Below are positions 1 to 64,000 of a DNA stretch of 64,000 nucleotides, piece after piece; positions within the stretch are counted from its first letter, which is position 1, and each line of letters opens with the position of its first letter. The notes under the pieces were generated by a model, which was not told the DNA's origin, ran no database searches, and saw only the letters and a list, made by a program, of their open reading frames with translations. A program made the position numbers and the translations under genes. Origin of the DNA: a virus (lineage: Duplodnaviria; Heunggongvirae; Uroviricota; Caudoviricetes); the IMG/VR virus record IMGVR_UViG_2778261223_000007, positions 12,132 through 76,131 of that record. One strand, 5' to 3'.

Positions 1-1
1 T

Positions 2-1948
2 AAGGATACATTTTTATCCACTGACGAAAACACAAAACAAGTAAAAAAAGCTGTTGAAGACGGCACCAAAAAAACTGTCGATGCGATTCATTCTTTAGGT
101 GAGCAGCTACAAGGCGGGCGTGATGGTGAAGATGGTGTTGGTGAGCACGGGTATACTTCCCCGGCTGAATTTAATGCCCCTACCAGCAACACCATTGCAG
201 CGGATCTGAATATTGGTGGCAGCAACGCCAAAAACCGCAATTACCGGAATAATAATCTCGGCAACCTTGTTTTCGCTAATCAGGAAGGGGCGACGCTGGA
301 AGCACCAAATGCAAAAGGTGAACAACGTTTTGCGCGATTTAACACGCCTGAAGAAGGGATCAGGGCGCTGGCAAACCAGGTGTCAAGCTATTACAACGGC
401 ACCAGCGCCGCTGCTGGGTATCAGAAGCTACAGACGGTATCCAGTATTATTTCCAAATGGGCACCCCCAAAGGAGAACAATACTAATCAATATATTGATA
501 ACGTCAGCAAATATCTTGGCGTCTCGCCTAATGAAAAAATAGACGTCAGCAACCCAGAGGTTATGACGCAATTAGTTCGTGCAATAGCGACGAAAGAAGG
601 TGGAAACCCGGCGGTTAACAATGAGTTCATAAAGAATGCTCTTGGGGCATTTAACACAAATACTGGTCGATGGGAGGGACAATTCTCTGACGAAACATTG
701 GCGCGGATTAATAAAATTCAGAAAGAAAATGGTGGTCAGCTAATTGCCCGCGATTCGCAATATAGTGTTGGTCGCAAGATAAAATATGTTAATGGAAAAT
801 CTCCAGCTCAACCAGTTTTGAATGCCGTTCCGACAGCAACACAACAGCCAATTGAGGTTGCACAACATGCCCAGGCAGTCAAAAAGCCACAAAAAACAGG
901 CAATCAATCGCAACCGATTAATCCAGAGAACGTTGATGTTAATACTGGCTCTCCATCAAGTCTGCTTGAGAGATTAATCGCTATAAATGACAGCGGGGTA
1001 GGTAATTTATTTGGAGGTGCGGCTACCAGCCTTGCTGGTACAAGCCTTGGCCTGATTAAGGATTTTGCGTCGGCGACTTCGTTTGGTTCTATATCTTCGC
1101 TTTCCGAAAAAGCGAAAGGAATGGATCAGGCTCTTACTGAAAAGATATCCAGCTTAACCGGTAAATCTTTTGGATTTCAAAAAGCAAGCCAGGTAACTGA
1201 TATAAGAGACGCTTTACAAAAAAGACCAAAAGCTGAACGCGATATGCCTTCAGTGGATCTTCTTTCCGGTGTTTCTTCGGCAAGTGAGAGTGAAAAAATC
1301 CCTGTAAACTCAAGGGGGATTCCAGTTTATGACAATGGATACAAGGTAATTGATGGTGAAGATAAGGGGGTGCTTGGCTCTTTGTTTGACTCGTCATTAA
1401 CAGGTCTGAAACGTATTAGCTCTGCTGTGTTACCTGCAATTGGCGATAACGTTTCACGACTTATTGGTGGGGTAGATGGCACTGGCATTGTTAATGATTT
1501 GGTTTATCAGGCTACTGGGCAGAACTCAACAATTGCTAGGGCTATTAGCCCGCTTACCAGGAGCGCCGGTAGTTGGCTGAATAATGGTATTCAACAAACC
1601 GCAGATAGCATTAGAGGTATATCAAACGAAGCCAATAATGCCATATTTGGCTCTGCGTCAGCCGTGCAAGAACCTTTTCTTGCTATGCCACCACAGCTTC
1701 CTACTGTAACAGATCTCGCACGAAGCGGAATAAGACAACCATTAACTACTGACACTATAAATAACGATCCTGCTATGTTGAAGGCGCTGGATAACATCTG
1801 CTCTATCCTGAACGATCTTCTGAATGTGAACAAGAACAATACAAAAGGCGATCCGGATAAGGTTGTCAAAACATCGCAGCCGCAACCGCGACCACGTGCT
1901 AGCACAACTATTAATGACCCGTCGCTGGATGCTCTGCTTGAGGATTAA
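2..1948 (+). CDS. sit: Sit-like tail tape-measure / injection transglycosylase, C-terminal part (5' end outside window)
   Basis: Frame 2 is open from nt 2, so the ORF-track Met at 380 is internal. NNNLGNLVF..RFNTPEEGIRAL muramidase-type motif at about nt 245-370. Lies upstream of baseplate and tail-fibre genes as in P1. Confidence 0.65.
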   Translation, partial: KDTFLSTDENTKQVKKAVEDGTKKTVDAIHSLGEQLQGGRDGEDGVGEHGYTSPAEFNAPTSNTIAADLNIGGSNAKNRNYRNNNLGNLVFANQEGATLEAPNAKGEQRFARFNTPEEGIRALANQVSSYYNGTSAAAGYQKLQTVSSIISKWAPPKENNTNQYIDNVSKYLGVSPNEKIDVSNPEVMTQLVRAIATKEGGNPAVNNEFIKNALGAFNTNTGRWEGQFSDETLARINKIQKENGGQLIARDSQYSVGRKIKYVNGKSPAQPVLNAVPTATQQPIEVAQHAQAVKKPQKTGNQSQPINPENVDVNTGSPSSLLERLIAINDSGVGNLFGGAATSLAGTSLGLIKDFASATSFGSISSLSEKAKGMDQALTEKISSLTGKSFGFQKASQVTDIRDALQKRPKAERDMPSVDLLSGVSSASESEKIPVNSRGIPVYDNGYKVIDGEDKGVLGSLFDSSLTGLKRISSAVLPAIGDNVSRLIGGVDGTGIVNDLVYQATGQNSTIARAISPLTRSAGSWLNNGIQQTADSIRGISNEANNAIFGSASAVQEPFLAMPPQLPTVTDLARSGIRQPLTTDTINNDPAMLKALDNICSILNDLLNVNKNNTKGDPDKVVKTSQPQPRPRASTTINDPSLDALLED

Positions 1949-1953
1949 TAAAG

Positions 1954-2328
1954 ATGCTTTATGAAATAGACGCAAGACTTCAAACGAATGAGAGCGGTGT
2001 CATTATTGCAGAAGGAAGTTCCGCAGCATGGATGGCCCGACTTGACGAGTGGCTACGAACCCCTGAAGGGAGTGTTTATGGTTTACCCTCTTGGGGGAAT
2101 CCAATGGAAGAATTTAAGCATGAACCATTCGGCTCTGAAACTTCGCACATAGTTGAAGTGGCTATTGAAGGGAGAATGATGAAAAAACTACGACAAGACT
2201 TGCCAGGTTTGGATGTGCAGGGGATTCGTTGCACATCAATTTCTGAAGATTCTTTATTAATTAGTTTTTATGCGAAAGGTGGGAGCATGGATATTGTTAT
2301 GCAGAAATCAAGTGGGGTGGGCGCGTGA
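1954..2328 (+). CDS. small baseplate/tail morphogenesis protein (PmgA position)
   Basis: 124-aa ORF packed between sit and the bplA-like gene; its stop overlaps the next start (GTGA). Confidence 0.45.
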   Translation: MLYEIDARLQTNESGVIIAEGSSAAWMARLDEWLRTPEGSVYGLPSWGNPMEEFKHEPFGSETSHIVEVAIEGRMMKKLRQDLPGLDVQGIRCTSISEDSLLISFYAKGGSMDIVMQKSSGVGA

Positions 2329-3755
2329 CGATTACAGAATTACTGGACAAATTTAACGCCAAGTTAAATGAAAACACATGGTGGTCACGATTTGTAAATA
2401 GTCAGTTTGTGCAGATGCACGCTATATTCGGATCACAGCTTATTTATATTGCCCGTACATTTGCAAGCCGCGGCCTCACTGAGGGACTTATTTCAACGGC
2501 TACGCGCCGCTCAAGTATTTTAGCGGTTGCTGAAGACCGTAGCTACGTAGGGCGATTTGTTAGTGCTTCATACGGAACAACGTCTATAACCAATAAAACT
2601 GATCGGGATATTACGTTACCAGCCGGGGCTGAATTGCTTGCCAATGACCAAACACCTTTGGCAATTATTAACAGTGTTGTAATTCCTGCTGGAGGAACTG
2701 TTTCTGGCGTAGAAACTAAACAGCATGAAGCTGTTAGCGTTACATTTGATATTGAGAAGGAAACTTTATTTCTGACATTGTTGCTTTCCAGAGAATTAAC
2801 AAAAGAAGTCTCTAGCCTGGATGTTTATGTTATTACAGATGGCGTAGAAGAAAAATGGACATATAACCCATTATTTAGAATGTCCAGAGACAAGAGTAAG
2901 CACTATTCATTGGCATATAAACCTACAGAACAACTTGGAGTCAAGTTTGGTGATGGTTCTATGGGTATGATGCCTCCAGCAGGCTGTCAGGTTCGAATCG
3001 ATGTTATGGCTAGCCTTGGCGACTATACTTTGGCTGAAGGACAAAAGTTAGAACCGGCTGGAAATATCGCTCAATATGTGGAGTCACTAGAGTTTAAAAC
3101 TGATTCGATCATTACCGGTGGTAGTGGTATGGAAACTACAGAAGAAACTCGAAATCGTGCTCAGTATTATGTTGCATACGATGAACAAGTGGTATGGGGC
3201 GGTGATTATCGCCAATTCATTCAGAATGTTGTTCATGGAACTTCATGGTTGAACGTTTGGGGCGAAGCGTTGCAAGAGAAAATAACTGGGTTTGACGTTC
3301 GAAACATCAACAAGATTTTCTTTTGCGGACATAAGCCAGGTGTAAGCCAGGCTCAGCTAAAATCAGAAATACTGAAAGCTCTAGAGAATGTTCCAAATGA
3401 GTTGAACAAGCGGTTTGAGTATGTAGATACAAATGAACAACCATTTACTATAATATTTACAGGTATTGCACGTAAAAATGTTCTGATAGACGACGCTCAA
3501 AATGCTATTAAAGCAGCGTTGGAAGAAAATTTTGGTCGTGATTCGTCATCATTCAGTTTATTACTACAGAGTGATGATGATTCTCAGCAATGTTATGCAC
3601 AGGTAAAAGTTAAAGATATTTGGCGAGTAATAGAGTCGCTGGATATGTTTCTCTCTTATGACATAACAATACAAAATATGAAAGATGCAGTTTACTTTAA
3701 TGACTTCATTTATCTTGACGTGAAATCTTCAACGTTCAGCATTTCTTACCCGTAA
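2325..3755 (+). CDS. bplA: baseplate protein, BplA-like
   Basis: 476-aa ORF with a GTG start overlapping the upstream stop. Size and position match P1 BplA; no catalytic motif checked. Confidence 0.55.
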   Translation: MTITELLDKFNAKLNENTWWSRFVNSQFVQMHAIFGSQLIYIARTFASRGLTEGLISTATRRSSILAVAEDRSYVGRFVSASYGTTSITNKTDRDITLPAGAELLANDQTPLAIINSVVIPAGGTVSGVETKQHEAVSVTFDIEKETLFLTLLLSRELTKEVSSLDVYVITDGVEEKWTYNPLFRMSRDKSKHYSLAYKPTEQLGVKFGDGSMGMMPPAGCQVRIDVMASLGDYTLAEGQKLEPAGNIAQYVESLEFKTDSIITGGSGMETTEETRNRAQYYVAYDEQVVWGGDYRQFIQNVVHGTSWLNVWGEALQEKITGFDVRNINKIFFCGHKPGVSQAQLKSEILKALENVPNELNKRFEYVDTNEQPFTIIFTGIARKNVLIDDAQNAIKAALEENFGRDSSSFSLLLQSDDDSQQCYAQVKVKDIWRVIESLDMFLSYDITIQNMKDAVYFNDFIYLDVKSSTFSISYP

Positions 3756-3765
3756 TGAGGTTAGC

Positions 3766-4611
3766 ATGAAAGATAATTGGCTTAAGGAACGATTAACTAA
3801 AGTAAAACAGGATTCACATCTCTGGAGTGCATTTATAGACGCTTTACAGGATGTCTGGAATGAGGCAGTAGAACCAATATTAACAAGAATAAGTAACAGA
3901 AAATCCTTCTTCACTATGGACAGTGAGGACATGGATGCCCGCATTGCTGAATACGGGCGTTTTTTCGTTATCACTGAAAAAGATAAGGCTCGTAGGCCAA
4001 TGCTGCTGGCACAACGTTTAGATGAAGTGCACTTTAAAGGCACTATCTTGCCAATTGAGCAGACATTCTGGCGTGAATTCGGTTGTATTCCTGTTAGTTG
4101 GGAACCGCTGTATGCACCTGTAAATATAGAAAAACACCCCTATGGTTCATATTTTGCGACCGAAATAGAAATACCTACGGCACAGGCTCAATTCGGTGAG
4201 TTCTTCCTGACATCAAGGGGGCTGGTCGTTGTTGATCAGAACAAGCTATATCGCTCATATGGAGAGCAGGATAAAGAAGCCGCTGTACAGAAATTGTTAT
4301 CTGACTTCGAAACAGTAATAGCCCCTTTATTGCCATTGCATATTGTTTTTGATGGCGTCTCGTTTCGGCTTAGTGCTGTATTCCCTGAAGTGGCAGAAAT
4401 ACTAAATTGCTTGTCTACGGATGTTTCGGTAATTGAAGGTGTTTATGTTACTGAGAGTATGGCTGATATGCTATCCCGTAGTGATACCTCCTGCCAGGTA
4501 GACAATATTTCTCTTAACGCCATACCGAACCGAACGGCAGAAAAGCAATTACATCTTGATGTAACCCCACTCGATGCGTGGCCTTTGGATTACCACCTTC
4601 AACCTGTTTAA
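3766..4611 (+). CDS. baseplate/tail protein (P1 gene 16 position)
   Basis: 281-aa ORF, co-directional, 10 nt after the bplA-like stop. Call is from synteny only. Confidence 0.45.
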   Translation: MKDNWLKERLTKVKQDSHLWSAFIDALQDVWNEAVEPILTRISNRKSFFTMDSEDMDARIAEYGRFFVITEKDKARRPMLLAQRLDEVHFKGTILPIEQTFWREFGCIPVSWEPLYAPVNIEKHPYGSYFATEIEIPTAQAQFGEFFLTSRGLVVVDQNKLYRSYGEQDKEAAVQKLLSDFETVIAPLLPLHIVFDGVSFRLSAVFPEVAEILNCLSTDVSVIEGVYVTESMADMLSRSDTSCQVDNISLNAIPNRTAEKQLHLDVTPLDAWPLDYHLQPV

Positions 4612-4646
4612 TAATTCCTCCCCCGCATTTGGGGGAAGAACAACGG

Positions 4647-4667
4647 AAATCACAAACTGAGCATACT
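4647..4667 (+). promoter_or_regulatory. candidate late promoter AAATCACA-AACTGAG-CATACT
   Basis: One of 8 copies of AAAT(C/A)ACA-N7-YAYNNT. The -10 ends 39 nt before the R start codon. Confidence 0.55.
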
Positions 4668-4705
4668 CTCCTTTGGTTCATTGCTTATGAAGGAGCTATG
4701 TTCGT

Positions 4706-5152
4706 ATGGCTGAAAATTTAAAGGCAAGAGATGGTAACCGCCTGTATAAGGCACAATTGCTTTCCTACTATTATTCACGCCGCGCTGAGTCGGCGATCGG
4801 CAAAGGTGCGCGTTTTGTTATCTCTAAGGCGTATTGGTGCAAATCTAGTCTGGTAACTGCTAATGGTGCAGGAGGCTGGAATATAGCGGACATTCCACTC
4901 GATTTTAAATTGAGTGACGCTCAACAGTTTGCTGTGTCCGATCTGATATTGTCCAGCGTGGATGGGATTATCACTATCAATGCAGCCTTCCCACAAGAAA
5001 GAATGCCGGATAACACGCCTTACGATTTTAACACGCTTGTGCTTGTTGATGCTGAGGAACGGGCTTTTGGTGTGCTTTGCACCCAGCAAGATACCCTCTA
5101 TAAAGGTAAACGTTACAGTATTCTCATGACAATCGAGCAAGTTGAGGGTTGA
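4706..5152 (+). CDS. R: tail-fibre-associated protein R
   Basis: 148-aa ORF immediately upstream of and overlapping the S start; position of P1 R. Confidence 0.5.
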   Translation: MAENLKARDGNRLYKAQLLSYYYSRRAESAIGKGARFVISKAYWCKSSLVTANGAGGWNIADIPLDFKLSDAQQFAVSDLILSSVDGIITINAAFPQERMPDNTPYDFNTLVLVDAEERAFGVLCTQQDTLYKGKRYSILMTIEQVEG

Positions 5153-5154
5153 TT

Positions 5155-8154
5155 ATGGGGGCTGATAAAACGAACAACATAATGACACTATCCTCTGGTG
5201 TCTCACAGCCTTTGCTTGCTGATGTTCAATATTTCGAACTCTATAGTAGTTCGGCTCTTAACAGAAAACTTAAAAATATTGTTTTGCCTGGCTTTTACTG
5301 TGGATTTGAACCAGTTCCCGGCACAGGGTTGAGTGTTCGTATAACTTCTGAAAACTCAGAAGGTAAAGGGGCTGCTTCAGTAGATGTAAATAATGTTCAG
5401 ATATCCGTTCAGCAAATAGAAGATGTGACTGTCTCGGTAAAGGCTGGGGCTACCAACATTATTGTGCTGGAAGCCAATTTTGAACATGGTGTAAAAACGA
5501 CACAGGTAGATAGCGCATCTTCTGTCAGTGCTGCAAGAATTTACGCGCGTACGGACAATACTATTGGGCAGAATCAAATTGAATTATGTCGAGTTATCGT
5601 GCCTAACGGCGCAACGGCTGTGACTAAAGAAATGATTGTGCTTAAATACCGGGTTAACCGTGCTGTTGGTGTCGAATTCTCTAATGAAATAAGCAGTACA
5701 GAAGAAAGAAAAGCGGCTACACCTCTGGCTGTCAAAACTCTCCATGATTTGGTTGATACAAAAGCTCCGCTCGATAGTCCGCATCTGTCAGGTACGCCGA
5801 CTTCGCCGACACCTGAACCCGGTACAAACAACACACAGATCGCAAATGCGGCCTTTGTCTATGCTGCTATAAATGCGCTTATCAATGGTGCTCCGGGAAC
5901 GATGGACACGCTGAAAGAAATAGCGGCTGCGATCAATAACGACCCGAATTTCAGCACAACTATCAACAATGCCCTGGCTCTTAAAGCTCCTTTGGCAAGC
6001 CCGGCGTTCACAGGTACGCCGACAGCACCTACGGCCTCACAAGGCACAAATAGCACGCAGATTGCAAATACAGCCTTTGTTAAGGCAGCTATAACGGCAC
6101 TTATCAACGGTGCGCCTGGCACACTGGATACGCTGAAAGAAATAGCGGCTGCGATCAATAACGACCCGAATTTCAGCACAACTATCAACAATGCCCTGGC
6201 TCTCAAAGCGCCTTTGGCAAGCCCTGCATTAACGGGTGTCCCTACTGCGCCGACCGCCGCACAGGGCACAAATAATACGCAGATTGCTACGACCGCTTAT
6301 GTAAGAGCTGCCATATCCGCATTGGTTGGTTCATCACCAGAAGCTCTTGATACCCTGAATGAGCTTGCCGCAGCACTTGGCAATGACCCGAACTTTGCGA
6401 CAACAATGACAAATGCGCTGGCAGGCAAACAGCCTCTGGATGCAACTTTAACCGCGCTCGCTGGCCTTGCGACTGGTGCAAACAAACTGCCTTATTTCAC
6501 CGGTAAGGATACGGTAGCGCAGACTGATTTAACGTCAGTCGGTCGCGATATTCTGGCTAAAACAAGCACACTGGCCGTTATCCAATACCTTGGTTTAAGA
6601 GAACTCGGTACCAGTGGTGAAAAGATCCCCCTGTTGAGTACGGCTAACACATGGAGTGCGCGCCAGACTTTCAATGGCGGGATCACCGGGGCGCTGACAG
6701 GGAACGCCGACACCGCGACGAAATTGAAAACAGCCATAAACATTAATGGCGTCAGGTTCGATGGTTCGGCTGACATTAATATCAATACTCTGGTATCGCG
6801 TGGTCGCGTAACGGCTCTGGGGGCGAATGCACAGGGGACATCCGGGATTCAGCTGTATGAGGCATACAACAATGGCTATCCTTCCCCCTATGGCAATGTG
6901 CTTCACCTTAAAGGTGCCACCGCTGCTGGCGAAGGTGAATTATTCATTGGCTGGAGTGGCTCGAGCGGTGACCATGCGCCCGTACATATCCGTTCGCGGC
7001 GTGATACTGATTCTGCCAACTGGTCTGAATGGGCACAGGTCTATACGTCAAAAGATTCAGTTCCCGGCGTTAATGCCAAAGGGAATCAGGATACCTCTGG
7101 TAATGCGGCTACAGCGACCAAATTGCAGACGGCGTGTACTATCAACGGTGTCTCGTTTGATGGTTCTAAAAACATTGAGCTAACGGCGGAAGATTTAAAT
7201 CTTGAGCAAACCGTAGAATTAGCCGCAGGAGCATTGCAGAAAAACCAGAACGGTGCAGATATTCCGAATAAAGATAAATTCATACAAAACACAGGGGCCT
7301 GTCGTGCATTTAGCGGTCAGACTGATATCGATGGTTCACAAGGTGAATGGTCGACAGTTGCATTTATCTCGTGGCTGGAGAATAACGGAGCTTTCCGACA
7401 TCCATACTGGATGTGTAAAGGGTCATGGTCCTATGCCAGAAACAGGGTTATTACGGATACCGGTTGTGGAAATATCTGCCTTGCCGGAGCCGTGATTGAG
7501 GTTATGGGAACCCGCGGCGCAATGACCATACGCGTTACCACGCCGAGCACGTCCAGCGGTGGCGGAATCACTAACGCTCAATTCACTTATATTAATCATG
7601 GTGATGCTTACGCTCCTGGCTGGCGACGAGACTACAACACGAAAAACCAGCAGCCTGCATTTGCTTTAGGGCAAACAGGACGCAGGGTCGCAAATGATAA
7701 AGCTGTTGGCTGGAACTGGAATAGCGGCGTTTATGATGCAGATATCAGTGGCGCATCGACATTAATCCTCCACTTTAATATGAATGCGGGGAGTTGCCCT
7801 GCTGTACAGTTCCGCGTGAATTACAGAAATGGCGGTATCTTTTATCGTTCAGCGCGTGATGGTTATGGCTTTGAAGCTAACTGGTCAGAGTTTTACACCA
7901 CAACACGCAAACCCTCTGCGGGAGATGTTGGTGCATATACGCAGGCAGAATGTAACTCAAGGTTTATTACAGGTATTCGCCTTGGCGGTCTGTCATCTGT
8001 TAAGACATGGAATGGTCCTGGCTGGTCTGACAGGTCAGGTTATGTCGTTACTGGTTCAGTTAACGGAAACCGTGATGAATTAATTGATACAACTCAGGCA
8101 AGGCCAATTCAGTATTGCATTAATGGAACGTGGTATAACGCGGGGAGTATTTAA
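5155..8154 (+). CDS. S: tail fibre protein S (constant part fused to the currently expressed variable part Sv)
   Basis: ATG 5155 with a GAGGG SD overlapping the R stop (the ORF track uses TTG 5149). N-terminus ADVQYFELYSSSALNRK resembles P1 S. Contains fibre collar repeats, and the ORF crosses the cix site at 6578-6603. Confidence 0.9.
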   Translation: MGADKTNNIMTLSSGVSQPLLADVQYFELYSSSALNRKLKNIVLPGFYCGFEPVPGTGLSVRITSENSEGKGAASVDVNNVQISVQQIEDVTVSVKAGATNIIVLEANFEHGVKTTQVDSASSVSAARIYARTDNTIGQNQIELCRVIVPNGATAVTKEMIVLKYRVNRAVGVEFSNEISSTEERKAATPLAVKTLHDLVDTKAPLDSPHLSGTPTSPTPEPGTNNTQIANAAFVYAAINALINGAPGTMDTLKEIAAAINNDPNFSTTINNALALKAPLASPAFTGTPTAPTASQGTNSTQIANTAFVKAAITALINGAPGTLDTLKEIAAAINNDPNFSTTINNALALKAPLASPALTGVPTAPTAAQGTNNTQIATTAYVRAAISALVGSSPEALDTLNELAAALGNDPNFATTMTNALAGKQPLDATLTALAGLATGANKLPYFTGKDTVAQTDLTSVGRDILAKTSTLAVIQYLGLRELGTSGEKIPLLSTANTWSARQTFNGGITGALTGNADTATKLKTAININGVRFDGSADININTLVSRGRVTALGANAQGTSGIQLYEAYNNGYPSPYGNVLHLKGATAAGEGELFIGWSGSSGDHAPVHIRSRRDTDSANWSEWAQVYTSKDSVPGVNAKGNQDTSGNAATATKLQTACTINGVSFDGSKNIELTAEDLNLEQTVELAAGALQKNQNGADIPNKDKFIQNTGACRAFSGQTDIDGSQGEWSTVAFISWLENNGAFRHPYWMCKGSWSYARNRVITDTGCGNICLAGAVIEVMGTRGAMTIRVTTPSTSSGGGITNAQFTYINHGDAYAPGWRRDYNTKNQQPAFALGQTGRRVANDKAVGWNWNSGVYDADISGASTLILHFNMNAGSCPAVQFRVNYRNGGIFYRSARDGYGFEANWSEFYTTTRKPSAGDVGAYTQAECNSRFITGIRLGGLSSVKTWNGPGWSDRSGYVVTGSVNGNRDELIDTTQARPIQYCINGTWYNAGSI
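5764..6429 (+). repeat. three tandem 222-bp (74-aa) tail-fibre repeats inside S
   Basis: Unit APLxSPxxTGxPTxPT..GTNxTQIAxTAFV..LINGAPGTLDTLKEIAAAINNDPNFSTTINNALALK. Units 1 and 2 are near-identical at DNA level over about 120 bp (5878 versus 6100, offset 222). Confidence 0.9.
6578..6603. other. cix recombination site inside S (TTATCCAATACCTTGGTTTAAGAGAA)
   Basis: 26-bp Hin/Gin/Cin-type crossover site, inverted relative to the copy at 10843-10868. Sequence homology between the two arms begins exactly here. Confidence 0.85.
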
Positions 8155-8156
8155 TT

Positions 8157-8690
8157 ATGATGCACTTAAAAAATATTACTGCTGGCAACCCTAAAACAAA
8201 AGAGCAATACCAGCTAACAAAGCAATTTAACATCAAATGGCTTTATTCAGATGATGGAAAAAACTGGTATGAGGAACAAAAGAATTTCCAGCCAGACACT
8301 TTGAAAATGGTCTATGACCATAACGGCGTTATTATTTGTATTGAAAAGGATGTTTCAGCAATTAATCCGGAAGGCGCAAGCGTCGTTGAATTACCTGATA
8401 TTACAGCAAATCGCCGGGCTGATATTTCGGGTAAATGGATGTTCAAAGATGGCGTAGTGATAAAGCGAACTTATACCGAGGAGGAACAGAGGCAGCAGGC
8501 AGAGAATGAAAAGCAAAGCCTGTTGCAACTTGTCAGGGATAAAACCCAGCTATGGGACTCACAGCTACGGCTGGGTATCATTTCCGACGAGAATAAACAA
8601 AAATTAACCGAGTGGATGCTCTATGCGCAGAAGGTCGAATCCACAGACACCTCCAGCCTGCCAGTAACGTTTCCAGAACAACCAGAATGA
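8157..8690 (+). CDS. U: tail fibre assembly chaperone U
   Basis: 177 aa. N-terminus [22 protein letters not shown] is paralogous to U' on the opposite strand. Confidence 0.8.
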   Translation: MMHLKNITAGNPKTKEQYQLTKQFNIKWLYSDDGKNWYEEQKNFQPDTLKMVYDHNGVIICIEKDVSAINPEGASVVELPDITANRRADISGKWMFKDGVVIKRTYTEEEQRQQAENEKQSLLQLVRDKTQLWDSQLRLGIISDENKQKLTEWMLYAQKVESTDTSSLPVTFPEQPE

Positions 8691-8693
8691 AAC

Positions 8694-8720
8694 AAGGCCC
8701 GCTATCGGGCCTTAATTTTT
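8694..8720. terminator. hairpin between convergent U and U'
   Basis: AAGGCCCG-CTAT-CGGGCCTT followed by AATTTTTA. Confidence 0.6.
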
Positions 8721-9249
8721 ATTCAGGCTTTTGTGGCCATTCAGGATTTGCCGTATCCACACGGCTGACCAGAACACTATAGCGTTCCCATGACTCCAGT
8801 CGTGCGCGTTCCTCATCCGTCGCCATATTCAGCCTGACAGCGCGTTCCAGTGGCTGAATAACGTTTTCTGCTTCGGAAAGTAACGCGGCCTTTTGTGATT
8901 CGGCCTGTTGTTGTTGCTCGTCTGCCGTATAAATCCGTTTAACCACAGCTCCGTCCTTAAACATCCACTTCCCTGAATCATCGGCACGACGATTGGCTGT
9001 TATATCTGGAATCTCAACGACGCTAAAGCCTTCGGGATTAAGCGTTGAGGCATCTTTGGTTATGGCAACAATAATATTATTTTCGTCGTATACAATCTTT
9101 ATGGTGTCGTCCTGAAAGTTATTTACTTCTTCATACCAGTTTTTACCGTCTTCGGACCATAACCAGATAACATCAAAATTCTTTGTTAGCTGATATTGTT
9201 CTTTCGTTTTAGGATTTCCAGACTTAATATTTTTTAAATGCTGCATCAT
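8719..9249 (-). CDS. alternative tail fibre assembly chaperone U'
   Basis: 176 aa, paralog of U ([23 protein letters not shown]); silent in this orientation. Confidence 0.8.
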
Positions 9250-10857
9250 TTACACCTGTGCGACGTTATACCATGTGCCATTGATGTATTTTTGTATTGG
9301 CCTGAAGATGGCTTCATCATCGCCATCTACTTCACCAATGATTCTTAATCCGGTAATTGCGTGTCCGGCTTTTTCATAACGACCACCACGCGCCATCAAT
9401 TGAACAACACGTGTGCCAAGTCGGACATCTCTCACATAGCGTGAGTCAAAATTGCCATAATTGCCGGGAATAACTTGCGCACCACAAAGCCAGTTACCGT
9501 TATTATCCATGTACGCCTGACCATCGGTGCCATTGGCTGTCCTTGAGTTATTAATCATGTAGATGCCAAATTGCTTGTTCCCCAGTCCACCTATCATGAA
9601 CTTTCGGTCGGCGTGATTCTGGCGAAGTAACGCCTGAGCGCTATCAGTGTTAACTATATTTTTCCCAAAGATAGCGTTGTTATCGCGCATCTGAATCCAC
9701 ATACCATTACTGCTGTTAATAGCAAAACGGTCTGAAAGTGTCTCCCCTGAAACATTAAGACCACGTCCCATCGAAACAGCGCCAGTAGCGTTATTAATCC
9801 ATAATGGCCTTAATCCGTTATAAGTCCCCATGTTGTCACCGGAGTTTGTCAACATGAAGTATGTATTTGAACCATCATTACGAATAAAGAATCCGTAATT
9901 ACCATAAGCAATACGTAGGCCGTTTGCTGATTTTGATATGACTTCGCCATTTACAATGGCATTGACAAGAACATACAAAGCATCCCATTTAAGATTCATC
10001 AGGTCTTTTGTTGTGGTACTTTGTTTGCTTCTCCATTTGAAATATTCATTGCCGTTGTCGCCTGTCTCAAACCACATGTATGAATCAGTATCGCTGTCGG
10101 CATCATTTTTAAAACCAATCTTCGCCCAGTCAGTATTCCGAATCCAGGCAAGGATTGAGTCGTTTTCAAAAGTAAGTCCACCGGACAAGGTATCGCCTGT
10201 CTTTTGAACCGCGTTATCAGCCTTGTTTACCGTTTCCTGTAGATTTAAATCTTCCGCCGTTAGCTCAATATTTTTAGAACCGTCAAACGAGACGCCGTTG
10301 ATAGTACATGCTATCTGCAATTTGGTCGCTGTAGCCGCATTACCAGAGGTGTCCTGATTCCCTTTAGCATTGACGCCGGGAACTGAATCTTTTGACGTAT
10401 AGATCTGTGCCCACTCGGACCATGCCGCAGCAGTGCTATCTCTTTTGGATCGAATGAAAGCAGGTGCATGAGCGCCATTTGTGCCACTCCAGCCAATGAA
10501 TAACTCACCTTCGCCAGCAGCGGTGGCACCTTTAAGGTGAAGCACATTGCCATAGGGGGAAGGGTAGCCATTGTTGTATGCCTCATACATCTGCAATCCA
10601 GTAGCAGCACCTTGCGTTGTACCGGTAAGCGCAGTAACGCGTCCTCTAGACGTAATTGTTGGTATCGAAATGTTCGTAGAACCATCGAACCTGACGCCAT
10701 TAATGTTTATGGCTGTTTTTAATTTCGTCGCGGTATCGGCGTTCCCTGTCAGCGCCCCGGTGATCCCGCCGTTGAAAGTCTGGCGTGCACTCCACGTGTT
10801 AGCCGTGCTCAACAGGGGGATCTTTTCACCGCTGGTACCGAGTTCTCTTAAACCAAG
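9250..10857 (-). CDS. alternative tail-fibre variable segment Sv' (no promoter or start of its own)
   Basis: Reading frame runs in frame up to the cix site. Its first roughly 200 aa parallel Sv (STANTWSARQTFNGGITGALTGNADTATKLKTAININGVRFDGS...). It would fuse to Sc after inversion. Confidence 0.85.
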   Translation of the reverse strand, partial: LGLRELGTSGEKIPLLSTANTWSARQTFNGGITGALTGNADTATKLKTAININGVRFDGSTNISIPTITSRGRVTALTGTTQGAATGLQMYEAYNNGYPSPYGNVLHLKGATAAGEGELFIGWSGTNGAHAPAFIRSKRDSTAAAWSEWAQIYTSKDSVPGVNAKGNQDTSGNAATATKLQIACTINGVSFDGSKNIELTAEDLNLQETVNKADNAVQKTGDTLSGGLTFENDSILAWIRNTDWAKIGFKNDADSDTDSYMWFETGDNGNEYFKWRSKQSTTTKDLMNLKWDALYVLVNAIVNGEVISKSANGLRIAYGNYGFFIRNDGSNTYFMLTNSGDNMGTYNGLRPLWINNATGAVSMGRGLNVSGETLSDRFAINSSNGMWIQMRDNNAIFGKNIVNTDSAQALLRQNHADRKFMIGGLGNKQFGIYMINNSRTANGTDGQAYMDNNGNWLCGAQVIPGNYGNFDSRYVRDVRLGTRVVQLMARGGRYEKAGHAITGLRIIGEVDGDDEAIFRPIQKYINGTWYNVAQV

Positions 10858-10868
10858 GTTTAGGATTG
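10843..10868. other. cix recombination site next to cin (TTCTCTTAAACCAAGGTTTAGGATTG)
   Basis: Inverted partner of 6578-6603; shares the core TTCTCTTAAACCAAGGT. Confidence 0.85.
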
Positions 10869-11420
10869 AAATGATGATGCCGGAAACTTCTTATAAAGCG
10901 TGGAAACAGCCACATCATAGATGATTGCAACCTGCTTACGAGGGATGCCCTTCTCCAGCAATCGCCGCATTTGCTGCCATGTTTCTTCTTGGTATTTAGG
11001 CCGACGCCCACCTATACGACCTTCTGCGCGAGCTGCATCAAGTCCAGCGCGTGTACGTTCAATGATAAGCTCACGTTCCATTTCTGCCAGCGCACCCATT
11101 ACGTGAAAGAAAAAGCGCCCCATTGGTGTACTGGTGTCGATGGAGTCAGTGAGACTCCGGAAGTTAATGCCTCTGTCACGCAGCTCTTCCACCAGCACAA
11201 CCAAGTGACGCATGCTGCGCCCAAGGCGATCTAACTTCCATACGACCAGGGTGTCACCTCTGGAAAGAATACGCAGAACCTTTTTTAACCCTGGGCGTTC
11301 AGCCTTTTTGCCGCTCGCCTTATCCTCAAAAATTAGCTCACATCCTGCGCTTTCAAGGGCGTTTCGTTGTAAAGCGGTGTTTTGGTCATTAGTTGATACG
11401 CGAATGTATCCAATAAGCAT
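10860..11420 (-). CDS. cin: serine DNA invertase Cin
   Basis: 186 aa. MLIGYIRVSTNDQ..GDTLVVWKLDRLGRS resolvase/invertase catalytic domain plus a C-terminal HTH; adjacent to cix. Confidence 0.95.
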   Translation of the reverse strand: MLIGYIRVSTNDQNTALQRNALESAGCELIFEDKASGKKAERPGLKKVLRILSRGDTLVVWKLDRLGRSMRHLVVLVEELRDRGINFRSLTDSIDTSTPMGRFFFHVMGALAEMERELIIERTRAGLDAARAEGRIGGRRPKYQEETWQQMRRLLEKGIPRKQVAIIYDVAVSTLYKKFPASSFQS

Positions 11421-11423
11421 ATG

Positions 11424-11448
11424 TCCCCCCTTGTATGTTAAGGGGGGA
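11424..11448 (-). promoter_or_regulatory. hairpin in the cin 5' leader that pairs the G6 Shine-Dalgarno run with a C6 run
   Basis: mRNA sense reads TCCCCCC-TTAACATACAA-GGGGGGA-CAT-ATG. Confidence 0.4.
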
Positions 11449-11472
11449 GATTCTAGAAGATGTCCTGTAAGG

Positions 11473-11493
11473 AAATAACAAACTGACTAAGTT
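11473..11493 (+). promoter_or_regulatory. candidate late promoter AAATAACA-AACTGAC-TAAGTT (dar operon)
   Basis: Motif copy 33 nt upstream of the first dar-operon start codon. Confidence 0.5.
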
Positions 11494-11525
11494 AGTGGCG
11501 CATTAGATGTTATTTCTGGAGGGGT

Positions 11526-11852
11526 ATGTTTGCAGATTATGAAAATCTGGCTGTAGTAGTCATAACATCCCTACTAAGTGGAACCGGCGTATTCCTTCTC
11601 GGAGTTAGAGACGGGCGCATTTCTGCGTCCCTGCTCAATCTTGCGAGTGAATTGTTTACTGCGGTAACAGCCGGGCTTGCGGGGTATGGGGTGGCGGTTA
11701 GCCAAGAATGGCCTGAAGGTATCATTTTCTGCGTTGTTCTGATTGCCAGTAACAACGGTAGTGAAATTTTACAGGGCTTGAAGTCCAGAGCTAGTAACGT
11801 CTTGAATCTCTTAAGCGTAATAGCGAATGGGGGAAAAGGTGGAGAGAAATAA
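11526..11852 (+). CDS. holin-like small membrane protein (LydC position)
   Basis: 108 aa with about three hydrophobic helices; first gene of the darA-type operon. Confidence 0.45.
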   Translation: MFADYENLAVVVITSLLSGTGVFLLGVRDGRISASLLNLASELFTAVTAGLAGYGVAVSQEWPEGIIFCVVLIASNNGSEILQGLKSRASNVLNLLSVIANGGKGGEK

Positions 11853-12298
11853 TGGGTAACTTTGGAAATTATTTCATTTTTATCATGGCATTTGTTGCCA
11901 TCATTGACCGTTTCATTTTTCGTCGCAAGAGTGTTGAGATTTTGAGTATTGGTGACGCTGTAGTGAAAGAATCCGCTATAGCATTTCCTGTTTCGCTACG
12001 TGTTAAGCGAAGCTGGGTGAGCAATGCTCAAATCGAATATTGGTTGCAAGACCTGAAAAATCCATCTGTGGTTATTTCAGGGAAAACGCGACCAGTTGAC
12101 GCCTCAAAACGCGGTGAGAGAGAAGAGTATTTGCTCATCGATACGAAATATCTTGAGCCAACGAAGTGGGATCTGAAAGTCACATTGACTAACGGTAACT
12201 GCCGACTGAATCCGCTTTATCGCATTTTCCCTATCAATGACTGCATAGAGCGCCAATTTACGATCGAAAAGCGTGAAGGAGACTGGGATGTCAAATAA
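11852..12298 (+). CDS. membrane-anchored protein (LydD position)
   Basis: 148 aa with an N-terminal TM helix (NYFIFIMAFVAIIDRFIF); ATGA-type overlap with the upstream gene. Confidence 0.4.
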   Translation: MGNFGNYFIFIMAFVAIIDRFIFRRKSVEILSIGDAVVKESAIAFPVSLRVKRSWVSNAQIEYWLQDLKNPSVVISGKTRPVDASKRGEREEYLLIDTKYLEPTKWDLKVTLTNGNCRLNPLYRIFPINDCIERQFTIEKREGDWDVK

Positions 12299-12908
12299 AA
12301 ATAATTATGTTCTTCTTAATTATGATGAGTTAAACGAAAAGGGGCTGTCAAAACTCGTCAAAGAAATCAGCAAAGGTGGTTACAAGATAGCGAGGGTGAT
12401 CCCTGCAAGTAATGGCAGGAAGAAAGATGGGATCATGACGCGCACGTTTACCCTTATTGGTATTGATGAACAGACAATGGAAGTTCAGGTTAACGATACC
12501 GGTGATATATCTGGGATCAAACTGAATGGTAAAACAGTACCGTTCAAGCCAGTAAAAACAATGTCGGCTTTGGGGCAATCTCTTGCGGCTTTATTTAATC
12601 GTGGAGCAACTTCTTTCCAGAAGTCACTAGCTCGAAAACTTGCTCGTGCAGCAAAAAATATTGATGACGGAAATAAGAAGCGGCAGGGAGTTAAATCTAA
12701 CGCTCAGAAATTAGCTGAAGCGAAAGAATCACGTGATGCACTCCGTGAAGATATCGCTAATGCTAACGACAAACTGTCTAAACTCCAGAGCAAGTCAGAC
12801 AAAGTAATGCAAGATACGGGTAATGTTAAAGCTGCCTTGTCTCAGGAAGTAGCTAAGACACGTGCTCTTAAAGAAGAAATCGCGCGCCTGGAGGATGAGC
12901 ATGATTAA
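12288..12908 (+). CDS. hdf: Hdf-like Dar-system head protein
   Basis: ATG 12288 preceded by GAAGGAG (the ORF track starts at 12273). Coiled-coil C-terminus; directly upstream of darA. Confidence 0.5.
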   Translation: MSNKNNYVLLNYDELNEKGLSKLVKEISKGGYKIARVIPASNGRKKDGIMTRTFTLIGIDEQTMEVQVNDTGDISGIKLNGKTVPFKPVKTMSALGQSLAALFNRGATSFQKSLARKLARAAKNIDDGNKKRQGVKSNAQKLAEAKESRDALREDIANANDKLSKLQSKSDKVMQDTGNVKAALSQEVAKTRALKEEIARLEDEHD

Positions 12909-14838
12909 CAATCCTTTACGAATTAATATTCAGTCTACTTTTGCTGATACGATCCCCGGCTATATGCCAAGTCGCTGGTCTTCAGAAGAATTAAGCGAAG
13001 ATGACCTGATTTTTGAGGCGGCGACCTTAGAAGATATTGAGCTTGCCTATATGGGCAATGAAATTCTGGTTGTGTCTGACGAAGCTATGTTTGAGTCCAT
13101 AACTACAACCAGAATTCGGTTAGCTCAAACAATGCGAGCTTTCGTCCGTGCGCTGAATCGTGGCCTGAATGGTACGAATATTATGGCAGGGACTGATGAA
13201 GCTGGGACCGATGAAAATGGACGTAATTGTATTGGTGGTGCGATTATCGGTCGTGTACGTCGGGTAGCTAATATCCCCGTTTTGACCGCGCAGATACCGC
13301 TTACTGACGGGCAGAGTACAAGCATAATTTTCCACTCTCCAACAGCTGACGGGGCAAAAATAAAGAGTAACGACGAGCTTGTTGCATTTCAGTTTTTACT
13401 TAATAAGCGTAACGTAACTCACGTTGTCGCCCCGATTGGTGGGAGAGATGTTTCTTTAAACCAGGTATGCCAGGCGCTATCTAATTTGATTGAGCGTAAC
13501 AGCGAAAAATTTAAGAAAGCAAAAGAGCGCCAGGACAAAATGAAGGCAGATATTGAGAGTTATCTCAATGAAGCAGATAAACTGGCAGAAGAACGGTCAA
13601 TAATGATTGATCAGGTGGAAGTTGCGCAACGAGGGCTGACTGAAAAGCGTGCTGCTCTTACGGAGATGCAAAAAAAACTTGATTCCCAGAAAGCCATCAA
13701 CGAGGAATTACAAGCAAAACGCGATAAATTGTTGTCTGCTAAAGGTGAAAAAACGAAAGAACGAGCGTTTAGTGACCAGCTGCGACATGTAAAACATAAT
13801 CTTGCCATTGACGGAAAAACAGTGCTGGATAATGGCGCTGAAGTTAATTATGTCACGTCCGGCAGTGATAATTTCGTTACGATAGTAGCACCTGAAGGTA
13901 AATTCAGTATTGATGCCAGTGCTGTCAAAGGAGGCAGTTTGGCAGATGCTGCAACCAAATTACTTAAAGCCTACCGAGAGCATAACGCAGATAAATATAA
14001 AGTTGATGTGTTACCAGGCCAGCAGGAAGACCCCGAACCACCACAGACAGACCCCGAGACGAACCCAGTATCACAACCAGAGAGCCAGGATGTAGGTAAA
14101 TACCACTATGCACTTCAATCTCGCCCGGCTGGTGTTGGTGCTGTGCCGGATGGAAATAAAGCCGTGCTTGATCGTCCTGACCAGGCTGATCAGTATTACG
14201 AATATGCTCGTCACGGTATCATTACGTATGACCGTAAACTGACAGATGAAGAAGTCAGCCAGTACGAGTTGCTCTATCTTCCTGATGAAGATGAGCTGAA
14301 AGATTTTGCAGGCCAATTGGTTGTGTCCAGCATGTCGAAACATATTGATGGCTATGTAGACCTGTTTGGCAGTGACCTGAAAACATTCAAGGCGCAAGTG
14401 AAAATTCTTTTCCGCAAAGCGTTTCCAAACGTGGCGTATCCACTTGGTGATGGGGAGAACCTTTTCATTATGGACGTATATAACGCCCTTCAAAATCATT
14501 CAAACGAAGTAACGCCAGAGCCTGAATTAGCACCTGTAGTTGAGCCAGAATCACACCCACAAACAGCACCAGAGCAACAGCCAACGCCGGAAGACGCTGA
14601 AGAAGCGGCAACTGAAGCTGATCAGGAAGCAGATAAAGCGTTGGAGTACCTTAAATCCGTCCCGGTGCAGTTTACATCTCGCGATCTGACGGTAATCAGT
14701 GCCGAACTTGACCATGTGCAGGAAGCTGCAAACGCTCTTATCAGTGCTGGTCGATACGACGAGAACGAATCAACGGTTGGCGCAGCAGTTGACTACCTGA
14801 TCAACATTCTGGCTGAAATTCAGCAGGGAGGTGCTTAA
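12901..14838 (+). CDS. darA: DarA antirestriction internal head protein
   Basis: ATG 12901 preceded by GGAGGA and overlapping the hdf stop (the ORF track starts at 12862). About 645 aa, close to P1 DarA in size; same operon context. Confidence 0.65.
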   Translation: MINNPLRINIQSTFADTIPGYMPSRWSSEELSEDDLIFEAATLEDIELAYMGNEILVVSDEAMFESITTTRIRLAQTMRAFVRALNRGLNGTNIMAGTDEAGTDENGRNCIGGAIIGRVRRVANIPVLTAQIPLTDGQSTSIIFHSPTADGAKIKSNDELVAFQFLLNKRNVTHVVAPIGGRDVSLNQVCQALSNLIERNSEKFKKAKERQDKMKADIESYLNEADKLAEERSIMIDQVEVAQRGLTEKRAALTEMQKKLDSQKAINEELQAKRDKLLSAKGEKTKERAFSDQLRHVKHNLAIDGKTVLDNGAEVNYVTSGSDNFVTIVAPEGKFSIDASAVKGGSLADAATKLLKAYREHNADKYKVDVLPGQQEDPEPPQTDPETNPVSQPESQDVGKYHYALQSRPAGVGAVPDGNKAVLDRPDQADQYYEYARHGIITYDRKLTDEEVSQYELLYLPDEDELKDFAGQLVVSSMSKHIDGYVDLFGSDLKTFKAQVKILFRKAFPNVAYPLGDGENLFIMDVYNALQNHSNEVTPEPELAPVVEPESHPQTAPEQQPTPEDAEEAATEADQEADKALEYLKSVPVQFTSRDLTVISAELDHVQEAANALISAGRYDENESTVGAAVDYLINILAEIQQGGA

Positions 14839-15212
14839 TGACTATCTCTGTTTTAGACCGTCTGAAATTGGGTAAAGAGCTATCAGATTTAATGCAGGCG
14901 CAGAAAACCGCGCCAGTATTACAACGCGTCGCCATTGGTAAGCAGATTGTCGATCTGATGCTTAAACTGGGGTTGGGTACTGCCGCTCAACCGATGTCGG
15001 AACCGCAACCACAACCACAGTCTGATCCTGTTGCAGATGAAGTTCCTAAGATAGTGACTGACTTCCTGGGCGGCGTGTTCACAAAGTCCACACAAATGGA
15101 ATTTATTGATGCGCTGCGTGGGATCTCAAACTATGTTGGTGAGTTCCTTACGTTGGAGCAGGCTAAAGAGCAGACCATAAGCTGGGTGAAAGCCAACGGT
15201 TATGCCGGGTAA
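14838..15212 (+). CDS. ddrA: DdrA-like Dar-system protein
   Basis: 124 aa; start overlaps the darA stop (TAATG). Confidence 0.5.
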   Translation: MTISVLDRLKLGKELSDLMQAQKTAPVLQRVAIGKQIVDLMLKLGLGTAAQPMSEPQPQPQSDPVADEVPKIVTDFLGGVFTKSTQMEFIDALRGISNYVGEFLTLEQAKEQTISWVKANGYAG

Positions 15213-15215
15213 TCA

Positions 15216-15237
15216 AAAGGGGGTGAAATGCCCCTTT
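15216..15237 (+). terminator. hairpin after ddrA (weak T-tract)
   Basis: AAAGGGG-GTGAAATG-CCCCTTT. Confidence 0.35.
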
Positions 15238-15256
15238 CACTTCTCTGTTCTCACAT

Positions 15257-15277
15257 AAATCACACTCTTTTTACACT
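15257..15277 (+). promoter_or_regulatory. candidate late promoter AAATCACA-CTCTTTT-TACACT
   Basis: Motif copy 30 nt upstream of TTG 15307. Confidence 0.5.
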
Positions 15278-15306
15278 CACAGCTTTCTCTATAGTTGGAG
15301 TGTATT

Positions 15307-16671
15307 TTGAACAAATCAGTTACTTCTGCGCTTTCCGAGGCCGCAGATATTAACAGCGTCATTGCTCTGGTTTCTTCATTAGAGAGGAAAGAAACACGCC
15401 TGGGGCGAAGTAGCTACGTAGTCACCAGCAAAGGTGCAGAGGTAAAGACGGCTTTTAAGGTCGTTGATGCCAGCAGTCTGATCATTTCGAACAACCTTGA
15501 CGGTACGATTAACCCGGCCTTCCCGGAAGAACTCCAACCACGAGATCGTACCCGGCTATCCAGCAAACTCCAGGTTAACCGTATTGCCTCCGATTTACGC
15601 CCGGCACAATTAACGGATTCCGGTATGAGCAGCCACGGAGCGCCGATAGTTGGTCCGGACAACGTTGTTGAATCCGGCAACGGAAGGAGTATGGGTATCT
15701 GGCGTGCCTATGAGCAAGGACAGGCGGATGAGTATCGCCAGTACCTGATCGACCATGCGAAAGAGTTTGGTCTGAATCCTGACGAAATTTCGCAAATGTC
15801 TATGCCCGTACTGGTGCGAGAAAGACTCACAGATGTAGACCGCGCTCAATTTGCCCGCGATTCAAACATTAGCGATCTGCAAGAGATGGCAGCAAGTGAA
15901 AAAGCGTATGCGGATGCGCAATTTCTCACTGAGAGCGTCATGGCGCTATTTAATCCTTCAGATGATGGAAATCTGCTGGCGCGGTCCAATGATGCGTTTA
16001 TTCGTGCGTTTTTGCGCGAAATTGGCGATACAGCGACGGCAGGCTTGCTTACTGCCGATGGGCGTCCCACGAAACAGCTTATCGATCGCATCCAGAATGC
16101 AATTTTTGCCAAAGCGTACAAGGATGAAAGGCTTGTTCGGCTGGTGTCGGAAGAGCCAGATCCGGAAATGCGTAATATCCTGATCGCATTAAATACGGCA
16201 GCCAGCGATTTTGCGCAAATGCAGTCGCTGTCTGGCGATGTTCACCATGACACGGTAACCGGACTGGTAGACGGTATAGAGCAATTGAATGGTCTGGATA
16301 AACAGGCTATTGCAGCGCTACAGGAAGCAATTAACCTTGTTCGTGAAGCAAAAGATAACGGTCAGGCAGTAGAAGAGGTGATCGCACAGCGTGGATTGTT
16401 TGGAGATAGCACTCCGGAAGCAGAAGCGCTTGCTCTGTTTATTGTTGCCAACAACCGAAGCGCTAAGCGAATGGGGGCCGCTTTCAAGAAACTGGCGCAA
16501 AAAATTAACGATGAACTTATTCACCAACAACAAGCGTTAGGCGATATGTTCGGCGGCGGAGATGTCGATCTGCGTAGCATTTTATCTGCCGTTTCTGATG
16601 AAATTGAGACTGAGTTTGGCGAAGGTAAAGGGTTAATTTTTTCTATGTTTGAGCCAACCTCTGTTGGGTAA
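15307..16671 (+). CDS. DdrB-position virion protein with a ParB/Srx-like N-terminal motif
   Basis: TTG 15307 lies 7 nt after GGAG (the ORF track starts at 15295). Motif ELQPRDRTR...VVESGNGRSMGI resembles a ParB-like nuclease fold. Shorter than P1 DdrB as I remember it. Confidence 0.4.
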   Translation: MNKSVTSALSEAADINSVIALVSSLERKETRLGRSSYVVTSKGAEVKTAFKVVDASSLIISNNLDGTINPAFPEELQPRDRTRLSSKLQVNRIASDLRPAQLTDSGMSSHGAPIVGPDNVVESGNGRSMGIWRAYEQGQADEYRQYLIDHAKEFGLNPDEISQMSMPVLVRERLTDVDRAQFARDSNISDLQEMAASEKAYADAQFLTESVMALFNPSDDGNLLARSNDAFIRAFLREIGDTATAGLLTADGRPTKQLIDRIQNAIFAKAYKDERLVRLVSEEPDPEMRNILIALNTAASDFAQMQSLSGDVHHDTVTGLVDGIEQLNGLDKQAIAALQEAINLVREAKDNGQAVEEVIAQRGLFGDSTPEAEALALFIVANNRSAKRMGAAFKKLAQKINDELIHQQQALGDMFGGGDVDLRSILSAVSDEIETEFGEGKGLIFSMFEPTSVG

Positions 16672-16796
16672 CATCAATGTAACTTAATGCTCTTTCTGTG
16701 CGTTCATCACATATCTGAAGATGGGCGCATAATTCATTTTTGTTCCTGTTTAATAATATGTAAACTAGCTGAAAATATAATGAATGAGGATAACCG

Positions 16797-17354
16797 ATGT
16801 CATCATTTACAGATTTGGTTTCAGCTCTTGCATGGCCATTGGTGTTTGTGTGGTTTGTTAATAAGTATGGGGTTGATATTAAGGAGTTAATAGTACGTCT
16901 GAGTAGATTCAAGATTGGAGTAGCTGAAGCTGAGTTTAATGCGGGACTAACCGCAGCAGAAGTATTAGCAACAGATGCATCAGTTGGGAATAGAAATATT
17001 AACAATGGTAATAATAACTCTGAATATATAAATAAAATCGCACAATTAGAGAGAATTGCTGATTTTTCACCTAGAGCTGCTATTATGGAGTCATGGTTGA
17101 TGGTAGAGGAGGCTGCCGGGCGCTCTGGTTTTATACAGGGAGGGTTAAAGCCGAAACGGAATCCAGAACTATTCATTGACTGGTTGATTCAAGAAGGAAA
17201 ACTTGAAGATTCCGCTGCTTTGCTGTTAAAACGGCTTCGCTCGCTAAGAAATGAAGCCGCGCACTTTCTGGATTTTGAAATCACCAGAAATGAAGCTGAA
17301 CGCTATATAAGACTTGCAGCGAAGGTTTCACAACTTATTGTTGATCCAGATTAG
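16797..17354 (+). CDS. membrane-anchored DUF4145-like protein
   Basis: N-terminal hydrophobic helix (LVSALAWPLVFVWFV). C-terminal SPRAAIMESWLMVEE...LLKRLRSLRNEAAHF matches the DUF4145 signature (LR.LRN.AAH). AT-rich by eye. Confidence 0.6.
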   Translation: MSSFTDLVSALAWPLVFVWFVNKYGVDIKELIVRLSRFKIGVAEAEFNAGLTAAEVLATDASVGNRNINNGNNNSEYINKIAQLERIADFSPRAAIMESWLMVEEAAGRSGFIQGGLKPKRNPELFIDWLIQEGKLEDSAALLLKRLRSLRNEAAHFLDFEITRNEAERYIRLAAKVSQLIVDPD

Positions 17355-17398
17355 TTTTACTTACTTAGCTTTGATAATTTATAACATGGAGTATAGTT

Positions 17399-17731
17399 AT
17401 GAGAAATATAATCCTGGTTTGTGCTTTATTAGCTTCTGCATCAGTTTGTGCTGCGCCCTATAAGATAAAAATCCCTTCTGATCCAAAAGCTACTTATACA
17501 GTGCTGGATATTGGTCGTGAAGGTGAATATAAAACTATCATTACAAAAAGGGAAGGCCCATCTGGGACAGCATATTCGAAGAGAATATATAATTGCATGA
17601 CAAATGAAGTGAAGTATCTTGGTTCTGGGGAGACGCTTGAACAGATGAAAAATTCAAAACCTGATCCCAAAATGGGGGGGATTGTAAGTGGTTCCATCGC
17701 TGACTATGTGGGCAGGGAAGCGTGTAAGTAA
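17399..17731 (+). CDS. small secreted protein
   Basis: 110 aa with a Sec signal peptide MRNIILVCALLASASVCA|AP; AT-rich. Confidence 0.6.
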   Translation: MRNIILVCALLASASVCAAPYKIKIPSDPKATYTVLDIGREGEYKTIITKREGPSGTAYSKRIYNCMTNEVKYLGSGETLEQMKNSKPDPKMGGIVSGSIADYVGREACK

Positions 17732-17762
17732 TCATTAACAGCACCAATAAAACTCTCCTATC

Positions 17763-17783
17763 AAATCACATACTGATTATGCT
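17763..17783 (+). promoter_or_regulatory. candidate late promoter AAATCACA-TACTGAT-TATGCT
   Basis: Motif copy 33 nt upstream of the portal start codon. Confidence 0.55.
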
Positions 17784-17815
17784 GCCGCAAAACTGGAAAC
17801 AATTTGCGGTGATTC

Positions 17816-19498
17816 ATGGCAACGAAAGACAAAAACAAAGGCTTTCTGTCAGCATTGAAGAAAGCCTTCAACGGTGGTGATGTTACGCCCGCCGATCCGG
17901 TCGTTTTTACGAGCGGGCATAGTGTCGTTGCTCGTTCCGGCCTGTCTGCTTTACGTCCAGGTATACTGGGGAGCAACAGCGATGGCATGACGAGTGCAGC
18001 AGATTCAATTTCTTTATCCGCTGAACTGCCCGGCGAGCGCCTGCAAAAGTACAACATCCTGGAAACGATGGCTAAAAGCCCGACTATCTCGACGGCTTTA
18101 AACATTCACATTGCACATGCGCTTGCGCCTTCAAAAAAAACCGGACAAGCATTCATCCTTTCGCCAAAGGATGGTTCCGATGCTGAGGCAGTAAGTAGAT
18201 GTGAAGAGTTAACCGCTGATTTGGGGGCGATGATTAATGACGGACTTCCTTCATGGGCCATGATTATGGCTATCTTTGGGGTGTCTTATGTCCGACCTTA
18301 TGCTGAACAGGGCAGGGGGATAACAGGCATTGAGTCCAGTTATTACACTCTGCCACACTTCGTCCAGGAGTTTTATCGTGGTAGCCAGCTGGTAGGTTTC
18401 AGTGGTGATTACATTCTGGATACGCATAGTTTGCGCAGAGTAATAACCGAACCGTGGAATCTGGTTTCCATGAAAAATCCCTATTGGACGCCACAGCATA
18501 AAGTTATTCCGGTTAGCTACGGCACAAAAGGGTACTCACTGTTAAGTGATCAGGCTGATAAGCCGTTAATGGAGACGCAGAATTACGGAACTTCATTCCT
18601 GGAATACAGCTATGAACCTTACCTTAATTTATGTGCTTCGCTCGCCGCGCTGAAATCAACGCGAAATAATGCAGCCAAAATTGACCGCCTGATTGCTCTT
18701 ACGACGAACACACTGGACCCGGTTAATGCGGCGAACTATACGCGTGGCGTCAGCCAGGCATTGAAGCGTCATAGTGACCTGGTGGCGCAAAGGTCGATTA
18801 ATGCCAACGCTATTCCGACTGTGCTTAACCATCTGATACCTGTTATGGGAGACGGGAAGAACGGCATCACCATTGATACGCAATCCATACCCGCAGATAT
18901 CAGTGGTATCGAAGACGTTATGTTTCACCTCCGGCAGCTTGCTGCAAGCCTCGGCATTGACGCAACAATGCTTGGCTGGGCTGATCAGATGAGCGGAGGG
19001 CTTGGAGAAGGCGGCTGGCAGCAAACTGCTATCCAGGCTGCATTGCGTGCGAACTGGATCAGACAGGCCGCCCAGCGAACTATTTATCGGCTTCTGGACA
19101 TTCACCTCGCTTATAAATACGGCAAGGTTTACACCGAAACAAACCGCCCTTATGACGTGCAATTCAACTCAATGAACACTGCTATCCAGGAAGAGGAAAA
19201 CCGAGAACTGGATGCACGCGCCAACTTTGTTGCTGTCATCTCCCAAATTATGGACCAGATCCAGAACAACCCGAAACTGGCTGGTAGCGACGCGTTTATG
19301 CGTTATCTGTTCACTGAGCAGTTGCACATCGACGATGACACTCTCAACACCATGATCAAAGAGTTTAAGGCGAATGAATCAGAGCAAAACAACGAGCATG
19401 GTATGTACGAATCCGCGCCGTTGTCGTCCGGTGACGATCCGGAAAACTGGACGCCAGAACAGTTAATAAACTTTGCAAAATTTGTGATGAGCAATTAA
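17816..19498 (+). CDS. prt: portal protein
   Basis: 560 aa; followed immediately by a protease/scaffold-like gene, the P1 prt-pro arrangement. Confidence 0.65.
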   Translation: MATKDKNKGFLSALKKAFNGGDVTPADPVVFTSGHSVVARSGLSALRPGILGSNSDGMTSAADSISLSAELPGERLQKYNILETMAKSPTISTALNIHIAHALAPSKKTGQAFILSPKDGSDAEAVSRCEELTADLGAMINDGLPSWAMIMAIFGVSYVRPYAEQGRGITGIESSYYTLPHFVQEFYRGSQLVGFSGDYILDTHSLRRVITEPWNLVSMKNPYWTPQHKVIPVSYGTKGYSLLSDQADKPLMETQNYGTSFLEYSYEPYLNLCASLAALKSTRNNAAKIDRLIALTTNTLDPVNAANYTRGVSQALKRHSDLVAQRSINANAIPTVLNHLIPVMGDGKNGITIDTQSIPADISGIEDVMFHLRQLAASLGIDATMLGWADQMSGGLGEGGWQQTAIQAALRANWIRQAAQRTIYRLLDIHLAYKYGKVYTETNRPYDVQFNSMNTAIQEEENRELDARANFVAVISQIMDQIQNNPKLAGSDAFMRYLFTEQLHIDDDTLNTMIKEFKANESEQNNEHGMYESAPLSSGDDPENWTPEQLINFAKFVMSN

Positions 19499-19511
19499 CC
19501 GGAGGGAAATA

Positions 19512-20510
19512 ATGCAATCACTGAATACTGTTACGGATCGCTTCTCCCTGGTAGAGAAAATCCGCAAACACACACCGCAGAACAACCGAAATTACGTCAT
19601 TCAGTCGGTACGAGACACATTCAACTCGCCAGAAACAAAAGAGCGTATCGCGCTGGGTGAGATGTATGGTTATTACGGTCATGGTCGCCGGGCGATGCAC
19701 TATAACAAAACGAAAAGCCTGAACTTGCCGGAAGTCTCTGTTGTGATGGTAGATGGGAAGCCTGTTGTATTGGAGAACGTGCCGTCAAACAGGACTATCG
19801 ACATTTCGATTGACGACAACGGCATTGTTACGCATACGCAGGAAATACTGGATACAGACACCGGGCGTATTGTTCAGGGCATGATTAATTCTGGTGCTGG
19901 TGGTTGGTCGTGGGCTACATCTGGTCCAGATTCATCGGTATCCCTGGTAAAGTCTTTCCACGGCTTTGATTACGTAACTGTGCCTAACTATATCAGCCTC
20001 GACAAGAAAAGCCTGATGCTTGAATCAGCAGAAGAGCGCGATGCGGCTATTCATGCAGCACTTATCGAACAAGGTTTTACCGATAACGCTGCTACGGATC
20101 TGGTTCACCACTTTTCAGCAATGAAAAATCAGCAAGCCATGCTCGAATCTGCACATCGTGAAGCCCTGGAATCAGAATTGATGCTCCTTGAAGTGGAAAA
20201 CATACAGCTTCGAGATAAGCTGCGCGCTCAAACAGCGATGATGGAAAGCCAGGGGGAAAATGCAAAGCAATGCCGCCGGATTTTGCGTGACGCTATCCAG
20301 GAAATGCCTGTTTTTATCAGCGCAGAACAGCGCCGGGCGCTTTGCCGTATGCAGTCTGAAGATGATGCCCGCATAGTGGCTGCGATGCTTGAATCTCTTG
20401 GGGCAAATGCTACTTATGGCTTACCGGTATCAGGCAAGAAAGAACCAGAGTTATCACCGAAGGAGAACAAAAACACCACCCCGTTACTCTTCGTTTCTAG
20501 AAGGGGGTGA
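19512..20510 (+). CDS. pro: prohead protease / scaffold
   Basis: 332 aa with a globular N-terminal half and a coiled-coil C-terminal half; downstream of the portal gene. Confidence 0.55.
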   Translation: MQSLNTVTDRFSLVEKIRKHTPQNNRNYVIQSVRDTFNSPETKERIALGEMYGYYGHGRRAMHYNKTKSLNLPEVSVVMVDGKPVVLENVPSNRTIDISIDDNGIVTHTQEILDTDTGRIVQGMINSGAGGWSWATSGPDSSVSLVKSFHGFDYVTVPNYISLDKKSLMLESAEERDAAIHAALIEQGFTDNAATDLVHHFSAMKNQQAMLESAHREALESELMLLEVENIQLRDKLRAQTAMMESQGENAKQCRRILRDAIQEMPVFISAEQRRALCRMQSEDDARIVAAMLESLGANATYGLPVSGKKEPELSPKENKNTTPLLFVSRRG

Positions 20511-20522
20511 TTGCCTTGTTAA

Positions 20523-20539
20523 GTTAAATTTCTAACATA
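20523..20539 (+). promoter_or_regulatory. repressor-operator-like site GTTAAATTTCTAACATA
   Basis: Exact TTTCTAACA core, one of at least 10 copies in the window. Confidence 0.6.
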
Positions 20540-20625
20540 GTGTATTTATATACACTGTTGATCCTGGTGGATGGGATCGAGTAGGATCGCGGTCACTGCT
20601 CCGGTAGCGACTGCCAAAAAAGCAA

Positions 20626-20648
20626 AAGCCGCTGAGAAGCGGCTTTTT
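20626..20648 (+). terminator. intrinsic terminator after prt-pro
   Basis: AAGCCGC-TGAGAA-GCGGCTT followed by T5. Confidence 0.75.
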
Positions 20649-20710
20649 GGGTGTATAAATCCACTGCCATAGATTTATACGGTAGATAGATTTTTTCACG
20701 GAACTATCTG

Positions 20711-21673
20711 GTGAGTATTTTAAATTCAGTTTCAGTAACTTTCAACACTTCTGAGTATAAAAACAACACTGAATACCACAAAAAAATCAAAGGTCATCAG
20801 TTGAGTTTTTTTGCTCGTCATAGCGGTCTTCTTTCCCCTTCACATAGCGCCATTATTGCCGAGTTCGCCAACCTGGCAGGGTCTACCGATGAATACATGA
20901 TCCGTCGCTCATATGCTGATATGTCCGAGATTACAGGACGCAGTATTTCTACTGTGCGCCGGGCATTTGCTGAAGCGACGAAGTGCGGAATGCTTGTTAA
21001 GCAACATCAGGTAGCGAATAACAATGCCCAGGTGTGTAACGTATATCGGTTTACGACACAATTTCTCCACTTCATTCATGTAGCAATGGAGATAGGGGGT
21101 AAGCAGGGCATCAAATTTGCCAACGCCACAAAACTGGTTAAGCAGTTGATTTCAAAGGTTCGTTATTTTTTTGAAACTGGGAACCCCCTGTTCAAATTGA
21201 ACAAGTCCCCCCATGTTCAAAATGAACAGCCAATAGAAAATAAGAGTCACTCTATAGCCAAAAGAAGAGAAAGATCATACGCGGTTCAGCCAAAGGCTTC
21301 ACCAGCAGATAGTTCTCAAACGGATAACGGTGTACTGGATAAAAAACCAGTAATCAGGGAAGAACATACCAACCACTGCCTGGCGGCGGCAAAAGCGAGA
21401 GCTGCAAAGCGTCGTTCAGACGAGGGGCACGCAAAACGGCAGGCTCTGTATCGTACCGCTGAAAAGCTGGCAAAAAAATTTGCATGGATACGTAGTGCCG
21501 CTACCGCAGTGAATAAGCCTAAACAATCCAATGCCCTGGATTTCTCAATGGATTATTCTGGCTCCCAGGGGTGTGCAACCATTGGTGAAGCCTTTGACCT
21601 GATGAAACAGCGTGGCTATCGGTCTGAATTTGACCGGGAGGATTGGTCAATCCCTGCGGGATTTAGGGGATGA
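20711..21673 (+). CDS. winged-HTH DNA-binding protein (regulator or replication-initiator-like)
   Basis: 320 aa, GTG start. HTH segment YADMSEITGRSISTVRRAFAEATKCGMLV; basic, low-complexity centre. Confidence 0.45.
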   Translation: MSILNSVSVTFNTSEYKNNTEYHKKIKGHQLSFFARHSGLLSPSHSAIIAEFANLAGSTDEYMIRRSYADMSEITGRSISTVRRAFAEATKCGMLVKQHQVANNNAQVCNVYRFTTQFLHFIHVAMEIGGKQGIKFANATKLVKQLISKVRYFFETGNPLFKLNKSPHVQNEQPIENKSHSIAKRRERSYAVQPKASPADSSQTDNGVLDKKPVIREEHTNHCLAAAKARAAKRRSDEGHAKRQALYRTAEKLAKKFAWIRSAATAVNKPKQSNALDFSMDYSGSQGCATIGEAFDLMKQRGYRSEFDREDWSIPAGFRG

Positions 21674-21725
21674 CCTGTGTGTCTACAAAGCATCCCAATG
21701 ATCGGAAAATGCCCGCTCGATGATT

Positions 21726-21743
21726 TATGTTAGAAAATTAATT
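21726..21743 (-). promoter_or_regulatory. operator-like site (TATGTTAGAAAATTAATT) overlapping promoter TTGCTG-16 nt-TATGAT
   Basis: Exact core; the promoter hexamers lie at about 21744-21771 facing the icd/ant module. Confidence 0.6.
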
Positions 21744-21954
21744 TGCTGTTTCTAAATCGGAATGTATGATCTGCATCATCGACTGAAGTCATCCATTGCT
21801 GAAATTTTTAGTTGATCTTCCATGTTTTCAGGCTTATATTCATGCCGTCGTAGCAAATTCTGCGACCAGGTTTGACAGCCTGAATGTTAGTGCGGACAAC
21901 CGCAGATTTCCGATATTGCGGTATTTTTGTGTCCGTAAACCGCGTTACGCCCGA

Positions 21955-22085
21955 ATTATGGTGGGGCGTGATGGGGAGGCTTCGGCCTGCTGGTTTCACT
22001 AACGCCAGTCTGTCAACCCTGTCACGTCCTGCCACCTGTTTGACAGCGGGTAGCAGGTTGTTAAACCTGTTAGTGAGGCCGTAAC
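21955..22085 (+). ncRNA. candidate c4-type antisense/immunity RNA region
   Basis: ORF-free, hairpin-rich leader (GAGGC-TTCG-GCCT; CTGTCAA..TTGACAG) directly upstream of the icd-like ORF, as in P1 immI. Boundaries not determined. Confidence 0.25.
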
Positions 22086-22086
22086 T

Positions 22087-22311
22087 ATGGTTAATGCCAA
22101 TCCTTGCTCACGTCCAGAATTCATCTGGCGTTTCCACTCCCTGCAAAAACACTGCGATCACTTCGCAATTGCCGCAACCGAAAAAGAAGCCCGTTCTCTG
22201 ATCCCTGATCAGCATGGTGTTCTTACTGGTCGTTTCTCTACTTCCCCACAACCAAACACTAATCCCTGGTATCGCAATATTACCAATCCCGGCATTGCGG
22301 AGGCACACTGA
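22087..22311 (+). CDS. icd: Icd-like cell-division inhibitor
   Basis: 74 aa. EFIWRF..AATEKEARSL motif shared with the paralog at 58280; its stop overlaps the ant start (TGATG). Confidence 0.65.
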   Translation: MVNANPCSRPEFIWRFHSLQKHCDHFAIAATEKEARSLIPDQHGVLTGRFSTSPQPNTNPWYRNITNPGIAEAH

Positions 22312-23018
22312 TGGATATCTGCATTCTTGAAAAGCCATCAATGACCAGCATTGAGATCGCGGAGCTGGTGGGAAAACGTCATGACAATGTGAAGCGTACC
22401 ATTGAAACATTAGCCGAATCCGGCGTTATTGTTCGTCCTCAAATTGAGGATGAACCAAAAATAGATGTAATGGGGCGTTCTCGATTAATTCAGGTGTTCC
22501 GATTTAGCGACGAGCAAGGCAAACGAGACAGCATCATTGTAGTCGCACAGCTTTGTCCTGAGTTTACTGCCCGGCTGGTGGACCGCTGGCGCGAACTGGA
22601 AGAACAAGTACGCCAGCCGTTGACCGAAATAGAGATGATCGCCGCAATGGCTGCAAATGCAGTTCAGCAGCAAAAGCGGCTTCATGCTGTTGAGTCAAAG
22701 GTTAGCCAGGTCGCTGAAACCGTCGAGCAAATCAAGAAGGGCAATATGCCAGATGGCTACATTGGCTACCGCCAGCTGGCGGCGAAATGTGGCCTGACCG
22801 AAGCCAAATGCCGTAACCTGGTTAACGCTTACCGGATTCCCACCGATACACATGAGTTTTTAACTCCAGAGGGGGTATTGTCGCGTCGTTCCATCGTGGC
22901 CTTATCTCCCTTCATGAATGCTTTTAACCGGATGATGTCGGAGGCTGAACACCGAGGAAAACGCTGGTATCACCCCAAAATGGGGCAATTCCAGGTGATC
23001 GGTTGGGGAGGTGAGTGA
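22311..23018 (+). CDS. ant: antirepressor (Rha-type N-domain plus KilAC-like C-domain)
   Basis: MTSIEIAELVGKRHDNVKRTIE is the Rha-family signature; paralog of 58495-59421. Confidence 0.75.
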   Translation: MDICILEKPSMTSIEIAELVGKRHDNVKRTIETLAESGVIVRPQIEDEPKIDVMGRSRLIQVFRFSDEQGKRDSIIVVAQLCPEFTARLVDRWRELEEQVRQPLTEIEMIAAMAANAVQQQKRLHAVESKVSQVAETVEQIKKGNMPDGYIGYRQLAAKCGLTEAKCRNLVNAYRIPTDTHEFLTPEGVLSRRSIVALSPFMNAFNRMMSEAEHRGKRWYHPKMGQFQVIGWGGE

Positions 23019-23215
23019 TGGACATCATGCAGGCGGTAAAAAAAATCAGGGAAGGACAGGCTGAAGTGTGCCGCCGTAAAGCATGGAGTGTTGGTGTATG
23101 GGCCTGGCCTGATAATTACTCTACTACCGGATGGTTTTGTATTAATGGACTCCAGATCCGGGAAGTTGATTTATCGACGGCTGATATAGTCGGTAATGAT
23201 TGGATCGTGACTTGA
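23015..23215 (+). CDS. short DUF2829-like protein
   Basis: 66 aa with CRRKAW...DIVGNDWIVT. Homologous to the C-terminal 64 aa fused to Ant in the second module. Confidence 0.55.
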   Translation: MMDIMQAVKKIREGQAEVCRRKAWSVGVWAWPDNYSTTGWFCINGLQIREVDLSTADIVGNDWIVT

Positions 23216-23223
23216 AGCGTGAT

Positions 23224-23248
23224 GCCCCGGCCTGGCCGGGGCTTTTTT
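23224..23248 (+). terminator. intrinsic terminator
   Basis: GCCCCGG-CCTGG-CCGGGGC followed by T6. Confidence 0.8.
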
Positions 23249-23733
23249 CATGCCTCATTAGTTGAGGTTGCTGCGTCTCCGACTGGTAACAGAGCGGTAT
23301 TGCGTGGTTCGCCAGCAGGCCAGCGATAGCCAGACACTCTTGATGTTGGGAATGCGCGAATATTAACCGCATCCCCCTGGTTCCCACCCAGGACAAGCAG
23401 ATCGCCATTGGCGCGGCGTCCGACAACGAAGCCTACGTGCCCACCGCCTACACGGGTAAATACAACGATACATCCGTATGCCGGTGTATCTAATTTCTCG
23501 CCCCAATCCAGATAGGATTTTGCCGACTCAAATCTTGTTGAGCGGATGCCTACACGTTCCAGCATTGCACCGACAAATGCTGCGCACCACGGCGTTTCAT
23601 CGTCTTTAATTCCGCCGCGCTTGATGTCGCGCCAGAACTGAACGATTTCAGGGTTGTGTTTAGCGCCTTTTATTTCAGTCAGGCCAATGTGCTTACGGGC
23701 TTCAATTAGCCAGCGAGGTTCAATGTTTGCCAT
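23248..23733 (-). CDS. NlpC/P60-CHAP-type cell-wall hydrolase (TIGR02594-like), candidate endolysin
   Basis: 161 aa. ETPWCAAFV (catalytic Cys) and GGGHVGFVV (His); LVLGGNQGDAV. No signal or SAR sequence. A late-promoter motif lies upstream. Confidence 0.6.
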   Translation of the reverse strand: MANIEPRWLIEARKHIGLTEIKGAKHNPEIVQFWRDIKRGGIKDDETPWCAAFVGAMLERVGIRSTRFESAKSYLDWGEKLDTPAYGCIVVFTRVGGGHVGFVVGRRANGDLLVLGGNQGDAVNIRAFPTSRVSGYRWPAGEPRNTALLPVGDAATSTNEA

Positions 23734-23768
23734 ATTTTTCTCCCGGTCATGGGTTAATAAGTAGGCAA

Positions 23769-23789
23769 ACTATGGGGAGTATGTGATTT
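23769..23789 (-). promoter_or_regulatory. candidate late promoter AAATCACA-TACTCCC-CATAGT (minus strand)
   Basis: Motif copy 36 nt upstream of the hydrolase start codon. Confidence 0.5.
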
Positions 23790-23812
23790 TGACGGTAGTA
23801 TCGTCCCCCTGA

Positions 23813-23833
23813 AAATAACATTCTCCATACCCT
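23813..23833 (+). promoter_or_regulatory. candidate late promoter AAATAACA-TTCTCCA-TACCCT
   Basis: Motif copy 52 nt upstream of darB; divergent from the previous one. Confidence 0.45.
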
Positions 23834-23884
23834 CTCAACCGTACCGCATAGCGGAATTTTTTACGGTTTAGAGGGGGAAATCCT

Positions 23885-26800
23885 TTGGACAAACTACTTC
23901 ATTCAATCAGTGAAGCCTCCAGCTTAGGCGAACTGATTGAAATTGTTAGTCGGTTGCATAAATTACGTGCTGTTGCGACCTTTGGCGTCAGGAAAGCCGA
24001 TGGCGTCAGTATTCAGAAAACACGCCGGGCAGCAAATAATGCCGCAGTAAATCTTCTTAATTCCCTTCCGCCCGGCTTCGATGGGGCGAAATTAACTGAC
24101 GAACAACGTCAGATTCTTGCCGGGTATACCGGTGAAGGCGGCCTGACAGATGGTGAGGGCAGCCAATACGAATACTACACGCCACAGTTTATGGCTGAAG
24201 GTATATGGGATCTGTTTGCTGACTACGGTATTGATGGCGGGCACGTACTGGAACCATCAGCGGGCACAGGTATTTTCCAGGAGACAAAACGGCAGGGCAT
24301 GATAATGACCAGCGCGGAACTGTCTCCGATTTCTGGTCGAATAAACCAGCTTTTGCACCCGGAAGACGATGTGAATATCGGGGCGTTTGAGGCGCTGGCG
24401 GCGAAAGATGCAATGTATGACCACGCTGTTGGTAACGTACCGTTTGGTGAAGGGCGTTCCGGCGTTGCCGGGCTTGATCCGGCATATGCAAACGAGAAGA
24501 ACGTTGGCAATTACTTTGTGCTGCGCACGATCGACAAGGTTAAGCCTGGTGGGCTTATCGTATTGGTGGTGCCAAATGGCATGACCGATGGTACGAAATA
24601 TAAAAAATTGCGCGATAAAGTCAGCCGTAAAGCGGAATTTTTGGGCGCACATCGTATGCCTTCCGGTACGTTCAGCGAATCCGGTACAGATACCGTGGTG
24701 GACGTATGGGTATTGCGTAAACACCCGGAAACCTTCCTGGAGATGATCCCCGACACGGATGATTCAACACTCAAATCGGCAAACGTCCTTTGGGATACCT
24801 TCCTCAAAGGAAAATGGTTTACAACCGAAGGGAAGCGATTTGTTTACGGCGACATGGAACGTGCCAGCTTCCGCAATACCCTGGTGGTGAAAAAAGACGG
24901 TCGTGTATCCAATGAGTCGATGAAAACCGCGCTATCTCGTCGCTTTGATAGTCGCATCAATTGGGATTTGCTCGGCGTAACTACTCAGGCATGGCAGGGC
25001 GCGAAAGTGGGCGATAAACGCCTTGTAGGCGGTATCTGGCATGAGTTTGATGGTCTGAAATGGGTTAAGGACACGACAACCAAATCCTCCGCGCTTGATG
25101 TAAGTCGATATGGTGTTTCGACGTTTGGCGATCTGCAGATCGCGTTCCAGTCAACAAACGGGATTCTGGCTTTGTCATGGGACCAGATATCGGCGATCGC
25201 GTCCGACTATCCATCGGTTGTCAGTGATGAAGTGGCAGCAATGATTCGCTTTGCTGGCAAGCAGCGAGAAAAAGATAGAGAGCGCGTTATGCGCGGTGCG
25301 CTGATAGGGCAGTTGATCAACAAGGCACTTGATTTGCGTAACCTGGGGGTGAACGTTGATGACAAACTGGCAGATGCATCCCGCCTGGCGGCAGCAGAAG
25401 TTGCGAAGTATGGACCACCACACGCCATTAAGCTGAATGGGCTTGCTGAAGCTGGCGCTAAAAACTGGATGACGTTCACTGGCAATGTGAAACAGGATGG
25501 TTCCACTTCTGACCTTCTGGCAGGGCGACTTGATGTAACGGATGGTGCTGCCGGTATTGACTTTACACGTCCTGAACAAGTGATAGCACATCTTTTCAGT
25601 GATGTAGCCCTTAATCCTATAACGCTGGGAGACTTTCGTGAGGCGTTTGCTGGTGAACTGCCAGAGGACGACGACGCGGCCCTTGAATACCTGGCGAAAT
25701 TTGATGATATCGCTATTGATGGGTATGGCTGTCTGCTGCCGATGGACCGCGCCACCAGCGGCGATGTTGCAACCAAAACAGCACTGCTGGTGGGCTGGCG
25801 TGATGCGTCAACAGGTGAGCAGAAAGCGAACTTTGAGCGTCAGTTGGCGAAAATCGAAGAGAAACGCATTTTCACGCCACTAAATAAAGTCACCGTTAAT
25901 CTGAATGCCCGCTGGCTGGATCGCCGCTTGATAAAAGAGTTCTTGGCAGAGCAGGGCTATGACGAGTTTAAGTACACTGAACCTGATCTGAAGGTCGTCG
26001 ATGGCATTCTGGTATCTCCGGACGATTACGAAGGTAAGGACGGGGTATTTACCGGCTATCAGCTACGAACCGTAAACGGCAAAAACGGGAATGAGTTCAA
26101 GAAGGCCAACAATAAAGACGGCTTCCTGAACCAGTTAGAAAACTACCTGAACGGTGTTAAACCGCGTGGGCAGAACGCTAACGAGTACCTGGATAAAATT
26201 GCTCAACTGGAAGTTAGCTTTAACGACTGGTTACGCACCCACCCGCAGGCGGATCAGATAGCCCGTGACTATAACGACGCATTCAATGGTTTCATTCCGT
26301 TCACACATTCTGACGCACCGCTTGGCCTGGAAGGGATTAGTGGAAAGCGCATTCCTCTGACTTATCAGAATGAAGAAGTTCGGCGCTTGTCAGAAGATGG
26401 GCGTGGCATCATGGGATTTGGTACCGGGCTGGGTAAAACCACGACCGCGCTTGCGCTTGAGGCGTATAACTTCGAAACAGGTCGCACTAAACGCACGTGT
26501 ATTGTTGTTCCGAAGGCGGTTTATCAGAACTGGTATCACGAGGCACAGAGTTTCTACAGTGCTGATGCCTTCGCCAATATGATGTTTATCGGTTTGGATG
26601 AAGTTCGTGATGACAGCGGAAATATTCTGACCGCGCCGGTGCTTGATGAAAATGGCGAACCACGCCTCGACAGTAACGGGCAGCCTCTTACCAGAAATGT
26701 TGTGAAAGAGTCCTCCAGCGCCGTTATCGTTCAGCGTATGAACATGATCCCGTCGTCAAATTGGCGAACGGTCATCATGACAAAAGAACAATTCGCGTCT

Positions 26801-29800
26801 ATCCCGCTACGAGAAAAAACCATCGAGGAGAACTCACAGCAAGCTGTCTTTAATGCTGTGGAAATGGGGCGTCTTGACCTGGCGTCCGGTAAACACCGTG
26901 ATGCGCAGAAGAAGAACAAGATTAAGGATCAGGCCGCGAATACCGGTACAACGAAGAAGCAAAATATCCCGTACTTTGAGGATATGAACTTCGATAGCGT
27001 GATTGCCGACGAGGGGCATAACTACCGCAACTCCTTTAATGCCGGGCGTGAAGCGGGACAACTGGCATATTTGCCTAACCCGGCAGTATCCAAGATGGCC
27101 CGCGACATGGCTGTAAAAGCTGCGTACATGATGAAACGCAACAACGGGCGTGGTGTAGTCATGCTGACGGCAACACCGCTGGTGAACAGTCCGATTGATG
27201 CCTTCAACATGCTGTCTACTGTCATTCCGCAGGAAGAGTGGATGCGTATGGGCATCATTACGCCTGATGATTTCGTTCGTGTGTTTGGCAAAACAGCCAC
27301 AGTTCAGGTCCAGAAAATTTCCGGGGAAGTGGAAGAGAAGCAGGGGCTGGTGGGCTTCCAGAACCTTGACGGCCTGCGTGGTATTTTCCATCGTTGGGCC
27401 ACTCTGAAGACTGCTGCAGATGTCGGAGCGACGGTTAAAATTCCCGACATCATCGAGAACACCTTGCAGATCCCGATGACAGGGGAGCAGGAGACTGCTT
27501 ATGAAGAGCTTCGTAAGCGTGCTCAGGAGTTAAGTCGCAATGATGAGCTGACAGTCGATGAAAACGGGCATATCACTAACGACAAACCGGATGATTTCAT
27601 CTTCTCCATCATCCGTGACATGGATAAGGTTGCTATAGACCCGGATCTGTATGCCAGTGCGATTACATTCCAGTTCCCCGTTGAGCTTGCAGACCAGGTA
27701 AAAGCTATTGCTGATGCCTTGCCAAAAGTAGCTGGCGGTAAAGTGGCAGATGATGTTGATGAGGCCGAGGAAGACGGCGCTGGCGGGCTGGTCAGTACGC
27801 GTACCAGCAAGGTAGTGAAGACCGCTTTTAGTGAACATCCGACGCATGTTGAAATACGTGCCAGCATTGAACTGGAAGCTGAAATACTGAAGGCCATTGC
27901 GGCTGCCGGCATTGATATGCAGCAGGTATCGCACCCCATCCCGCCGAAGTATGCCGCGCTGATCGAAAATCTTCGTGAAGGTCTGAAGAACGGTAAGCAG
28001 ATCGTCTTTATTGATGAAAAAGCCCAGCACCAGAAGCTGCGCCGTATTATCGCCAGTGCACTGCAAATGCCGGAGCAGGAGATTGGCATTATCAATGCGA
28101 CGACAGTTAGCCAGGCTGGTGGCATCAAACTGAAGAAGGTGAATAAGCCGACCGAACCTACTCCAAACAAAAACGGTGAATACAAAGAAGGGGCATGGGA
28201 AACCTACTACAGCAAACTTGCCCAATATGAGGATTATCTCTCCGCTAAAAATGATGCTGGCCTTGAGGGCATGGAAGGTATTGCCGCCGACTATAACGAA
28301 GGTCGCACGCGCATCATAATCTGTAACAAGAAGGCTGAAGTAGGTATTAACCTGCACATCGGGACAACCGATATCCACCACCTGACACTACCCTGGACAC
28401 CAGCCAGTATCGACCAACGAAATGGGCGCGGTGCGCGCGTAGGTTCACCGCAAGAAAAGGTCAATGTTCACTACTATTGTGGCAAAGGCACATTCGATGA
28501 CTTCCGTCTGGATACGCTTAAACGTAAGAAAGACTGGATCAAGATGGTGATGACCTCCGACATGTCAGAGATCGCCAATGGTGATGCGGATGATGCTGAT
28601 GAACGCGCCATTATGCTGGCGGCAAACCCGGAAGAACGCCGCGCAATCATGGCTCGCCAGGCGCAAGAGCGTGAAGAACGTCTGAAACTGAAAGCACAGC
28701 GCGAGGCCAACAATGCTCTCGATATCTACCTGAAAGCGGCAAACGCCGCCGGAAAAGATATCGGCATGATGGAGACAGAACTGAAAAGCGCGATGGAACA
28801 GATAGAGTATTACCAGCGAAATCTTGACGACCTGATAAAAGCGGGTACGAACAGGAATGGGCAAAAATACGCGCTTGAGCAGTTGAGTAGCTACAGAAAA
28901 CGTGCGCGGGTGCTGCGGTTTGCGATCACCAGGGCAAAAGACGCGGATACCATAATGAAACGCTCTCGTGGTGATGTGGAGCGCGCTATTAAGTCTGGTG
29001 TGCTGGATATCAGTATCGATGTTATTCAGAACCCACAGGAATATATGCGCACTGACAAGAATATCCTGTTGCATAAAGGTAGTTATTACCGTGCAGTCAT
29101 TGATGATCGCGAAACAACAGCGATTGTCCGGGTGGAAAAAATTGACGGTGAAAAAGCACAATACCTCTGCCGTATCGCCTGGCTGGATAGAGCAAGTCGT
29201 TACGCTCGAGCACCGGGGTCAATCGTTACATTGCCGTTTGACTCTGTGATTGAAGCGGTAACTTTTGAAGAGGGGGTAGCTGAATCGCGCGCAACGGCTG
29301 CGCGAGGTGTTCAGTGCCACCAGCTATCAACAATACTTACTCGCGATCAGTTCTATGATGCTATTCGCAATGGGGTAATGAATGTTATTGCTGGTAAACC
29401 TGGTAATGCATGGGGCGGTGGGTCAGCTATTAAATACTGGGCATATCGCACAGATGATGGTCAGATCGCGCTGTCATCGGCCTATGATGGCGTGATAGGC
29501 CAAAAAATCGGGCGAGCATCGGATATAGCACCTGAGCGATGGATATATCCTGATGGCAACGACGAGGCGCTGAAGCGTGAAGTGGCAAAAATACAAGCCA
29601 GTGATAACCCGCTGAATATCGTGGACGGCGAGGGATTCCTCCAGGCATTGTATGGGTATGATTACATCCAGGGAATGCAGGCATGGGGCGCACAGGCAAC
29701 GATGGATGATGTTGCCCAGGAGTTCGAAAACTGGATGGCTGGGCGTGGTCTGTCAGGTCGTTCGCTTAATAAAGTCACTTCTGAAGATATTCTTAGCTTG

Positions 29801-30721
29801 TTCCGCAAACCGTCCGGAGAAGGTCTGGAATCATTCTGGAGGACCGTGCTGGCATACCGTTTATTCCAGGGCAGGATGAAAGCCTTTAGCAATATCGATG
29901 ATATTGAACGGATGTTTAATCAGGTCAAGATCGCGAAAATTAAGGCGAAGATCGAAAAAACACGTTCTGCGCTGGTGGCCTGGCGCGATGCATTGTTTGA
30001 GCAATATAAATCACTCAGTGATGCAGATGGATGGGCGGCATTGGAACAGCTGGCGAATAATGGGGTAGATGGAGCGAAACTCGCCATTGTTCAGGCTGAT
30101 AACCCCCTGGAATCACCGGCAGCACAGTGGATTAAGGTGGGGGCTGTCATCAATGCATTTGATGAAAAACACATTAGTAAGGACGATTTTGCTGATGCTG
30201 TTTCTGTTAATCGCCTGGTAGAAATGGCTACCCGCCGCGCCCGTGAGTTGAAAGACGGCGACTATGTGAATGAGTTGCCGGATACGCTCAAATCGGCAAC
30301 GTGGCAGGACTATGTATCGCTGAAAAACGGCGGGGCCACTGAATCAGAGATCGCGGAAAGGCTTGAGCAGGCTGAAAGCAAAAGAGAAGAGCAGGCGGCA
30401 GTGGCTGAAGCCAGAGCTGATGAAGCGGCGAATGATGACTATATCATTGTGGTTAATGATAAGCCGATTCGCGCTAAGGCGCGTGTTCGCGGGCGCTGGT
30501 GGAGCGTCAGCGAGGACGTTGGCGCGGTTTATCTCATTGCCGACCAACCAGGTTCCTCGACAATACGGAACGCCAAAGACGCGATTAAGAAGATTGGCGG
30601 GCGTTTCTGGAATTTTGAAGCAAACCCGGTTGCTGATGTGAACTTTGACCGTCCTGCATGGATGGTATCTACGCGTTACTCGGTAGATGAACTGCGTAAA
30701 ATAATCGCCGATGCGGCCTAA
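23885..30721 (+). CDS. darB: DarB antirestriction protein (N6-adenine methyltransferase fused to an SNF2/DEAD helicase)
   Basis: 2278 aa, TTG start after GAGGGGG. Motifs: VLEPSAGTGIF and GNVPFG (methyltransferase I/IV), GFGTGLGKTTT (Walker A), ADEGHNYRN (DEAH-like), QRNGRGARVGS (helicase motif VI). Confidence 0.9.
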   Translation: MDKLLHSISEASSLGELIEIVSRLHKLRAVATFGVRKADGVSIQKTRRAANNAAVNLLNSLPPGFDGAKLTDEQRQILAGYTGEGGLTDGEGSQYEYYTPQFMAEGIWDLFADYGIDGGHVLEPSAGTGIFQETKRQGMIMTSAELSPISGRINQLLHPEDDVNIGAFEALAAKDAMYDHAVGNVPFGEGRSGVAGLDPAYANEKNVGNYFVLRTIDKVKPGGLIVLVVPNGMTDGTKYKKLRDKVSRKAEFLGAHRMPSGTFSESGTDTVVDVWVLRKHPETFLEMIPDTDDSTLKSANVLWDTFLKGKWFTTEGKRFVYGDMERASFRNTLVVKKDGRVSNESMKTALSRRFDSRINWDLLGVTTQAWQGAKVGDKRLVGGIWHEFDGLKWVKDTTTKSSALDVSRYGVSTFGDLQIAFQSTNGILALSWDQISAIASDYPSVVSDEVAAMIRFAGKQREKDRERVMRGALIGQLINKALDLRNLGVNVDDKLADASRLAAAEVAKYGPPHAIKLNGLAEAGAKNWMTFTGNVKQDGSTSDLLAGRLDVTDGAAGIDFTRPEQVIAHLFSDVALNPITLGDFREAFAGELPEDDDAALEYLAKFDDIAIDGYGCLLPMDRATSGDVATKTALLVGWRDASTGEQKANFERQLAKIEEKRIFTPLNKVTVNLNARWLDRRLIKEFLAEQGYDEFKYTEPDLKVVDGILVSPDDYEGKDGVFTGYQLRTVNGKNGNEFKKANNKDGFLNQLENYLNGVKPRGQNANEYLDKIAQLEVSFNDWLRTHPQADQIARDYNDAFNGFIPFTHSDAPLGLEGISGKRIPLTYQNEEVRRLSEDGRGIMGFGTGLGKTTTALALEAYNFETGRTKRTCIVVPKAVYQNWYHEAQSFYSADAFANMMFIGLDEVRDDSGNILTAPVLDENGEPRLDSNGQPLTRNVVKESSSAVIVQRMNMIPSSNWRTVIMTKEQFASIPLREKTIEENSQQAVFNAVEMGRLDLASGKHRDAQKKNKIKDQAANTGTTKKQNIPYFEDMNFDSVIADEGHNYRNSFNAGREAGQLAYLPNPAVSKMARDMAVKAAYMMKRNNGRGVVMLTATPLVNSPIDAFNMLSTVIPQEEWMRMGIITPDDFVRVFGKTATVQVQKISGEVEEKQGLVGFQNLDGLRGIFHRWATLKTAADVGATVKIPDIIENTLQIPMTGEQETAYEELRKRAQELSRNDELTVDENGHITNDKPDDFIFSIIRDMDKVAIDPDLYASAITFQFPVELADQVKAIADALPKVAGGKVADDVDEAEEDGAGGLVSTRTSKVVKTAFSEHPTHVEIRASIELEAEILKAIAAAGIDMQQVSHPIPPKYAALIENLREGLKNGKQIVFIDEKAQHQKLRRIIASALQMPEQEIGIINATTVSQAGGIKLKKVNKPTEPTPNKNGEYKEGAWETYYSKLAQYEDYLSAKNDAGLEGMEGIAADYNEGRTRIIICNKKAEVGINLHIGTTDIHHLTLPWTPASIDQRNGRGARVGSPQEKVNVHYYCGKGTFDDFRLDTLKRKKDWIKMVMTSDMSEIANGDADDADERAIMLAANPEERRAIMARQAQEREERLKLKAQREANNALDIYLKAANAAGKDIGMMETELKSAMEQIEYYQRNLDDLIKAGTNRNGQKYALEQLSSYRKRARVLRFAITRAKDADTIMKRSRGDVERAIKSGVLDISIDVIQNPQEYMRTDKNILLHKGSYYRAVIDDRETTAIVRVEKIDGEKAQYLCRIAWLDRASRYARAPGSIVTLPFDSVIEAVTFEEGVAESRATAARGVQCHQLSTILTRDQFYDAIRNGVMNVIAGKPGNAWGGGSAIKYWAYRTDDGQIALSSAYDGVIGQKIGRASDIAPERWIYPDGNDEALKREVAKIQASDNPLNIVDGEGFLQALYGYDYIQGMQAWGAQATMDDVAQEFENWMAGRGLSGRSLNKVTSEDILSLFRKPSGEGLESFWRTVLAYRLFQGRMKAFSNIDDIERMFNQVKIAKIKAKIEKTRSALVAWRDALFEQYKSLSDADGWAALEQLANNGVDGAKLAIVQADNPLESPAAQWIKVGAVINAFDEKHISKDDFADAVSVNRLVEMATRRARELKDGDYVNELPDTLKSATWQDYVSLKNGGATESEIAERLEQAESKREEQAAVAEARADEAANDDYIIVVNDKPIRAKARVRGRWWSVSEDVGAVYLIADQPGSSTIRNAKDAIKKIGGRFWNFEANPVADVNFDRPAWMVSTRYSVDELRKIIADAA

Positions 30722-30757
30722 CAGATAAGGAGCGGCCCCAACTGGGGCCGAATTTGA

Positions 30758-31192
30758 ATGACGACATTAATTGACACTGTAAAACCGACGGAATCCTACC
30801 TTGAGGACATTTTGCCGCAGGCGCTCAATGGCAGGAGTGAAGAGGCGTTTCTGGATGCATATCTGAATGGCATGGTGGAAAGGCTGAAACGAGATCCACA
30901 GCTTTATCACCTTTATGGGCCGTGGTGGCCTGCGCTTAAAACGTTATTGCTGGAGCGCGGCGACATATCATTTGGACAAGTGGTAGATAGTGATGTGGCA
31001 GAGATCTACAAAATGAGTCGCCCGGCGCTTACGGTTTTGGCTGGGCATCTGTATTCGAGCGATCGCCTGGAAAATGACGCGGTATACAATCCTGTTCATG
31101 CTCTGGAAGTCGCACCTTATGCCGATGATACAGAGCCATACGTGTACACAAGTTACGACGAGTCTATAGAGAAATATCGAATTATGGGGTAG
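30758..31192 (+). CDS. ulx: Ulx-position protein (Dar-system accessory?)
   Basis: 144 aa directly downstream of darB, as ulx is in P1. Positional call only. Confidence 0.35.
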   Translation: MTTLIDTVKPTESYLEDILPQALNGRSEEAFLDAYLNGMVERLKRDPQLYHLYGPWWPALKTLLLERGDISFGQVVDSDVAEIYKMSRPALTVLAGHLYSSDRLENDAVYNPVHALEVAPYADDTEPYVYTSYDESIEKYRIMG

Positions 31193-31194
31193 CC

Positions 31195-31455
31195 ATGCGA
31201 AAGAATCGTAGGTTTACGGTCGAAGACCTAAAGGAATATTCCATATCGAAGGGGTATATCCTTGAGTTCCACCGATACAAGAAGGTTTTTACGCTGCGAA
31301 AAGCAGAAAACCCTGCGAACTGGAGCTGGATATACTTTCCTCACACCGATGATAAGTTGGTAGAACTTGTTGATGATTTAACCTATGAAGGTTGGTTGAT
31401 CGCAATCGACAAGACAATCAAAGAATTATCCGAACAGGATAAAATAACCCTTTAA
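31195..31455 (+). CDS. small protein at the Lxc/Bof position
   Basis: 86 aa following the ulx-like gene. Positional call only. Confidence 0.3.
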   Translation: MRKNRRFTVEDLKEYSISKGYILEFHRYKKVFTLRKAENPANWSWIYFPHTDDKLVELVDDLTYEGWLIAIDKTIKELSEQDKITL

Positions 31456-31575
31456 AAATAACAGGTTGGGTAAATGCCATGCGATTTACCCTCCTTGTTG
31501 ATTAAGGTCGCTCTTTACTCTAAAAGCAAATCCGACCTGTTGCATATAGACCATCCTTGAGTAGTATCTCTCTTG

Positions 31576-31644
31576 TTTTACAAATCTAACGTTGTTGTTA
31601 TTATTTCGCATATTTACTATCAATTGGTGTGTTAGAAAAATAGC
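31576..31644 (+). promoter_or_regulatory. promoter TTGTTG-17 nt-TACTAT (31591-31619) flanked by two operator-like sites
   Basis: Left site is degenerate (AAATCTAACGT, 31576-92). Right site has the exact core on the minus strand (TGTGTTAGAAAAATAGC, 31628-44). Confidence 0.5.
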
Positions 31645-32086
31645 GCGAAAGAGAAGGCGTCGCAGTGAATATTCTGAAACATCCCCACATGCCGCAGCTC
31701 TTAGAGAACTGGAGAAAAACCCAGATCTAATCAAAAGGAACCATGAGCATTACGAGCAGGTTCGCGTCCTGGACTGGATGTATCGCAATATGCGTTATGT
31801 GTATGAGCATACTCACGCCACTCCAAACGGTGGCCTGCGAGGCATAAGGACGGCAATAAAAATGGTGGCAGAGGGCCAAAAGAAGGGATATCCCGATCTT
31901 TCTATAGACCTTGCTTGTGGGGGATACCACGGAATGCGCATTGAGATGAAACATGGGAGAAATCGCCTGACTCCCGAACAACTCGTCTGGATGACTCGCC
32001 TCACAGAAGCCGGTTACTACTGCTTTGAGGCGCGCAGTGCCGCTGAAGCCATAAAAGCTATCACGGAGTATGTTTGTCTTGATTAA
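31592..32086 (+). CDS. VRR-NUC family nuclease (start codon uncertain)
   Basis: HEHYEQVRVLDW..THATPNGG..KGYPDLSI..GMRIEMK..LTPEQLVW matches the PD-(D/E)xK VRR-NUC pattern. The ORF-track TTG start lies inside the predicted promoter, and the first in-frame ATG (31778) would clip helix 1. Confidence 0.65.
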   Translation: MLLLFRIFTINWCVRKIARKRRRRSEYSETSPHAAALRELEKNPDLIKRNHEHYEQVRVLDWMYRNMRYVYEHTHATPNGGLRGIRTAIKMVAEGQKKGYPDLSIDLACGGYHGMRIEMKHGRNRLTPEQLVWMTRLTEAGYYCFEARSAAEAIKAITEYVCLD

Positions 32087-32100
32087 ACGGAGAAATCGTT

Positions 32101-32301
32101 TTGCGTTTACATAACGTGGCAGAACTTATCCCTGCAGGAACTAATGCTATCGCTCGTCGTCGCTCATGGCAGCAGGCTCTATGTATTGAGATCTCGAAAC
32201 GTATCAATGGAAGTTTTGAAGCTCGCAATATTGTTACTGGCGATAAGGTTCACATAACCCCGGAAAGTGCAAGCGCTGATGATTGGGAGTTTGTACATTG
32301 A
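32101..32301 (+). CDS. short DUF2829-like protein
   Basis: 66 aa, TTG start 8 nt after ACGGAG. IARRRSW...SADDWEFV. Confidence 0.45.
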   Translation: MRLHNVAELIPAGTNAIARRRSWQQALCIEISKRINGSFEARNIVTGDKVHITPESASADDWEFVH

Positions 32302-32597
32302 GCAAAAAATATTATGTGAGTCTGGCGTTCGCTGACGATGCGGGGAGGACGCGGAGTATCACGTTGAGCACACCGGTTCAGGCTGTGACAGCGCCGTTAA
32401 TCCGTGAAGCTCTCAGAGAGCTGGAATTGGGTGAAAACTCGGCACTGTTGTCGGTTAGTTGGTTAGGGAAAATGTCAGAGAAACAATACGTGGATGGAGT
32501 TACCCCAATAACAGTAATGAGGCTACTTTCATTGCTGCAATGGGCCATCGTACCTGTATTTATCGCGTATCTTATTTATCAGGCTGCAACACAGTAA
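32298..32597 (+). CDS. C-terminally membrane-anchored small protein
   Basis: TTG 32298 overlaps the upstream stop (the ORF track starts at 32283). C-terminal TM helix LLSLLQWAIVPVFIAYLIY. Confidence 0.4.
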   Translation: MSKKYYVSLAFADDAGRTRSITLSTPVQAVTAPLIREALRELELGENSALLSVSWLGKMSEKQYVDGVTPITVMRLLSLLQWAIVPVFIAYLIYQAATQ

Positions 32598-32604
32598 TTG
32601 CATA

Positions 32605-32630
32605 AAAACCCGCCAATTAGCGGGTTTTTT
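32605..32630 (+). terminator. intrinsic terminator
   Basis: AAAACCCGC-CAATTA-GCGGGTTTT within a T6 run. Confidence 0.85.
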
Positions 32631-32670
32631 GTTTATTGCATCTTCCGATACCGTCATCAAACTAATAAAA

Positions 32671-32688
32671 TATGTTAGAAAACTAATT
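32671..32688 (-). promoter_or_regulatory. operator-like site TATGTTAGAAAACTAATT
   Basis: Exact core, 23 nt upstream of ATG 32711. Confidence 0.6.
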
Positions 32689-32710
32689 TAACAAAGTGAC
32701 GGGAACAGCA

Positions 32711-33919
32711 ATGAGTCAACACACTGATACTTCTAATCTGGAAATTATCTCGACAGCAATTGAAACGCTGCGCACACAAATCGCTCTTATACAGAAACGG
32801 AATCCTGGTGATGACCTGTCAAAGCGACTGCACGAGAGTGTCATTGCCACTACAGATAACCTGGTGGCGGAAATCAACAAGCTGCTTGATGATGGGGCAG
32901 TTGATTACAATAAGCTGGTGGATCAGTTTGAGGAATACCAACAAGCCGTTAATGATGGCTTGATCCGTTTTTCACAAGTCACAGGCGTATCAGCGACAGT
33001 TGAAAGCCTGGGTGATGCAGTTAATCAATTTGCCACGAATATGCGTAATGAGATCGGCAATCTGGAAGCGCGTCTTGAACAGGCAAATACACTGCGTAAA
33101 TCTGCTGAAGCCGATTTGAACCGTTACAAAAAAGACTATCCGCCCACCCTGACAAAGCGGCTGGATGTTGCGGAGAAGGATAACCGCACGCTGAAAAGAG
33201 AGCGCCGGGAACTAAAAGAGCGTTTAACCAAGCTCAATCAGCAATGCATTGATTATCAAGGCGAAGGCGTCACACTGCGTAAAAAGTTGGCTACAGCGCA
33301 GAGCATTATCGAAACATTAAAGCGAGAGTGCTCACAGCTTGGTCACGATCTGAACCGTGCTTGTGGCATGGGACAAAGACCAGAGACATTTCCACTTATG
33401 TATGACGGAAGGGATGCCATTGCCTACATCCATGAGTATCCGCACGGCCTGGTTGCGGAAACTGGGCAGCGTGGCGAAGCACTGCTGACGGCTAATTACC
33501 ATCAACAAATCAGAACCAATCGCCTGTTAACGATGGATGTGATCCCATCGGTATGGGGAACGCCGCTTTACTATCGCCTGCCGGGCTTCGAAAAGGACTG
33601 GAATACCGACATAGACGAATGTCTCGCAGATAAAATTATGGCGTACCTGGAGACGGATTTTCCGCGCTTATATCGCCGGATTATGGACTCAAAGGATGCG
33701 CCAATCGATGAATTAAAAATGCGTCCGGAGACGCTGGAGGCAATCAAGCAGACGGAGTTTGATACTGTATTCAGTGTGGCCTGCATTCCAAGCTGTTTCC
33801 ATGAAAGCATTCCGTTCATGCAAGGAGATCGTCGTCAGGAAATCATTGACGCTTGCCGGGTATGGGCGAACGAATGGGATAAGAAGAATGGGGGTGTAGA
33901 AGATCTTTACGGGAAGTAA
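32711..33919 (+). CDS. coiled-coil protein of unknown function, monocistronic and operator-flanked
   Basis: 402 aa from ATG 32711 (the ORF track uses GTG 32696). N-terminal ~230 aa are heptad-rich; the Cys-containing C-terminal domain has no motif I recognise. Confidence 0.6.
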   Translation: MSQHTDTSNLEIISTAIETLRTQIALIQKRNPGDDLSKRLHESVIATTDNLVAEINKLLDDGAVDYNKLVDQFEEYQQAVNDGLIRFSQVTGVSATVESLGDAVNQFATNMRNEIGNLEARLEQANTLRKSAEADLNRYKKDYPPTLTKRLDVAEKDNRTLKRERRELKERLTKLNQQCIDYQGEGVTLRKKLATAQSIIETLKRECSQLGHDLNRACGMGQRPETFPLMYDGRDAIAYIHEYPHGLVAETGQRGEALLTANYHQQIRTNRLLTMDVIPSVWGTPLYYRLPGFEKDWNTDIDECLADKIMAYLETDFPRLYRRIMDSKDAPIDELKMRPETLEAIKQTEFDTVFSVACIPSCFHESIPFMQGDRRQEIIDACRVWANEWDKKNGGVEDLYGK

Positions 33920-33920
33920 T

Positions 33921-33938
33921 GTGTTAGAAATCTAAAAT
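33921..33938 (-). promoter_or_regulatory. operator-like site GTGTTAGAAATCTAAAAT
   Basis: Exact core immediately after the stop of the 402-aa gene and upstream of the promoter at 33954. Confidence 0.6.
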
Positions 33939-33953
33939 CACAATTCGAATGTG

Positions 33954-33982
33954 TTGATTGTGAAGGTAACTTAACATAGAAT
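33954..33982 (+). promoter_or_regulatory. sigma70-type promoter TTGATT-17 nt-TAGAAT
   Basis: Near-consensus hexamers with ideal spacing; no ORF follows. Confidence 0.55.
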
Positions 33983-33988
33983 TTTCCT

Positions 33989-34693
33989 TGCTGGTGGGCG
34001 GTACCCACGTTTCGCTTGCTGGGCTTGATAGTCACTTATTGGTTATTGTTCGCCCACCAGCATTTAACAAATTAAAGCGTTAGAAAAGTATAGTAACGCA
34101 AGAGCACGCTTTGGCACTGTGCAGGCAAAAGTTCAGCAGGTTTAGTGCGGAAAGTGGTTTCAGAGAGAGCACTTTGCGGAGTAAACGACAATACATGTTG
34201 AGCCACGGAAGGTCTTTTTAAGGTGTTCATTGATGATGGTCCGGCAGAGAGTAACGGTACATGCTGCATCTAATCATCAATGCACATCTTCAACATTAAG
34301 GAGGCATAGGGATTTTTGTGGCGGTTACCTTTTGCCCTGAGTCTCCTTAATGTTGCAGTAATGCACCTATGCGGATGTGGCCTTGCATTGTGTCTTGAAA
34401 GAATGGGGTAAGGCCGGGGATATCCCCAGGGGGAGGCACTCCCGCTGCAACGAACAGCCACAGACGGCAGTCGAGTGATGGGAACGTGAAAAGACTTTAA
34501 ACCTCGTTATGGCTGGCGTGGCAAACGCGACAACCGAGACAGAGCGGTGACGGGCGGAGAGAGTGCCGCATCAAGAAAGAAGCCGACTTGTGATCCCTTT
34601 CAGCGGGCATTTGAAAGTGAATCCAACTCAGGCAGTCGGCTTCTTTCTTGTGTGAGATGTAGCGTATTTGCCCATCTTCGGGTGGGCTTTTTT
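33989..34693 (+). ncRNA. candidate ~0.7-kb structured non-coding transcript
   Basis: Promoter-to-terminator unit without a credible ORF. Perfect stems of 10, 10, 13 and 16 bp (see findings). Confidence 0.35.
34670..34693 (+). terminator. intrinsic terminator
   Basis: GCCCATC-TTCG-GGTGGGC followed by T6. Confidence 0.8.
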
Positions 34694-34867
34694 AGGGTTT
34701 TCGTCATGGTTAGCGACTTTGCGGCGGTTTAGAAACCGACCATTAAAGTAAATGCAAACGATGATCTGATGATGGTAGCGGCCTAAGAAGCCAGACGCCA
34801 CGGGGTATGAGTCGTCCCCCGTCAAAAAATCGACCGCAGAGTGTCCCCGTCTGTGTATTAGGGAACG

Positions 34868-34964
34868 GGGAGGCATAACAGGCAAGGGCGCTGGTGTGAT
34901 TAACCAGATGAATGAGAAGGGTCAGGTCTTTCTGGTCAGCGCCCTTACCTGTTACGTCCCTCCC
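34868..34964 (+). other. long hairpin A of the CAYAACAGG family
   Basis: AACAGGCAAGGGCGCTG (34877-93) pairs with CAGCGCCCTTACCTGTT (34937-53); extended by GGGAGG/CCTCCC. Confidence 0.6.
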
Positions 34965-35153
34965 GCGTAACAGCCATTGCTTAATGGCATCCTGGGGGAA
35001 TTTCTTGTAACGGGTATATCCCGTCATGCTGAAGGCGCTAATCACGCTGGAAGCCAGGGTTGTGCATCCCCTGTTACCGAATTGCAGCCAGGGCGCGGTG
35101 CGCCGAAAAGCATACGGAGGTGGAAGCCCTCGCCGGAGACGTACCCGGCAAGT

Positions 35154-35229
35154 GATGGTGTAGCTCAGCGGTTAGAGCGGTTGACTGTTAATCAACGGGT
35201 CGATGGTTCAAATCCATCCACCATCGCCA
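35154..35229 (+). tRNA. tRNA-Asn (GUU)
   Basis: Manual cloverleaf: acceptor GATGGTG/CACCATC, D stem GCTC/GAGC, anticodon loop CTGTTAA, T arm GATGG-TTCAAAT-CCATC, encoded CCA. Confidence 0.9.
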
Positions 35230-35231
35230 AT

Positions 35232-35307
35232 GCCGGTTTAGCTCAGTTGGTAGAGCGCCTGCCTTGTAAGCAGGATGTCAGCGGTTCGAGTCCGTTAATC
35301 GGCACCA
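35232..35307 (+). tRNA. tRNA-Thr (UGU)
   Basis: Acceptor GCCGGTT/AATCGGC, anticodon loop CTTGTAA, T loop TTCGAGT, encoded CCA. Starts 2 nt after tRNA-Asn. Confidence 0.9.
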
Positions 35308-35308
35308 G

Positions 35309-35395
35309 CACAACAGGTAAGGGTATTTTGCGACGTCGGAGATCGCCGAGCTTGGCAGAGGGTTCGAATCCCTACGAAGTACCCTTACCGTTGTG
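35309..35395 (+). ncRNA. tRNA-like element lacking an anticodon arm, closed by a 16-bp bulged stem (hairpin B)
   Basis: CACAAC-A-GGTAAGGGTA pairs with TACCCTTACC-GTTGTG. Interior has a D-arm-like GCGA-CGTCGGAGA-TCGC and a T-arm AGGG-TTCGAAT-CCCT. No CCA. Confidence 0.45.
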
Positions 35396-35535
35396 ATGAA
35401 GTGCAGCTCTTTGAAGCAACCAGAAGATAAGCATCTGGCTTCACAACATAAACCGCAGGAACGACCAATAAACGGTAGTCCGTACGGAGAACACCCCGTT
35501 GAGGAAGAGGCCTGGCCGGAACCGTAACCGGCACT

Positions 35536-35627
35536 ACAACGTTGAGAACACTGGCGTAACGGGGTCATATCCCAATCTACGAATAAATGTTGCGTTGCAG
35601 CGTGACAACCAGTGTTCTCAACGTTGT
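35536..35627 (+). other. 19-bp perfect hairpin D (ACAACGTTGAGAACACTGG / CCAGTGTTCTCAACGTTGT)
   Basis: Perfect inverted repeat 35536-54 / 35609-27 with a 54-nt loop. Confidence 0.7.
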
Positions 35628-35772
35628 GGTGGATTCGCAGGCTGATGCGATAGCTTTCTTGGATGTTAGGGAAATGCGGCCGCAAATCTTCCCTTTCGCG
35701 AGCGGTGATCGTCCGTAGTCCTAATTGGCTGCACCGTATGCCGGAGATTCAGTACCGGCCACCACAACGGCC

Positions 35773-35859
35773 GGAGAGTAGGGCGCATGGTGCTCAAGCG
35801 GTCTTGAAAACCGTCCCATTGCGCAAGCGATGATGGTTCGATTCCATTACTCTCCGCCA
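35773..35859 (+). tRNA. class II tRNA-Ser (UGA), slightly non-canonical
   Basis: Acceptor GGAGAGT/ACTCTCC, anticodon stem GCGGT/ACCGT with loop CTTGAAA, variable arm ATTGC-GCAA-GCGAT, T loop TTCGATT, encoded CCA. Position 8 is A rather than U. Confidence 0.7.
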
Positions 35860-36126
35860 GCGCAACGTTAAGAGTATTTGGCTAATTAAGCGAATGCCGG
35901 AAGCAGAACCGGATCACCAAATGCGTACAGGCGTCATCGCCGCCCAGCCAGCCAAGTGCTCTTACCATTGCGGTGAATGCGGCTAAGCGCACGCGGAACA
36001 GTTAAAACAATCCTCCTTAGTGGTTAAGTCAAAAATCCCGGCGTTAATTGTTAACTGGTTAACGTCACCTGGAGGCACCAGGCACCGCAACCTAATAAAT
36101 ACGTCATGTTTATTGAGGGATAACCA

Positions 36127-36561
36127 ATGTTCGGTAAATTTTTCGGTAAGAAAGTCGCTTCAGCAAAAGTAGAGCTGAAAAGGGTTGAGAATCGCGATCT
36201 GATGGAGGCCATTATCGGTGGCTGTTTGTTGGTGTCTGCCGCAGATGGTGAAATCGAAAAGGAAGAAACAGCGAAACTTGATCAGCTTGTCCGCTCTAAT
36301 CCTCGCTTAAGTCATTTTGGCAACGAAATTACCGCAACAATCACCCGTTTTACTGAGCAACTGGAAGCTGGTTTCCGTGTTGGTCGCATGAATATCCTTC
36401 GCGAAATTGAAGATATCAAAAATGATCCAAAAGAAGCGGAAGAAGTATTCGTTAACATGCTGACGATTGCAGAAGCGGACGGTGAAATCGAGCCAGCAGA
36501 ACACAAAGTACTGGAAGAAGTAGGCCGTCGTTTGGGCCTTCGTGTGGAAGATTATCTGTAA
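36127..36561 (+). CDS. tciA: TerB-domain protein TciA
   Basis: 144 aa with two SAADGEIEKEE / AEADGEIEPAE TerB-type repeats; embedded in the tRNA cluster as in P1. Confidence 0.75.
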   Translation: MFGKFFGKKVASAKVELKRVENRDLMEAIIGGCLLVSAADGEIEKEETAKLDQLVRSNPRLSHFGNEITATITRFTEQLEAGFRVGRMNILREIEDIKNDPKEAEEVFVNMLTIAEADGEIEPAEHKVLEEVGRRLGLRVEDYL

Positions 36562-36725
36562 TGATTGGCAAGGCGCGTATTGCGTGCGCCATTGGTTTTC
36601 TCGTTTTGTCCGTGCTGGTGGATTTCACCAGCAAAGTGATGTCGGTGTTGGCTGATGGGGCACTGGTTTCAGTAGCTGTGGTATTGCTATTGCCGATTAT
36701 TAAAGCTGCGTTCAGGAACTCATGA
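36561..36725 (+). CDS. tciB: small membrane protein (TciB position)
   Basis: 54-aa ORF below the ORF-track cutoff. ATG overlaps the tciA stop (TAATG). Two hydrophobic helices. Confidence 0.5.
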   Translation: MIGKARIACAIGFLVLSVLVDFTSKVMSVLADGALVSVAVVLLLPIIKAAFRNS

Positions 36726-36835
36726 TGGATTTTTGGACGTATATTGATAAGAACCCTGGATGGTCTTTGCTATTTCTGCTTGTGATCGTATACGGAGTAG
36801 AACAAGTAGCGAAGAATCTCAGGCGTCGAAAATAA
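36722..36835 (+). CDS. tciC: small membrane protein (TciC position)
   Basis: 37-aa ORF MMDFWTYIDKNPGWSLLFLLVIVYGV..; overlaps the tciB stop. Confidence 0.45.
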   Translation: MMDFWTYIDKNPGWSLLFLLVIVYGVEQVAKNLRRRK

Positions 36836-36844
36836 AAACTAATT

Positions 36845-36920
36845 GGCCCCTTAGCTCAGTGGTTAGAGCTGGCGACTCATAATCGCACGGTCACCGGTTC
36901 AAGTCCGGTAGGGGCCACCA
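36845..36920 (+). tRNA. tRNA-Ile2 (CAU, lysidine type)
   Basis: GGCCCCTTAGCTCAGTGGTTAGAGC..CTCATAA.. is nearly identical in its 5' half to E. coli ileX as I remember it. Encoded CCA. Confidence 0.85.
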
Positions 36921-37104
36921 TATTTGGTTGTAACACGGCGTCTGGCACATGCGTCGTTAGCGGTCTGGTGACGTTAAAGGGGTTACCTTTTCCCCTAGCT
37001 CAGGCAACAAACCAGGTAGCCGGAATGTGCAAGCCCCGTTCATATCGTCGGACCGAGGATTCACCATCCTGGCGATTCGGTGTGACAGCCGGAAGAGCAC
37101 GGCG

Positions 37105-37152
37105 CACAACAGGAAAAGGCGTTTAATTAGCGTGAGCGCCGTTTCCGTTGTG
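37105..37152 (+). other. hairpin C of the CACAACAGG family
   Basis: CACAAC-A-GGAAAAGGCG pairs with CGCCGTTTCC-GTTGTG; same bulged A as hairpin B. Confidence 0.55.
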
Positions 37153-37374
37153 GTAATTGCGGCTATGCGCTCGTGACGAAGCCATTTTCATTCACTACGT
37201 TCTGATAAGTGACGTCGCCAGGAGTGGCTAACCTGGCAGGTGGAGGCACCACCGCCACAACTCCTTTCAATTCATCATATAGCCGCTCAGGCTGTACCCC
37301 TTAATTAATACGAAGTTACGACATCACTACCGGCACTTCCGGGGGATAGTCGCGCGTGTAAAAAAGGAGACGTT

Positions 37375-37950
37375 ATGTTAATGGCGAACGATAACGCATA
37401 TGCAGAAGAAGATCTCATTTTGAGTGACTTCATAGGGAAGCGTGAACGCTGGACCCAAAAGCGAGAGGAACTTTACGCCTCATTAGTTCGCAAAGGCGTC
37501 AATATCGAAACCGCACAGAGCGGCGATATGACAGTGGTAAGCGTTGGATTGCACGGTGTAAGCGTGTCAGCAATCAATCATGAGCCATACGTTGCGTTAT
37601 CCGAGTCAATGGTAAGGTTAGTTAAGTTCCTGAAGTACACAGAAGCGAATAATGTAATCATTGGCAAAAAGAATATCCCTTTTTCCTCGGCTTTTTACTG
37701 GATGATGAAAGGGCTTGATGCCCGGCGGACATCATGGCCTAAAGGGAGCTATATATCGATGTTCCGTGGCAGCATTGGCAGCAAAGAAAAGCTCTTCGAA
37801 TTCTTGCCGGAAGAGGCATTCGATATTGTGGAAGGGTGCGATGTGATGGTGATGCCTCGCCTGGTAATGATGAATGGTGATTTACAGGCGCAGACAGACT
37901 GGTTTGCAACTGGTGTGGATATTATCGCGACTGACTGGGAGGCTTTCTGA
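37375..37950 (+). CDS. protein with a C-terminal DUF2829-like domain
   Basis: 191 aa. FSSAFYWMMKGLDARRTSWPKG...DIIATDWEAF. Confidence 0.55.
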   Translation: MLMANDNAYAEEDLILSDFIGKRERWTQKREELYASLVRKGVNIETAQSGDMTVVSVGLHGVSVSAINHEPYVALSESMVRLVKFLKYTEANNVIIGKKNIPFSSAFYWMMKGLDARRTSWPKGSYISMFRGSIGSKEKLFEFLPEEAFDIVEGCDVMVMPRLVMMNGDLQAQTDWFATGVDIIATDWEAF

Positions 37951-38342
37951 TGTACGGGACTACCAAATTAAGCACTCAACAGGCCACCAATATTGAGTGG
38001 TCTATCGCTAACTGTAAGATCGTGTCATGCAATGCCACGCGTACTGATGTGGGCCATAAAAGCACTATAACAGGCTATCTAGTAATGACCACCAGGGGGA
38101 TGAGGGTTAGATTTCGTTGGAAAGCAGAGCAAGTAACGCCATTCAGAGAGCCATCAATGCCGCTGCAGGTTGAGCAGGATTATCTATGTTTACCAGAAAT
38201 AGATGGCGGAATGCTGGTGGAGTCTGATGGTAGTAAGGCTGATTTTGAAGCCAATTTGAAGCTGGCACAGGCCGTAATCAATAGTTATCGCGGACAGTGG
38301 ATCGCAAAAGTGAAACATGTTGTTCGTTTGTCTCGCTGGTAG
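37950..38342 (+). CDS. hypothetical protein
   Basis: 130 aa; ATGA overlap with the upstream gene. Confidence 0.45.
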   Translation: MYGTTKLSTQQATNIEWSIANCKIVSCNATRTDVGHKSTITGYLVMTTRGMRVRFRWKAEQVTPFREPSMPLQVEQDYLCLPEIDGGMLVESDGSKADFEANLKLAQAVINSYRGQWIAKVKHVVRLSRW

Positions 38343-38374
38343 TATTAGATATTTGGTATTAATTTTCTAATACA
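38342..38374. promoter_or_regulatory. bipartite inverted operator-like pair, TCTAATA variant (GTATTAGATA..TTTCTAATAC)
   Basis: Two half sites in inverted orientation, 77 nt upstream of the lpa-like start. P1 lpa is also C1-controlled. Confidence 0.45.
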
Positions 38375-38450
38375 ATCATCTTTTTGCCAGTCTATACAGT
38401 TTTAACATTCTCATTATCATCCCCTCGGTCATTTCCTGCCCGGGGGATTA

Positions 38451-38843
38451 ATGGAACAAATCAGCAGCGCAGAAATTGCGGATATCATGATCAGGGCTGA
38501 CTGCTATCTGACAGTCACTGAAATTACCACTCTCGCCAAAGAAAAATACCCTCATCTCCATGTTTCACGAGTAAGTGTAACTAACATCATTCGTCATTTT
38601 GTTCGTTCAAGCAGGGCAATCTGTGAGCTTGATGATCGTGTGTATCCACGAAAATACTGGTTGCATGGCCTGAACGGATATCAGTTCAAGGTGCGTGGGC
38701 GAACCCCGGAATACGGCAGTTTACTGGTTAAAAACTGTAGCAGGAAATCAGTCGAACAGGCGCGAAAAGAGCAACGAGAGCTGGTGGACATGGCGAATAA
38801 GCTGTGGAATGCCGCCGTTAAAAAGCGTGGTGTTGCTTTATGA
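38451..38843 (+). CDS. lpa: late promoter activator Lpa-like
   Basis: 130 aa immediately upstream of and overlapping pacA, preceded by the operator pair. Positional call. Confidence 0.5.
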   Translation: MEQISSAEIADIMIRADCYLTVTEITTLAKEKYPHLHVSRVSVTNIIRHFVRSSRAICELDDRVYPRKYWLHGLNGYQFKVRGRTPEYGSLLVKNCSRKSVEQARKEQRELVDMANKLWNAAVKKRGVAL

Positions 38844-40204
38844 GTCTGGTTAATTGGGAGGAGCACCGCGCCCGCTTTATGGCGTTGCGTGAAGAAAAAG
38901 GGATCACTGTAAAGGAATACTGTGAGGAGCATGGCCTTAGCTTCAATACAGCCAGAAAGCATCTCAATATGAAAAAAAATGAGGTGCGGTCGCAGGTAAA
39001 GACAACAAAAAAAAGCACCAAATCACCTGAAAAAAAACGGGCGGGAAGAGCAACAAAAAAGCTGGAAGAGGGTGCAGAAAAAACAAAATTTACAGAAATT
39101 GACAATTCGCAGGGCGCAGGTTCTTTCCGAAGTATGCCGAGAAAGAAAACTTCGGATCATGAAAATAATTCAAATAATAACAATGAGATAAAAGAATCCG
39201 TCAGGAGATCATTGCGCGAAAAAATGGCGAAAATGATCCCCGAAGAAGATAAAAGCGCCCCAAAAATTGAGGGATCTTCTGCAATGATCCCTGACGGTGC
39301 TGTGCAGCGTGCCACATTGCCAACTACGAATGTGGCTCGCGATATGATGAAGAACGGCGCAGAAGAACACCTGCGGTTAGCAATTCAAATGGCGCAAGAG
39401 CGCGCACTTCAGTATCAAAGCATTGTTGATCAGGAGGCCGAACGTCTACAGGCGGAAATAGACGCCTTGGGCGATAAAGAGCCAGAAGGAATGCACCCTG
39501 GGCAGCGCCTTCTCGGTCTAATCAGTGACGCGGCCTACTACATGAATGATTTTATCAGTAGGTTGGCAGCTATATATCAGTCCGAACAAAAGCTGCGACA
39601 GGGGGATGAAAAGCTTCGTCAGAGCGCTCGCCAGCAAGCATTCAAAGAGGCTGAGGCCAGAGAAAAACTCGAATTAGCACGCCTACAGGCCGAACAGCGT
39701 GGCAAAGAGATTGAATATCGCATTGGCGCTGACGCACGCGCAGCCAGAGTTATCGCCGCCGCTATACGTATGCGTGAGCGCGAGGAACTGGATGATATCG
39801 GTGTTGCTGAATACATCGAGCGCCAGGGTGTCAGCGTCCCGGCTATCCTCGCGGCGCGCGCGGCGAAAGCTATCACTCTTCTCGAACCACCTGTTTCTGA
39901 CGTCAATGATGTTGATGATGAACAGCTGGACAAAGAGGCAAGGGAGTTTGCAACGCTTCAGGCTAACCATCCGCAATGGCTGGCAGAGCGCCGGGCGGAT
40001 GTGGCAACCATTGTTGAAGAATTGGGGTGCGGAGATTACGACCGCAATGGCGAGCGTAAAGCAGGAGAATTCGAGGCCAACGACGAAGAGCTGGATATTG
40101 ACCCTTCGGCAACGGCTGAAATTTACGGTGATTATGATGCATCTGATGCAGGGTATGACGCCGGAGATGATGATATCGCGATAGAACCGCCGGAGGATGA
40201 TTAA
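38840..40204 (+). CDS. pacA: terminase small / pac-recognition subunit PacA
   Basis: 454 aa. N-terminal HTH (ITVKEYCEEHGLSFNTARKHL), acidic C-terminus; contains a GATC cluster; overlaps pacB. Confidence 0.75.
   Translation: MSLVNWEEHRARFMALREEKGITVKEYCEEHGLSFNTARKHLNMKKNEVRSQVKTTKKSTKSPEKKRAGRATKKLEEGAEKTKFTEIDNSQGAGSFRSMPRKKTSDHENNSNNNNEIKESVRRSLREKMAKMIPEEDKSAPKIEGSSAMIPDGAVQRATLPTTNVARDMMKNGAEEHLRLAIQMAQERALQYQSIVDQEAERLQAEIDALGDKEPEGMHPGQRLLGLISDAAYYMNDFISRLAAIYQSEQKLRQGDEKLRQSARQQAFKEAEAREKLELARLQAEQRGKEIEYRIGADARAARVIAAAIRMREREELDDIGVAEYIERQGVSVPAILAARAAKAITLLEPPVSDVNDVDDEQLDKEAREFATLQANHPQWLAERRADVATIVEELGCGDYDRNGERKAGEFEANDEELDIDPSATAEIYGDYDASDAGYDAGDDDIAIEPPEDD
39155..39289. other. 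candidate pac packaging site (cluster of 5 GATC)
   Basis: GATC at 39155, 39207, 39235, 39273 and 39286, two as GATCA and two as TGATCC. P1 pac is a Dam-methylated hexamer cluster inside pacA. Confidence 0.45.
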
Positions 40205-41712
40205 TGGCTGGAGGGCGCAAGATTAAATGCGTCACCAGCGATCCACGCTGGCGCGATATGGTAATCAAATACCGCTACAACTTTACCCAAGCTGTTGTCG
40301 ATATTTTTGGGATGTTCCCCTCCCACCAGCAGCAGCAGATCATTCAGTCCGTGCAGGAAACGGGGAGTAGGACGACCGTCACGTCCGGACACGGAACGGG
40401 GAAGTCGTCCCTTACCGCGATGTTGCTGTTGATTTTCATGATCCTGTTCCCCGATGCCCGTGTCATCATTGTTGCTAACAAGATAGGCCAGGTAAAAACA
40501 GGCGTATTCAAATACGTTAAACAGTATTGGGCGAATGCAGTTAAGCGTCATGGGTGGTTGCAGACCTATTTTGTCCTCTCTGACACCATGTTTTATGAGC
40601 GCTCCCGTAAGGGGATTTGGGAAGTTCTCTGCAAAGGTTATCGACTCGGCAACGAAGAAGCGCTGGCGGGGGAACACGCGGCACATTTGCTTCTAATTCT
40701 GGATGAAGCATCTGGTATATCTGATAAGGCGATCGGCGTAATGACCGGTGCTCTTACTGAAGAAGATAACCGGATGTTGATGCTATCCCAGCCAACAAGG
40801 CCAAGTGGTTATTTCTACGATTCGCACCATTCTCAAGCAAAAACCCCAGACAACCCGAAAGGGATCTGGACAGCAATTGTTCTTAACTCGGAAGAATCAC
40901 CGTTCGTCACACCACAATTCATCAAGCAGAAGCTTCTGGAATATGGCGGGCGCGATTCTATTGAGTACATGGTCAAGGTGCTTGGTCAGTTCCCACGAGA
41001 AATTAACGGCTATTTGCTTGGTCGTGATGAATGCGATCGCGCTGCTCGCCGCAAGGTGTTGTTGGAGAAAAACTGGGGATGGGTGGCAACGGCTGACGTT
41101 GGTAATGGGCGAGATAAGTCGGTCCTCAACATCTGCAAGGTATCAGGTCACAGGGATAAGCGGCGCGTTGTTAACTTTAAGGTAATGGAGATGCCTGGCA
41201 CTATGGACCCATTGGCCTTTGCTGACTTCATATATAACGAATGTACGCCGGAAAAATACCCGAATATAACAATCGCGGTTGATGCTGATGGTTTTGGTTC
41301 TGATACGTGTGCGCAGTTGGTGCGTCGTGGTGCGAACCCGGTACGTATTCGGTGGGGAAAACCCATGTTTGCGAACAAAGACAGGGAGCGATTTGTTAAT
41401 CAGCGTGCCTACGCAAATATTATGGCGCGTGATGCCATAAAGTCAGGGCGTATGCGGATAGACAGTGACCCTAAAACGGCAGAGCAAGCGTCAAAAATCC
41501 CCTTTTTACTGAATGAAGAAGGGAAAATGGCGATGATGCGCAAAGAGCACATGCGGCAAAAGCTAAACATCAAATCGCCTGACCGATGGGATACCTACTG
41601 CTTCACTATGCTGGTGGACTATGTGCCTGCTAATGAAGATATTGGTGCCGAAATGGCAACTTTCCGAGATCAGGTTCTGGCGGATATCGAAATGCCGGAT
41701 CTGGATATATAA
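40204..41712 (+). CDS. pacB: terminase large subunit PacB
   Basis: 502 aa with Walker A TSGHGTGKSS and Walker B LLILDEA. Confidence 0.8.
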   Translation: MAGGRKIKCVTSDPRWRDMVIKYRYNFTQAVVDIFGMFPSHQQQQIIQSVQETGSRTTVTSGHGTGKSSLTAMLLLIFMILFPDARVIIVANKIGQVKTGVFKYVKQYWANAVKRHGWLQTYFVLSDTMFYERSRKGIWEVLCKGYRLGNEEALAGEHAAHLLLILDEASGISDKAIGVMTGALTEEDNRMLMLSQPTRPSGYFYDSHHSQAKTPDNPKGIWTAIVLNSEESPFVTPQFIKQKLLEYGGRDSIEYMVKVLGQFPREINGYLLGRDECDRAARRKVLLEKNWGWVATADVGNGRDKSVLNICKVSGHRDKRRVVNFKVMEMPGTMDPLAFADFIYNECTPEKYPNITIAVDADGFGSDTCAQLVRRGANPVRIRWGKPMFANKDRERFVNQRAYANIMARDAIKSGRMRIDSDPKTAEQASKIPFLLNEEGKMAMMRKEHMRQKLNIKSPDRWDTYCFTMLVDYVPANEDIGAEMATFRDQVLADIEMPDLDI

Positions 41713-41713
41713 A

Positions 41714-41730
41714 GCCCCGCGATGCGGGGC
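41714..41730. terminator. hairpin between convergent pacB and the c1-position gene
   Basis: GCCCCGC-GAT-GCGGGGC; weak T tracts. Confidence 0.5.
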
Positions 41731-41739
41731 CGGTTGTGA

Positions 41740-42777
41740 TTACCAGAGCTTCGCGGCGTACTGCGTTTGGGGGAATGTGTATCCGTAACGTTCTTCGATT
41801 GCTTTGCCGTATTTTTTACGAGCTTCATTCAGTTTAATGCCGGTCAGGTCGTCTCCAGAGGCCATCATTACGTCTAACAATTCCAGATCCATTTTATCCA
41901 GCCTTGCCATTGCTTCACGTGATGTACGTATCTTACGCTCAATGATATGGCGAATAGCCGGATCGGCATCCTCCAGCATCTTAGCGGATTTCTGCTTAAG
42001 GCTTTCATTGCGAATATCGATGTTCCTTAAGATGTACGACTTCGCAACGTAGCTTGGCTGGTGTTTTTCCAGGTCACGAACACGATATAAGTTAAAATCG
42101 CCGAGAAGGCTGCAAGGTACCGATTCGACGCCAGAATAAATTGTAATGCTCCGGCGTTCACCAACATTATTGACAACGGGGATCGTTGTCTTCGGTTGTC
42201 TTGCGAAAACCAATGCGCCATGTGCGCCAACTCTAAAGCGAGAAAGGGCATTGCTGCCTTCGATGTTTGTTGTCAGCACAACATCTGTATATGCCTCTTT
42301 ACGCGCCCGGTAGATCTCGCCTTCAGGCTCAGCTTCAAAGAAGCGCTGTTCTTCTTCAAGAGCACCTACGATTTGAGAAAAAACCCTATTTTTCAGGCTT
42401 TTCTTTATGATTTTGTCGTATTTTTTTAGCAATTGTTCACGTGTAAATGTACGTGTTGTTGTAGCGCTTTGCACAACGACATGCGTGCTTTGATTGGTGT
42501 CCTCAATGATGAATGGGATCGGAGAATATACAGACTCAACAATGTTCGACGCTTTGCCGTCGGCATCGCGGCACATGTCAACGAAGGCTTTCCATTCAGC
42601 AAGACATTTTTCAGCTTCTTCTAATATGTTTTGGTCATGCGTTAATGCAACATGGCGGAATTCCTCGCCAGCATAACTGGTATCATGGAAAACAGAGTTT
42701 GCGACCACCAGCTCTTTCCACCGTTCAGCGGTTTGCAGGAACCGTTTGTACTCTTTCTCGATCGACTTCTTACTCAT
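41740..42777 (-). CDS. c1: protein at the c1 repressor position (putative immunity repressor)
   Basis: 345 aa on the minus strand between pacB and rox-dre, exactly where P1 c1 sits. An operator-like site lies 13 nt upstream of its ATG. No visible similarity to P1 C1 as I recall it. Confidence 0.45.
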   Translation of the reverse strand: MSKKSIEKEYKRFLQTAERWKELVVANSVFHDTSYAGEEFRHVALTHDQNILEEAEKCLAEWKAFVDMCRDADGKASNIVESVYSPIPFIIEDTNQSTHVVVQSATTTRTFTREQLLKKYDKIIKKSLKNRVFSQIVGALEEEQRFFEAEPEGEIYRARKEAYTDVVLTTNIEGSNALSRFRVGAHGALVFARQPKTTIPVVNNVGERRSITIYSGVESVPCSLLGDFNLYRVRDLEKHQPSYVAKSYILRNIDIRNESLKQKSAKMLEDADPAIRHIIERKIRTSREAMARLDKMDLELLDVMMASGDDLTGIKLNEARKKYGKAIEERYGYTFPQTQYAAKLW

Positions 42778-42789
42778 TATTCCTACTCG

Positions 42790-42807
42790 ATTTAGTTTTC
42801 TAACATA
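42790..42807 (+). promoter_or_regulatory. operator-like site ATTTAGTTTTCTAACATA
   Basis: Exact core in the leader of the c1-position gene. A degenerate copy (TTTTAGAAAA) lies at 42878-92. Confidence 0.6.
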
Positions 42808-42987
42808 AAATTACTATGACAAATTTATGTCGAATAACAGAGTGAGTAAAGGATCGAACTGTGATTTTTTGTCATCAATTTTAGAAAACCAACCGTAGAA
42901 ACCACACTTCGCTAATTAAAGACCATGAAGGCAACGTGTTACTGGTCATCATCAATCTATGATGGATTAAAAAAAATCGGCATTTTA

Positions 42988-43019
42988 TAACTTTAAATAA
43001 TTGGCATTATTTAAAGTTA
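42988..43019. other. rox recombination site TAACTTTAAATAAT-TGGC-ATTATTTAAAGTTA
   Basis: 14-bp perfect inverted arms with a 4-bp spacer. Reverse complement equals the published D6 rox sequence as I remember it. Confidence 0.9.
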
Positions 43020-43171
43020 GGCTATAATCATGTGTAGATGAACAGTATTGACATCACTGAAAATACGTGCATCCAATCAAAGGCTTGTATTTTGAAAATT
43101 AACTTATAGCTACCCTGTCATTTTTATATTTTTCGCGTAGCTTCATCTGTATATAGAGGTGAAATGGTTTC

Positions 43172-44200
43172 ATGAGTGAATTAATTATCTCTGGCAGTTC
43201 CGGTGGTTTTCTGCGCAACATTGGCAAAGAGTACCAGGAAGCCGCAGAAAACTTTATGCGGTTCATGAATGATCAGGGTGCTTATGCGCCGAATACTCTG
43301 CGCGACCTCCGGTTGGTGTTTCATTCCTGGGCGCGCTGGTGTCACGCTCGCCAGCTTGCCTGGTTTCCGATCTCACCAGAAATGGCCCGCGAGTATTTTC
43401 TTCAGTTGCATGATGCCGATCTGGCTTCGACCACCATTGATAAGCACTACGCCATGCTTAACATGCTGCTTTCTCATTGTGGCCTTCCGCCACTTTCGGA
43501 TGATAAAAGTGTTTCTCTGGCTATGCGGCGTATCCGGCGCGAAGCGGCAACGGAAAAAGGCGAACGAACAGGCCAGGCTATACCGCTGCGATGGGACGAC
43601 CTGAAACTGCTCGACGTCCTGTTGTCCAGGTCAGAACGGCTGGTGGACCTGCGCAACCGGGCTTTTCTCTTTGTTGCATACAATACGCTGATGCGTATGT
43701 CGGAAATCTCGCGTATTCGTGTAGGAGATCTGGACCAAACAGGTGACACTGTCACGCTACATATTTCACACACGAAGACAATAACGACCGCCGCCGGGCT
43801 TGATAAGGTGCTTTCCCGTCGCACTACTGCTGTGCTGAATGACTGGCTGGATGTTTCCGGGCTTCGTGAACATCCTGACGCGGTGCTGTTCCCGCCGATA
43901 CACCGTAGCAATAAGGCCAGGATTACGACAACGCCCCTTACTGCACCTGCAATGGAGAAAATATTCAGCGACGCCTGGGTGTTGCTGAATAAAAGGGATG
44001 CCACGCCAAACAAAGGGAGATACCGGACGTGGACCGGGCATAGTGCTCGTGTCGGGGCCGCTATCGATATGGCTGAAAAGCAGGTGTCTATGGTGGAGAT
44101 TATGCAGGAAGGAACCTGGAAGAAACCGGAAACACTTATGCGGTATCTGCGCCGTGGCGGTGTGTCTGTGGGGGCTAATAGCCGCTTGATGGATTCATAA
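43172..44200 (+). CDS. dre: Dre tyrosine recombinase (Cre homolog)
   Basis: 342 aa. MSELIISGSSGGFLRNIGKEYQEAAENF... matches Dre from memory. Tyr-recombinase motifs HSARVGAA and LMRYL; located next to rox. Confidence 0.9.
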   Translation: MSELIISGSSGGFLRNIGKEYQEAAENFMRFMNDQGAYAPNTLRDLRLVFHSWARWCHARQLAWFPISPEMAREYFLQLHDADLASTTIDKHYAMLNMLLSHCGLPPLSDDKSVSLAMRRIRREAATEKGERTGQAIPLRWDDLKLLDVLLSRSERLVDLRNRAFLFVAYNTLMRMSEISRIRVGDLDQTGDTVTLHISHTKTITTAAGLDKVLSRRTTAVLNDWLDVSGLREHPDAVLFPPIHRSNKARITTTPLTAPAMEKIFSDAWVLLNKRDATPNKGRYRTWTGHSARVGAAIDMAEKQVSMVEIMQEGTWKKPETLMRYLRRGGVSVGANSRLMDS

Positions 44201-44217
44201 ATTAAATTTCTAACACA
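44199..44217 (+). promoter_or_regulatory. operator-like site AAATTAAATTTCTAACACA
   Basis: Exact core overlapping the dre stop codon, upstream of the next operon. Confidence 0.6.
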
Positions 44218-44273
44218 TCTTTTTAGATTGATATCTTTGCTGTAAAGTACCCTCGCCTATTTTGGAGGGTGCT

Positions 44274-44618
44274 TTGCAGAGTCAAATCACGGAATCAAGA
44301 CGCTTCACGGTGGATGGTTACACCGTAACCTTCGCCGCTGGTGTTAAGAACAGTCATGCTGTCGTTGTATTCGGCATCATGACCGGGCTTGAGGCCGTCC
44401 CTGTGTTTACCCTCGAAAAAAACTGGCGAAATCTGGAGGAAGCAGAAAGCTACGTCCGGAAAGTAACCATCATTGCCGCCGAAAAACTCCTGGCCCACTA
44501 TCAGGAAAATTATCGCACTATGGTCGAGAAGATTAATCTCGCTTTCACTCGCCCCACTACCGGCTTTATTGCACCGGATACTAATGCAGGTCGATATCCG
44601 GCAAGGGGGCGTCGGTGA
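44274..44618 (+). CDS. hypothetical early protein
   Basis: TTG 44274 lies 5 nt after GGAGG (the ORF track starts at 44262). First gene after the operator. Confidence 0.4.
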   Translation: MQSQITESRRFTVDGYTVTFAAGVKNSHAVVVFGIMTGLEAVPVFTLEKNWRNLEEAESYVRKVTIIAAEKLLAHYQENYRTMVEKINLAFTRPTTGFIAPDTNAGRYPARGRR

Positions 44619-45091
44619 AAACTTATTACCCATCTCTGAATTGTTACCCGTCTTCCTATCCAGGATTGTCCGGGAAGCTGTTAGCTCTATTAGCTAAAGC
44701 ACCTACGGAATGGTTTAAGCCAGTCGTTATCAATCCACACTTCCTGGATTACGGATCTGTTCGCACTCGTAACGAACTCAAAAACCTACTGGCGCATGGA
44801 TTCATTCGACACCGTGCCGGTAAAGGCTATCAGTTATCGATTGCGCCAGAAGAGGCCGTGCGGCTATTCGCATATCGTGACAGCCAGACAAAAGCTCGGG
44901 TAATAGCTCAAATACTTCATAACGGCAGCACCTATGCCCGCCAGTTTGGCGGCGACACGTCGCAGTTCTTGCGGGCGGTGCGATCGCTGGAGGAGCAAGG
45001 AGTTATTGAAAGTTCCTGTCTTCCTGTTCCAACCGTTCCACATATCAAACGTCGGGTTTACACCTTCACGCAGAGAGCTAAAAAACAATGA
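44615..45091 (+). CDS. tandem winged-helix protein
   Basis: 158 aa with two wHTH-like segments (NELKNLLAHGFIRHRAGKGYQL; FLRAVRSLEEQGVIES); overlapping stop/start. Confidence 0.45.
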   Translation: MKTYYPSLNCYPSSYPGLSGKLLALLAKAPTEWFKPVVINPHFLDYGSVRTRNELKNLLAHGFIRHRAGKGYQLSIAPEEAVRLFAYRDSQTKARVIAQILHNGSTYARQFGGDTSQFLRAVRSLEEQGVIESSCLPVPTVPHIKRRVYTFTQRAKKQ

Positions 45092-45582
45092 TTTACGTAA
45101 AAGTGAAACGCCTACATCCGGCAGCAAAACTTCCAGCTTATGCCACCTCCGGATCGGCGGCGATGGATTTTGAGGCTGTTGAAATAAAACCATGTGTCGA
45201 TAGCAATGGTGCAATTTCCTCAAGCTGGTGGGTGTACACCGGATTGGCTATGGAGATCCCGCCCGGCTGGTGTCTGAAACTCTATCCGCGATCCGGATTG
45301 GGCTGCAAAAAACATACTCGCCTGGCTAACTGCGTAGGAATTATCGACTCCGATTATCGCGGCGAAATCATGGCAAAACTGATTACTGATCCCGGCGGGG
45401 AAGGCGTTTGTCTCAAGCCTGGAATGGCTGTCATGCAAGGAATTTTTGAGCGTGTTGAACAAGTCTCACTAGTCGAGGTTGAGGAACTCAACGAAACGGA
45501 ACGTGGTGATGGTGGCTTTGGTAGCACATCGGAAGGCCACTTTGAAATTAAGCGTTCACCGCTTCAGTACGAAAAGTTATAA
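45088..45582 (+). CDS. dut: dUTPase (trimeric type)
   Basis: Motifs AMDF, GIIDSDYRGE and RGDGGFGST. Confidence 0.9.
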   Translation: MIYVKVKRLHPAAKLPAYATSGSAAMDFEAVEIKPCVDSNGAISSSWWVYTGLAMEIPPGWCLKLYPRSGLGCKKHTRLANCVGIIDSDYRGEIMAKLITDPGGEGVCLKPGMAVMQGIFERVEQVSLVEVEELNETERGDGGFGSTSEGHFEIKRSPLQYEKL

Positions 45583-45596
45583 GCAGAGAAAAGACT

Positions 45597-46037
45597 ATGA
45601 ATAACATGGCAACGAAAGAGCTTTTTAAGTTCCTTCCAAAATACAAAGCTCACAAAAAAAATGGAACCACGGTCATCATTACGGATGACAACGGCGTGAT
45701 GATTAATCTTACCGGGAGCGTAACTATTTCTGCTGGTGGCATCACCACCCAGCAAGAAGAAATCGACCTTGAAGCAGCCGACTTTTCTGACGCGCTGATG
45801 TGGCTGAAGGATGGCAAGAAAGTTGCTCGACGCGGGTGGAACGGCGAAAACCAATTCTGCTGGCTGGTTCCTGAAGGACAGTACCCGGCACGAATGGAAG
45901 CCATTAAGGGATATTTCCCCGGCGACCTCGTTCCGTATGGTGCTTATTTCGCCTTAAAAAATGCACAAGGTGTAGTTGTTCCGTGGGTTCCTTCTGTAGG
46001 CGACTTACTGGCATGTGACTGGTTTGTGGTGGAGTGA
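45597..46037 (+). CDS. DUF2829 (Tad2-like) domain protein
   Basis: C-terminal half FSDALMWLKDGKKVARRGWNGENQF...VVPWVPSVGDLLACDWFVVE is a canonical DUF2829 pattern. Confidence 0.7.
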   Translation: MNNMATKELFKFLPKYKAHKKNGTTVIITDDNGVMINLTGSVTISAGGITTQQEEIDLEAADFSDALMWLKDGKKVARRGWNGENQFCWLVPEGQYPARMEAIKGYFPGDLVPYGAYFALKNAQGVVVPWVPSVGDLLACDWFVVE

Positions 46038-46043
46038 TTTAAC

Positions 46044-46820
46044 GTGGAAAATACTAAAGCAATTCAATACCGCTTGCGTAATGGCCTGCTGGTGGCTGTT
46101 AACGCCGACATGTCACTGCCGTTTGACACGATTGAACGCACTATCATGACATATCTCGGCTTTAATGAAGAACTGAATGAAGAGCATGGCGTAGCTATAT
46201 GGAGCGATGCAGAAAGCGGCGTTCATCGTTACATCACCGCCAGGGGCAAAGACTACTCTCTGGAAGAACTGTTTACCCTTGCACAGTCTTTCGAATGTGT
46301 AGCATTAGACATGTTTAATGATCCTGCTATAGCGCAACGACTTATACGCGAGCTTGGGCTATCCGTTACACCAATTATCTTTAAGAATGGCAGCCTGACT
46401 GGCACATGGCGCGTAGAACGCATCTCAAACTACCTTCCATATAACCGACAGTTAAATGGAGTAATCTCCGGCGTTAATCAGCCCGTAGCGTGTGAAAATG
46501 TAAACCTGGTTGTCGCTGTTTTGGCAACCGCATGTCGTGTTATCGGTTTGGCTAAACAGGCATTTATTCATTTCCCAAATGGTGCAGAAGGTAGCGCAGA
46601 GATTATCGCGTGTGATTTCGAATTTACCTGGATGCTACGCGAATATCTGGACCAAACAGTATTCCGTGCCGAAGAACTGGATATGTATATCACGTCAACG
46701 ATTCCAGACGATGTGCGAGCAGAAGCAATCGCTACAGCCAGGGCGAAATGCCGTGCGGCGATTGCAGAACGGGCCAAAGAAGAACAGTCCAATGATACAG
46801 CGGCAGAAGAGGTGGAATAA
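46044..46820 (+). CDS. hypothetical protein
   Basis: 258 aa, GTG start; last gene before the terminator. Confidence 0.5.
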   Translation: MENTKAIQYRLRNGLLVAVNADMSLPFDTIERTIMTYLGFNEELNEEHGVAIWSDAESGVHRYITARGKDYSLEELFTLAQSFECVALDMFNDPAIAQRLIRELGLSVTPIIFKNGSLTGTWRVERISNYLPYNRQLNGVISGVNQPVACENVNLVVAVLATACRVIGLAKQAFIHFPNGAEGSAEIIACDFEFTWMLREYLDQTVFRAEELDMYITSTIPDDVRAEAIATARAKCRAAIAERAKEEQSNDTAAEEVE

Positions 46821-46824
46821 CAAA

Positions 46825-46853
46825 AAGCCCGCTTGGTATGGCGGGCTTCTTTT
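46825..46853. terminator. intrinsic terminator between convergent operons
   Basis: AAGCCCGC-TTGGTATG-GCGGGCTT followed by CTTTT. Confidence 0.75.
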
Positions 46854-47050
46854 CAAATACTGGAAGCACTTTGTCTGCTACCAAGCATTCTCTGTTTAAG
46901 CACAACCATTTCCTGACGGCATAACACAGCAATAGCGGTCCTGGCACCAATTTGCTTACCAACCAGGTATTGCTTTACCTCGCGGCGACTCACGCCATCA
47001 AGAAGCATCTTTAACGCTTCACGGGACAACTTGTTGTATTTACGTGCCAT
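46853..47050 (-). CDS. small HTH-like protein downstream of doc (pdc position)
   Basis: 65 aa from ATG 47050, 8 nt after GGAG (the ORF track starts at 47071). Confidence 0.4.
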   Translation of the reverse strand: MARKYNKLSREALKMLLDGVSRREVKQYLVGKQIGARTAIAVLCRQEMVVLKQRMLGSRQSASSI

Positions 47051-47054
47051 TAAT

Positions 47055-47435
47055 CTACTCCGCAGAACCATACAATCTACGTAACGTGTCGGCGACAGAA
47101 GATACAGATATCTCGCCAGTCGCAGCGCCTACAGTAAGGTCTGCCAGTTCAGGTGAATCAAATACCTGAACCCCGTTACGGCGTAGAAATAGCAGCGCAC
47201 TGTTTAGCGCGGTACGCTTATTGGCATCATTGAATATATGCCCTCTCGCTGTAGCCACCAGGTAGGTGGCGGAGACTTCGAAAAGGTCGCTGATCTCTTC
47301 GTAGGCAACTCTGGCCTGAACTCTCCCGATAATGGCCTCTGCCCTACCCGGATCTGACATTCCCGGCAGGCCACCGTAGCGGCTTATATTCGCATCATGA
47401 AGCGCAATAAGTTCTTCCGGTGATATATGCCTCAT
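47055..47435 (-). CDS. doc: Doc toxin (Fic-fold kinase)
   Basis: 126 aa with [11 protein letters not shown] Fic motif; essentially the P1 Doc sequence from memory. Confidence 0.95.
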
Positions 47436-47656
47436 TATCGGTTAACCAGTTCCTTGTTGGTGGAGTCCAGGGTGTCAAACAGGGATGCAAATTCGGCATC
47501 CAGCGCCGCTTTTTTGTAGGCTTCAAAAGTAGCCTTGCTAACAATTACTGCTGGCTCACGGCCTCTGCGGGTGATTTCAACCTCTTCCCCGGCTTCAACA
47601 TTGTTGAGCACTTCAGAAAGGTTGCCGCGCGCGGTACGGAAGTTAATGGATTGCAT
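47435..47656 (-). CDS. phd: Phd antitoxin
   Basis: [40 protein letters not shown] matches P1 Phd. The stop overlaps the doc start by 1 nt. The ORF track adds 2 codons. Confidence 0.95.
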
Positions 47657-47764
47657 AAACACCTCGTGTGCTCGTTATGTGTACGCAATTATAGGTTTTA
47701 ATGATGCTGAATACCACTTCTTGGTGCCTTAAATCCTCGAGATGCAGTCTTGCAATTGCTGGGA

Positions 47765-48187
47765 TTAAGCAGAATAAGTGGTTGGAATTCTGAGCAGTAA
47801 TCCAATCTTGGCTATGTGCTCATATGGCAGCTCTCCGGTTTTACCGTCATGTATCGAGGCTATCAGATTCAATTCTTGCGCCGCTTTACGAATTTCAGTT
47901 TCTGATGGAACAAGGCGAAAACCGATGTGTAACATTTTGATATAGAAAGGTAATAGTTCGTACTTCACCCGTAACTGTGCTGCCGCATCTTTCAAATCAT
48001 GGATGATTTCTTGTTTTAAGTCAGAGCGGGGATTCGATAGCTTTGCTTGGTTAGACAATAACAGATGCGATATTTCCCCCAACTGTTCCTTGAATGAAAT
48101 GTAAGACTCAACCCCCTTGATGATGAGTCGACCTAGGACAAAAACGCTTACTCCAGTGACAACAGTGACAAAAGCAGACGAACTCAT
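47765..48187 (-). CDS. membrane-anchored protein of unknown function (insert between humD and phd)
   Basis: 140 aa. N-terminal TM helix SSAFVTVVTGVSVFVLGRLII followed by a helical cytoplasmic part; lower GC by eye. Confidence 0.55.
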   Translation of the reverse strand: MSSSAFVTVVTGVSVFVLGRLIIKGVESYISFKEQLGEISHLLLSNQAKLSNPRSDLKQEIIHDLKDAAAQLRVKYELLPFYIKMLHIGFRLVPSETEIRKAAQELNLIASIHDGKTGELPYEHIAKIGLLLRIPTTYSA

Positions 48188-48321
48188 TCGCGTACCTAAA
48201 AAGAGAATTATAACCTCATCTTATCTTCAAGTGAGTAACCGCGTCTAATGGGAGGAATCATTTAAATGGCCAGGGCGATATAGATCCAGTCATGCCTCTC
48301 TATGGTTTCTCTGAAAACAAA

Positions 48322-48711
48322 TCATATAGCAGGACTATCATCAAATTCACCGCCCCTGGCGTCATTGATAATGTGGGTGATCACACCAAAAACAGCATTA
48401 CTACCCGTGTAACCATCGTCATCTACTGGTAACGCCTCTTTCTTCCCGGTGCTTAAATCCTCCAGGTGCTGGCGCGGATACTTCCGGTATCTTTTTACGC
48501 GATATTCCCCCTCCATAGCGCATATAAGCAGTGAGCCATCAACCGGAGTAAGTGAGGAATCAACCACCAGCAAAGCACCCTGCAATATTCCCTCACGGTG
48601 ATGGCTATCAGCTGCCCGCATGAAGTAGGTTGCTGATGGATGTCTAATTAGTTGCTGATCAAGAGAAATTCGGCTTTCAACATAATCCGCCGCAGGAGAA
48701 GGGAAGCCCAT
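48322..48711 (-). CDS. humD: HumD, UmuD'-like SOS mutagenesis protein
   Basis: 129 aa, S24 peptidase-like (LLVVDSS..GSLLICAMEGEYRVKRY); LexA box upstream. Confidence 0.85.
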   Translation of the reverse strand: MGFPSPAADYVESRISLDQQLIRHPSATYFMRAADSHHREGILQGALLVVDSSLTPVDGSLLICAMEGEYRVKRYRKYPRQHLEDLSTGKKEALPVDDDGYTGSNAVFGVITHIINDARGGEFDDSPAI

Positions 48712-48729
48712 AGCGTTTTACCTCAATGA

Positions 48730-48749
48730 TACTGTTTATTCATACAGTA
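48730..48749. promoter_or_regulatory. LexA (SOS) box TACTGTTTATTCATACAGTA
   Basis: CTG-N10-CAG palindrome 19 nt upstream of the humD ATG. Confidence 0.85.
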
Positions 48750-48901
48750 TACATTGAAAAGGCATAGTTTGTGAAAGCGGGGTTTGTAAGCAACGCCGCT
48801 GGCGGCAAGGTCTACGTTCACCTTGTCTCGCTCTTCCTGGCTTTTAGCTGCTATATTTCGATCTGACACAAGAAACCTCCAGGAGTTAGTGGATCAGGCA
48901 C

Positions 48902-49252
48902 ATGCACAATAACGTTCTCAATGTTAGCCGTTCAATTCAGACAATCAGAGACTGCACCAGTGTGGTGGCATCAATCCCATTGCGAAACAGCATAGACGAA
49001 CTGCAAATTCGTGTATTGAATCTGAATCAGGCTAATAAGCAATTGCGCTTTATTTTGACGCTGAAAAGTGAAACAGAGGGGATAAAGCACAGCGTAAAAG
49101 TGTTTTCTGAGGCCATTCTGCTTAATGGGAAGCTCCGGCATCTAGTAAGGCCAGAACGTCAATATCCTGACGTCCTGGCGCGTGAAAAAGACCTTCTTTC
49201 TGAAGTTCAGGATAGGGTGATCGATTTCGTCAAATGCTATCCCCTGCATTGA
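48902..49252 (+). CDS. hypothetical protein (weak call)
   Basis: 116-aa ORF with no obvious SD; convergent with the leftward operon; a hairpin follows at about 49262-83. Confidence 0.3.
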   Translation: MHNNVLNVSRSIQTIRDCTSVVASIPLRNSIDELQIRVLNLNQANKQLRFILTLKSETEGIKHSVKVFSEAILLNGKLRHLVRPERQYPDVLAREKDLLSEVQDRVIDFVKCYPLH

Positions 49253-49358
49253 GGGCAGGTGTTCCCTTCCGCAAAGTAGGGAAAACTGCTATCAAGTTCA
49301 TCACACCATCTGCGATGGTCGTAGCACCAAAACGCCTCCCACGGTGCACGGAAATACT

Positions 49359-49511
49359 TCATCCACCAGGACACTCGATCAGGTATATCTGCTGGTGGCA
49401 GTTCTTCTGGCAATAATTTGCCTGATAATCCCGCGACAGCATTTTTTTGAGGCTCGCGTTCTCTTTTTCAAGCTCATCTACGCGCACCTGTAATTCAGCT
49501 TTCGTTGGCAT
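49359..49511 (-). CDS. small coiled-coil protein (weak call)
   Basis: 50 aa from the internal Met MPTKAELQVRVDELEKENASLKKM; overlaps the upstream stop. Confidence 0.3.
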   Translation of the reverse strand: MPTKAELQVRVDELEKENASLKKMLSRDYQANYCQKNCHQQIYLIECPGG

Positions 49512-50577
49512 GGTCCGCCTCATGCTTTTCAGCCACCAGCGGCAATAAAGCCCTGGCCATCTTATGAACCAATAGTGCATCAATAATGCCAAGCGTATGC
49601 CCCGGCTTAATGTTTAATGCCGCCTCAAGGTGACACCTTTCCAAGCCACTTTTCTCGGCTTGTTTATGATGATCTGGTGTAATAACGTCGCCCAAAACAC
49701 GGCTAATTCTTTCTCGTAATTGCTGGGTGCCCGCACTCTTGATCGCTGTATCGTGGAGACGGTTAACCAGTTCGCGATAAACATGCGGCTTAATTCGGAT
49801 ACGTTCACCGGTGACGCCCTTTCCTGGCGCTGGCACCGAACTATCCGGAATATCCGGATAGTTGCCAGCCAGTCTACGCAAAACGGCCTTAACAGCCTCA
49901 ATACGGTCATCATCGCAATTTTCCAGCGTATCTATGCGATCGAGCATGATGATGGCGTTATCAATATCAGGATTGCCGGTCCACTCATTACCGCGATTGG
50001 ATTCGGCAGCCTGGTTGCCGCGTACTGGTTGATTATCGGCTTTACCCAGTCTGTCGTTGCTGCATGAATGCCCTTCCAGCCAGGCCAATGCTTGTCGCAT
50101 GAAATACGCAATATGTTTGCCGTGGTAATCGTCTTCATCGATGTGAAAAGCGATACTGCGGATGTATTCAATTGCGTTTTCAATGGCCTCCGGCGTTATC
50201 GGCGCTGACATATTTTGATTTTGGAGTGCCAAGACGCGGCTGGCATCCTCAACACCTTTAACGGCATCTGCGCAGTAGTTATAGCGATTGCATTCCACTA
50301 ACTTCTGCTTGAGATTTTCAATTGCTTGCGCGACATCAGCCTGCAATTCCCGAACTGGCGGAGTAGCATATAACGGCACCCACTTTGGTGCTTTATCCCC
50401 GACCGAACGCTGATACCAGTCACCCGGTTTGTATTCATAAAACTCACCAACAGGCTCTGCTTCCAGCGATGCCAGCGCAATTTCATAAGCACGGCGCTCA
50501 ATATTGTCTCGAACGTCCAGACTGCCTATGCGCTCTTTGATTTCTTTAATCAGTTCTTTGTCGGTTAAAACGGTCAT
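49495..50577 (-). CDS. Ead/Ea22-like early protein
   Basis: 360 aa. HVYRELVNRLHDTAIKSAGTQQLRERISRVL motif is shared with the protein at 56007-56618. Confidence 0.55.
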   Translation of the reverse strand: MTVLTDKELIKEIKERIGSLDVRDNIERRAYEIALASLEAEPVGEFYEYKPGDWYQRSVGDKAPKWVPLYATPPVRELQADVAQAIENLKQKLVECNRYNYCADAVKGVEDASRVLALQNQNMSAPITPEAIENAIEYIRSIAFHIDEDDYHGKHIAYFMRQALAWLEGHSCSNDRLGKADNQPVRGNQAAESNRGNEWTGNPDIDNAIIMLDRIDTLENCDDDRIEAVKAVLRRLAGNYPDIPDSSVPAPGKGVTGERIRIKPHVYRELVNRLHDTAIKSAGTQQLRERISRVLGDVITPDHHKQAEKSGLERCHLEAALNIKPGHTLGIIDALLVHKMARALLPLVAEKHEADHANES

Positions 50578-50587
50578 AATTTATGCC

Positions 50588-51043
50588 TCAGTTGTAGCCA
50601 ATCGGATTAACAGCAACAAGAACGCCGTCGGCGAATAAGTCTTTAATGAGGTGTTCGCTCGGCTTGCCTTTTTCGTACTCTTCAATAAGGTAAGTGTCGC
50701 CATTTTCATTGATATAAACAGGAAGGATGGAGCCGTTGATAAAGTAGGTTCCGTTATTGTCGAGGATTTTTGCCTCGGCGATTTGTTTTTTGGTAAAACT
50801 CTCTTCTTTTGTCAAAGTTGCCATATCAGTTTCCTTGTATGGGTTAATTTTATTGTGTAGTGCCCCGAATGGTTTACACACTATATCGATATACAGGTCA
50901 ACTAACGGTTCAAATGCTTTCCCCACTAGAACAGTCACTAATATTGAGGATATCGGTATCAGCAGCACGATAAACAGAATGAGAAACAAGAGTTCTATAG
51001 CCCTGCTTCTTCGCGGATATTCTTTTCTGAATAATGTCGGCAC
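50588..51043 (-). CDS. membrane-anchored small protein (possibly two genes; alternative start 50824)
   Basis: GTG 51043 follows AAGGAGAG. An internal ATG at 50824 follows AAGGAAAC. N-terminal TM helix. Confidence 0.4.
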   Translation of the reverse strand: MPTLFRKEYPRRSRAIELLFLILFIVLLIPISSILVTVLVGKAFEPLVDLYIDIVCKPFGALHNKINPYKETDMATLTKEESFTKKQIAEAKILDNNGTYFINGSILPVYINENGDTYLIEEYEKGKPSEHLIKDLFADGVLVAVNPIGYN

Positions 51044-51044
51044 A

Positions 51045-51260
51045 TCACTCTCCTTTGTTGATCCTCAAAATTTTATGACCTGGCGCAAAAGCACGCGTTT
51101 TGTCGGCGCTTATTCGCCAGCCATCCTTACGCGCCTCTTTTGCACAGCCAGCCCATGACGTACCGATATACTCACCGAAGTCTGGCGTTTGATATTTACC
51201 ATTTGTACACTGGCGACAATCACAGTAGAGATGCATGGTGTAACTTGCGGCAATAGCCAT
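51045..51260 (-). CDS. small Cys-rich protein
   Basis: 71 aa from ATG 51260, which follows AAAGGAGA (the ORF track starts at 51368). MHLYCDCRQC. Confidence 0.45.
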   Translation of the reverse strand: MAIAASYTMHLYCDCRQCTNGKYQTPDFGEYIGTSWAGCAKEARKDGWRISADKTRAFAPGHKILRINKGE

Positions 51261-51439
51261 ATCAGTCTCCTTTAGTGCGCAGGTGGTTTTTCCAGCGGTT
51301 TTGCGCCGCGCTGCCCTTATCTCGGACTCCCTCTCTGGCAATTCCAGAAAATGAAAACAACACCACACGACGATTGCTAACTCTCAACCACTGGCTGGGA
51401 TAGCAAAGTCTGTATACACGGGAGATAAGCATCTTAGCT

Positions 51440-52087
51440 TTACGGTTTTTCATCGTTTTGCTCTCCTGCGTCTCCTTTGATGCAAATGCCAGCGACGCGT
51501 GGCACATTAACTTCCACGATGCGCACTGTTGGTTTGTACATCTCAATCGCTGTCAGCCAGTCAGCGCCAGTCATGCGCTTTTCTGCATCGCCATTAGTCC
51601 ACTTAACCGGTACACCAATAGCCTTCATCGCGATTTCTATTTCCCCGGCGATGGCGCTTTTTCCGCAACCAGTAAAACCAGAAACAACGACAAGAACTTC
51701 ACCTTTGGCTGGTTTTATTTCCCGTGCTTCCAGTTCTGCTATGCGCTTTTCTGATGCTTCAAGTAACGCCTGCTTATCGCGTAGCGCTTCTTCCAGTTCA
51801 GCAACATGGCATTCACTATCAATAAGGTTGTTCTCTGCTGCTTCCAGCTCAACACGCAGCTTCCCTACCGTTAGCGCAATATCCTCGTTCTCCTGATCGC
51901 GGCTTTTGATGTATTGCAGGTTTCTTTCCCGTTCATCCAACAATGCCAGCGCGATATCTGGCGAAAAGTGCTTCATAAAATCGTTAAGCGCATTAATTCG
52001 CTGATCGAAAGGCATTACAGGTGCTTCACCAGCAATTTTTGTTTTTTCAGCGATTTCACGAAGCTTTTGATAATCAATCTTGCTCAC
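51440..52087 (-). CDS. Ead/Ea22-like protein with a P-loop-like segment
   Basis: MSKIDYQKLREIAEK N-terminus, coiled coil, then GFTGCGKSAIA. Confidence 0.5.
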   Translation of the reverse strand: MSKIDYQKLREIAEKTKIAGEAPVMPFDQRINALNDFMKHFSPDIALALLDERERNLQYIKSRDQENEDIALTVGKLRVELEAAENNLIDSECHVAELEEALRDKQALLEASEKRIAELEAREIKPAKGEVLVVVSGFTGCGKSAIAGEIEIAMKAIGVPVKWTNGDAEKRMTGADWLTAIEMYKPTVRIVEVNVPRVAGICIKGDAGEQNDEKP

Positions 52088-52373
52088 TGGTTGCCTCCGC
52101 TTCCCACGTTTTCAGACTTTCACCACAGAATGGGCAAAATGAAACTCGAATAGGCGATTTAGAAAATTCACCAGACCGCAGCATGATCAGGTCCTGTGAA
52201 TGAATTAATTCATGGTTATAGACTTTGTATTTCAGCAGGCCTTTTCGCGTCGTGTATTCAGCATCCTGCTCCAGAGATTGTGCCAGCGCCGCGCACGGTT
52301 CTATTTTTCTGCCATTAATCAAACAAGTGGAGATTCTGCACTTTGCAGCTCCGTCACCGTTACCTTGACTCAT
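52074..52373 (-). CDS. hypothetical protein
   Basis: 99 aa within the overlapping gene chain; C-terminal CPFCGE. Confidence 0.4.
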   Translation of the reverse strand: MSQGNGDGAAKCRISTCLINGRKIEPCAALAQSLEQDAEYTTRKGLLKYKVYNHELIHSQDLIMLRSGEFSKSPIRVSFCPFCGESLKTWEAEATSEQD

Positions 52374-52386
52374 TGCGTTGTTCCCA

Positions 52387-53382
52387 TCAGTTATTAAACG
52401 TGATCACTCCGCGCTCGATGGCGAAGTCGAAAAGCTGGTTAGCGGCTACATAAAGTCGTATGCCATGTGCTTTTTCCCATGCCCGGACATCGTTTTCTGC
52501 GCTTCTGGCGCAGTCATCGCAAAGAGGAACAGCCCAGCGGTCGTGTTCGTTTAACGAGCGGACGCGGTACATGAACGGGTGGTTAACTTTGCCACCGCAT
52601 CCGATGCACGGACGAGAAACCACAAACCGGAGATAAGCTGGGCTTTTACCGAGGACCACTTTTGGTCGGCGCATATAAAGCAGGCCGGAATCCTCATCTA
52701 CAGACAGGTTGACGATCTGCTCTGCGGTTATGTCCACCAGCTCGCGGGTACTGTGCTCCCAAGTGATATCTGATTCTTTCAGCGTACCGGTAGGGATTTC
52801 AGTTTTTGGCTGACAAAATGCAATGCGACCGGCTTCATCTGGCAGCTCATCTTTCAGATTCCGGCGAATGGCCCAAAAAGTGAGTTCAACCATGCTCAGA
52901 TCGCGTTCTGGCGGTAGTTTTAACTCGCTCGCAGCCCAGTTCATAACCCAGTTGGCGCGATTCAGGGATAACTGGTCGTCCAGCTTGCTGTACCCCTTCA
53001 TCATGTATTCCGCATCATGCTTCCAGCACAGGCGAACGGCAGAGCCGTTATAGAAATGAGTGGTTAGCTGGTGGCTACAATCGCGCTTATCGTGCGCCTG
53101 GCAATCGTGGATATTGGAACTTACCCAATGAACAAGCGAATCTTCACCGCCTAACGCGTTAAATACGCGCTCGCTTTGAAAAAACGGTTTCAGAGACTGG
53201 TTGGCAACCAGCGAATAATTCAGATCCACTACGCCATCTGGCGTGTTTTCAGCCTGTTCACGCGGAAGTGGGGAGATAATGAAACGGCGACCTGCGCCAA
53301 TGTAGTTACTGGTGGGCTTGTCTACCGGAAAGACAGCCACACCAGCTCCGTTTACGAAATGAGGTGTGATTATTGCACTCAT
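52387..53382 (-). CDS. DUF968-like protein with an HNH-type Cys/His cluster
   Basis: 331 aa. C-terminal CIGCGGKVNHP...WAVPLCDDCA. First gene after the operator pair at 53423. Confidence 0.35.
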   Translation of the reverse strand: MSAIITPHFVNGAGVAVFPVDKPTSNYIGAGRRFIISPLPREQAENTPDGVVDLNYSLVANQSLKPFFQSERVFNALGGEDSLVHWVSSNIHDCQAHDKRDCSHQLTTHFYNGSAVRLCWKHDAEYMMKGYSKLDDQLSLNRANWVMNWAASELKLPPERDLSMVELTFWAIRRNLKDELPDEAGRIAFCQPKTEIPTGTLKESDITWEHSTRELVDITAEQIVNLSVDEDSGLLYMRRPKVVLGKSPAYLRFVVSRPCIGCGGKVNHPFMYRVRSLNEHDRWAVPLCDDCARSAENDVRAWEKAHGIRLYVAANQLFDFAIERGVITFNN

Positions 53383-53422
53383 AATGTATACCGACTCTGT
53401 TTTGTTCCGAGCGGTAAAATAA

Positions 53423-53456
53423 TGTGTTAGAAAACTAAAATCAATGTTCTAACGTA
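53423..53456. promoter_or_regulatory. inverted operator-like pair TGTGTTAGAAAACTAAAAT / AATGTTCTAACGTA
   Basis: Left half has the exact core and the right half is near-exact. Overlaps a leftward TTGATT-17 nt-TATTTT promoter. Confidence 0.55.
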
Positions 53457-53480
53457 ATTTTGAGTGCGTAAATGATTTGA

Positions 53481-54173
53481 TCAGACTTTAAGCTGCCCTC
53501 CCTTCACCTGCATTAGCGTCAGATTTCCGCAAAAAACCGCGCCCGTGTCTATGTAGTGCTGATTCCAGTATGCTTTTGGTCTTCGTACCGGTGTGTGCCC
53601 AAAGATAAAGCGATCTGCGCCTGTGATTTCTCCACCAATGCCATCTATCGAATCACCGACGCGACTGCGCGACCAGACAACATCAAAAAGCGACACATCC
53701 TTACCGAACTGGTACTCTCCACCTGGATAGTCGGCATGGGCTATAACGATAGTTTCATGCCCGGTGTTCAACTCAATGATATATGGCAGACGCTTTACCA
53801 GCTCCACCAGCGCCCAGGCTAATATTTCCTGATCAGTGTCCAGCATGAAGAACCATTGTCCGCCATTCATTAGCCAGTTATTCACGTTGCCATCAGGACT
53901 TAACGCATCAAGCATCAACCGCTCATGGTTCCCCATTACTGCCCTGAACCAGGGCATCTGCAATAGTTCCAGACATTCGACATTTTCAGTACCGCGATCG
54001 ATAAGGTCGCCAACAGATATCAGTAAATCCTGCGCCGGGTCAAAATCCACACGATGGAGTTCGGACATCAGTCTGGTGTAGCAACCATGCAGATCACCAA
54101 CAACCCATATGTTTCTGTAGCCAGAACCATCAATACGGCTATATAAATTCACTTCATGCATAGTCTGGATCAT
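53481..54173 (-). CDS. pap: Ser/Thr protein phosphatase (lambda PPase-like metallophosphoesterase)
   Basis: GDLHG, GDLIDRG and GNHE motifs. ATG 54173 follows GGGAGAAGG and overlaps the upstream stop (the ORF track starts at 54203). Confidence 0.85.
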
Positions 54174-54481
54174 GCGGCAACCTTCTCCCGCAGCCAGATA
54201 CAAACTGGACCATCTTCAGTGTCATGAATAGAGCCAACAAACCAGCCTTCACCCTCTGGTCGCTCCGGTTCCCAGGCGGCAATATCGGGACCAGCTGCGT
54301 CCAGATCAAAATCATCTTCATCCATACTGCGAATAGTCCACTGAAGATTATTTTCCTTCATCCAGGCGTCAAATTCCTCAGTGGAAATATATTCACGACC
54401 TGCGCAAAACTTCTCATACTCCGGATGTGTCCAGCAGCCATATTCATCACGTTCTACCGGCATTTCTTTAATGATGCTCAC
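54170..54481 (-). CDS. acidic hypothetical protein
   Basis: 103 aa within the overlapping gene chain. Confidence 0.45.
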
Positions 54482-54702
54482 TCTTCATCCTCCAAGTCGG
54501 CAACGGCCTCCATCACATCAGAACCGCGAATAACCGCAAAAGCACGGCAGGCCATTTCAAACACCTGTTGTTCTTGCGGATGCGGTGACTCCCAATACTT
54601 AAAACCAGGTCGATGCTCGTAACCCATCATGGAATAAAAATCGCCAGCAAGTTCAATCGCGGCATCAACAAGTTCGCGATTTGTCATCGTCTGTTCTGTC
54701 AT
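54478..54702 (-). CDS. hypothetical protein
   Basis: 74 aa within the overlapping gene chain. Confidence 0.4.
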   Translation of the reverse strand: MTEQTMTNRELVDAAIELAGDFYSMMGYEHRPGFKYWESPHPQEQQVFEMACRAFAVIRGSDVMEAVADLEDEE

Positions 54703-54973
54703 TTGGTTTCTCCTGTCTGAACATCACTATCATCAGGTCGCCTTTTATCGCTATTCTGGCTGTTGTGCCTGGTTCAATGCGGCTAAGTTCAAATGCGTCA
54801 TAGAACGCTTCTAATGCCTTCTGGCGTAGTTCCTGTTTGCGCCGTTTTTTCCACTCTTTTAGGAAAATGGAACCCAGCCATCGCCAGGTACGGGACATGA
54901 TGTAAAGCCAACCGAGAAGTGCCAGACCGGTATTTAGGGCCGTATCGATCGTTATCGTGGTGTCGATATTCAC
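54665..54973 (-). CDS. membrane protein
   Basis: 102 aa with TM helix GLALLGWLYIM; GTGA overlap with the upstream gene. Confidence 0.4.
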   Translation of the reverse strand: MNIDTTITIDTALNTGLALLGWLYIMSRTWRWLGSIFLKEWKKRRKQELRQKALEAFYDAFELSRIEPGTTARIAIKGDLMIVMFRQEKPNDRTDDDKSRTC

Positions 54974-55218
54974 TGTGGTGGCTCCTGCTTTTCTGCCTTT
55001 AATACCATGCGAGAACCATCATCCAGCTCCCAATTAATTTCACCGCCTTCAGCCATGACTAGATGCCAAACGAGTTGTGCGGCCTCGTTGGTTACATCAC
55101 GACCGCGATCATTGCCGACACGACGTTTTGTTCCATCCCCTAAGTCACGCATTTTTGCCAACACGATGGTTTTTGATAGCGGTGAAAAACCAAGCTGTAG
55201 TCGTGCGGTATTACTCAC
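54970..55218 (-). CDS. hypothetical protein
   Basis: 82 aa from GTG 55218, 6 nt after GGAGG (the ORF track starts at 55251). Confidence 0.4.
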   Translation of the reverse strand: MSNTARLQLGFSPLSKTIVLAKMRDLGDGTKRRVGNDRGRDVTNEAAQLVWHLVMAEGGEINWELDDGSRMVLKAEKQEPPQ

Positions 55219-55703
55219 TGTTTGCCTCCTTTGCGAAGCTGTTCCGCCCATTCTTCAAGGGATTTCTCCGCATATTCACCGGACAGGCCATCAATCGGGT
55301 GCGGTTCATTAGCCAACTCTTCTTTCGCTGACAGAATCATGCGCGTAACGTCGAAAACTTCACGTAAAGACTTATTGATAAATCCGTGGTTGAAAGCAGC
55401 AGCAAGACGGCTTGCGGTATAGTTAATCCCCTCGTTGCGAGCCGCCGCACGAATTTCAGCCAGAAAAGCATCGGTGGCTGGAGTTTCGCTGTGGTGCAGG
55501 GCATCGTTGATAATCATTGCAGCAACTCCGGCCTGACCTGCATCCGTGACCGACACATGCTCAAGAGTTACAGCCATTGCATGTTTCAGCCCAGCATTCT
55601 CCGCCGCCAGCGCAGCACACGCTTTCTCAAGTCGGGAAATTTCCGTTACATACTCAGCGTTACGCTCTGCCAGTTGTGCGGGCGTTAAACCTTCAGACTT
55701 CAT
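55215..55703 (-). CDS. hypothetical early protein
   Basis: 162 aa, helical. Confidence 0.45.
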   Translation of the reverse strand: MKSEGLTPAQLAERNAEYVTEISRLEKACAALAAENAGLKHAMAVTLEHVSVTDAGQAGVAAMIINDALHHSETPATDAFLAEIRAAARNEGINYTASRLAAAFNHGFINKSLREVFDVTRMILSAKEELANEPHPIDGLSGEYAEKSLEEWAEQLRKGGKQ

Positions 55704-56010
55704 ACACTCTCCTTTCGAAATAAACGTACTGATTAATCATGCCTAGGGGCATTTCGAGTTTTTCCGCGATCTCACGGCGGGGAACACCACACCGATGAAG
55801 CTGCCGTGCCAGTTCTATATCGCCCTGCCGGTATTTGGCTGACGGGTGAAAGTCTCCTTTCAGAATCATGCAGATCCGCAGTTGCCGCGCTTTGGTTCTG
55901 ACAGCACTACCGGTACGCCCGATCAGCCTCCCAATACTCTCGACTGTCATAGTCCCGGCGCACTGGCGGAGTATCATGATTTCTGCCCTTCCCCATCCCC
56001 GCCAGCTCAC
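55693..56010 (-). CDS. HTH protein
   Basis: 105 aa with two HTH-like segments (VESIGRLIGRTGSAVRTKARQL; REIAEKLEMPLGMINQYV). Confidence 0.45.
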   Translation of the reverse strand: MSWRGWGRAEIMILRQCAGTMTVESIGRLIGRTGSAVRTKARQLRICMILKGDFHPSAKYRQGDIELARQLHRCGVPRREIAEKLEMPLGMINQYVYFERRVYEV

Positions 56011-56618
56011 GCAGAACTCCTTCTAACCAAAAGCACGCCATCTTCAGAAACAACGTTGCAGGACTTCAGGTAATTCATTGCCTCTTTCGGTAATGGATTC
56101 TTTGGATCGGCGTTTGCCAGGGATTTCGATAACCTCATGATAAATTTGATCATTACCTTCTGGCGGAGCTTGTGCTCATGAGATAAAGACAGGTAATAGG
56201 AAATGGTATGGGCTAAACGCTCACGAAGCTGTTCTGTGCCGTGATATACAGCAGCGATATCACACAGTGCATTGACCAGTTCCCGGTAAATATGCGGAGC
56301 AACCTGGCATTCAATGTTGGTTGGTGACTCATAAATTACAGTCAGCCCCAGCTTTTCAGCCAGCGCGTGCTCTGCACGAGCACCAATCGATTCCTCCCAT
56401 CGATTGAGCAAGTAGATCGCATCAGCAGAACGCACCATTGCCAGGCAAATATCCATGTATTCACTCTGACAAAGGCCACCAGGTAACACAGCTGGATTCA
56501 GAACGATATGCCCTTCAGCCATCAGCTCGCTCGCTTTCGCATTAAACGCAGCACGGTTGTAATCTGGATAACCAGTCATCGGCCCCGCGATGTAAATTTT
56601 CAAAACACGTTTCACCAT
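56007..56618 (-). CDS. DUF4406 (nucleoside 2-deoxyribosyltransferase-like) domain fused to an Ea22-type C-terminal segment
   Basis: KIYIAGPMTGYPDYNRAAFN...NPA...LLNRWEESIGARAEHALAEKLGL is the DUF4406 pattern. ATG 56618 overlaps the upstream stop (the ORF track starts at 56645). Confidence 0.65.
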   Translation of the reverse strand: MVKRVLKIYIAGPMTGYPDYNRAAFNAKASELMAEGHIVLNPAVLPGGLCQSEYMDICLAMVRSADAIYLLNRWEESIGARAEHALAEKLGLTVIYESPTNIECQVAPHIYRELVNALCDIAAVYHGTEQLRERLAHTISYYLSLSHEHKLRQKVMIKFIMRLSKSLANADPKNPLPKEAMNYLKSCNVVSEDGVLLVRRSSA

Positions 56619-56770
56619 CAAAATTTCCCCAAAATCGTGACGCAAAACATAAGCACTGCGAAAAGCTCAATACCAAGCTCAAGTAGCGCCAACGCCCCGA
56701 AAAACAACACATAGAACAGGCCAATCTCATTCACAGATGGCTGGTGGATCGCACTTAAAGCTATAAGCAT
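56618..56770 (-). CDS. 50-aa hydrophobic peptide, first ORF of the leftward early operon
   Basis: MLIALSAIHQPSVNEIGLFYVLFFGALALLELGIELFAVLMFCVTILGKF. GGAGGA SD upstream. Below the ORF-track cutoff. Confidence 0.4.
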   Translation of the reverse strand: MLIALSAIHQPSVNEIGLFYVLFFGALALLELGIELFAVLMFCVTILGKF

Positions 56771-56810
56771 CATGTCCTCCAAACAGTTATCAGGAATGAT
56801 ATTAATGTTT

Positions 56811-56843
56811 TGTGTTAGAAAATCAATTTTGAATATCTAATCA
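56811..56843. promoter_or_regulatory. bipartite operator-like pair TGTGTTAGAAAATCAATTTT / GAATATCTAATCA between divergent operons
   Basis: Left half has the exact core and the right half is a TCTAATC variant. P1 ref is likewise controlled by a bipartite C1 operator. Confidence 0.55.
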
Positions 56844-56890
56844 TTTTGATCAATCATAGAAAAATCGCTGAAAAGTAAGAGGCAGCCATC

Positions 56891-57469
56891 ATGCAGAAAC
56901 AGAGCTATTGGGAGAAACAGAGACAAAAAGCCATGCAAAAATTGGCTGACCCAGCCTGGCGAGAGGAACAAAGGGCAAAGTGCCTTCAACAAGCTCAACG
57001 CCAGCAGCAGCGAGCGAGAGAAAAAGCCGCATCGCCTGAATATCGGCAAAAGAAAATTGAAAAAGCAAAGCAATATGAACAGCGGAGAAAAGATAAAGCT
57101 GTATCCGCTCCGTCCAAAAAAACACGCACGTCACGCGGCCTGAAAGGCAGATCACTCACAGCCGATGAACGCCGGATACAGACCGCTATCGGTGCTCTCC
57201 CCTGCATTGCCTGCCATATTCACGGGCAACATAGCCCAGTGGTATCCCTGCACCATATCTTCGGGAGAACGGCAGAGAACGCGCATAAATATGTCCTCCC
57301 TTTGTGTAAATGGCACCACCAGTACGCAGCGCCAGCCGAGGTCCGAGAACAATATCCCTGGCTGGTCCCTGTTCATGCTGACGGAAAAATAGGCGGAAAA
57401 GCAGATTTCATGCGGCACAATGCCGATGAAATGACGTTGTATCAGATGGCGATTGAATTGATAAATTAG
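56891..57469 (+). CDS. ref: Ref, RecA-dependent HNH endonuclease
   Basis: 192 aa. ADPAWREEQ..SRGLKGRSLTADERRIQTAIGALPCIACHIHG..VSLHHI..LPLCKWHHQYAAPAEVREQYPWLVPVHADG closely parallels P1 Ref from memory. Confidence 0.85.
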   Translation: MQKQSYWEKQRQKAMQKLADPAWREEQRAKCLQQAQRQQQRAREKAASPEYRQKKIEKAKQYEQRRKDKAVSAPSKKTRTSRGLKGRSLTADERRIQTAIGALPCIACHIHGQHSPVVSLHHIFGRTAENAHKYVLPLCKWHHQYAAPAEVREQYPWLVPVHADGKIGGKADFMRHNADEMTLYQMAIELIN

Positions 57470-57480
57470 TTTTCTAACAT
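57463..57480 (+). promoter_or_regulatory. operator-like site AAATTAGTTTTCTAACAT, followed by promoter TTGAAT..TACATT
   Basis: Exact core overlapping the ref stop; heads the second immunity-I-like module. Confidence 0.6.
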
Positions 57481-57714
57481 TTTAAGTTGAATTGTAAATT
57501 TCTCCGATGTACATTCACTACCGATTGGCACACCGGTCAACTTTTTGAGACAAACTGTTTAGTTTTTCGTATTATTGCCGCCGCTATACCTATGGCGGTG
57601 CAATATAGGTGGCTGAAAAGCCCCCGTTGACTCACGGTGTTCCAGCCTTTATTGCGCCGCCACCAGACCGTGGAACAGTCGATGGCGGCTCCGAAAGCAA
57701 GGAGTCACTACACT

Positions 57715-57804
57715 ATGAACAGCTACTGTCTTTTCCCATCACTCGTTGTCCGCCACTCACGCGATAATCTGCATTCTTTACTCGCGCTGGGGGTGTCAAA
57801 ATGA
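57715..57804 (+). CDS. 29-codon leader ORF (weak call)
   Basis: AAGGAG SD upstream of the ATG; its stop overlaps the next ATG (ATGA). Confidence 0.25.
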   Translation: MNSYCLFPSLVVRHSRDNLHSLLALGVSK

Positions 57805-57968
57805 CCGTTCGTTACCTCAACTTTCAAATCCAGAACATCACTGGCGGTTGCTATGACTGGTTTGTCACTCTCGGAAAAGAAGTGATCACCGGGAAGCTGG
57901 ATGAAGTGAAAACTAAAGCAATGGCCTACGCCTGCAAGCAAGCCCGGAAGAAATCCGCCAAAGCATAA
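57801..57968 (+). CDS. 55-aa basic protein
   Basis: MTVRYLNFQIQNITGGCYDWFVTLGKEVITGKLDEVKTKAMAYACKQARKKSAKA. Translationally coupled to the leader ORF. Below the ORF-track cutoff. Confidence 0.4.
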   Translation: MTVRYLNFQIQNITGGCYDWFVTLGKEVITGKLDEVKTKAMAYACKQARKKSAKA

Positions 57969-58073
57969 AATACTGACTGTTGCGCCCTGGCATTATCGTG
58001 GGGTATATTTCTACGGCACCTTAGAAAAACGGGTGCCGGGATTGGAACCCCGGATAATGTCAAAGGCGACACA

Positions 58074-58094
58074 GACGCCGAAAGCGTCTTTTTT
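58074..58094 (+). terminator. intrinsic terminator
   Basis: GACGC-CGAAA-GCGTC followed by T6. Confidence 0.65.
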
Positions 58095-58109
58095 GTGTCA
58101 TGCCATCGC

Positions 58110-58275
58110 ACAGCCATACGTAGCGTTTAGCTCAGAGATCAATGGTAGTGCTGGCTGGGCTGCCGAAAGGCAGGCCGGTTCCCTTTGACGCCGGTAGTTC
58201 CAACCCAGTCAGTGCTACCGCCATTGAGATTGGAACCTCACGCGGTAGCTCCTTAACTTAGTCAAAGGAGGCTGC
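58110..58275 (+). ncRNA. candidate c4-type RNA region with tRNA-like 5' sequence
   Basis: GCGTTTAGCTCAGAG (tRNA D-arm-like), a CTGCC-GAAA-GGCAG hairpin, and CTCCTT..AAGGAG pairing that sequesters the icd SD. Boundaries unknown. Confidence 0.25.
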
Positions 58276-58279
58276 CAAT

Positions 58280-58495
58280 ATGGCTACTATCCCTACCCCA
58301 ACTCATTCTGAATTTATCTGGCGTTTCTATTCCTGCCAAAAACACCTGTATATCTGCGTCATGGCTGCTACCGAAGCAGAGGCGCGCTCATACCTTCCCG
58401 AAGAACCCTGCATTTTTGCTGCTCGCTTCACTCTTGATGCGATGGAGATCCTCAATTACTGGAATCTGCCGATGAACTGCGTGGAGGCGCACTGA
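58280..58495 (+). CDS. icd: Icd-like cell-division inhibitor, second copy
   Basis: 71 aa. SEFIWRFYSCQKH..AATEAEARSYLP; the stop overlaps the ant start. Confidence 0.65.
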   Translation: MATIPTPTHSEFIWRFYSCQKHLYICVMAATEAEARSYLPEEPCIFAARFTLDAMEILNYWNLPMNCVEAH

Positions 58496-59421
58496 TGAAT
58501 CTGTCCATCTCTCAAAAAGCGACAATGACCAGCATTGAGATCGCGGAACTGGTAGGTAAGCGCCCTGATAACGTTAAACGCACCATTGAACACCTGGCGG
58601 AACGGGGCGTAATATCTTTTCCTCAAATTGAGGAAAAGCCCACCGCAGGCCGCCCGGCGAGCTATTACGTCTTTGAAGGCGAACAAGGCAAGCGTGACAG
58701 TATCATTGTCGTCGCACAGCTTTCTCCCGAATTTACCGCCCGGCTGGTGGACCGCTGGCGCGAACTGGAGAATGCCCGGGTACAGTTAAAATCAAAAGCC
58801 GAAATCCTGGCTGAAATGGCGCAAATGCATCTTGAGCATGAACGCCGGATCAACGCCGTTAATGCCCAGGTAGCCGAAGTATCGGCACAAGTGTCCAAAG
58901 TCGCTGAAACCGTCGAGCAAATCAAGAAAGGCAATATTCCGGAAGGCTACATTGGCTACCGCCAGCTGGCGGCGAAATGTGGCCTGACTGAAGCCAAATG
59001 CCGAAACCTGGTTAACGCTTACCGGATTCCCACCGATACGCATGAGTTTTTAACTCCCGATGGTTTGCTTGCGCAACGCTCCATTGTGGCCCTGGCCCCC
59101 TTCCGGAAAGCCTTTAAGCAGGTGATGTCGGAGGCAGAACCACGCAATAAACGCTGGTATCATCCAAAGATGGGGATGTTTCAGGCAATCCACCATCCTG
59201 TGCCTGAAAGTCCAAAGGCAAACCTGTCGTTGCATACCGCCAGAGAGAGGATTAAAACAGGCTATGCAATCGTATGCCGTCGAGCATCCTGGCCTGAAGG
59301 TGTATGGGTGTGGCCCGAAGGTGGATCACGAAAGCACTGGCGCACTATCCGGGATGGGAAAATCCATGCGATTGATTTAGCTCCAGAGGATGTTGTTGCT
59401 ACGGACTGGATTGTTAGTTAA
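58495..59421 (+). CDS. ant: antirepressor, second copy, with a fused C-terminal DUF2829-like domain
   Basis: 308 aa. Rha signature MTSIEIAELVGKRPDNVKRTIE; C-terminus CRRASWPEGVW...DVVATDWIVS. Confidence 0.75.
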   Translation: MNLSISQKATMTSIEIAELVGKRPDNVKRTIEHLAERGVISFPQIEEKPTAGRPASYYVFEGEQGKRDSIIVVAQLSPEFTARLVDRWRELENARVQLKSKAEILAEMAQMHLEHERRINAVNAQVAEVSAQVSKVAETVEQIKKGNIPEGYIGYRQLAAKCGLTEAKCRNLVNAYRIPTDTHEFLTPDGLLAQRSIVALAPFRKAFKQVMSEAEPRNKRWYHPKMGMFQAIHHPVPESPKANLSLHTARERIKTGYAIVCRRASWPEGVWVWPEGGSRKHWRTIRDGKIHAIDLAPEDVVATDWIVS

Positions 59422-59429
59422 TTACTGTT

Positions 59430-59451
59430 GCCCCGGCCTGTCCGGGGCTTT
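59430..59451 (+). terminator. terminator hairpin
   Basis: GCCCCGG-CCTGT-CCGGGGC followed by TTTA. Sequence-related to the terminator at 23224. Confidence 0.6.
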
Positions 59452-59480
59452 AACTACTAAATAACCGGATTCTCCGCACG

Positions 59481-59765
59481 ATGAAGAAAATAGATTTCAC
59501 TTACTCTGCTGCCACAATCCAGCGACGTTTCAGTCTCATAAGGGAAGTGGAACTATCAAAAAACTGCTATCAAATTCTACTGGATGAAGAGTTTTCACTG
59601 ATGGTTATAGCAGAAAAATTGGCTATGCCGAATGACCGGCACAAGGTCATAGCCAGCCTGGATCTGGTGACAAACAGATACTGGGAATACGAGGAACTAC
59701 TTGAAGTTGGCTTGATACGCGAGATGATAGAACAGGCTGTTCCCCTCCACTTACAGCAACCATAA
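59481..59765 (+). CDS. hypothetical protein (AT-rich island)
   Basis: 94 aa with no motif recognised. Confidence 0.45.
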   Translation: MKKIDFTYSAATIQRRFSLIREVELSKNCYQILLDEEFSLMVIAEKLAMPNDRHKVIASLDLVTNRYWEYEELLEVGLIREMIEQAVPLHLQQP

Positions 59766-59901
59766 TTGAAAGATCTTAACGATAGTCTGCCACGAATAGT
59801 TACTTCCACTGCCTAAAGTTATTTAATTGCATTACAAAGTGTAAATTAGTAACATTAGAATCTCACACAGCACTATAACTATATGTTTTTTATGTAAAAG
59901 G

Positions 59902-60261
59902 ATGATAATCGTGGCTACTAAAATTAAACTTGAAAACCCTCAAACTGGCGAATCAATCACCGGTTTTTATGGTTTTTCCTGGACTACATTCTTGTTTGGT
60001 GCTTTTCCAGCTTTGTTCAGGAAAGACTTTATAACTTTTATTGGGGTATTTGTAGTGATGCTGATACTGGCATTCCTCACAGCCGGAATTGGCCCGTGGA
60101 TTGCCTCATTTATCTGGGCGTTCATGTATAATAAATATTTCACCGTAAATAAGATAAAACAAGGCTTCATTTTTGCTGGTTCTCACACAGAAAATGAGTT
60201 GGCTGCTAGCAAGCTAGGATTGTCATTAAATCAAAACAACTGCAAAACTATTACCGAGTAA
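59902..60261 (+). CDS. two-TM membrane protein, DUF2628-like (alternative GTG start 59911)
   Basis: GFYGFSWTTFLFGAFPALFRKDF...FLTAGIGPWIASFIWAFMY. Confidence 0.5.
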   Translation: MIIVATKIKLENPQTGESITGFYGFSWTTFLFGAFPALFRKDFITFIGVFVVMLILAFLTAGIGPWIASFIWAFMYNKYFTVNKIKQGFIFAGSHTENELAASKLGLSLNQNNCKTITE

Positions 60262-60300
60262 AGCCAAAAAGCAGGCTTAATAGTAAGCCTGCTATGTCAA

Positions 60301-61134
60301 TCACGAATCTCTCTGACAATTCAGAAACATAAACGCCCGCTTGTCTGTTAAATCCGTAACATAATACTCTCTCATGCCTGTAGGTTTTATTCTACGAGCA
60401 TATACAAACTTATGAACTGGTTGTTTTTCCCCATAACTTACATCAGTCCTAAATTCATCAACCACGCTACCATCTTTTTCAGTTTCCTTTCTCACTAGCT
60501 GATTTTCTAATACAGGCTTTGATTCGTCCATGCCACTAAAAGCATCCTGACCTGTGCTGTTGCCTCGGTTTCCGCGTGGCAAATCCCATGAAAAATAAGT
60601 GCCATAGTCAGTAATCACACGATCCCATGTTCCGGAATCCCCCATATAGTTAGAACGCTCCCCCTTGTAAGTTACAGCCACCTTACAGGCATACGTTTCA
60701 CCATTATTTTTTTTATCATGTCCAGCCATGCTTGCAGGAGTTGCAGGGGAATTATGAATAGATGCGCTTACATCATCTTGCGTTAATTTCTCAACTGGAG
60801 CAAATTCATATATGGGTGTGCCGAGGCTATTTAAATATAACTTATATCTAACCCTAAGCGCACTTCCATCTGAGAATTCATACGTTCCCAGGCATTGGAG
60901 CTTATTGTTTTCTCTTATCTCATTGATCTGATTATAAGCATCAATTACAGAGATTGCTTCCTGCTCGTCCTTCAGCAGTTCATTATAATCATCGATTAAC
61001 ATCTGCCTAGTTTTAGGGGAATTGCAGTCAATTTTGCTAAAATCATAAGCAAAGGTGAGTGTGGGAACAAAAAGAGCAACAACAGTAGCTAGTATTGTTG
61101 AGGAAAATCTTTTTCCATTTTTTATAAAAAACAT
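60301..61134 (-). CDS. secreted protein of unknown function
   Basis: 277 aa from ATG 61134, 9 nt after GGAG (the ORF track starts at 61212). Signal peptide MFFIKNGKRFSSTILATVVALFVPTLTFA|YD. Confidence 0.55.
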   Translation of the reverse strand: MFFIKNGKRFSSTILATVVALFVPTLTFAYDFSKIDCNSPKTRQMLIDDYNELLKDEQEAISVIDAYNQINEIRENNKLQCLGTYEFSDGSALRVRYKLYLNSLGTPIYEFAPVEKLTQDDVSASIHNSPATPASMAGHDKKNNGETYACKVAVTYKGERSNYMGDSGTWDRVITDYGTYFSWDLPRGNRGNSTGQDAFSGMDESKPVLENQLVRKETEKDGSVVDEFRTDVSYGEKQPVHKFVYARRIKPTGMREYYVTDLTDKRAFMFLNCQRDS

Positions 61135-61322
61135 TTCATTAACTCCATACCTTACCATCTTAGCCGCGAGCGCGGTCCCTAAAACCATTAACTTCACTGC
61201 ACCGTCCTTCATGCAATCAAAATGACTTTTATGTTATAAAAATAATCAGCCAAATCAACATGATTTAGGCCAAATTTCTGTCAAAAAATAAAATCCACAA
61301 AAAGTGGTTGACACTATTTTGG

Positions 61323-61343
61323 AAATCACAAACTGCACATAAT
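61323..61343 (+). promoter_or_regulatory. candidate late promoter AAATCACA-AACTGCA-CATAAT
   Basis: Motif copy, unusually 137 nt upstream of the next ATG, with a terminator in between. Confidence 0.5.
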
Positions 61344-61427
61344 CCATCGCGCTAACGGCTCCCGTTGAAGGTTCTTTTGACGATTAACTTTCAGCCGAAG
61401 CGCGGTAGGGAGTCATAACGCCAAAGC

Positions 61428-61452
61428 AGGCCGCCATGTGCGGCCTTTTTTT
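61428..61452 (+). terminator. intrinsic terminator inside the leader
   Basis: AGGCCGC-CATGT-GCGGCCT followed by T7; ends 28 nt before ATG 61480. Confidence 0.8.
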
Positions 61453-61479
61453 GTATCCGTCATCCGTGGAGGAAGGACA

Positions 61480-62133
61480 ATGGAAAAGATCGCAATATTC
61501 AGCCTGACCACCAGCAAGCCTCAAATGCTCACTGCAATACTGAAAGACGGTGCTCTCATTATTAACGAAGTAAAACCCCTTCCCGCGTCAGCATTGGAGC
61601 AAAAGCAAAAAATTCCTCCAGCTATAGCAGCCCTGCGGAAAAGCAAATTTAAGGTACTGGTAGACGAAATTACGCCAACGATCTCCGCTGGCACCGGAGC
61701 AAGCCAGGTGACTCTCAAGACCCGTCATGCCGATGGCAGAGCAGCAATCATCGTCGGGATGGAAAGATACAGAGAGTTAAAACTCCAGAAGCTATTATCC
61801 CTGCCGCAAAATAACAAAGGTGCTTTCGAAATCCCTGACTCCATCGTTGACACCGAATACAACGGTAACGGAGAAGAAGTCTACCGGGTGAACTGGCAGG
61901 ATATCAGGCCGGAGCATATTTTGATGATCCTGTGTTGCTACGCGACCGTATACCACAATGTTGCCAGTGCGGATTACGTAGAGCAGATGACCGGTACAGT
62001 CGAGAAAGAGCAAAAAACAGGCATACTCGCTTCGTTCCTGTCCATTATTGGGCATGAAAAAGTTAAAGCAGGCACCTCCCAGCCAAAGTCACTGACTGGG
62101 AAAGAAGTTGATGAAGATACCGTGATACTTTGA
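61480..62133 (+). CDS. hypothetical late protein
   Basis: 217 aa from ATG 61480, which follows GGAGGAAGG. The ORF-track GTG 61438 would read through the terminator hairpin. Confidence 0.55.
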   Translation: MEKIAIFSLTTSKPQMLTAILKDGALIINEVKPLPASALEQKQKIPPAIAALRKSKFKVLVDEITPTISAGTGASQVTLKTRHADGRAAIIVGMERYRELKLQKLLSLPQNNKGAFEIPDSIVDTEYNGNGEEVYRVNWQDIRPEHILMILCCYATVYHNVASADYVEQMTGTVEKEQKTGILASFLSIIGHEKVKAGTSQPKSLTGKEVDEDTVIL

Positions 62134-62268
62134 TCACATTAGTAGCTTTGTTAACTCCCTCAATACCAGGTAGAAGAGTAACAAAAATATTGACGCCAGT
62201 ATTTGCGTGGTCAATGAAGCGTTCATAAACAGATCAATTAGCATTAATAATTCGAAGATAACATCCAT
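62134..62268 (-). CDS. 44-aa hydrophobic peptide
   Basis: MDVIFELLMLIDLFMNASLTTQILASIFLLLFYLVLRELTKLLM. GGAGTG SD upstream. Below the ORF-track cutoff. Confidence 0.35.
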   Translation of the reverse strand: MDVIFELLMLIDLFMNASLTTQILASIFLLLFYLVLRELTKLLM

Positions 62269-62409
62269 GTCATTCACTCCGTTTAATTTTTAATCTAATG
62301 CCAGCAAATGAAGCTGGCCCCCGCATAAAGATTAATGAAAGTCACTTGTCACCAGTGAGGGGATTTATGAACCACATCCCCCTGAACTGGTGGCCTGTCT
62401 GTTTCTCGC

Positions 62410-62430
62410 ATTTCACACCCTGCATACAGT
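62410..62430 (+). promoter_or_regulatory. candidate late promoter ATTTCACA-CCCTGCA-TACAGT
   Basis: Variant motif copy 32 nt upstream of ATG 62462. Confidence 0.45.
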
Positions 62431-62461
62431 TTCCCCCAGGTTATGACTGAGAGGCTTTGTT

Positions 62462-62791
62462 ATGGGCTATAGCAGACTCGACGATAGGTACATTGAAGAC
62501 GATATTTTTCGTGCGCTGTTTCACCAGGAAATGATTAAGCGGGTATCGGAGTATCACTCTGATAATTTCCAGTACACGATAAAGATTGATGAAGTATATC
62601 GTTCAGACCTTGCAGCCTACCGGGCGTATGGCAATGCAGATTTGCGCTGGGTATTCCGGGTGCTGGTGGGCCATGAGTCAGAAATGGAAGAAATGCCCGC
62701 CGGGACCACGTTAACTCTTCCTGATGTGGCATGGCTGAGGAACAAGATCCGTGATTACGCGAGCGCGGAACCGGAGATAGAAAATGCCTGA
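62462..62791 (+). CDS. tail-protein-X-like (LysM-like) small protein
   Basis: 109 aa. YTIKIDEVYRSDLAAYRAYGNADLRWVF...GTTLTLPD resembles P2 gpX-type proteins. Confidence 0.4.
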   Translation: MGYSRLDDRYIEDDIFRALFHQEMIKRVSEYHSDNFQYTIKIDEVYRSDLAAYRAYGNADLRWVFRVLVGHESEMEEMPAGTTLTLPDVAWLRNKIRDYASAEPEIENA

Positions 62792-63926
62792 TTTCCTGAA
62801 AAACCAGGACGGGCGCTATATCACTGACGGCCTGTCCTCTAAGGACTTCACGCGTTTATTCGACCTTATCAGGAAAGAACAAACCCGTAAGCGCCGACAA
62901 GCTCACCGGACGCTGACGCCAGGTAGACTGAGGAACAAATCCGCCGAAGATATTCTCAAGTTAGGGAAGAAAAAAGGCGGCACGTTCTTCACGCGAGACG
63001 ACCTGAAAGGTTTCGAAAAGCTACGGAGTAAAACACGCGAAAAATATGACAGCAAGACGGCTGGCATCACATACGCCCAGCTGGTGGCATCCAGCCAGGC
63101 AATCGATATTAAGCGTGCAAATAACGCCGTGGATGACGGATCTGGTATCAAAAGAGCTACACCCGTATCTCTTCGCCACAACGTGATTAATATCCGCGTA
63201 GAAGCATCGAATATATCCGTCCACCAGCACCATATCGTCCGGATACGCTTTGAAGAATGGGATCAGATGGTCGATGACATCGCAGAAGACGATAAATCAG
63301 CTCTGAAAATCACTAAATCACTGTGCGCCGGGCGGGTGTCTTTCGATTGTGACTGTGGTCGTCATCAATACTGGTATCGTTACATCGCTACTGCGGGTAA
63401 CTTTGCCCTGGCCCCGCCAAAAGAATACGCCTATCCAAAAGTTCGTAACCCTAAGCTACAAGGCGTCGCCTGTAAACACGTGATCCACTCAATGACGCGG
63501 TTACAGTCCGCCAGTTGGCAAATGAGTATTGCTCGTGCGTTACAAAAGGCTGCAACGCAAATTGCATTTGGTGACGATCGCCGCCGTACAACCAAACACT
63601 TCTCAAAAGAAGACGAGAGGGAGTTTAATCGCAATCGCAACAGTAAAACAAACGTTGACGCTGCCAAGCGCGAATGGAGGCTCTATCAGAAGCGCCAGGC
63701 AGCTTTAAGTACAAAACTGGCAAAGGACAACGGCAAGATCGACAAGCTACGTGACCAATTGACCAGGGCCAGAAAGTTGTCAGACGCACAGAAAAAACGG
63801 GCGGCTGCAAAAGAAGCGGCCTTGCAACGAGAGAAACAGAAAAACAAGGAGCTTCAGCAACGCCTTGCCGATCAGTTCGCACTGAAGAAGCAGGCGTTCA
63901 TTGATGCGCTTGTCATGGCAGGATGA
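62784..63926 (+). CDS. SWIM zinc-finger protein with basic coiled-coil tails
   Basis: 380 aa. CDCGRHQYWYRY...GVACKHVIH fits the CxC..CxH SWIM pattern. Confidence 0.5.
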   Translation: MPDFLKNQDGRYITDGLSSKDFTRLFDLIRKEQTRKRRQAHRTLTPGRLRNKSAEDILKLGKKKGGTFFTRDDLKGFEKLRSKTREKYDSKTAGITYAQLVASSQAIDIKRANNAVDDGSGIKRATPVSLRHNVINIRVEASNISVHQHHIVRIRFEEWDQMVDDIAEDDKSALKITKSLCAGRVSFDCDCGRHQYWYRYIATAGNFALAPPKEYAYPKVRNPKLQGVACKHVIHSMTRLQSASWQMSIARALQKAATQIAFGDDRRRTTKHFSKEDEREFNRNRNSKTNVDAAKREWRLYQKRQAALSTKLAKDNGKIDKLRDQLTRARKLSDAQKKRAAAKEAALQREKQKNKELQQRLADQFALKKQAFIDALVMAG

Positions 63927-63976
63927 ACCGCCCCGGAAATCCTGGAGACTAAACTCCCTGAGAAAGAGGTAAACAG

Positions 63977-64000
63977 GATGACTAAAAATACTCGTTTTTC
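63977..64000 (+). CDS. start of the next late gene (truncated by the window end)
   Basis: ATG 63977 follows GAGAAAGAGG; MTKNTRF... Confidence 0.4.

Follow-up and report, generated by a model that had tools for sequence, protein, structure and literature searches.

We conclude with considerable confidence that eight short sites in the stretch of viral DNA analysed here (64,000 nucleotides, hereafter the window) are late promoters of the Lpa type and belong to a D6-type plasmid prophage. This reading is supported because the sites precede late genes, because they are conserved in relatives, and because an Lpa-family protein is encoded in the window. The motif is real, and Lpa-type late promoters are largely expected in a relative of P1. 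The D6-type sites are, however, a variant and not a plain member of the P1-type Lpa-dependent late promoters, since they share the whole P1 architecture except the sequence of the box and its symmetry.

The window shares ~99% identity with Escherichia phage D6 (MF356679), which lies in reversed orientation, and its copy of the invertible C-segment is flipped relative to that record. One stretch of the window shows 100% identity to the Salmonella plasmid pYU39_89. D6 is a P1-like plasmid prophage and a relative of P1. The D6-type phage-plasmids occur commonly among E. coli, Salmonella, and Shigella, and a D6-type Lpa (>=95% identity) was found by tblastn in >100 plasmid records. Promoter features are absent from the D6 GenBank records, and no D6-type late promoters are described in the open-access text searched; a consensus may be given by Gilcrease and Casjens (Virology 2018;515:203).

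The composite motif and its genes

The motif is a unit of 21 bp with a fixed 8+7+6 architecture (Table 1). The original prediction listed eight copies of it, and all eight lie where it placed them, but only six fit the literal pattern AAATMACA-N7-YAYNNT, i.e., those at 4647, 15257, 17763, 23769 (minus strand), 23813, and 61323; dinucleotide shuffles of the sequence gave a mean of 0.10 and a maximum of one. The site at 11473 departs from the pattern in its hexamer TAAGTT, which is TAnnnT yet has no YAY, and the site at 62410 in its box ATTTCACA, with two mismatches. Both are clear members of the motif by position weight matrix (PWM). With the PWM of 12 D6 sites, the eight sites score 19-27.5 bits and the next match in the window 10.5 bits, and Markov shuffles of the window yielded 0.65 matches of >=14 bits. 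A longer form, AAATCACA(A/T)ACTG (AAATCACAWACTG), had been attributed to four copies; it is exact in three, and the site at 11473 is one mismatch away from it. The 8-mer box alone is not enriched (70 matches with <=1 mismatch vs 77.9 expected), and thus it is by itself no signal. The signal is the composite of box, fixed spacing, -10 hexamer, and position ahead of genes.

Table 1. Position and composition of the promoter sites and of the lpa gene in the window (sites written as box-spacer-hexamer; the gap is the number of nucleotides separating the -10 hexamer from the start codon, with D6 gene starts mapped onto the window).
Feature	Position	Strand	Site	Gap (nt)	Gene start	Remarks
R promoter	4647..4667	+	AAATCACA-AACTGAG-CATACT	38	R, 4706	
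lydA promoter	11473..11493	+	AAATAACA-AACTGAC-TAAGTT	32	lydA, 11526	
ddrB promoter	15257..15277	+	AAATCACA-CTCTTTT-TACACT	29	ddrB-like gene, 15307	
Portal prt promoter	17763..17783	+	AAATCACA-TACTGAT-TATGCT	32	prt, 17816	
Peptidoglycan hydrolase promoter	23769..23789	-	AAATCACA-TACTCCC-CATAGT	35	23733	
darB promoter	23813..23833	+	AAATAACA-TTCTCCA-TACCCT	51	darB, 23885	
mat promoter	61323..61343	+	AAATCACA-AACTGCA-CATAAT	136	mat, 61480	
Gene 26 promoter	62410..62430	+	ATTTCACA-CCCTGCA-TACAGT	31	gene 26, 62462	
Weak candidate ninth site upstream of lpa	38400..38420	+	TTTTAACA-TTCTCAT-TATCAT		lpa	10.5 bits; 30 nt before lpa
lpa	38451..38843	+				130 aa; presumed cognate activator; PF25716
Near-perfect P1-type promoter	62329-62349	-	ACAAGTGACTTTCATTAATCT			22.3 bits

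The gap between the -10 hexamer and the start codon is 29-38 nt at six of the eight sites, which agrees with the 30-39 nt first proposed apart from a one-base difference in counting. The proposed lack of a -35 hexamer was also borne out: the best TTGACA match at a spacing of 16-18 nt from the -10 reaches ~2.25 of 6 positions, vs 2.46 at random positions, and a sigma-70 scan of positions 4400-24300 called none of the six sites there. An extended -10 (TGn) was considered and rejected, being absent from the sites. In all 12 D6 sites, A1, T4, A6, C7, A8, and T12 are invariant, and so are the second (A) and sixth (T) bases of the hexamer, which correspond to A at -11 and T at -7. These two are the most critical bases for the recognition of the -10 by sigma-70. 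When 33 D6-type sites are compared, the hexamer T remains invariant, and the A is missing only from a low-scoring pmgB site of Pantoea.

As had been claimed, the sites precede late genes: they point at R, lydA, ddrB, prt, the peptidoglycan hydrolase gene, darB, mat, and 26, at a distance of 29-136 nt. The R promoter lies ahead of the R-S-U tail-fibre operon and is the positional counterpart of P1 LPs. The lydA promoter lies ahead of the lysis/dar operon, the prt promoter ahead of the prt-pro operon, and the gene 26 promoter ahead of the 26-25 operon, their positional counterparts being P1 LPdar, LPpro, and LP26, respectively; that of the mat promoter is LPmat. The gene 26 promoter is invariant in four D6-like plasmids and overlaps only orf76 (27 codons). 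The peptidoglycan hydrolase gene is orf16 of D6, and its promoter diverges from that of darB. This divergent pair is also found in L074, and contigs whose Lpa is 52-55% identical keep a divergent endolysin/darB promoter pair. The darB gene of L073 is preceded by the orthologous site AAATAACATACTCCACACCCT.

The genome-wide motif scan suggested by the original prediction was run over the 91-kb D6 genome with a PWM derived from the six exact sites only and a cut-off of >=8 bits. It returned 13 matches, 12 of them aimed at a gene located 24-136 nt downstream. Eleven of these 12 sites fall between annotated genes, in a genome whose non-coding share is 10.5%. Four lie outside the window, at pmgB (27.1 bits), gene 7, upfC, and the major capsid gene 23. 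The targets of the 12 sites are all morphogenesis, lysis, or virion-packaged Dar genes, and seven of the sites occupy P1 late-promoter positions (LPs, LPdar, LPpro, LPmat, LP26, LP23, and LPsit). The D6 scan found no sites ahead of repL, ref, immunity, or plasmid-maintenance genes.

The look-alike upstream of lpa is an uncertain, weak candidate for a ninth site; in close relatives its box is AAATAACA, a better match. Other weak PWM matches (12764, 2371, 44284, 30008 and 32299 (minus strand)) are intragenic or antisense and were taken as chance. As a point against the main reading, a D6-type site was not found at pacA or pacB within the window, whereas the pacA/pacB genes of P1 and of the Pantoea and Citrobacter plasmids described below have a late-promoter site. 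In about 30 viral contigs, pacA is preceded by a D6-type site.

Two apparent promoter dialects and two Lpa clades

The P1 GenBank annotation includes 11 late promoters, each consisting of a 9-bp "-22 region", 4 bp, and a -10 hexamer, without a -35. Extraction of these annotated promoters with their flanks gave the consensus ACAAGTGACTT-N4-TAnAAT. The sites of the window had been likened to these Lpa-dependent promoters, and the likeness holds for the layout, i.e., a -10 plus an upstream element and no -35, but not for the sequence of the element. In both types the element extends over about -27 to -16, the promoters stand ahead of late morphogenesis/lysis operons at orthologous positions, and the gene for an Lpa-family activator (PF25716) adjoins pacA. 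The element itself is AAATnACAnACT in D6 and ACAAGTGACTT in P1. The P1 element is palindromic, whereas AAATCACAnACT of D6 lacks dyad symmetry (dyad complementarity 0.80 and 0.34, respectively); a hidden palindrome in the D6-type element was rejected, its value being about random, and the 9-bp inverted repeat AAGTGACTT of the P1-type promoters is not found in it. Anchored on the -10, the 21-mer consensus sequences are AAATnACAnACTnCnTAnnnT for the D6 type (33 sites) and ACAAGTGACTTnnnnTAnAAT for the P1 type (14 sites). If they are aligned instead by their 5' halves (AAATnAC vs AAGTGAC), the box of D6 is 2 bp more distant from the -10 than that of P1.

The P1 PWM gave 7 matches in D6 vs 7.9 expected, none of them at late operons, and the D6 PWM gave 12 matches in P1 vs 9.6 expected, which is no enrichment. 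Since neither genome is enriched in boxes of the other type, the sequence comparison indicates that D6 and P1 use two promoter/activator dialects.

The protein encoded by lpa had been described as Lpa-like, and the profile searches agree (PF25716 BPP1_LPA, E = 5e-57; phrog_1704, Lpa-like). The D6 GenBank record annotates the gene as "late gene transcriptional activator, similar to P1 lpa". The protein shares 31% identity with P1 Lpa. Its AlphaFold model (pLDDT 84.7; 11 homologues as input) is a winged helix-turn-helix, with a predicted fold in which three helices are combined with a wing formed by a beta-hairpin and with a long helix at the C-terminus. The nearest folds are the DNA-binding winged helices of Fur, PadR/LmrR, MecI, and forkhead proteins, with weak E-values (6e-3 at best), and there are no solved structures for any Lpa relative.

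When D6 Lpa was used as the tblastn query, the D6-like plasmids showed 95-100% identity, a Pantoea plasmid 42-43%, a Citrobacter plasmid 36-37%, and the P1 group ~31%. A further search with an alignment of three Lpa sequences yielded 4 genome loci and 53 viral contigs. The Pantoea plasmid (CP134736) carries sites of the form AAATTACA-N7-TAYNNT ahead of a GH104 endolysin gene (as at the peptidoglycan hydrolase gene of the window), lydA, R, pmgB, the capsid gene, pacA, pro, and mat. The sites of the Citrobacter plasmid (CP115618) have the form AAA[T/G/A][C/T]ACA-N7-TAYNNT and precede lydA, ddrB, gene 7, a PAAR gene, bplB, pmgB, R, the capsid gene, and mat, the ddrB site being an ortholog of that of the window. 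In both plasmids, matches to the D6 PWM exceed expectation (21 vs 7.6 expected in Pantoea and 15 vs 6.7 in Citrobacter), and the intergenic DNA of both is unalignable with that of D6.

The Lpa of Cronobacter phage JK004 clusters with P1 Lpa, and this phage has P1-type boxes ahead of R, the capsid gene, mat, gene 26, and pacA; a scan of 47 kb, half of its genome, revealed no D6-type box. One Lpa clade thus comprises P1 and JK004, which use ACAAGTGACTT-N4-TAnAAT, and the other comprises D6 and the Pantoea and Citrobacter plasmids, which have the D6-type box. The pairing of activator clade and box in these five genomes means that the type of box follows the Lpa clade. The predicted recognition helix (residues 40-52) also differs systematically between the clades (SVTNIIRHFVRS vs DVYLRLKAIAVS).

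Proposed mechanism and alternative explanations

We infer the whole mechanism of the D6-type sites by carrying it over from P1. In structure, each site has an asymmetric element of 12 bp, the presumed activator site (consensus AAATnACAnACT, about -27 to -16), directly 5' of a sigma-70 -10 hexamer, TAnnnT at -12 to -7, and has no -35. In the proposed scheme, the sigma-70 holoenzyme would read the hexamer. The host RNA polymerase holoenzyme alone would be expected to recognize such promoters poorly. The early winged-helix protein Lpa would bind the upstream element and thereby make up for the absent -35 contact; host SspA would probably take part, as it does in P1, and transcription would start ~7 nt past the hexamers. 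The outcome would be a switch-on, late in the lytic cycle, of the tail-fibre, lysis/dar, head, endolysin, darB, mat, and baseplate operons. As the D6-type element has no dyad symmetry, the binding mode of Lpa may differ from that in P1 (e.g., monomeric or asymmetric). The dependence of late transcription on Lpa and host SspA is known for P1 only, and Lpa is the only known late activator within this phage group (PMC10695390).

That last point speaks against the first alternative, namely that a late regulator other than Lpa reads the element, for instance Mat or an uncharacterised protein common to P1-type and D6-type phages, in which case D6 Lpa would work elsewhere or indirectly. Such a regulator would fit the non-palindromic D6-type element, given that the known Lpa site is palindromic, and it would fit the D6-type site ahead of lydC, apparently selected in P1 and P7. 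These two phages have a P1-type Lpa, so this site implies either overlapping specificities or another reading factor. We nevertheless hold this explanation to be improbable, since a D6 Lpa working at P1-type boxes would have essentially none to use (7 vs 7.9 expected, with one exception), and since the Lpa clade tracks the box type in five genomes.

The sites could also be constitutive or early sigma-70 promoters, the box being a repressor operator or an UP-like DNA-bending element. The -10 hexamers are indeed of sigma-70 type, the 5' end of the box is A-rich, and a look-alike stands ahead of the early gene lpa. Both the -35 hexamer and the TGn extended -10 are absent, however, and only late genes have sites, the repL, ref, immunity, and plasmid-maintenance genes being without them. 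The box is also unlike the C1 operators annotated in P1, and its strictly fixed spacing from the -10 resembles that of the P1 activator-dependent promoters. This explanation is therefore very unlikely. As for chance matches, or a functionless by-product of sequence shared by recombination, the lack of enrichment of the 8-mer alone would suit them, but their probability is negligible, being already refuted by the shuffles (6 composite sites vs 0.10 expected), the gene positions (almost all sites intergenic and aimed at a downstream gene), the PWM separation, and the conservation of the motif in the Pantoea and Citrobacter plasmids despite unalignable flanks.

The reading as Lpa-type late promoters has parallels in other temperate phages. 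Activator-dependent late promoters also serve the late morphogenesis/lysis operons of P2/P4 (Ogr/Delta) and Mu (C), where the -35 is weak or absent and the site of the phage activator lies upstream. Ogr/Delta and Mu C are zinc-finger or HTH proteins that act on dyad sites and are unrelated to Lpa, and the dyad centres lie further upstream, at about -55 for Ogr and about -30 to -55 for Mu C.

The other system with a protein of the SspA family as a bridge between RNA polymerase and an activator bound to DNA is MglA-SspA-PigR of Francisella (PMC1891329). It resembles the scheme proposed for D6 in that a DNA-bound activator works via RNA polymerase-associated SspA, which for D6 would be by extension from P1. 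It differs in having an activator of an unrelated family and in controlling a host virulence regulon.

The sites provide a late-transcription map for D6-type phage-plasmids, with 8 promoters in the window and 12 in D6. The Lpa family apparently has at least two DNA specificities on one promoter layout, and the Lpa proteins of D6 and P1 form a natural pair to study how Lpa and SspA replace the -35. Possible uses are a better promoter annotation and orthogonal parts for late expression.

Single promoters of the other dialect

The D6-like plasmids contain a near-perfect P1-type promoter, placed on the minus strand of the window (Table 1), and in 300 null genomes no match scored as high. Among four D6-like plasmids (87-100% identity) the promoter does not vary while the flanks do, and the region has no DNA homology with P1 beyond the box. 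Downstream of it lies orf77, a conserved hydrophobic ORF of 44 aa whose reading frame stays open despite indels. Conversely, a D6-type site precedes the holin-like lydC gene in P1 (22.4 bits) and P7, and aligns with the lydA promoter of the window. One of 300 null genomes reached the score of the P1 site. The lydC site, too, is conserved between variable flanks. The P1 and P7 sites differ at eight positions, all of them degenerate in the motif, the chance of which is C(11,8)/C(21,8), about 8e-4 by hand calculation.

It is conceivable, but rather doubtful, that each of the two late-promoter/Lpa dialect groups retains on purpose a single promoter of the other dialect before a small membrane protein. 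These orphan promoters could act as traps: a superinfecting phage from the other group would set them off with its late activator, leading to abortive infection or exclusion. Alternatively, they could serve cross-talk between two plasmids that share one cell. They may also be relics of recombination in the cin/C-segment and gene 26 regions, or reflect partly overlapping Lpa specificities, and these last two explanations are simpler than the trap and cross-talk ones. That each phage type has a single promoter of the other dialect hints at a connection between competing phage-plasmids that can be tested.

An Rfam search of positions 61000-62600, which include the mat leader and the orf77 region, gave no credible match. 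The long leader is conserved: in JK004 and in both the Pantoea and the Citrobacter plasmid, a promoter again lies ~129-140 nt upstream of mat. The mat leader has at its end a conserved GC hairpin followed by a T-run, just 5' of the ribosome-binding site.

Late promoters of the other dialect

The window genome, whose late promoters are of the D6 type, also carries a near-perfect late promoter of the P1 type (Table), which is divergent from gene 26 and lies about 60 nt upstream of the start of orf77, a conserved hydrophobic ORF. P1-type boxes are otherwise missing from this genome, and none of 300 null genomes reached the score of this site. The promoter is unchanged across four D6-like plasmids, and its flanks are variable. 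Transcription from it would also be expected to run antisense to the 3' end of mat.

The D6-type site found 38 nt upstream of the holin-like gene lydC in P1, together with its counterpart in P7, is the reciprocal orphan of the orf77 promoter. The score of the P1 site was attained in 1 of 300 null genomes. The D6-type promoter of lydA in the window (11473) aligns with both lydC sites, and the differences between P1 and P7 do not fall at any invariant position of the motif.

A further match, in the D6-dialect Pantoea plasmid, has the same sequence as the initial 16 nt of the P1 promoter LPdar. It is located within a coding region, in antisense orientation, and is not followed by a good -10 hexamer. 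This match may be another cross-dialect relic or a product of chance.

Table. Location, sequence and position weight matrix score of the promoter-related features
Feature	Record	Coordinates	Strand	Sequence or description	Score (bits)
D6-type look-alike (weak)	Window	38400-38420	+	TTTTAACA-TTCTCAT-TATCAT; 30 nt before lpa	10.5
mat leader	Window	61344-61479		Late promoter 136 nt upstream of start codon
Hairpin at mat leader end	Window	61429-61452		GC-rich, then seven T residues; ~27 nt before ATG
orf77	Window	62134-62268	-	44 aa; phrog_38362
P1-type late promoter (orf77)	Window	62329-62349	-	ACAAGTGACTT-TCAT-TAATCT	22.3
D6-type late promoter (lydC)	P1, AF234172	31571-31591	-	AAATCACAAAGTACATACCGT	22.4
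Site aligned with P1 lydC promoter	P7, AF503408	~34700-34730		AAATAACAATCTGAATAGGTT
P1 LPdar-like match	Pantoea plasmid, CP134736	48784-48804	-	AGAAGTTACTTTGCAT	14.3

Expression of lpa and pacA

The look-alike site preceding lpa, the presumed late activator gene, could reflect autoregulation by Lpa, or it could simply be the early lpa promoter. In many close relatives the box of this site is AAATAACA, scoring about 20 bits; in the 52-67% relatives the hexamer is retained and the box is degenerate. Upstream of the site there is an inverted TTAGA/TCTAA repeat that resembles a C1 operator.

The start of pacA overlaps the stop of lpa (window 38840), and no D6-type site was found between or within these two genes of the window genome. 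A late promoter precedes pacA in P1, in the Pantoea and Citrobacter genomes and in that of the Cronobacter phage JK004. In the window genome, lpa apparently shares a transcript with the terminase genes.

The mat leader and differences from the D6 record

Conservation of the long mat leader and of its terminator-like hairpin extends to the Pantoea plasmid, a Citrobacter plasmid and phage JK004, but P1 has neither. An Rfam search with the leader gave no match. The hairpin and its T-run could act as an attenuator or give rise to a short late RNA.

Compared with D6 by megablast, about 470 bp of the window (54975-55446) were unmatched. The invertible C-segment, which holds the tail-fibre S/U variants (window 6580-10866), has the opposite orientation to that in the D6 GenBank record.

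Follow-up and report, generated by a model that had tools for sequence, protein, structure and literature searches.

A horizontally acquired block of a D6-type phage-plasmid holds two probably independent cargo genes, one for a putative membrane-tethered HEPN protein and one for a predicted exported protein

The 64,000-nucleotide stretch of DNA that was analysed (the window) is a plasmid prophage of the Escherichia phage D6 type. Between its ddrB-like gene on the left and its portal gene on the right lies an AT-rich block that was acquired horizontally and holds two genes, orf24 and orf23. We conclude that these are very probably two functionally independent accessory genes (morons) and not one system. 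The complete reading, which includes our functional guesses of a defence RNase for orf24 and an envelope-level role for orf23, is given a rough probability of 0.55. The features of the region are as follows.

15295–16671, + strand: ddrB-like gene of the left flank (Pfam ddrB-ParB, E 3.4e-42; D6 annotation)
16653–17762, no strand: acquired AT-rich block of 1110 bp, 38.6% GC, replacing about 51 bp of the D6-like plasmids without the block
16653–16671, + strand: new ddrB 3' end (EPTSVG and stop) derived from the insert, as seen in the alignment; the ddrB of the empty site ends in ...FENSTVLNNCSMEN and stop
16797–17354, + strand: orf24, 185 aa, predicted RNase whose HEPN domain (DUF4145-type) is tethered by a single membrane helix; Shine-Dalgarno GAGGA at 16786–16790
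16803–16859, + strand: orf24 residues 3–21, hydrophobic N-terminal helix with WP signature (W13, P14); Kyte-Doolittle 19-residue mean 1.63
17016–17342, + strand: orf24 residues 74–182, helical HEPN domain
17247–17264, + strand: HEPN Rx4H motif R151-N-E-A-A-H156 (AGA AAT GAA GCC GCG CAC), read from the sequence
17399–17731, + strand: orf23, 110 aa, small protein of an unnamed family, export predicted; Shine-Dalgarno GGAG at 17388–17391
17399–17455, + strand: orf23 residues 1–19, predicted Sec signal peptide with n-h-c pattern (MRN, IILVCALLASASV, CA-A, the hyphen marking the cleavage site)
17456–17728, + strand: orf23 mature domain, residues 20–110, beta-sheet and two helices, invariant C66 and C109
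17816–19498, + strand: portal gene (prt) of the right flank (D6 annotation; weak Portal_T4 match)

The first-pass annotation had described a two-gene insert between the dar operon and the portal gene and had judged its AT-richness by eye. Both open reading frames are present as it had given them, and the computed GC content is 38.4% for the span it had marked and 38.6% for the block, compared with 49.1% in the left flank, 48.7% in the right flank and a window mean of 47.3% (sd 3.3); only 0.9% of the 1110-bp windows have a GC content as low as this. The junctions were mapped to 16652/16653 and 17762/17763 using blastn and MAFFT against D6-like plasmids without the block (empty sites L002 and L003, IS-occupied site L004). 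This alignment established a genuine insertion or replacement, in which about 51 bp were exchanged. The left junction falls within the final codons of ddrB, which gains a new 6-residue C-terminus. Target-site duplications and terminal repeats were looked for at the block ends and none were found.

The block is carried by 14 of the 119 D6-like plasmids (~12%); the others have the short ~51-bp sequence or an IS200/IS605 element in the same slot. Among 5426 complete E. coli genomes, it was found in nine and was plasmid-borne every time. Two further plasmids, pSa1423-90k and pSa1423-160k, gave full-length but "diverged" matches and were left out, because their ORFs are fragmented in a way typical of error-rich assemblies. 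As ~88% of the D6-like plasmids lack both genes, neither is a core virion gene, and the mapped junctions, the low GC content and the sporadic presence bear out the earlier idea of horizontally acquired cargo. By the Hendrix/Juhala definition (summarised in PMC3594210), a moron is DNA that close relatives lack, deviates in GC content, and has its own promoter and terminator for expression from the repressed prophage; the block shows the first two of these properties. The dar-type operon to its left, lydA-lydB-hdf-darA-ddrA-ddrB, is closed by ddrB. The remark in the first-pass annotation that P1 has variable cargo at this position agrees with the published P1 gene order lyz-ssb-isaA-IS1-isaB-hxr-ddrB (PMC10695390).

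The hydrophobic segment at the N-terminus of ORF24 is followed by the basic residues K23, K29, R34, R37 and K39, and AF2 predicted a helix over residues 2–60. The segment is hydrophobic in 53/53 aligned members of the orf24 family, in which W13 and P14 are at least 90% conserved. Because it is short and its hydrophobicity is borderline, the membrane insertion of ORF24 is a prediction; the predicted topology is N-out and C-in, with about five residues at most in the periplasm. The motif LRSLRNEAAHF, from which a DUF4145 domain had been proposed, is present at residues 148–158. Among the 53 family members (25–59% identity), R151 never varies, and the conservation of N152 and H156 is at least 90%. 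The Pfam DUF4145 profile scored 19.9 bits on the D6 protein (E 8e-4), under the gathering score of 23.1, and matched 49 of the 53 relatives (best E 3.3e-7), HEPN_Swt1 matched 34 of them, and RiboL-PSP HEPN was also matched at the family level. ORF24 has the compact alpha-helical core fold of the HEPN superfamily, DUF4145 branch (Pfam clan CL0291). Thus, the combination of a membrane helix with DUF4145 read by the first-pass annotation is retained, with the helix as a predicted one.

Searches for a named system gave little. PADLOC v2.0.0, which had been suggested as a check on the pair, contained no model matching either D6 protein or any of five orf24 relatives (E<=1), and PHROGs lists both families as "unknown function". 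A profile search of solved structures using ORF24 returned HepS alone, at E 0.24. The match of orf24 to NCBIfam HsdR (type I restriction) was discarded as meaningless, as it scored 12 bits.

The architecture itself was described in 2013, when a WP-signature transmembrane helix joined to DUF4145, with the HEPN domain predicted to be cytoplasmic, was reported by Anantharaman, Makarova, Burroughs, Koonin and Aravind (Biol Direct 8:15, PMC3710099). Compared by this described architecture, ORF24 is like the members of that family (for example gi 153825856 of Vibrio cholerae) in having a W-P helix followed by an Rx4H HEPN domain, and it has the single N-terminal transmembrane helix of the family as a prediction. 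The family is known from computation, and no experimental study of it was found in the literature searched. A phage-plasmid is a new context for it: D6 is the sole encoder of the orf24 family among 50,697 phage records.

The relatives of orf24 occur in a variety of mobile contexts. In Cronobacter, the gene lies in an island with a CAP12-PCTIR TIR protein, AbiTii, ApeA-HEPN and resolvases; in Klebsiella and Raoultella, it is found in integrase-AlpA-primase satellites; in Serratia and Yersinia, at prophage ends; and in Salmonella, in an island adjoining an integrase. The Vibrio and Photobacterium relatives (30–36% identity) are single-gene attC cassettes within arrays. It should be noted that a validated integron defence cassette of V. 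cholerae, Esos, is HEPN-only. No recurrent neighbour of the orf24 relatives was found in 80 diverse loci. A 175-aa ORF located 3' of the closest relatives was considered as a partner and rejected, as it is present in 6/99 loci and absent from D6; it encodes an unrelated cytoplasmic protein and had no match in PADLOC. These contexts (the TIR/AbiTii/ApeA island, satellites, prophage ends and integron cassettes) make a defence guess for orf24 reasonable, and by analogy we somewhat favour a HEPN-type conflict or defence RNase as its product.

This analogy is drawn from one-gene HEPN/DUF4145 defence precedents, namely RAZR, BxaP, Ishtar, HepS and Tha. RAZR (PD-T7-4) is an abortive-infection RNase composed of a zinc finger and a DUF4145 HEPN domain, whose cytoplasmic triggers are portal or Gp77 rings (Nature 2026, PMC13017515). 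Its N-terminal Cys4 zinc finger has no counterpart in ORF24, which contains no cysteine and has a predicted transmembrane helix instead; none of the PADLOC models, which we only assume to include PD-T7-4, matches ORF24 at E<=1. HepS of the Gifsy-1 prophage and Tha of S. aureus prophages are single HEPN abortive-infection proteins, that is, stand-alone prophage cargo shielding the lysogen from other phages, and orf24 is likewise stand-alone HEPN cargo. HepS is also the best solved-structure match of the ORF24 profile, although the match is non-significant and covers the R-N-x-x-A-H helix only. HepS is a tetramer binding tail-tip proteins, and the abstracts on HepS and Tha mention no transmembrane anchor, whereas a transmembrane helix is predicted for ORF24. 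A further likeness, as a mechanistic analogy only, is to the membrane-bound nuclease SNIPE, which cleaves the DNA of a phage as it is being injected (Nature 2026, PMC13190303): both SNIPE and, by prediction, ORF24 are inner-membrane nucleases that would tell self from non-self by the location of the injection site. SNIPE acts on DNA, whereas the HEPN-type domain of ORF24 belongs to a family known for RNase activity.

On these analogies, the following mode of action may be proposed. The short WP-signature helix would anchor the cytoplasmic DUF4145-type HEPN domain, with its Rx4H motif intact (R151, H156), at the inner membrane. By analogy with HepS, Tha, RAZR, BxaP and Ishtar, ORF24 would most likely be a latent RNase that becomes activated when a competing phage or another invading element infects the cell, and would then cut tRNA or mRNA. 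The cleavage would halt translation and abort the infection, so that the population of D6 carriers would be protected. As ORF24 is predicted to be membrane-tethered, its trigger or restraint may act at the inner membrane, for example during genome injection or late membrane damage. HEPN domains also act in toxin-antitoxin and RNA-processing roles.

The second gene belongs to a large family. We found 108 homologs of orf23, and an exhaustive profile search extended the family to at least 689 clusters at 50% identity, for which there is no Pfam or NCBIfam family. The AF2 model of ORF23 has a pLDDT of 91.4 overall, which is low at residues 1–20 and 97–98 beyond. The N-terminus varies in sequence, but all 40 aligned members keep it hydrophobic, and the cysteines C66 and C109 never vary. 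Together with the n-h-c pattern ending in VCA-A, this family alignment and the two cysteines support the Sec export that had been proposed for this protein, as a prediction. The lipobox cysteine of the Cor and Llp type is absent from the D6 protein, which reads A-S-V-C with valine at -1, and a lipobox-like motif is present in no more than 7/137 short family members. Therefore, D6 ORF23 is probably soluble in the periplasm and not surface-exposed. Longer relatives carry added transmembrane anchors, DUF4124, SH3_3 or PPIase modules, which is consistent with an extracytoplasmic location of the family.

The structural matches of ORF23 are at the level of fold only. They include Protein E of Haemophilus influenzae (3zh5) and chain B of the entry for the Pseudomonas TdeM muramidase (9m3l), with 8–10% identity, no Pfam or profile link and no canonical lipobox in ORF23; sequence profiles of the Protein E family and DUF2511 gave no match to orf23, and no account of TdeM was found in the literature searched. 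Two names were rejected. A "flagellin hook IN motif" match from the structure profile search was spurious, being inflated by repeats that each have E 15, and Pfam did not confirm the name "DUF2511" under which one orf23 relative is annotated.

Relatives of orf23 are encoded on 117 IMG/VR viral contigs. Among the 80 loci kept, the gene lies between DUF6246 and the tape-measure gene in 44, after the baseplate spike gene in 16, and 84–88 bp downstream of a CI-type repressor, in the same orientation, in eight. The orf23 relatives are typical prophage cargo, and the position before the tape-measure gene is a classic moron slot. HK97 gene 15, which was the first moron to be named, lies in the chaperone/tape-measure slot and acts in the exclusion of superinfecting phages (PMC3594210). 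The tail assembly chaperone/tape-measure slot is thus shared by HK97 gene 15 and the orf23 relatives of those 44 loci, and gp15 and the orf23 relatives are both small, envelope-targeted and of deviating composition. However, gp15 is an inner-membrane, YebO-like protein and ORF23 is predicted to be a soluble periplasmic beta-sheet protein, and no sequence similarity was found between them. Other envelope-level superinfection-exclusion proteins are Cor, Llp and SieA.

ORF23 would be a periplasmic protein of ~91 residues, exported by the Sec route and probably containing a disulfide bond, and the carrier's cell envelope is its most likely site of action. Our leading guess for its function is superinfection exclusion, and this is a tentative one, drawn from position and localisation alone; the pre-tape-measure slot and the location downstream of CI repressors make a defence or exclusion role a reasonable guess. 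Taken separately, such a role is plausible for each of the two genes. Alternatively, ORF23 may be a lysogenic-conversion factor that alters the surface or envelope and thereby affects the interaction with the animal host or the tolerance of stress, for which lambda Bor, Lom and adhesin-like lipoproteins are analogues. We consider this somewhat unlikely: ORF23 and Protein E are no more than 10% identical, without a Pfam match, the D6 protein lacks a canonical lipobox and is probably soluble in the periplasm, family members are also found in environmental Pseudomonas, Xanthomonas, Thiobacillus and Rhizobium, and the family is repeatedly located next to repressors and to tail or injection genes.

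For both genes, a role in the life of D6 itself also has to be weighed, in which orf24, with or without orf23, would serve the lytic cycle as a late host-shutoff RNase or plasmid maintenance as a toxin-like addiction module. The block is flanked by two operons that P1 expresses late and is co-oriented with them, and since orf24 and orf23 have the orientation of these late-type operons, their production might be confined to a late stage of the D6 lytic cycle. Signals of their own were scarce. A sigma-70 consensus scan of the block gave five promoter-like sites versus 3.9 expected, which is no excess, and a terminator scan gave none, which makes late read-through transcription plausible. No operator-like motif was found within 2.7 kb, the consensus of the P1 C1 operator was matched nowhere in the window, an Lpa-type late-promoter palindrome was sought de novo twice and not found, and Rfam had no match across 16300–18000. 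A conserved hairpin (17785–17809) lies directly before the portal gene; it occurs once in the window and therefore is not a recurrent promoter element. Addiction is also not foreign to such elements, as HEPN proteins are the toxins in HEPN-MNT toxin-antitoxin pairs (PMC3710099) and addiction modules such as phd/doc are known in P1-type plasmids (PMC10695390). However, no minimal nucleotidyltransferase ORF lies beside D6 orf24, and no MNT or other antitoxin-like neighbour was found beside its relatives in 80 other loci. Furthermore, the great majority of D6-like plasmids manage without the block, and a lytic-cycle role would be senseless for relatives in integron cassettes and chromosomal defence islands. 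Thus, we regard a lytic or maintenance function as unlikely.

It is less likely still that the block is neutral hitch-hiking DNA whose ORFs are intact merely through recent acquisition. The copies of the block are at least 98.9% identical to one another, so that conservation within D6 is uninformative, and the scan for promoters and terminators found no expression signals. Nevertheless, both families are constrained elsewhere, their catalytic and structural residues being invariant at 25–60% identity, both genes have good Shine-Dalgarno sequences, and the block has been maintained across two host genera and several countries.

The reading of the block as two independent genes was finally set against the proposal of the first-pass annotation that a membrane sensor/effector and a periplasmic partner form one cassette for superinfection exclusion or abortive infection. 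They lie side by side in the same orientation, 44 bp apart, and are similarly low in GC, and the D6-like plasmids gain or lose them together, with both intact in 12 good assemblies and one alone in none. This joint presence reflects one recent acquisition, as the near-identity of the copies indicates. Meanwhile, the genomic neighbourhoods of the relatives show that the genes move independently. An orf23 relative was found near orf24 relatives (within ~8 kb) in 0/99 loci, and an orf24 relative near orf23 relatives in 1/89 loci, that one being itself a D6-like contig. Plasmid homologs of orf24 and orf23 also occur singly, the orf24 relatives function in contexts without a conserved neighbour, including the single-gene integron cassettes, and the closest of them are followed by the unrelated cytoplasmic 175-aa ORF instead of orf23. 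Moreover, with so few ORF24 residues predicted to face the periplasm, a periplasmic partner would have almost nothing to touch. Since the families are never adjacent outside D6-like elements, the two-gene cassette is not supported, and we consider it very improbable. Adjacency in a single phage is no evidence for a two-gene system, and the co-occurrence test is a cheap check.

Phage-plasmids of the P1 and D6 types are common in the E. coli and Salmonella of people and livestock, and the role of their variable cargo is largely obscure. The near-identical plasmids with the block, without it, or with an IS element in the slot constitute a natural experiment. A broader proposal, which we hold to be speculative and somewhat unlikely, is that orf24 represents a class of one-gene immune proteins in which a HEPN RNase, held at the inner membrane by a WP-signature helix, would be activated by membrane events such as genome injection or membrane damage and would discriminate by location instead of sequence recognition, and orf23 a large family of periplasmic superinfection-exclusion proteins encoded beside the tail and injection genes of many prophages. 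If orf24 protects its carriers, a first function would be known for the family of membrane-tethered DUF4145 HEPN proteins, which was predicted in 2013, occurs in many bacterial phyla and in Vibrio integron cassettes, and is unmatched by any model of the PADLOC release of 2023. Should orf23 block superinfection, a role would be gained for a family of at least 689 clusters in prophage tail operons.

Over 15800-18600, the window shares 99.9% identity with Escherichia phage D6 (NC_050154), a plasmid prophage related to P1. On the plus strand of the window, the gene order of the D6 record is lydA-lydB-hdf-darA-ddrA-ddrB-orf24-orf23-prt (portal)-pro-repL, and the following features lie between ddrB and prt:

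16653-17762, AT-rich block of 1110 bp
16797-17354, plus strand, orf24, 185 aa, predicted transmembrane helix and DUF4145/HEPN domain
17399-17731, plus strand, orf23, 110 aa, predicted exported protein

Both ORFs were found exactly where the first-pass annotation had placed them, each preceded by a good Shine-Dalgarno sequence, and they are labelled in RefSeq as "DUF4145 domain-containing protein" (orf24) and "hypothetical" (orf23). Their products (16797-17351 and 17399-17728) were 99.5% and 99.1% identical to the NC_050154 proteins, about one residue apart each; copies on Salmonella plasmids (e.g., pYU39_89, CP011430) and on E. coli CP042620 matched both at 100%. This indicates that the window comes from a D6-like plasmid rather than the D6 type record.

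The AT-richness of the segment, earlier judged by eye, was upheld by computation: the GC content of the block is 38.6% vs 49.1% and 48.7% in the flanks, and a value this low occurs in just 0.9% of windows of the same length (window mean 47.3%, sd 3.3). The junctions were mapped by alignment with two D6-like plasmids lacking the block and one whose site is occupied by an IS element. Homology stops at 16652, 19 nt ahead of the ddrB stop codon, so that the insert gives ddrB a new six-residue C-terminus, and it restarts at 17763; 1110 bp thus stand in place of ~51 bp. Neither a target-site duplication nor terminal repeats were found at the insert ends. The segment is a genuine insert with exact boundaries, and its description as cargo agrees with the empty sites, the low GC content and its presence in 14 of the 119 PLSDB plasmids that match the flanks. 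About 100 of these plasmids matched both flanks with a length ~1.06 kb less, and a few had an IS200/IS605 tnpA-tnpB element in place of the block. The block was also present in 9 of 5426 complete E. coli genomes, every time on a plasmid and with at least 99.4% identity. Both ORFs were intact in all 12 good plasmid assemblies (protein identity at least 98.9%), and these near-identical copies point to a single recent acquisition. The ddrB-prt slot is evidently permissive and the region is an insertion hotspot; P1 likewise has hxr, isaB, IS1, isaA, and ssb distal to ddrB (PMC10695390).

In the D6-like plasmid CP057742, an IS200/IS605 tnpB-tnpA element lies in the ddrB-prt slot (locus L004, 2433-4122), and in another relative, CP020051, a TnpB gene lies directly upstream of ddrB (locus L003, 1-901). 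The window itself has two more low-GC patches, ~2551-4560 and ~59351-61460 (at most 40% GC in 1110-bp windows), which may be further acquired cargo; a Pfam search of their ORFs (2325-3755, 3766-4611, 59481-59765, 59902-60261, and 60301-61212 on the minus strand) gave no family.

The D6 ORF24 protein alone matched Pfam only below threshold (DUF4145, 19.9 bits vs the cut-off of 23.1; HEPN_RiboL-PSP, E 0.011). A search of 5.8 billion proteins yielded 103 relatives with identities from 59% down to ~25%, and among 53 aligned members DUF4145 was matched by 49, HEPN_Swt1 by 34, and HEPN_RiboL-PSP by 19. Residues S91, P92, R93, A94, A95, E98, W100, E104, R151, A154, and Y170 are invariant in this alignment, W13, P14, N152, and H156 are kept in at least 90% of its members, and R151-N-E-A-A-H156 corresponds to the Rx4H motif of HEPN RNases. 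The family-level matches together with the motif conservation settle the DUF4145/HEPN assignment despite the sub-threshold D6 copy, so the original domain call was correct. In the AlphaFold model (pLDDT 83.9), residues 2-60 form a long helix and residues 74-182 a compact helical domain, with a linker modelled at low confidence between them. Residues 3-21 have a Kyte-Doolittle mean of 1.63, at the customary transmembrane threshold, and are followed by five positive charges, which by the positive-inside rule would make the HEPN domain cytoplasmic, with about five residues of the protein outside. A family with a WP-signature transmembrane helix and a DUF4145 HEPN domain was described in 2013 (PMC3710099), and a full-text literature search for membrane-associated HEPN proteins found nothing beyond that paper. 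Orf24 adds a phage-plasmid-borne member to this family, which is known from computation and present across many phyla; among 50,697 phage records, D6 alone encodes it.

The relatives of orf24 occur as stand-alone genes, in DNA that is mobile or linked to conflict.

Genomic settings of orf24 relatives
Salmonella island: adjoins an integrase fragment
Serratia and Yersinia prophage ends: adjoin HNH and tail-fibre-assembly genes, with a putative AbiC near
Klebsiella and Raoultella integrase-AlpA-primase satellites: immediately after the primase
Cronobacter sakazakii island (L190-L192, 3999-11258): among CAP12/PCTIR TIR, AbiTii, and ApeA-NTD1/HEPN_Apea genes and resolvases
Vibrio and Photobacterium: single-gene cassettes in arrays of attC (VCR-like) repeats (L050 5162-5983; L048 6387-7065; L089 7821-9341; L074 5000-12000)
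Serratia, Yersinia, S. enterica arizonae, and Pantoea: followed by a conserved 175-aa ORF (L011 6721-7248, L012 2100-2627, L193 7703-8230, L194 1356-1883; also L026 and L027)

The Cronobacter island is a compact defence island. In L050, the gene (5298-5819) exactly occupies the gap between attC-like repeats 5162-5295 and 5850-5983; Esos, a validated defence cassette of the V. cholerae integron, is described as HEPN-only (bioRxiv 10.1101/2024.07.02.601686). Clustering of neighbouring ORFs at 80 diverse loci revealed no recurrent partner. The 175-aa ORF, unrelated and cytoplasmic, follows the gene in the closest sub-clade only (6/99 loci), has no Pfam or PADLOC match, and is not present in D6 or at more distant orf24 loci.

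Several one-gene HEPN or DUF4145 proteins of mobile elements are proven conflict systems. RAZR (zinc finger and DUF4145) is activated by rings of phage portal or Gp77 and cleaves RNA (PMC13017515), BxaP is another such system (PMC10799925), and Ishtar targets plasmids. HepS of Gifsy-1 is an anticodon nuclease acting on tRNA, with tail-tip proteins as its trigger (PMC13043305), and Tha is a system of this kind in S. aureus prophages. By analogy, we think that ORF24 is probably a latent RNase that would abort infection by competitors of D6. Its membrane tether suggests that it would be activated or restrained at the inner membrane; for SNIPE, membrane localisation at the injection site alone can confer self/non-self discrimination (PMC13190303).

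Orf23 matched no family in Pfam or NCBIfam and no annotated family in PHROGs; it is a member of a large unnamed family, with 108 close relatives and 689 clusters at 50% identity in an exhaustive profile search. The N-terminal segment varies in sequence and is hydrophobic in every aligned member, and the conserved domain after it has invariant P26, D28, T49, R51, G56, R62, C66, Y73, and C109. This is the pattern of a predicted signal peptide with a disulfide-bonded exported domain, in line with the earlier call of an exported protein. A lipobox occurs in a few members, the D6 copy being without one. In longer relatives, the domain is C-terminal and is preceded by transmembrane anchors, DUF4124, SH3_3, or a PPIase domain; each of these is consistent with a location outside the cytoplasm. 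The structural model is confident (pLDDT 91.4), with a beta-sheet and two short helices.

The gene is typical prophage cargo, with relatives on at least 117 IMG/VR contigs. At 44 of the 80 loci kept, it lies between an upstream DUF6246 gene and a downstream tape-measure gene, ~48 bp from the latter; the same slot upstream of the tape-measure gene holds gene 15 of HK97, the original "moron", whose product is an envelope protein and keeps out superinfecting phages (PMC3594210). It directly follows the baseplate spike gene at 16 loci, and at eight it lies 84-88 bp downstream of a CI-type repressor in the same orientation, the repressor variants being 52-100% identical. The last layout resembles cI-rexAB of lambda, which argues that at least these copies would be made in lysogens.

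A scan of the D6 block revealed no enrichment of promoter-like sites, no terminator, and no copy of a recurrent operator-like motif known from elsewhere in the window, and an attempt to derive a P1 late-promoter consensus gave none. Expression of orf24 and orf23 by late read-through is a live alternative, since the block has the orientation of the operons on either side, and those are late operons in P1.

A 15-bp motif, ATGTTAGAAAACTAA, has 14 copies in the window (at most 3 mismatches; 2.3 expected), at 20524, 21727, 32672, 33921, 42792, 42878, 44202, 53424, 56812, and 57466 among others. They are mostly intergenic, including upstream of repL and icd/ant, and the motif is a candidate operator of the D6 repressor (C1-type); the P1 operator consensus had no match in the window. 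The inverted repeat CCGCAAA-N11-TTTGCGG at 17785-17809 occurs once in the window, and every D6-like flank retains it. The right arm of the repeat runs into the probable ribosome-binding site of the portal gene (ATG at 17816), and the hairpin, for which the RNA fold gives weak support (-14.6 kcal/mol, z -1.9), could modulate portal translation.

The orf23 product most likely would act at the carrier envelope; superinfection exclusion is our leading guess, the alternative being a conversion factor in host interaction. The first-pass annotation had proposed that both genes form one cassette, a membrane sensor/effector with a periplasmic partner. Such a cooperating pair is contradicted by the loci, with an orf23 relative within ~8 kb of an orf24 relative at 0/99 and an orf24 relative near an orf23 relative at 1/89 (L106, itself D6-like); moreover, homologs on plasmids outside the D6-like elements are likewise found one without the other, and the handful of predicted periplasmic ORF24 residues would leave a partner little to contact. 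One recent acquisition explains why, among D6-like plasmids, the genes are present or absent together. A defence-type role is plausible for each gene on its own.

The likely functions of orf24 and orf23 are of familiar kinds, neither protein matched a PADLOC model, and both genes are already annotated in the published genome. With its natural plus, minus, and IS variants, D6 is an easy test system for the membrane-tethered HEPN family.

Follow-up and report, generated by a model that had tools for sequence, protein, structure and literature searches.

Organization of the two modules

The window analyzed here is a 64,000-nucleotide stretch of phage DNA that, judging by its sequence, belongs to a D6-like relative of phage P1, a P1-family phage-plasmid. 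An earlier note on this DNA had placed two modules in the same orientation at 21726-23215 (module 1) and 57463-59421 (module 2), and both were found there, on the + strand and separated by 35.7 kb. Identity to phage D6 is 93.8% for module 1 and 97.6% for module 2; module 2 also matches the Salmonella plasmid pYU39_89 at ~100% identity. Since both modules contain an Rfam C4 RNA, an Icd-like ORF, a homologous Rha-type gene and a homologous terminator hairpin, their description as paralogous immunity-I-type units is supported.

As proposed in the note, each module has an icd-like ORF with a coupled Rha-type gene. The ORFs icd1 (22087..22311, + strand, as are all features below unless stated; 74 aa) and icd2 (58280..58495; 71 aa) match NCBIfam phage_ICD_like with 40.3 bits (against 25) and 49.5 bits, and their products are 61% (E 7e-26) and 63% identical to P1 Icd and 45% identical to each other (E 7e-16). 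The 'ant' position of module 1 is occupied by ant1 (22311..23018), encoding a 235-aa Rha/Roi-type regulator, and that of module 2 by ant2 (58495..59421), encoding 308 aa with a Rha/Roi-type part in residues 1-232, a linker of ~12 aa and a Tad2-like tail in residues 244-308 (59227-59418). In module 1, a separate 65-aa ORF (23018..23215), a remote Tad2-like/DUF2829 candidate, comes after ant1. Each of these genes starts in an overlap with the stop of the gene before it, through TGATG at 22309-22313 (icd1/ant1), 23016-23020 (ant1/65-aa ORF) and 58493-58497 (icd2/ant2).

Ant1 and Ant2 are 66% identical (E 9e-111) and classify as Roi/Rha-type proteins, with Pfam matches to Phage_pRha (Ant1, 37.2 bits against 29.9) and Rha (Ant2, 30.7 bits against 29.9); residues 1-232 of Ant2 are 55-68% identical to ~230-aa proteins of other phages named Roi-type, 'DNA-binding' or 'antirepressor family'. 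They had been described as Rha/KilAC antirepressors, of which the Rha domain stands but KilAC does not: Pfam gives an N-terminal Rha domain only, with no KilAC/ANT domain in either protein, and neither resembles P1 Ant1/Ant2 or KilA. A putative antirepressor activity is therefore suggested by gene position and database names.

Both operons are already annotated in relatives that have been published, and their duplication has been described in earlier literature. In phage D6 (MF356679) and pYU39_89 (CP011430), both modules occur at 94-100% identity, their order and orientation unchanged, and the D6 annotation labels orf19/orf18/orf17 and orf83/orf82 as icd and anti-repressor. D6 differs from the window in the a/b specificity of both switches (see below) and in both N-terminal cassettes of the regulator genes; compared with D6 and pYU39_89, the window pairs a pYU39-type module 2 with a module 1 that has P1-type specificity and cassette A.

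A P1-type RNA switch in module 1

Module 1 begins with an operator-like site, AAATTAATTTTCTAACAT (21727..21744, - strand), which perfectly matches an 18-bp motif found nine times in the window with up to three mismatches, against 0.11 expected. It occupies the same place as P1 Oc4/Op51 and may be bound by a C1-type repressor. A promoter scan found TTGATC-17-TATATT at 21812..21840, aligned with the annotated P1 promoter P1c4 (P51b). The upstream C4 target sites (21872..21893), a1 (21872-21878, TTGACAG) and b1 (21886-21893, GTTAGTGC), are complementary to the C4 loops and identical to the annotated P1 a1/b1 sites, and Rfam c4-a1b1 matches at 21834-21886 (54.4 bits against a gathering score of 46.7). 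The 77-nt C4 antisense RNA itself (21960..22036; a' 22010-22016, b' 21996-22003; Rfam RF01695 at 21954-22039, 68.8 bits against 45) is 100% identical to P1 c4. Downstream targets a2 (22040-22046) and b2 (22069-22076) follow, with b2 lying over the icd Shine-Dalgarno sequence GAGG; the matching P1 region (22040..22076 here) is annotated with 'repression of icd ant translation'. From ~21890 to 22107 (b1, c4, a2, b2 and the icd start) no position differs from the annotated P1 immI leader (100% identity), and upstream of this, back to the promoter at 21827, differences are only scattered. The loop and both targets covary without exception among 10 sequences, which fall into three specificity types. 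The module closes with an intrinsic terminator (23224..23248; GC hairpin plus six T) identified by terminator scan, the hairpin being homologous to one after ant2.

Module 1 thus resembles the P1/P7 immunity I operon (c4-icd-ant1/2) in its C4 RNA, a1/b1/a2/b2 sites and downstream promoter, at ~100% identity, in its Icd homologue and in the operator-then-promoter layout, and the joint variation of loops and targets among its specificity variants is reminiscent of P1/P7 heteroimmunity. It differs in that the effector is of the Rha/Roi type, unlike P1 Ant1/2 or KilA, the operator is of the D6 type, repL lies upstream instead of downstream as in P1, and the small Tad2-like ORF follows the effector gene. 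We read module 1 as P1's own RNA part joined to a non-P1 effector.

An IsrK-type switch in module 2

The claim that each module has an operator and a promoter fits the operator-like and promoter-like sites of module 1, but needs revision for module 2. Here, a perfect operator motif match (57463..57480) lies downstream of ref and shares a separable upstream unit with a conserved 55-aa ORF (57801-57968), so the leader is not ORF-free as had been stated. Since plasmid pTB423 lacks 57945-61154 yet keeps both this operator and the 55-aa ORF, the core of module 2 would start near 57980, and because the operator is 520 bp upstream, in the separable unit, it is uncertain whether C1 controls module 2. 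The core probably has its own IsrK-type promoter, with a candidate read from the letters at 57980..58009 (TTGCGC, 18-nt spacer, TATATT; predicted start site near 58016), whose -35 element is conserved in RCS47 amid diverged surroundings and which had no match in the consensus promoter scan.

The first RNA of the core is an IsrK-like leader (58016..58094; Rfam RF01394, 62.7 bits against 50) carrying a1 (58042-58048, TTGGAAC) and b1 (58059-58066, GTCAAAGG), both complementary to the module 2 C4, and ending in an intrinsic terminator found by terminator scan (58073-58089, then T's). The C4 antisense RNA (58138..58225; Rfam RF01695, 77.1 bits against 45) has a' at 58197-58203 (GUUCCAA) and b' at 58182-58189 (CCUUUGAC); the downstream targets (58230..58268) are a2 (58230-58236) and b2 (58261-58268), the latter over the icd2 Shine-Dalgarno sequence AAGGAGG. 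Across D6, MN101851, CP148392 and RCS47 the loop changes together with both of its targets, with five loop/target combinations among nine sequences and no exception. After ant2 comes a GC hairpin with a weak T tract (59430..59448), homologous to the module 1 terminator (92% over 26 nt).

With a1/b1 on a short terminated RNA, module 2 reads as an IsrK/Gifsy-1-type unit. It shares an IsrK-family RNA ending in an intrinsic terminator, a downstream C4-family RNA, a coupled small ORF and an antirepressor-like gene with Gifsy-1 isrK-STnc1160-orf45-anrP (PMC4825925) and P4 CI/seqA-seqC, from which it differs in lying on a P1-family plasmid prophage, in having a clear Icd homologue as its small ORF and in an effector with a fused extra domain. 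The P1-like RCS47 has a second isrK-C4-icd-ant module between pacB and c1. From the beginning of IsrK into icd it matches module 2 at ~97% identity, and almost all that separates the two there is a clean compensatory change affecting a1, a' and a2. The RCS47 module has another genomic position and an unrelated 371-aa ant gene.

Module 2 is an accessory cassette, missing from some relatives, and could in principle be a duplicate that is dispensable or in decay and takes no part in the lysis-lysogeny decision. Besides pTB423, which has lost the entire core, ptetA has a 1.3-kb deletion (58435-59762) that takes out ant2, and most RefSeq (NZ_) PLSDB gene tables give no ant2 protein accession, although some do. 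However, an accessory element is different from a non-functional one: the window and 8/8 sampled module 2 alleles have intact icd2 and ant2, both copies occur in ~110 of 113 plasmids, and the compensatory changes of specificity in the RNA switch imply that pairing is still under selection. Every one of the 17 sampled alleles is intact (ant1 in 9/9), and neither module is decayed within the window; we consider a dispensable or decaying module, be it 1 or 2, very unlikely.

Proposed function of the two switches

Complementarity between C4 and its targets is present within each module, and none was found between module 1 and module 2. The two C4 RNAs recognize different target sequences, so the switches appear orthogonal, each gating its own operon only, and the joint change of loop and both targets in relatives argues that both work. 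In the proposed scheme, the leader transcript would carry the upstream decoys a1/b1, the C4 RNA and the downstream a2/b2, with b2 over the icd ribosome-binding site; following the P1 paradigm, C4 would be cut from the leader and pair with a2/b2, blocking translation of icd and, via the stop/start overlap, of the downstream regulator. If C4 were outcompeted or transcription increased, the cell-division inhibitor Icd would be co-produced with the Rha/Roi-type regulator and the small Tad2-like protein or domain. In Gifsy-1, the short IsrK acting in trans raises translation of the downstream antirepressor-like gene ~140-fold via orf45 coupling (PMC4825925).

Mosaic divergence and gene conversion

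The two ant genes had been estimated as ~80% identical over most of their length. Alignment gives 67% nucleotide identity overall, with 75% and 86% in the BLAST-alignable parts, and the windowed profile ranges from ~20% to 97% in 60-nt windows, so that divergence is strongly mosaic, as suspected, and not uniform. Between 22710-22868 and 58900-59058, the near-identical patch counted by eye at about seven differences, 8 of 159 positions differ (7 without the last base); the 151 matches compare with at most 131 in the best 159-column window when the columns of the ant1/ant2 alignment were shuffled 5000 times. Exact identity extends furthest within this patch, over 44 bp (22755 / 58945). The identical run of roughly 30 bp with a Chi site does exist in both copies as the 32-mer GCCCGGCTGGTGGACCGCTGGCGCGAACTGGA (22569-22600 and 58738-58769), but it is located outside the patch, 110 bp upstream in a second conserved block; Chi is itself common in the window (36 sites against ~1.6 expected).

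Two exchange zones were delimited in ant1. Zone 1 (22339..22600, partner 58523-58769) spans the Rha domain and includes a hypervariable cassette (~22370-22505) and a conserved end block with the 32-mer and Chi (22508-22602). Zone 2 is the patch (22708..22870, partner 58898-59060), which in the structural model encodes the end of a long helix and the helix-turn-helix core of the second domain. In a sample of nine module 1 and eight module 2 alleles, the 163 patch columns show 10 polymorphisms shared between the paralogs and not one fixed difference, whereas the patch flanks have 30 and 71 fixed differences and no shared polymorphisms; in zone 1, fixed differences are almost absent and shared polymorphisms are many. 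Synonymous divergence (dS) is 0.18 in the patch, ~1.6 in the flank and 1.6-2.4 elsewhere.

Near-identity of the patch could also be maintained without any DNA exchange, by selection on the nucleotide sequence (a cis site or RNA) or by strong protein constraint. The helix-turn-helix core is conserved, and only 2/53 codons differ at the protein level. Constraint would, however, predict low diversity within each locus, while polymorphism in module 1 peaks in the patch (5.3% versus 0-0.8% in its flanks); it leaves unexplained why patch variants are common to both loci as haplotype blocks, why synonymous divergence is ~10 times lower than in the flanks, and why a natural hybrid gene brings module-2-specific flanking sequence to the module 1 locus. 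That hybrid, in ptetA, is of module 2 type from ~22591 to 22850 and of module 1 type outside, with its left breakpoint within zone 1. Maintenance without exchange is largely refuted and, in our assessment, extremely improbable.

Conversion tracts are visible in three plasmids: besides ptetA, the module 2 patch of AP018804 has the module 1 haplotype (4 differences, versus 11-17 to other module 2 alleles), and the module 1 patch of CP142945 has the module 2 haplotype. Together with the lack of fixed differences, the shared polymorphisms and the low dS, these tracts support gene conversion that is recurrent and runs in both directions. The inference of recent conversion thus holds for conversion itself but not for 'recent', as the copies differ at 8 sites and the exchange is recurrent and bidirectional in the D6-like population. 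Ectopic conversion would swap two segments of the regulator genes, the region of the Rha domain and the 163-bp patch in the second domain, with breakpoints that map to the two conserved blocks.

Within one genome the patches differ at 4-21 positions, an average identity no higher than between genomes; exchange could therefore take place between co-resident relatives and not strictly within one molecule. This also fits an unlikely alternative, in which each locus recombines independently with a common external pool of Roi/Rha genes from other phages or co-resident plasmids: such homologues are widespread (537 phage records and >5000 proteins), the N-terminal cassettes vary among alleles of the same locus, and an identical cassette at both loci was not seen in the allele sample. 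Against it, near-identity nucleotide searches of the phage collection match the patch in D6 only, the ~110 two-copy plasmids are those among the 113 matched by patch-spanning queries, the AP018804 module 2 patch matches its own module 1 haplotype, and the tract in ptetA shares 93-100% identity with the module 2 sequences of D6-like elements. Building on the C4 RNAs, their complementarity and covariation, the homologies and the conversion signature, we consider it probable overall that the window holds a pair of paralogous operons, each under a C4-type antisense RNA of its own, with recurrent conversion between their regulator genes.

The repeats had also been proposed as a substrate for inverting or deleting the 36 kb between them. 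Inversion is impossible between direct repeats, and deletion, which would take c1, lpa, pacAB, cre/rox and phd/doc, would leave a module 1-left/module 2-right junction, of which none was found among 72,556 plasmids.

A split or fused, possibly Tad2-like tail

The 65-aa ORF of module 1 is 40% identical to Ant2 residues 244-308 (E 1e-17); this homology makes the split-versus-fused arrangement, as first described, real, and supports reading the two as a fission/fusion pair. Their naming as DUF2829 is less firm. Tad2 is a DUF2829 protein (bioRxiv 10.1101/2023.05.01.538930), and Pfam Tad2-like is the top match of both the ORF and the tail, with nearly the full profile covered, but below threshold (15.1 bits against 25 for the ORF). 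The ORF is linked to Tad2-like transitively via P0008 (37.4 bits), three of four weak matches in a PDB profile search are solved Tad2-family structures (two AcrIIA7 and SPO1 Tad2 Gp34.65), and RRxxW...DWIV motifs are common to the ORF, the tail and the Tad2/DUF2829/AcrIIA7 family. The domain differs from that family in being shorter (65 aa), and a fold search with the predicted structure did not recover Tad2. An anti-defence role of the tail may be envisaged from this resemblance. The tail family is tiny, with 7 homologues among 1.84 billion representatives.

Two C4 modules of a D6-like phage-plasmid

D6-like phage-plasmids are known to carry the two immunity-I-type operons, module 1 (21726-23215) and module 2 (57463-59421), whose C4-RNA switches are of two established kinds: P1-type in the former and IsrK-type in the latter. 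In near-identity searches, module 1 (21650-23300) was 93.8% identical and module 2 (57400-59500) 97.6% identical to Escherichia phage D6; many ~90-kb non-mobilizable plasmids of E. coli and Salmonella were also matched by both modules, and pYU39_89 from Salmonella Typhimurium ST213 was 99.9% identical to module 2 and its surroundings. The GenBank record of D6 lists both sets (orf19/orf18/orf17 and orf83/orf82) as "inhibition of cell division" and "putative anti-repressor"; therefore, the module duplication was already known. For annotation, the modules are ordinary, already noted parts of D6-like plasmid prophages, elements that E. coli and Salmonella commonly carry. What is added is incremental, modest but concrete: (i) two RNA switches of predicted orthogonal specificity within one genome, (ii) natural population covariation that backs pairing of the C4 loops with both target sets, (iii) regulator genes that evolve through recurrent conversion at defined junctions, with mapped tracts and a natural hybrid gene, and (iv) a Roi/Rha-type effector, not P1 Ant. 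Clean testable predictions concern heteroimmunity and the role of the second module in phage-plasmids spreading among clinical and food isolates.

That the modules are paralogous, as the earlier note proposed, was confirmed at the protein level. Their Rha/Roi-type regulators, Ant1 (235 aa) and Ant2 (308 aa), share 66% identity (E 9e-111) and their Icd-like proteins 45% (E 7e-16), and the terminator hairpins of both modules are homologous. The tail that had been described as split in one module and fused in the other is indeed so arranged, with the 65-aa ORF after ant1 (23018-23215) being 40% identical to residues 244-308 of Ant2 (E 1e-17). Both Icd ORFs match the NCBIfam Icd-like model NF033153 (40.3 and 49.5 bits; cut-off, 25) and are 61-63% identical to P1 Icd. 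Each directly follows the downstream C4 target b2 and overlaps the effector start in TGATG, an arrangement suggestive of translational coupling.

C4 RNA switches and their predicted specificities

Rfam scans at gathering thresholds (45 bits for C4, RF01695; 50 bits for isrK, RF01394) placed C4 RNAs at 21954-22039 in module 1 (RF01695, 68.8 bits) and 58138-58225 in module 2 (RF01695, 77.1 bits), a c4-a1b1 target motif at 21834-21886 in module 1 (above its gathering threshold), and an isrK RNA at 58016-58094 in module 2 (RF01394, 62.7 bits). In module 1, the C4 junction CUGUCAA complements TTGACAG at 21872 and 22040, and the loop UCACUAAC complements GTTAGTG at 21886 and 22069, the latter site extending into the icd Shine-Dalgarno sequence. 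In module 2, GUUCCAA pairs with TTGGAAC at 58042 and 58230, and CCUUUGAC pairs with GTCAAAGG at 58059 and 58261, with the site at 58261 overlapping AAGGAGG. Exact 7-8-nt complements are found at the expected sites in both modules, b2 lying over the icd ribosome-binding site, and an exact-complement comparison found no cross-module complementarity between C4 loops and targets. Full-length RNA duplex energies did not discriminate between pairings because the calculation unfolds everything; therefore, exact complementarity and covariation were used instead. By these measures, the two switches are predicted to be orthogonal in specificity.

The ~21890-22107 segment of module 1, including the 77-nt c4 RNA, b1, a2, and b2, is a 100% match to the P1 immI leader. 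The upstream target a1 is likewise identical to that of P1, and only scattered differences occur back to a promoter homologous to P1c4/P51b (21812-21840), upstream of which P1's operator and P2c4 promoter are replaced. Module 1 is the c4-a1b1 form without a terminator. The layout of an IsrK-type locus, in which a terminated IsrK RNA precedes a small ORF and an antirepressor-like gene, is found only in module 2, where a1 and b1 are part of an IsrK-family RNA with an intrinsic terminator at its end (58073-58089, then T's). In Gifsy-1, supplying the short IsrK RNA in trans increases translation of the antirepressor-like gene downstream of it by ~140-fold via coupling to a small ORF, and IsrK and STnc1160 were likened by the authors to P4 seqA and CI RNA (PMC4825925).

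In relatives, the RefSeq annotation places a 39-aa "ash family protein" CDS at 58142-58261. We rejected it as a gene since it lies almost wholly inside the C4 match and is probably a protein call on an RNA gene.

Relatives carry alternative specificities, in which the C4 loop and both of its targets shift together. At module 1, TTGACAG is combined with GTTAGTG in the window and P1 and with ACTTACG in D6, pYU39_89, and CP148392, while CP066033 carries TTGAAGG with ACGAATG. At module 2, TTGGAAC occurs with GTCAAAGG in the window and with GCAAAAGG in MN101851, TTGAGAC with GCAAAAGG in D6 and with GTCAAAGG in RCS47, and TTGGTCT with GTCAAAGG in CP148392. No exception to this covariation was seen among the relatives compared, for either module, which is hard to explain without selection for pairing. 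Loss of function in one module would have gone against the earlier note; the covariation in both modules, together with intact icd and ant frames in 9/9 module 1 and 8/8 module 2 alleles, argues that both switches function. The specificity variants mirror the heteroimmunity of P1 and P7.

Mosaic structure and gene conversion of the regulator genes

A near-identical 159-bp patch between ant1 and ant2 (22710-22868 versus 58900-59058), first aligned by eye, held up in global alignment, with eight mismatches in 159 positions, one of them at the final base. When alignment columns were shuffled, 159-column windows never exceeded 131 matches versus the 151 observed; the patch is real and far beyond chance. 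The remainder of the two genes is less alike than the ~80% estimated by eye: nucleotide identity is 67% overall and runs from ~20% to 97% across 60-nt windows, a mosaic and not uniform divergence. The identical run of about 30 bp that had been noticed also exists, as a 32-mer including Chi (22569/58738), but it lies outside the patch, 110 bp upstream, within a second conserved block. Chi was rejected as a special feature of this 32-mer because 36 such sites occur in the window. Chi (GCTGGTGG) is strongly enriched, with 24 sites on the + strand and 12 on the - strand (e.g., 22364, 22574, and 58743) versus ~0.8 expected per strand, a 2:1 strand bias.

We aligned nine module 1 and eight module 2 alleles, drawn from six further plasmids in addition to the window, D6, and pYU39_89. 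The region alternates between locus-specific zones (icd; the coiled-coil segment, 22601-22707; and everything past 22871), where fixed paralog differences are dense (the two flanks have 71 and 30) and shared polymorphisms absent, and exchange zones (22339-22600 and 22708-22870), with essentially no fixed differences and many shared polymorphisms (none fixed and 10 shared in the patch). Simple sequence constraint, by which the patch would be alike in both genes merely because it tolerates little change, is ruled out since within-locus diversity is too high there: module 1 alleles differ by 5.3% in the patch versus 0-0.8% in its flanks. Synonymous divergence between the window's own two copies is 0.18 in the patch versus 1.6-2.4 elsewhere.

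Individual tracts can be assigned as well. In AP018804, the module 2 patch is the haplotype of its own module 1 (4 differences, versus 11-17 to other module 2 alleles), and in CP142945, the left half of the module 1 patch is of the module 2 haplotype. A chimeric query retrieved a natural hybrid gene at the module 1 locus of ptetA (NZ_CP047013), which is module-1-type at both ends and matches module 2 at 93-100% identity over ~22591-22850, a stretch that takes in the module-2-specific coiled-coil segment; the breakpoints of the hybrid fall within the two conserved blocks. In ptetA, ant2 itself is removed by a clean 1,328-bp deletion (58435-59762). A bounded tract of low synonymous divergence, no fixed differences, shared variants, high within-locus diversity, and donor haplotypes together support interlocus gene conversion, as the earlier note suggested, and indicate that the regulator genes evolve by recurrent ectopic conversion. 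On average, the two patches of one genome are no more alike than patches from different genomes; therefore, patches may also have been exchanged between co-resident relatives.

The wing region of the Rha domain (22370-22505/58555-58665) is a hypervariable cassette, of which closely related plasmids carry at least four types at module 1 and three at module 2. Plasmids that differ in this cassette have almost identical flanks.

Effector proteins and the candidate Tad2-like tail

Of the Rha/KilAC architecture initially assigned to Ant1 and Ant2, only the Rha part was recovered. The N-terminal Phage_pRha domain (Pfam PF09669) scores 37.2 bits in Ant1 and 30.7 bits in Ant2 (gathering score, 29.9), and no KilAC/ANT Pfam match was found in the whole proteins at E up to 0.01 or in their C-terminal parts at E up to 10. 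BLASTP detected no similarity to P1 Ant1 and KilA (E above 0.9), and there was none to the ant gene product of RCS47. While the C4 RNA, its targets, and the Icd layout are common to the modules and P1 immunity I, the effectors do not resemble P1 Ant1/Ant2, and we infer the label "antirepressor" from gene position. Stx, Klebsiella, and phiP27 phages encode ~230-aa proteins, annotated as Roi, DNA-binding protein, or antirepressor, that share 55-68% identity with residues 1-232 of Ant2. Therefore, the unfused 235-aa form is the common architecture, and the fusion in module 2 looks derived.

An AlphaFold model of Ant2 (pLDDT 69.5) predicts a winged helix (residues 1-76), a long helix (78-144), and a second domain with a strand-helix-helix-strand fold (152-230), and the patch would encode the end of the long helix and the helix-turn-helix core of the second domain. 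Foldseek with this model returned only generic winged-helix matches (E above 0.04), and a PDB sequence search with Ant2 returned nothing significant.

The assignment of the tail to DUF2829 stands as a top match but not as a significant one. Tad2-like (PF11195, formerly DUF2829) is the best Pfam match of both the 65-aa ORF (E 0.034, 15.1 bits) and the Ant2 tail (E 0.35, 11.9 bits), spanning almost the whole profile, with both scores below the 25-bit cut-off. Homologues of the 65-aa family (only three by word-indexed search and seven by exhaustive HMMER search) include P0008, which passes the Tad2-like threshold (37.4 bits), and P0005, which nearly does (23.9 bits), and through these two the family is connected with Tad2-like. 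When PDB sequences were searched with a profile, four weak matches came up, three of which belong to Tad2-like proteins of known structure (two AcrIIA7 sequences and SPO1 Tad2); Foldseek with a model of the 65-aa ORF (pLDDT 77.5) did not retrieve Tad2. The ORF and the tail are candidate remote members of the Tad2-like family.

It is conceivable, though in our judgment improbable, that the pair of loci is a cassette-exchange system and, separately, that the Tad2-like ORF and tail form a signal-sequestering anti-defence module. The conserved junction blocks would then let the Rha cassette and the second-domain patch move between operons and related plasmids while the C4 loop/target specificity of each operon drifts independently, generating new combinations of switch and regulator specificity, and the 65-aa ORF and the fused tail would be released only on opening of the switch.

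Putative operators and the accessory status of module 2

The 18-bp motif AAATTARTTTTCTAACAT has nine sites in the window at up to three mismatches versus 0.11 expected (20521, 21727, 32672, 42789, 44199, 53424, 53438, 56812, and 57463). Its placement parallels that of P1's C1 operators: before repL and module 1, near the c1 start, after cre, and both before and after ref. A perfect copy lies at each module, and the sites are putative C1 operators. The sites at 53424 and 53438 form a divergent overlapping pair.

The copy at 57463, which had been taken as the left edge of module 2, is 520 bp upstream in a separable unit: pTB423 keeps it and the 55-aa ORF that follows but lacks 57945-61154, and homology with RCS47 starts only near 57980-58015. 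The core of module 2 is therefore an accessory cassette, with a probable promoter of its own at 57980-58009 (TTGCGC and TATATT, 18 nt apart) and uncertain control by C1.

Together with the genes downstream of it, this core makes up a variable region (57945-61154), replaced in pTB423 (NZ_CP034790) by ~1 kb of other DNA and interrupted in ptetA by the 1,328-bp deletion. The 55-aa ORF (57801-57968), between the ref-proximal operator-like site and the IsrK-like RNA, is conserved, is present even without module 2, and has only a weak DUF3319 match. In the P1-like phage RCS47 (FO818745, 103405-105004), a module-2-type isrK-C4-icd unit lies between pacB and c1, and its 371-aa ant gene is unrelated; second C4 modules thus recur across the P1 family.

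The interval between the modules

Because the repeats are direct, the suggested inversion of the 36-kb interval is impossible. Its deletion would remove the master repressor and the addiction module; by D6 annotation, the interval carries darB, morphogenesis genes, tRNAs, lpa, pacAB, c1, cre/rox, phd/doc, and ref. A chimeric query joining module 1 left to module 2 right found no full-length match in PLSDB, and ~110 of 113 matching plasmids keep two copies. Variants of 74-75 kb have both modules, and those of CP050999 are still ~38.7 kb apart, so its missing DNA lies elsewhere.

A CHAP/TIGR02594 peptidoglycan-hydrolase gene (23248-23733, - strand) converges on module 1, with which it has a common terminator region. 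Between the modules lie a 2278-aa DarB-like SNF2/methyltransferase ORF (23885-30721) and tRNA genes at 35154-35226, 35232-35304, and 36845-36917, all as in D6 and P1.
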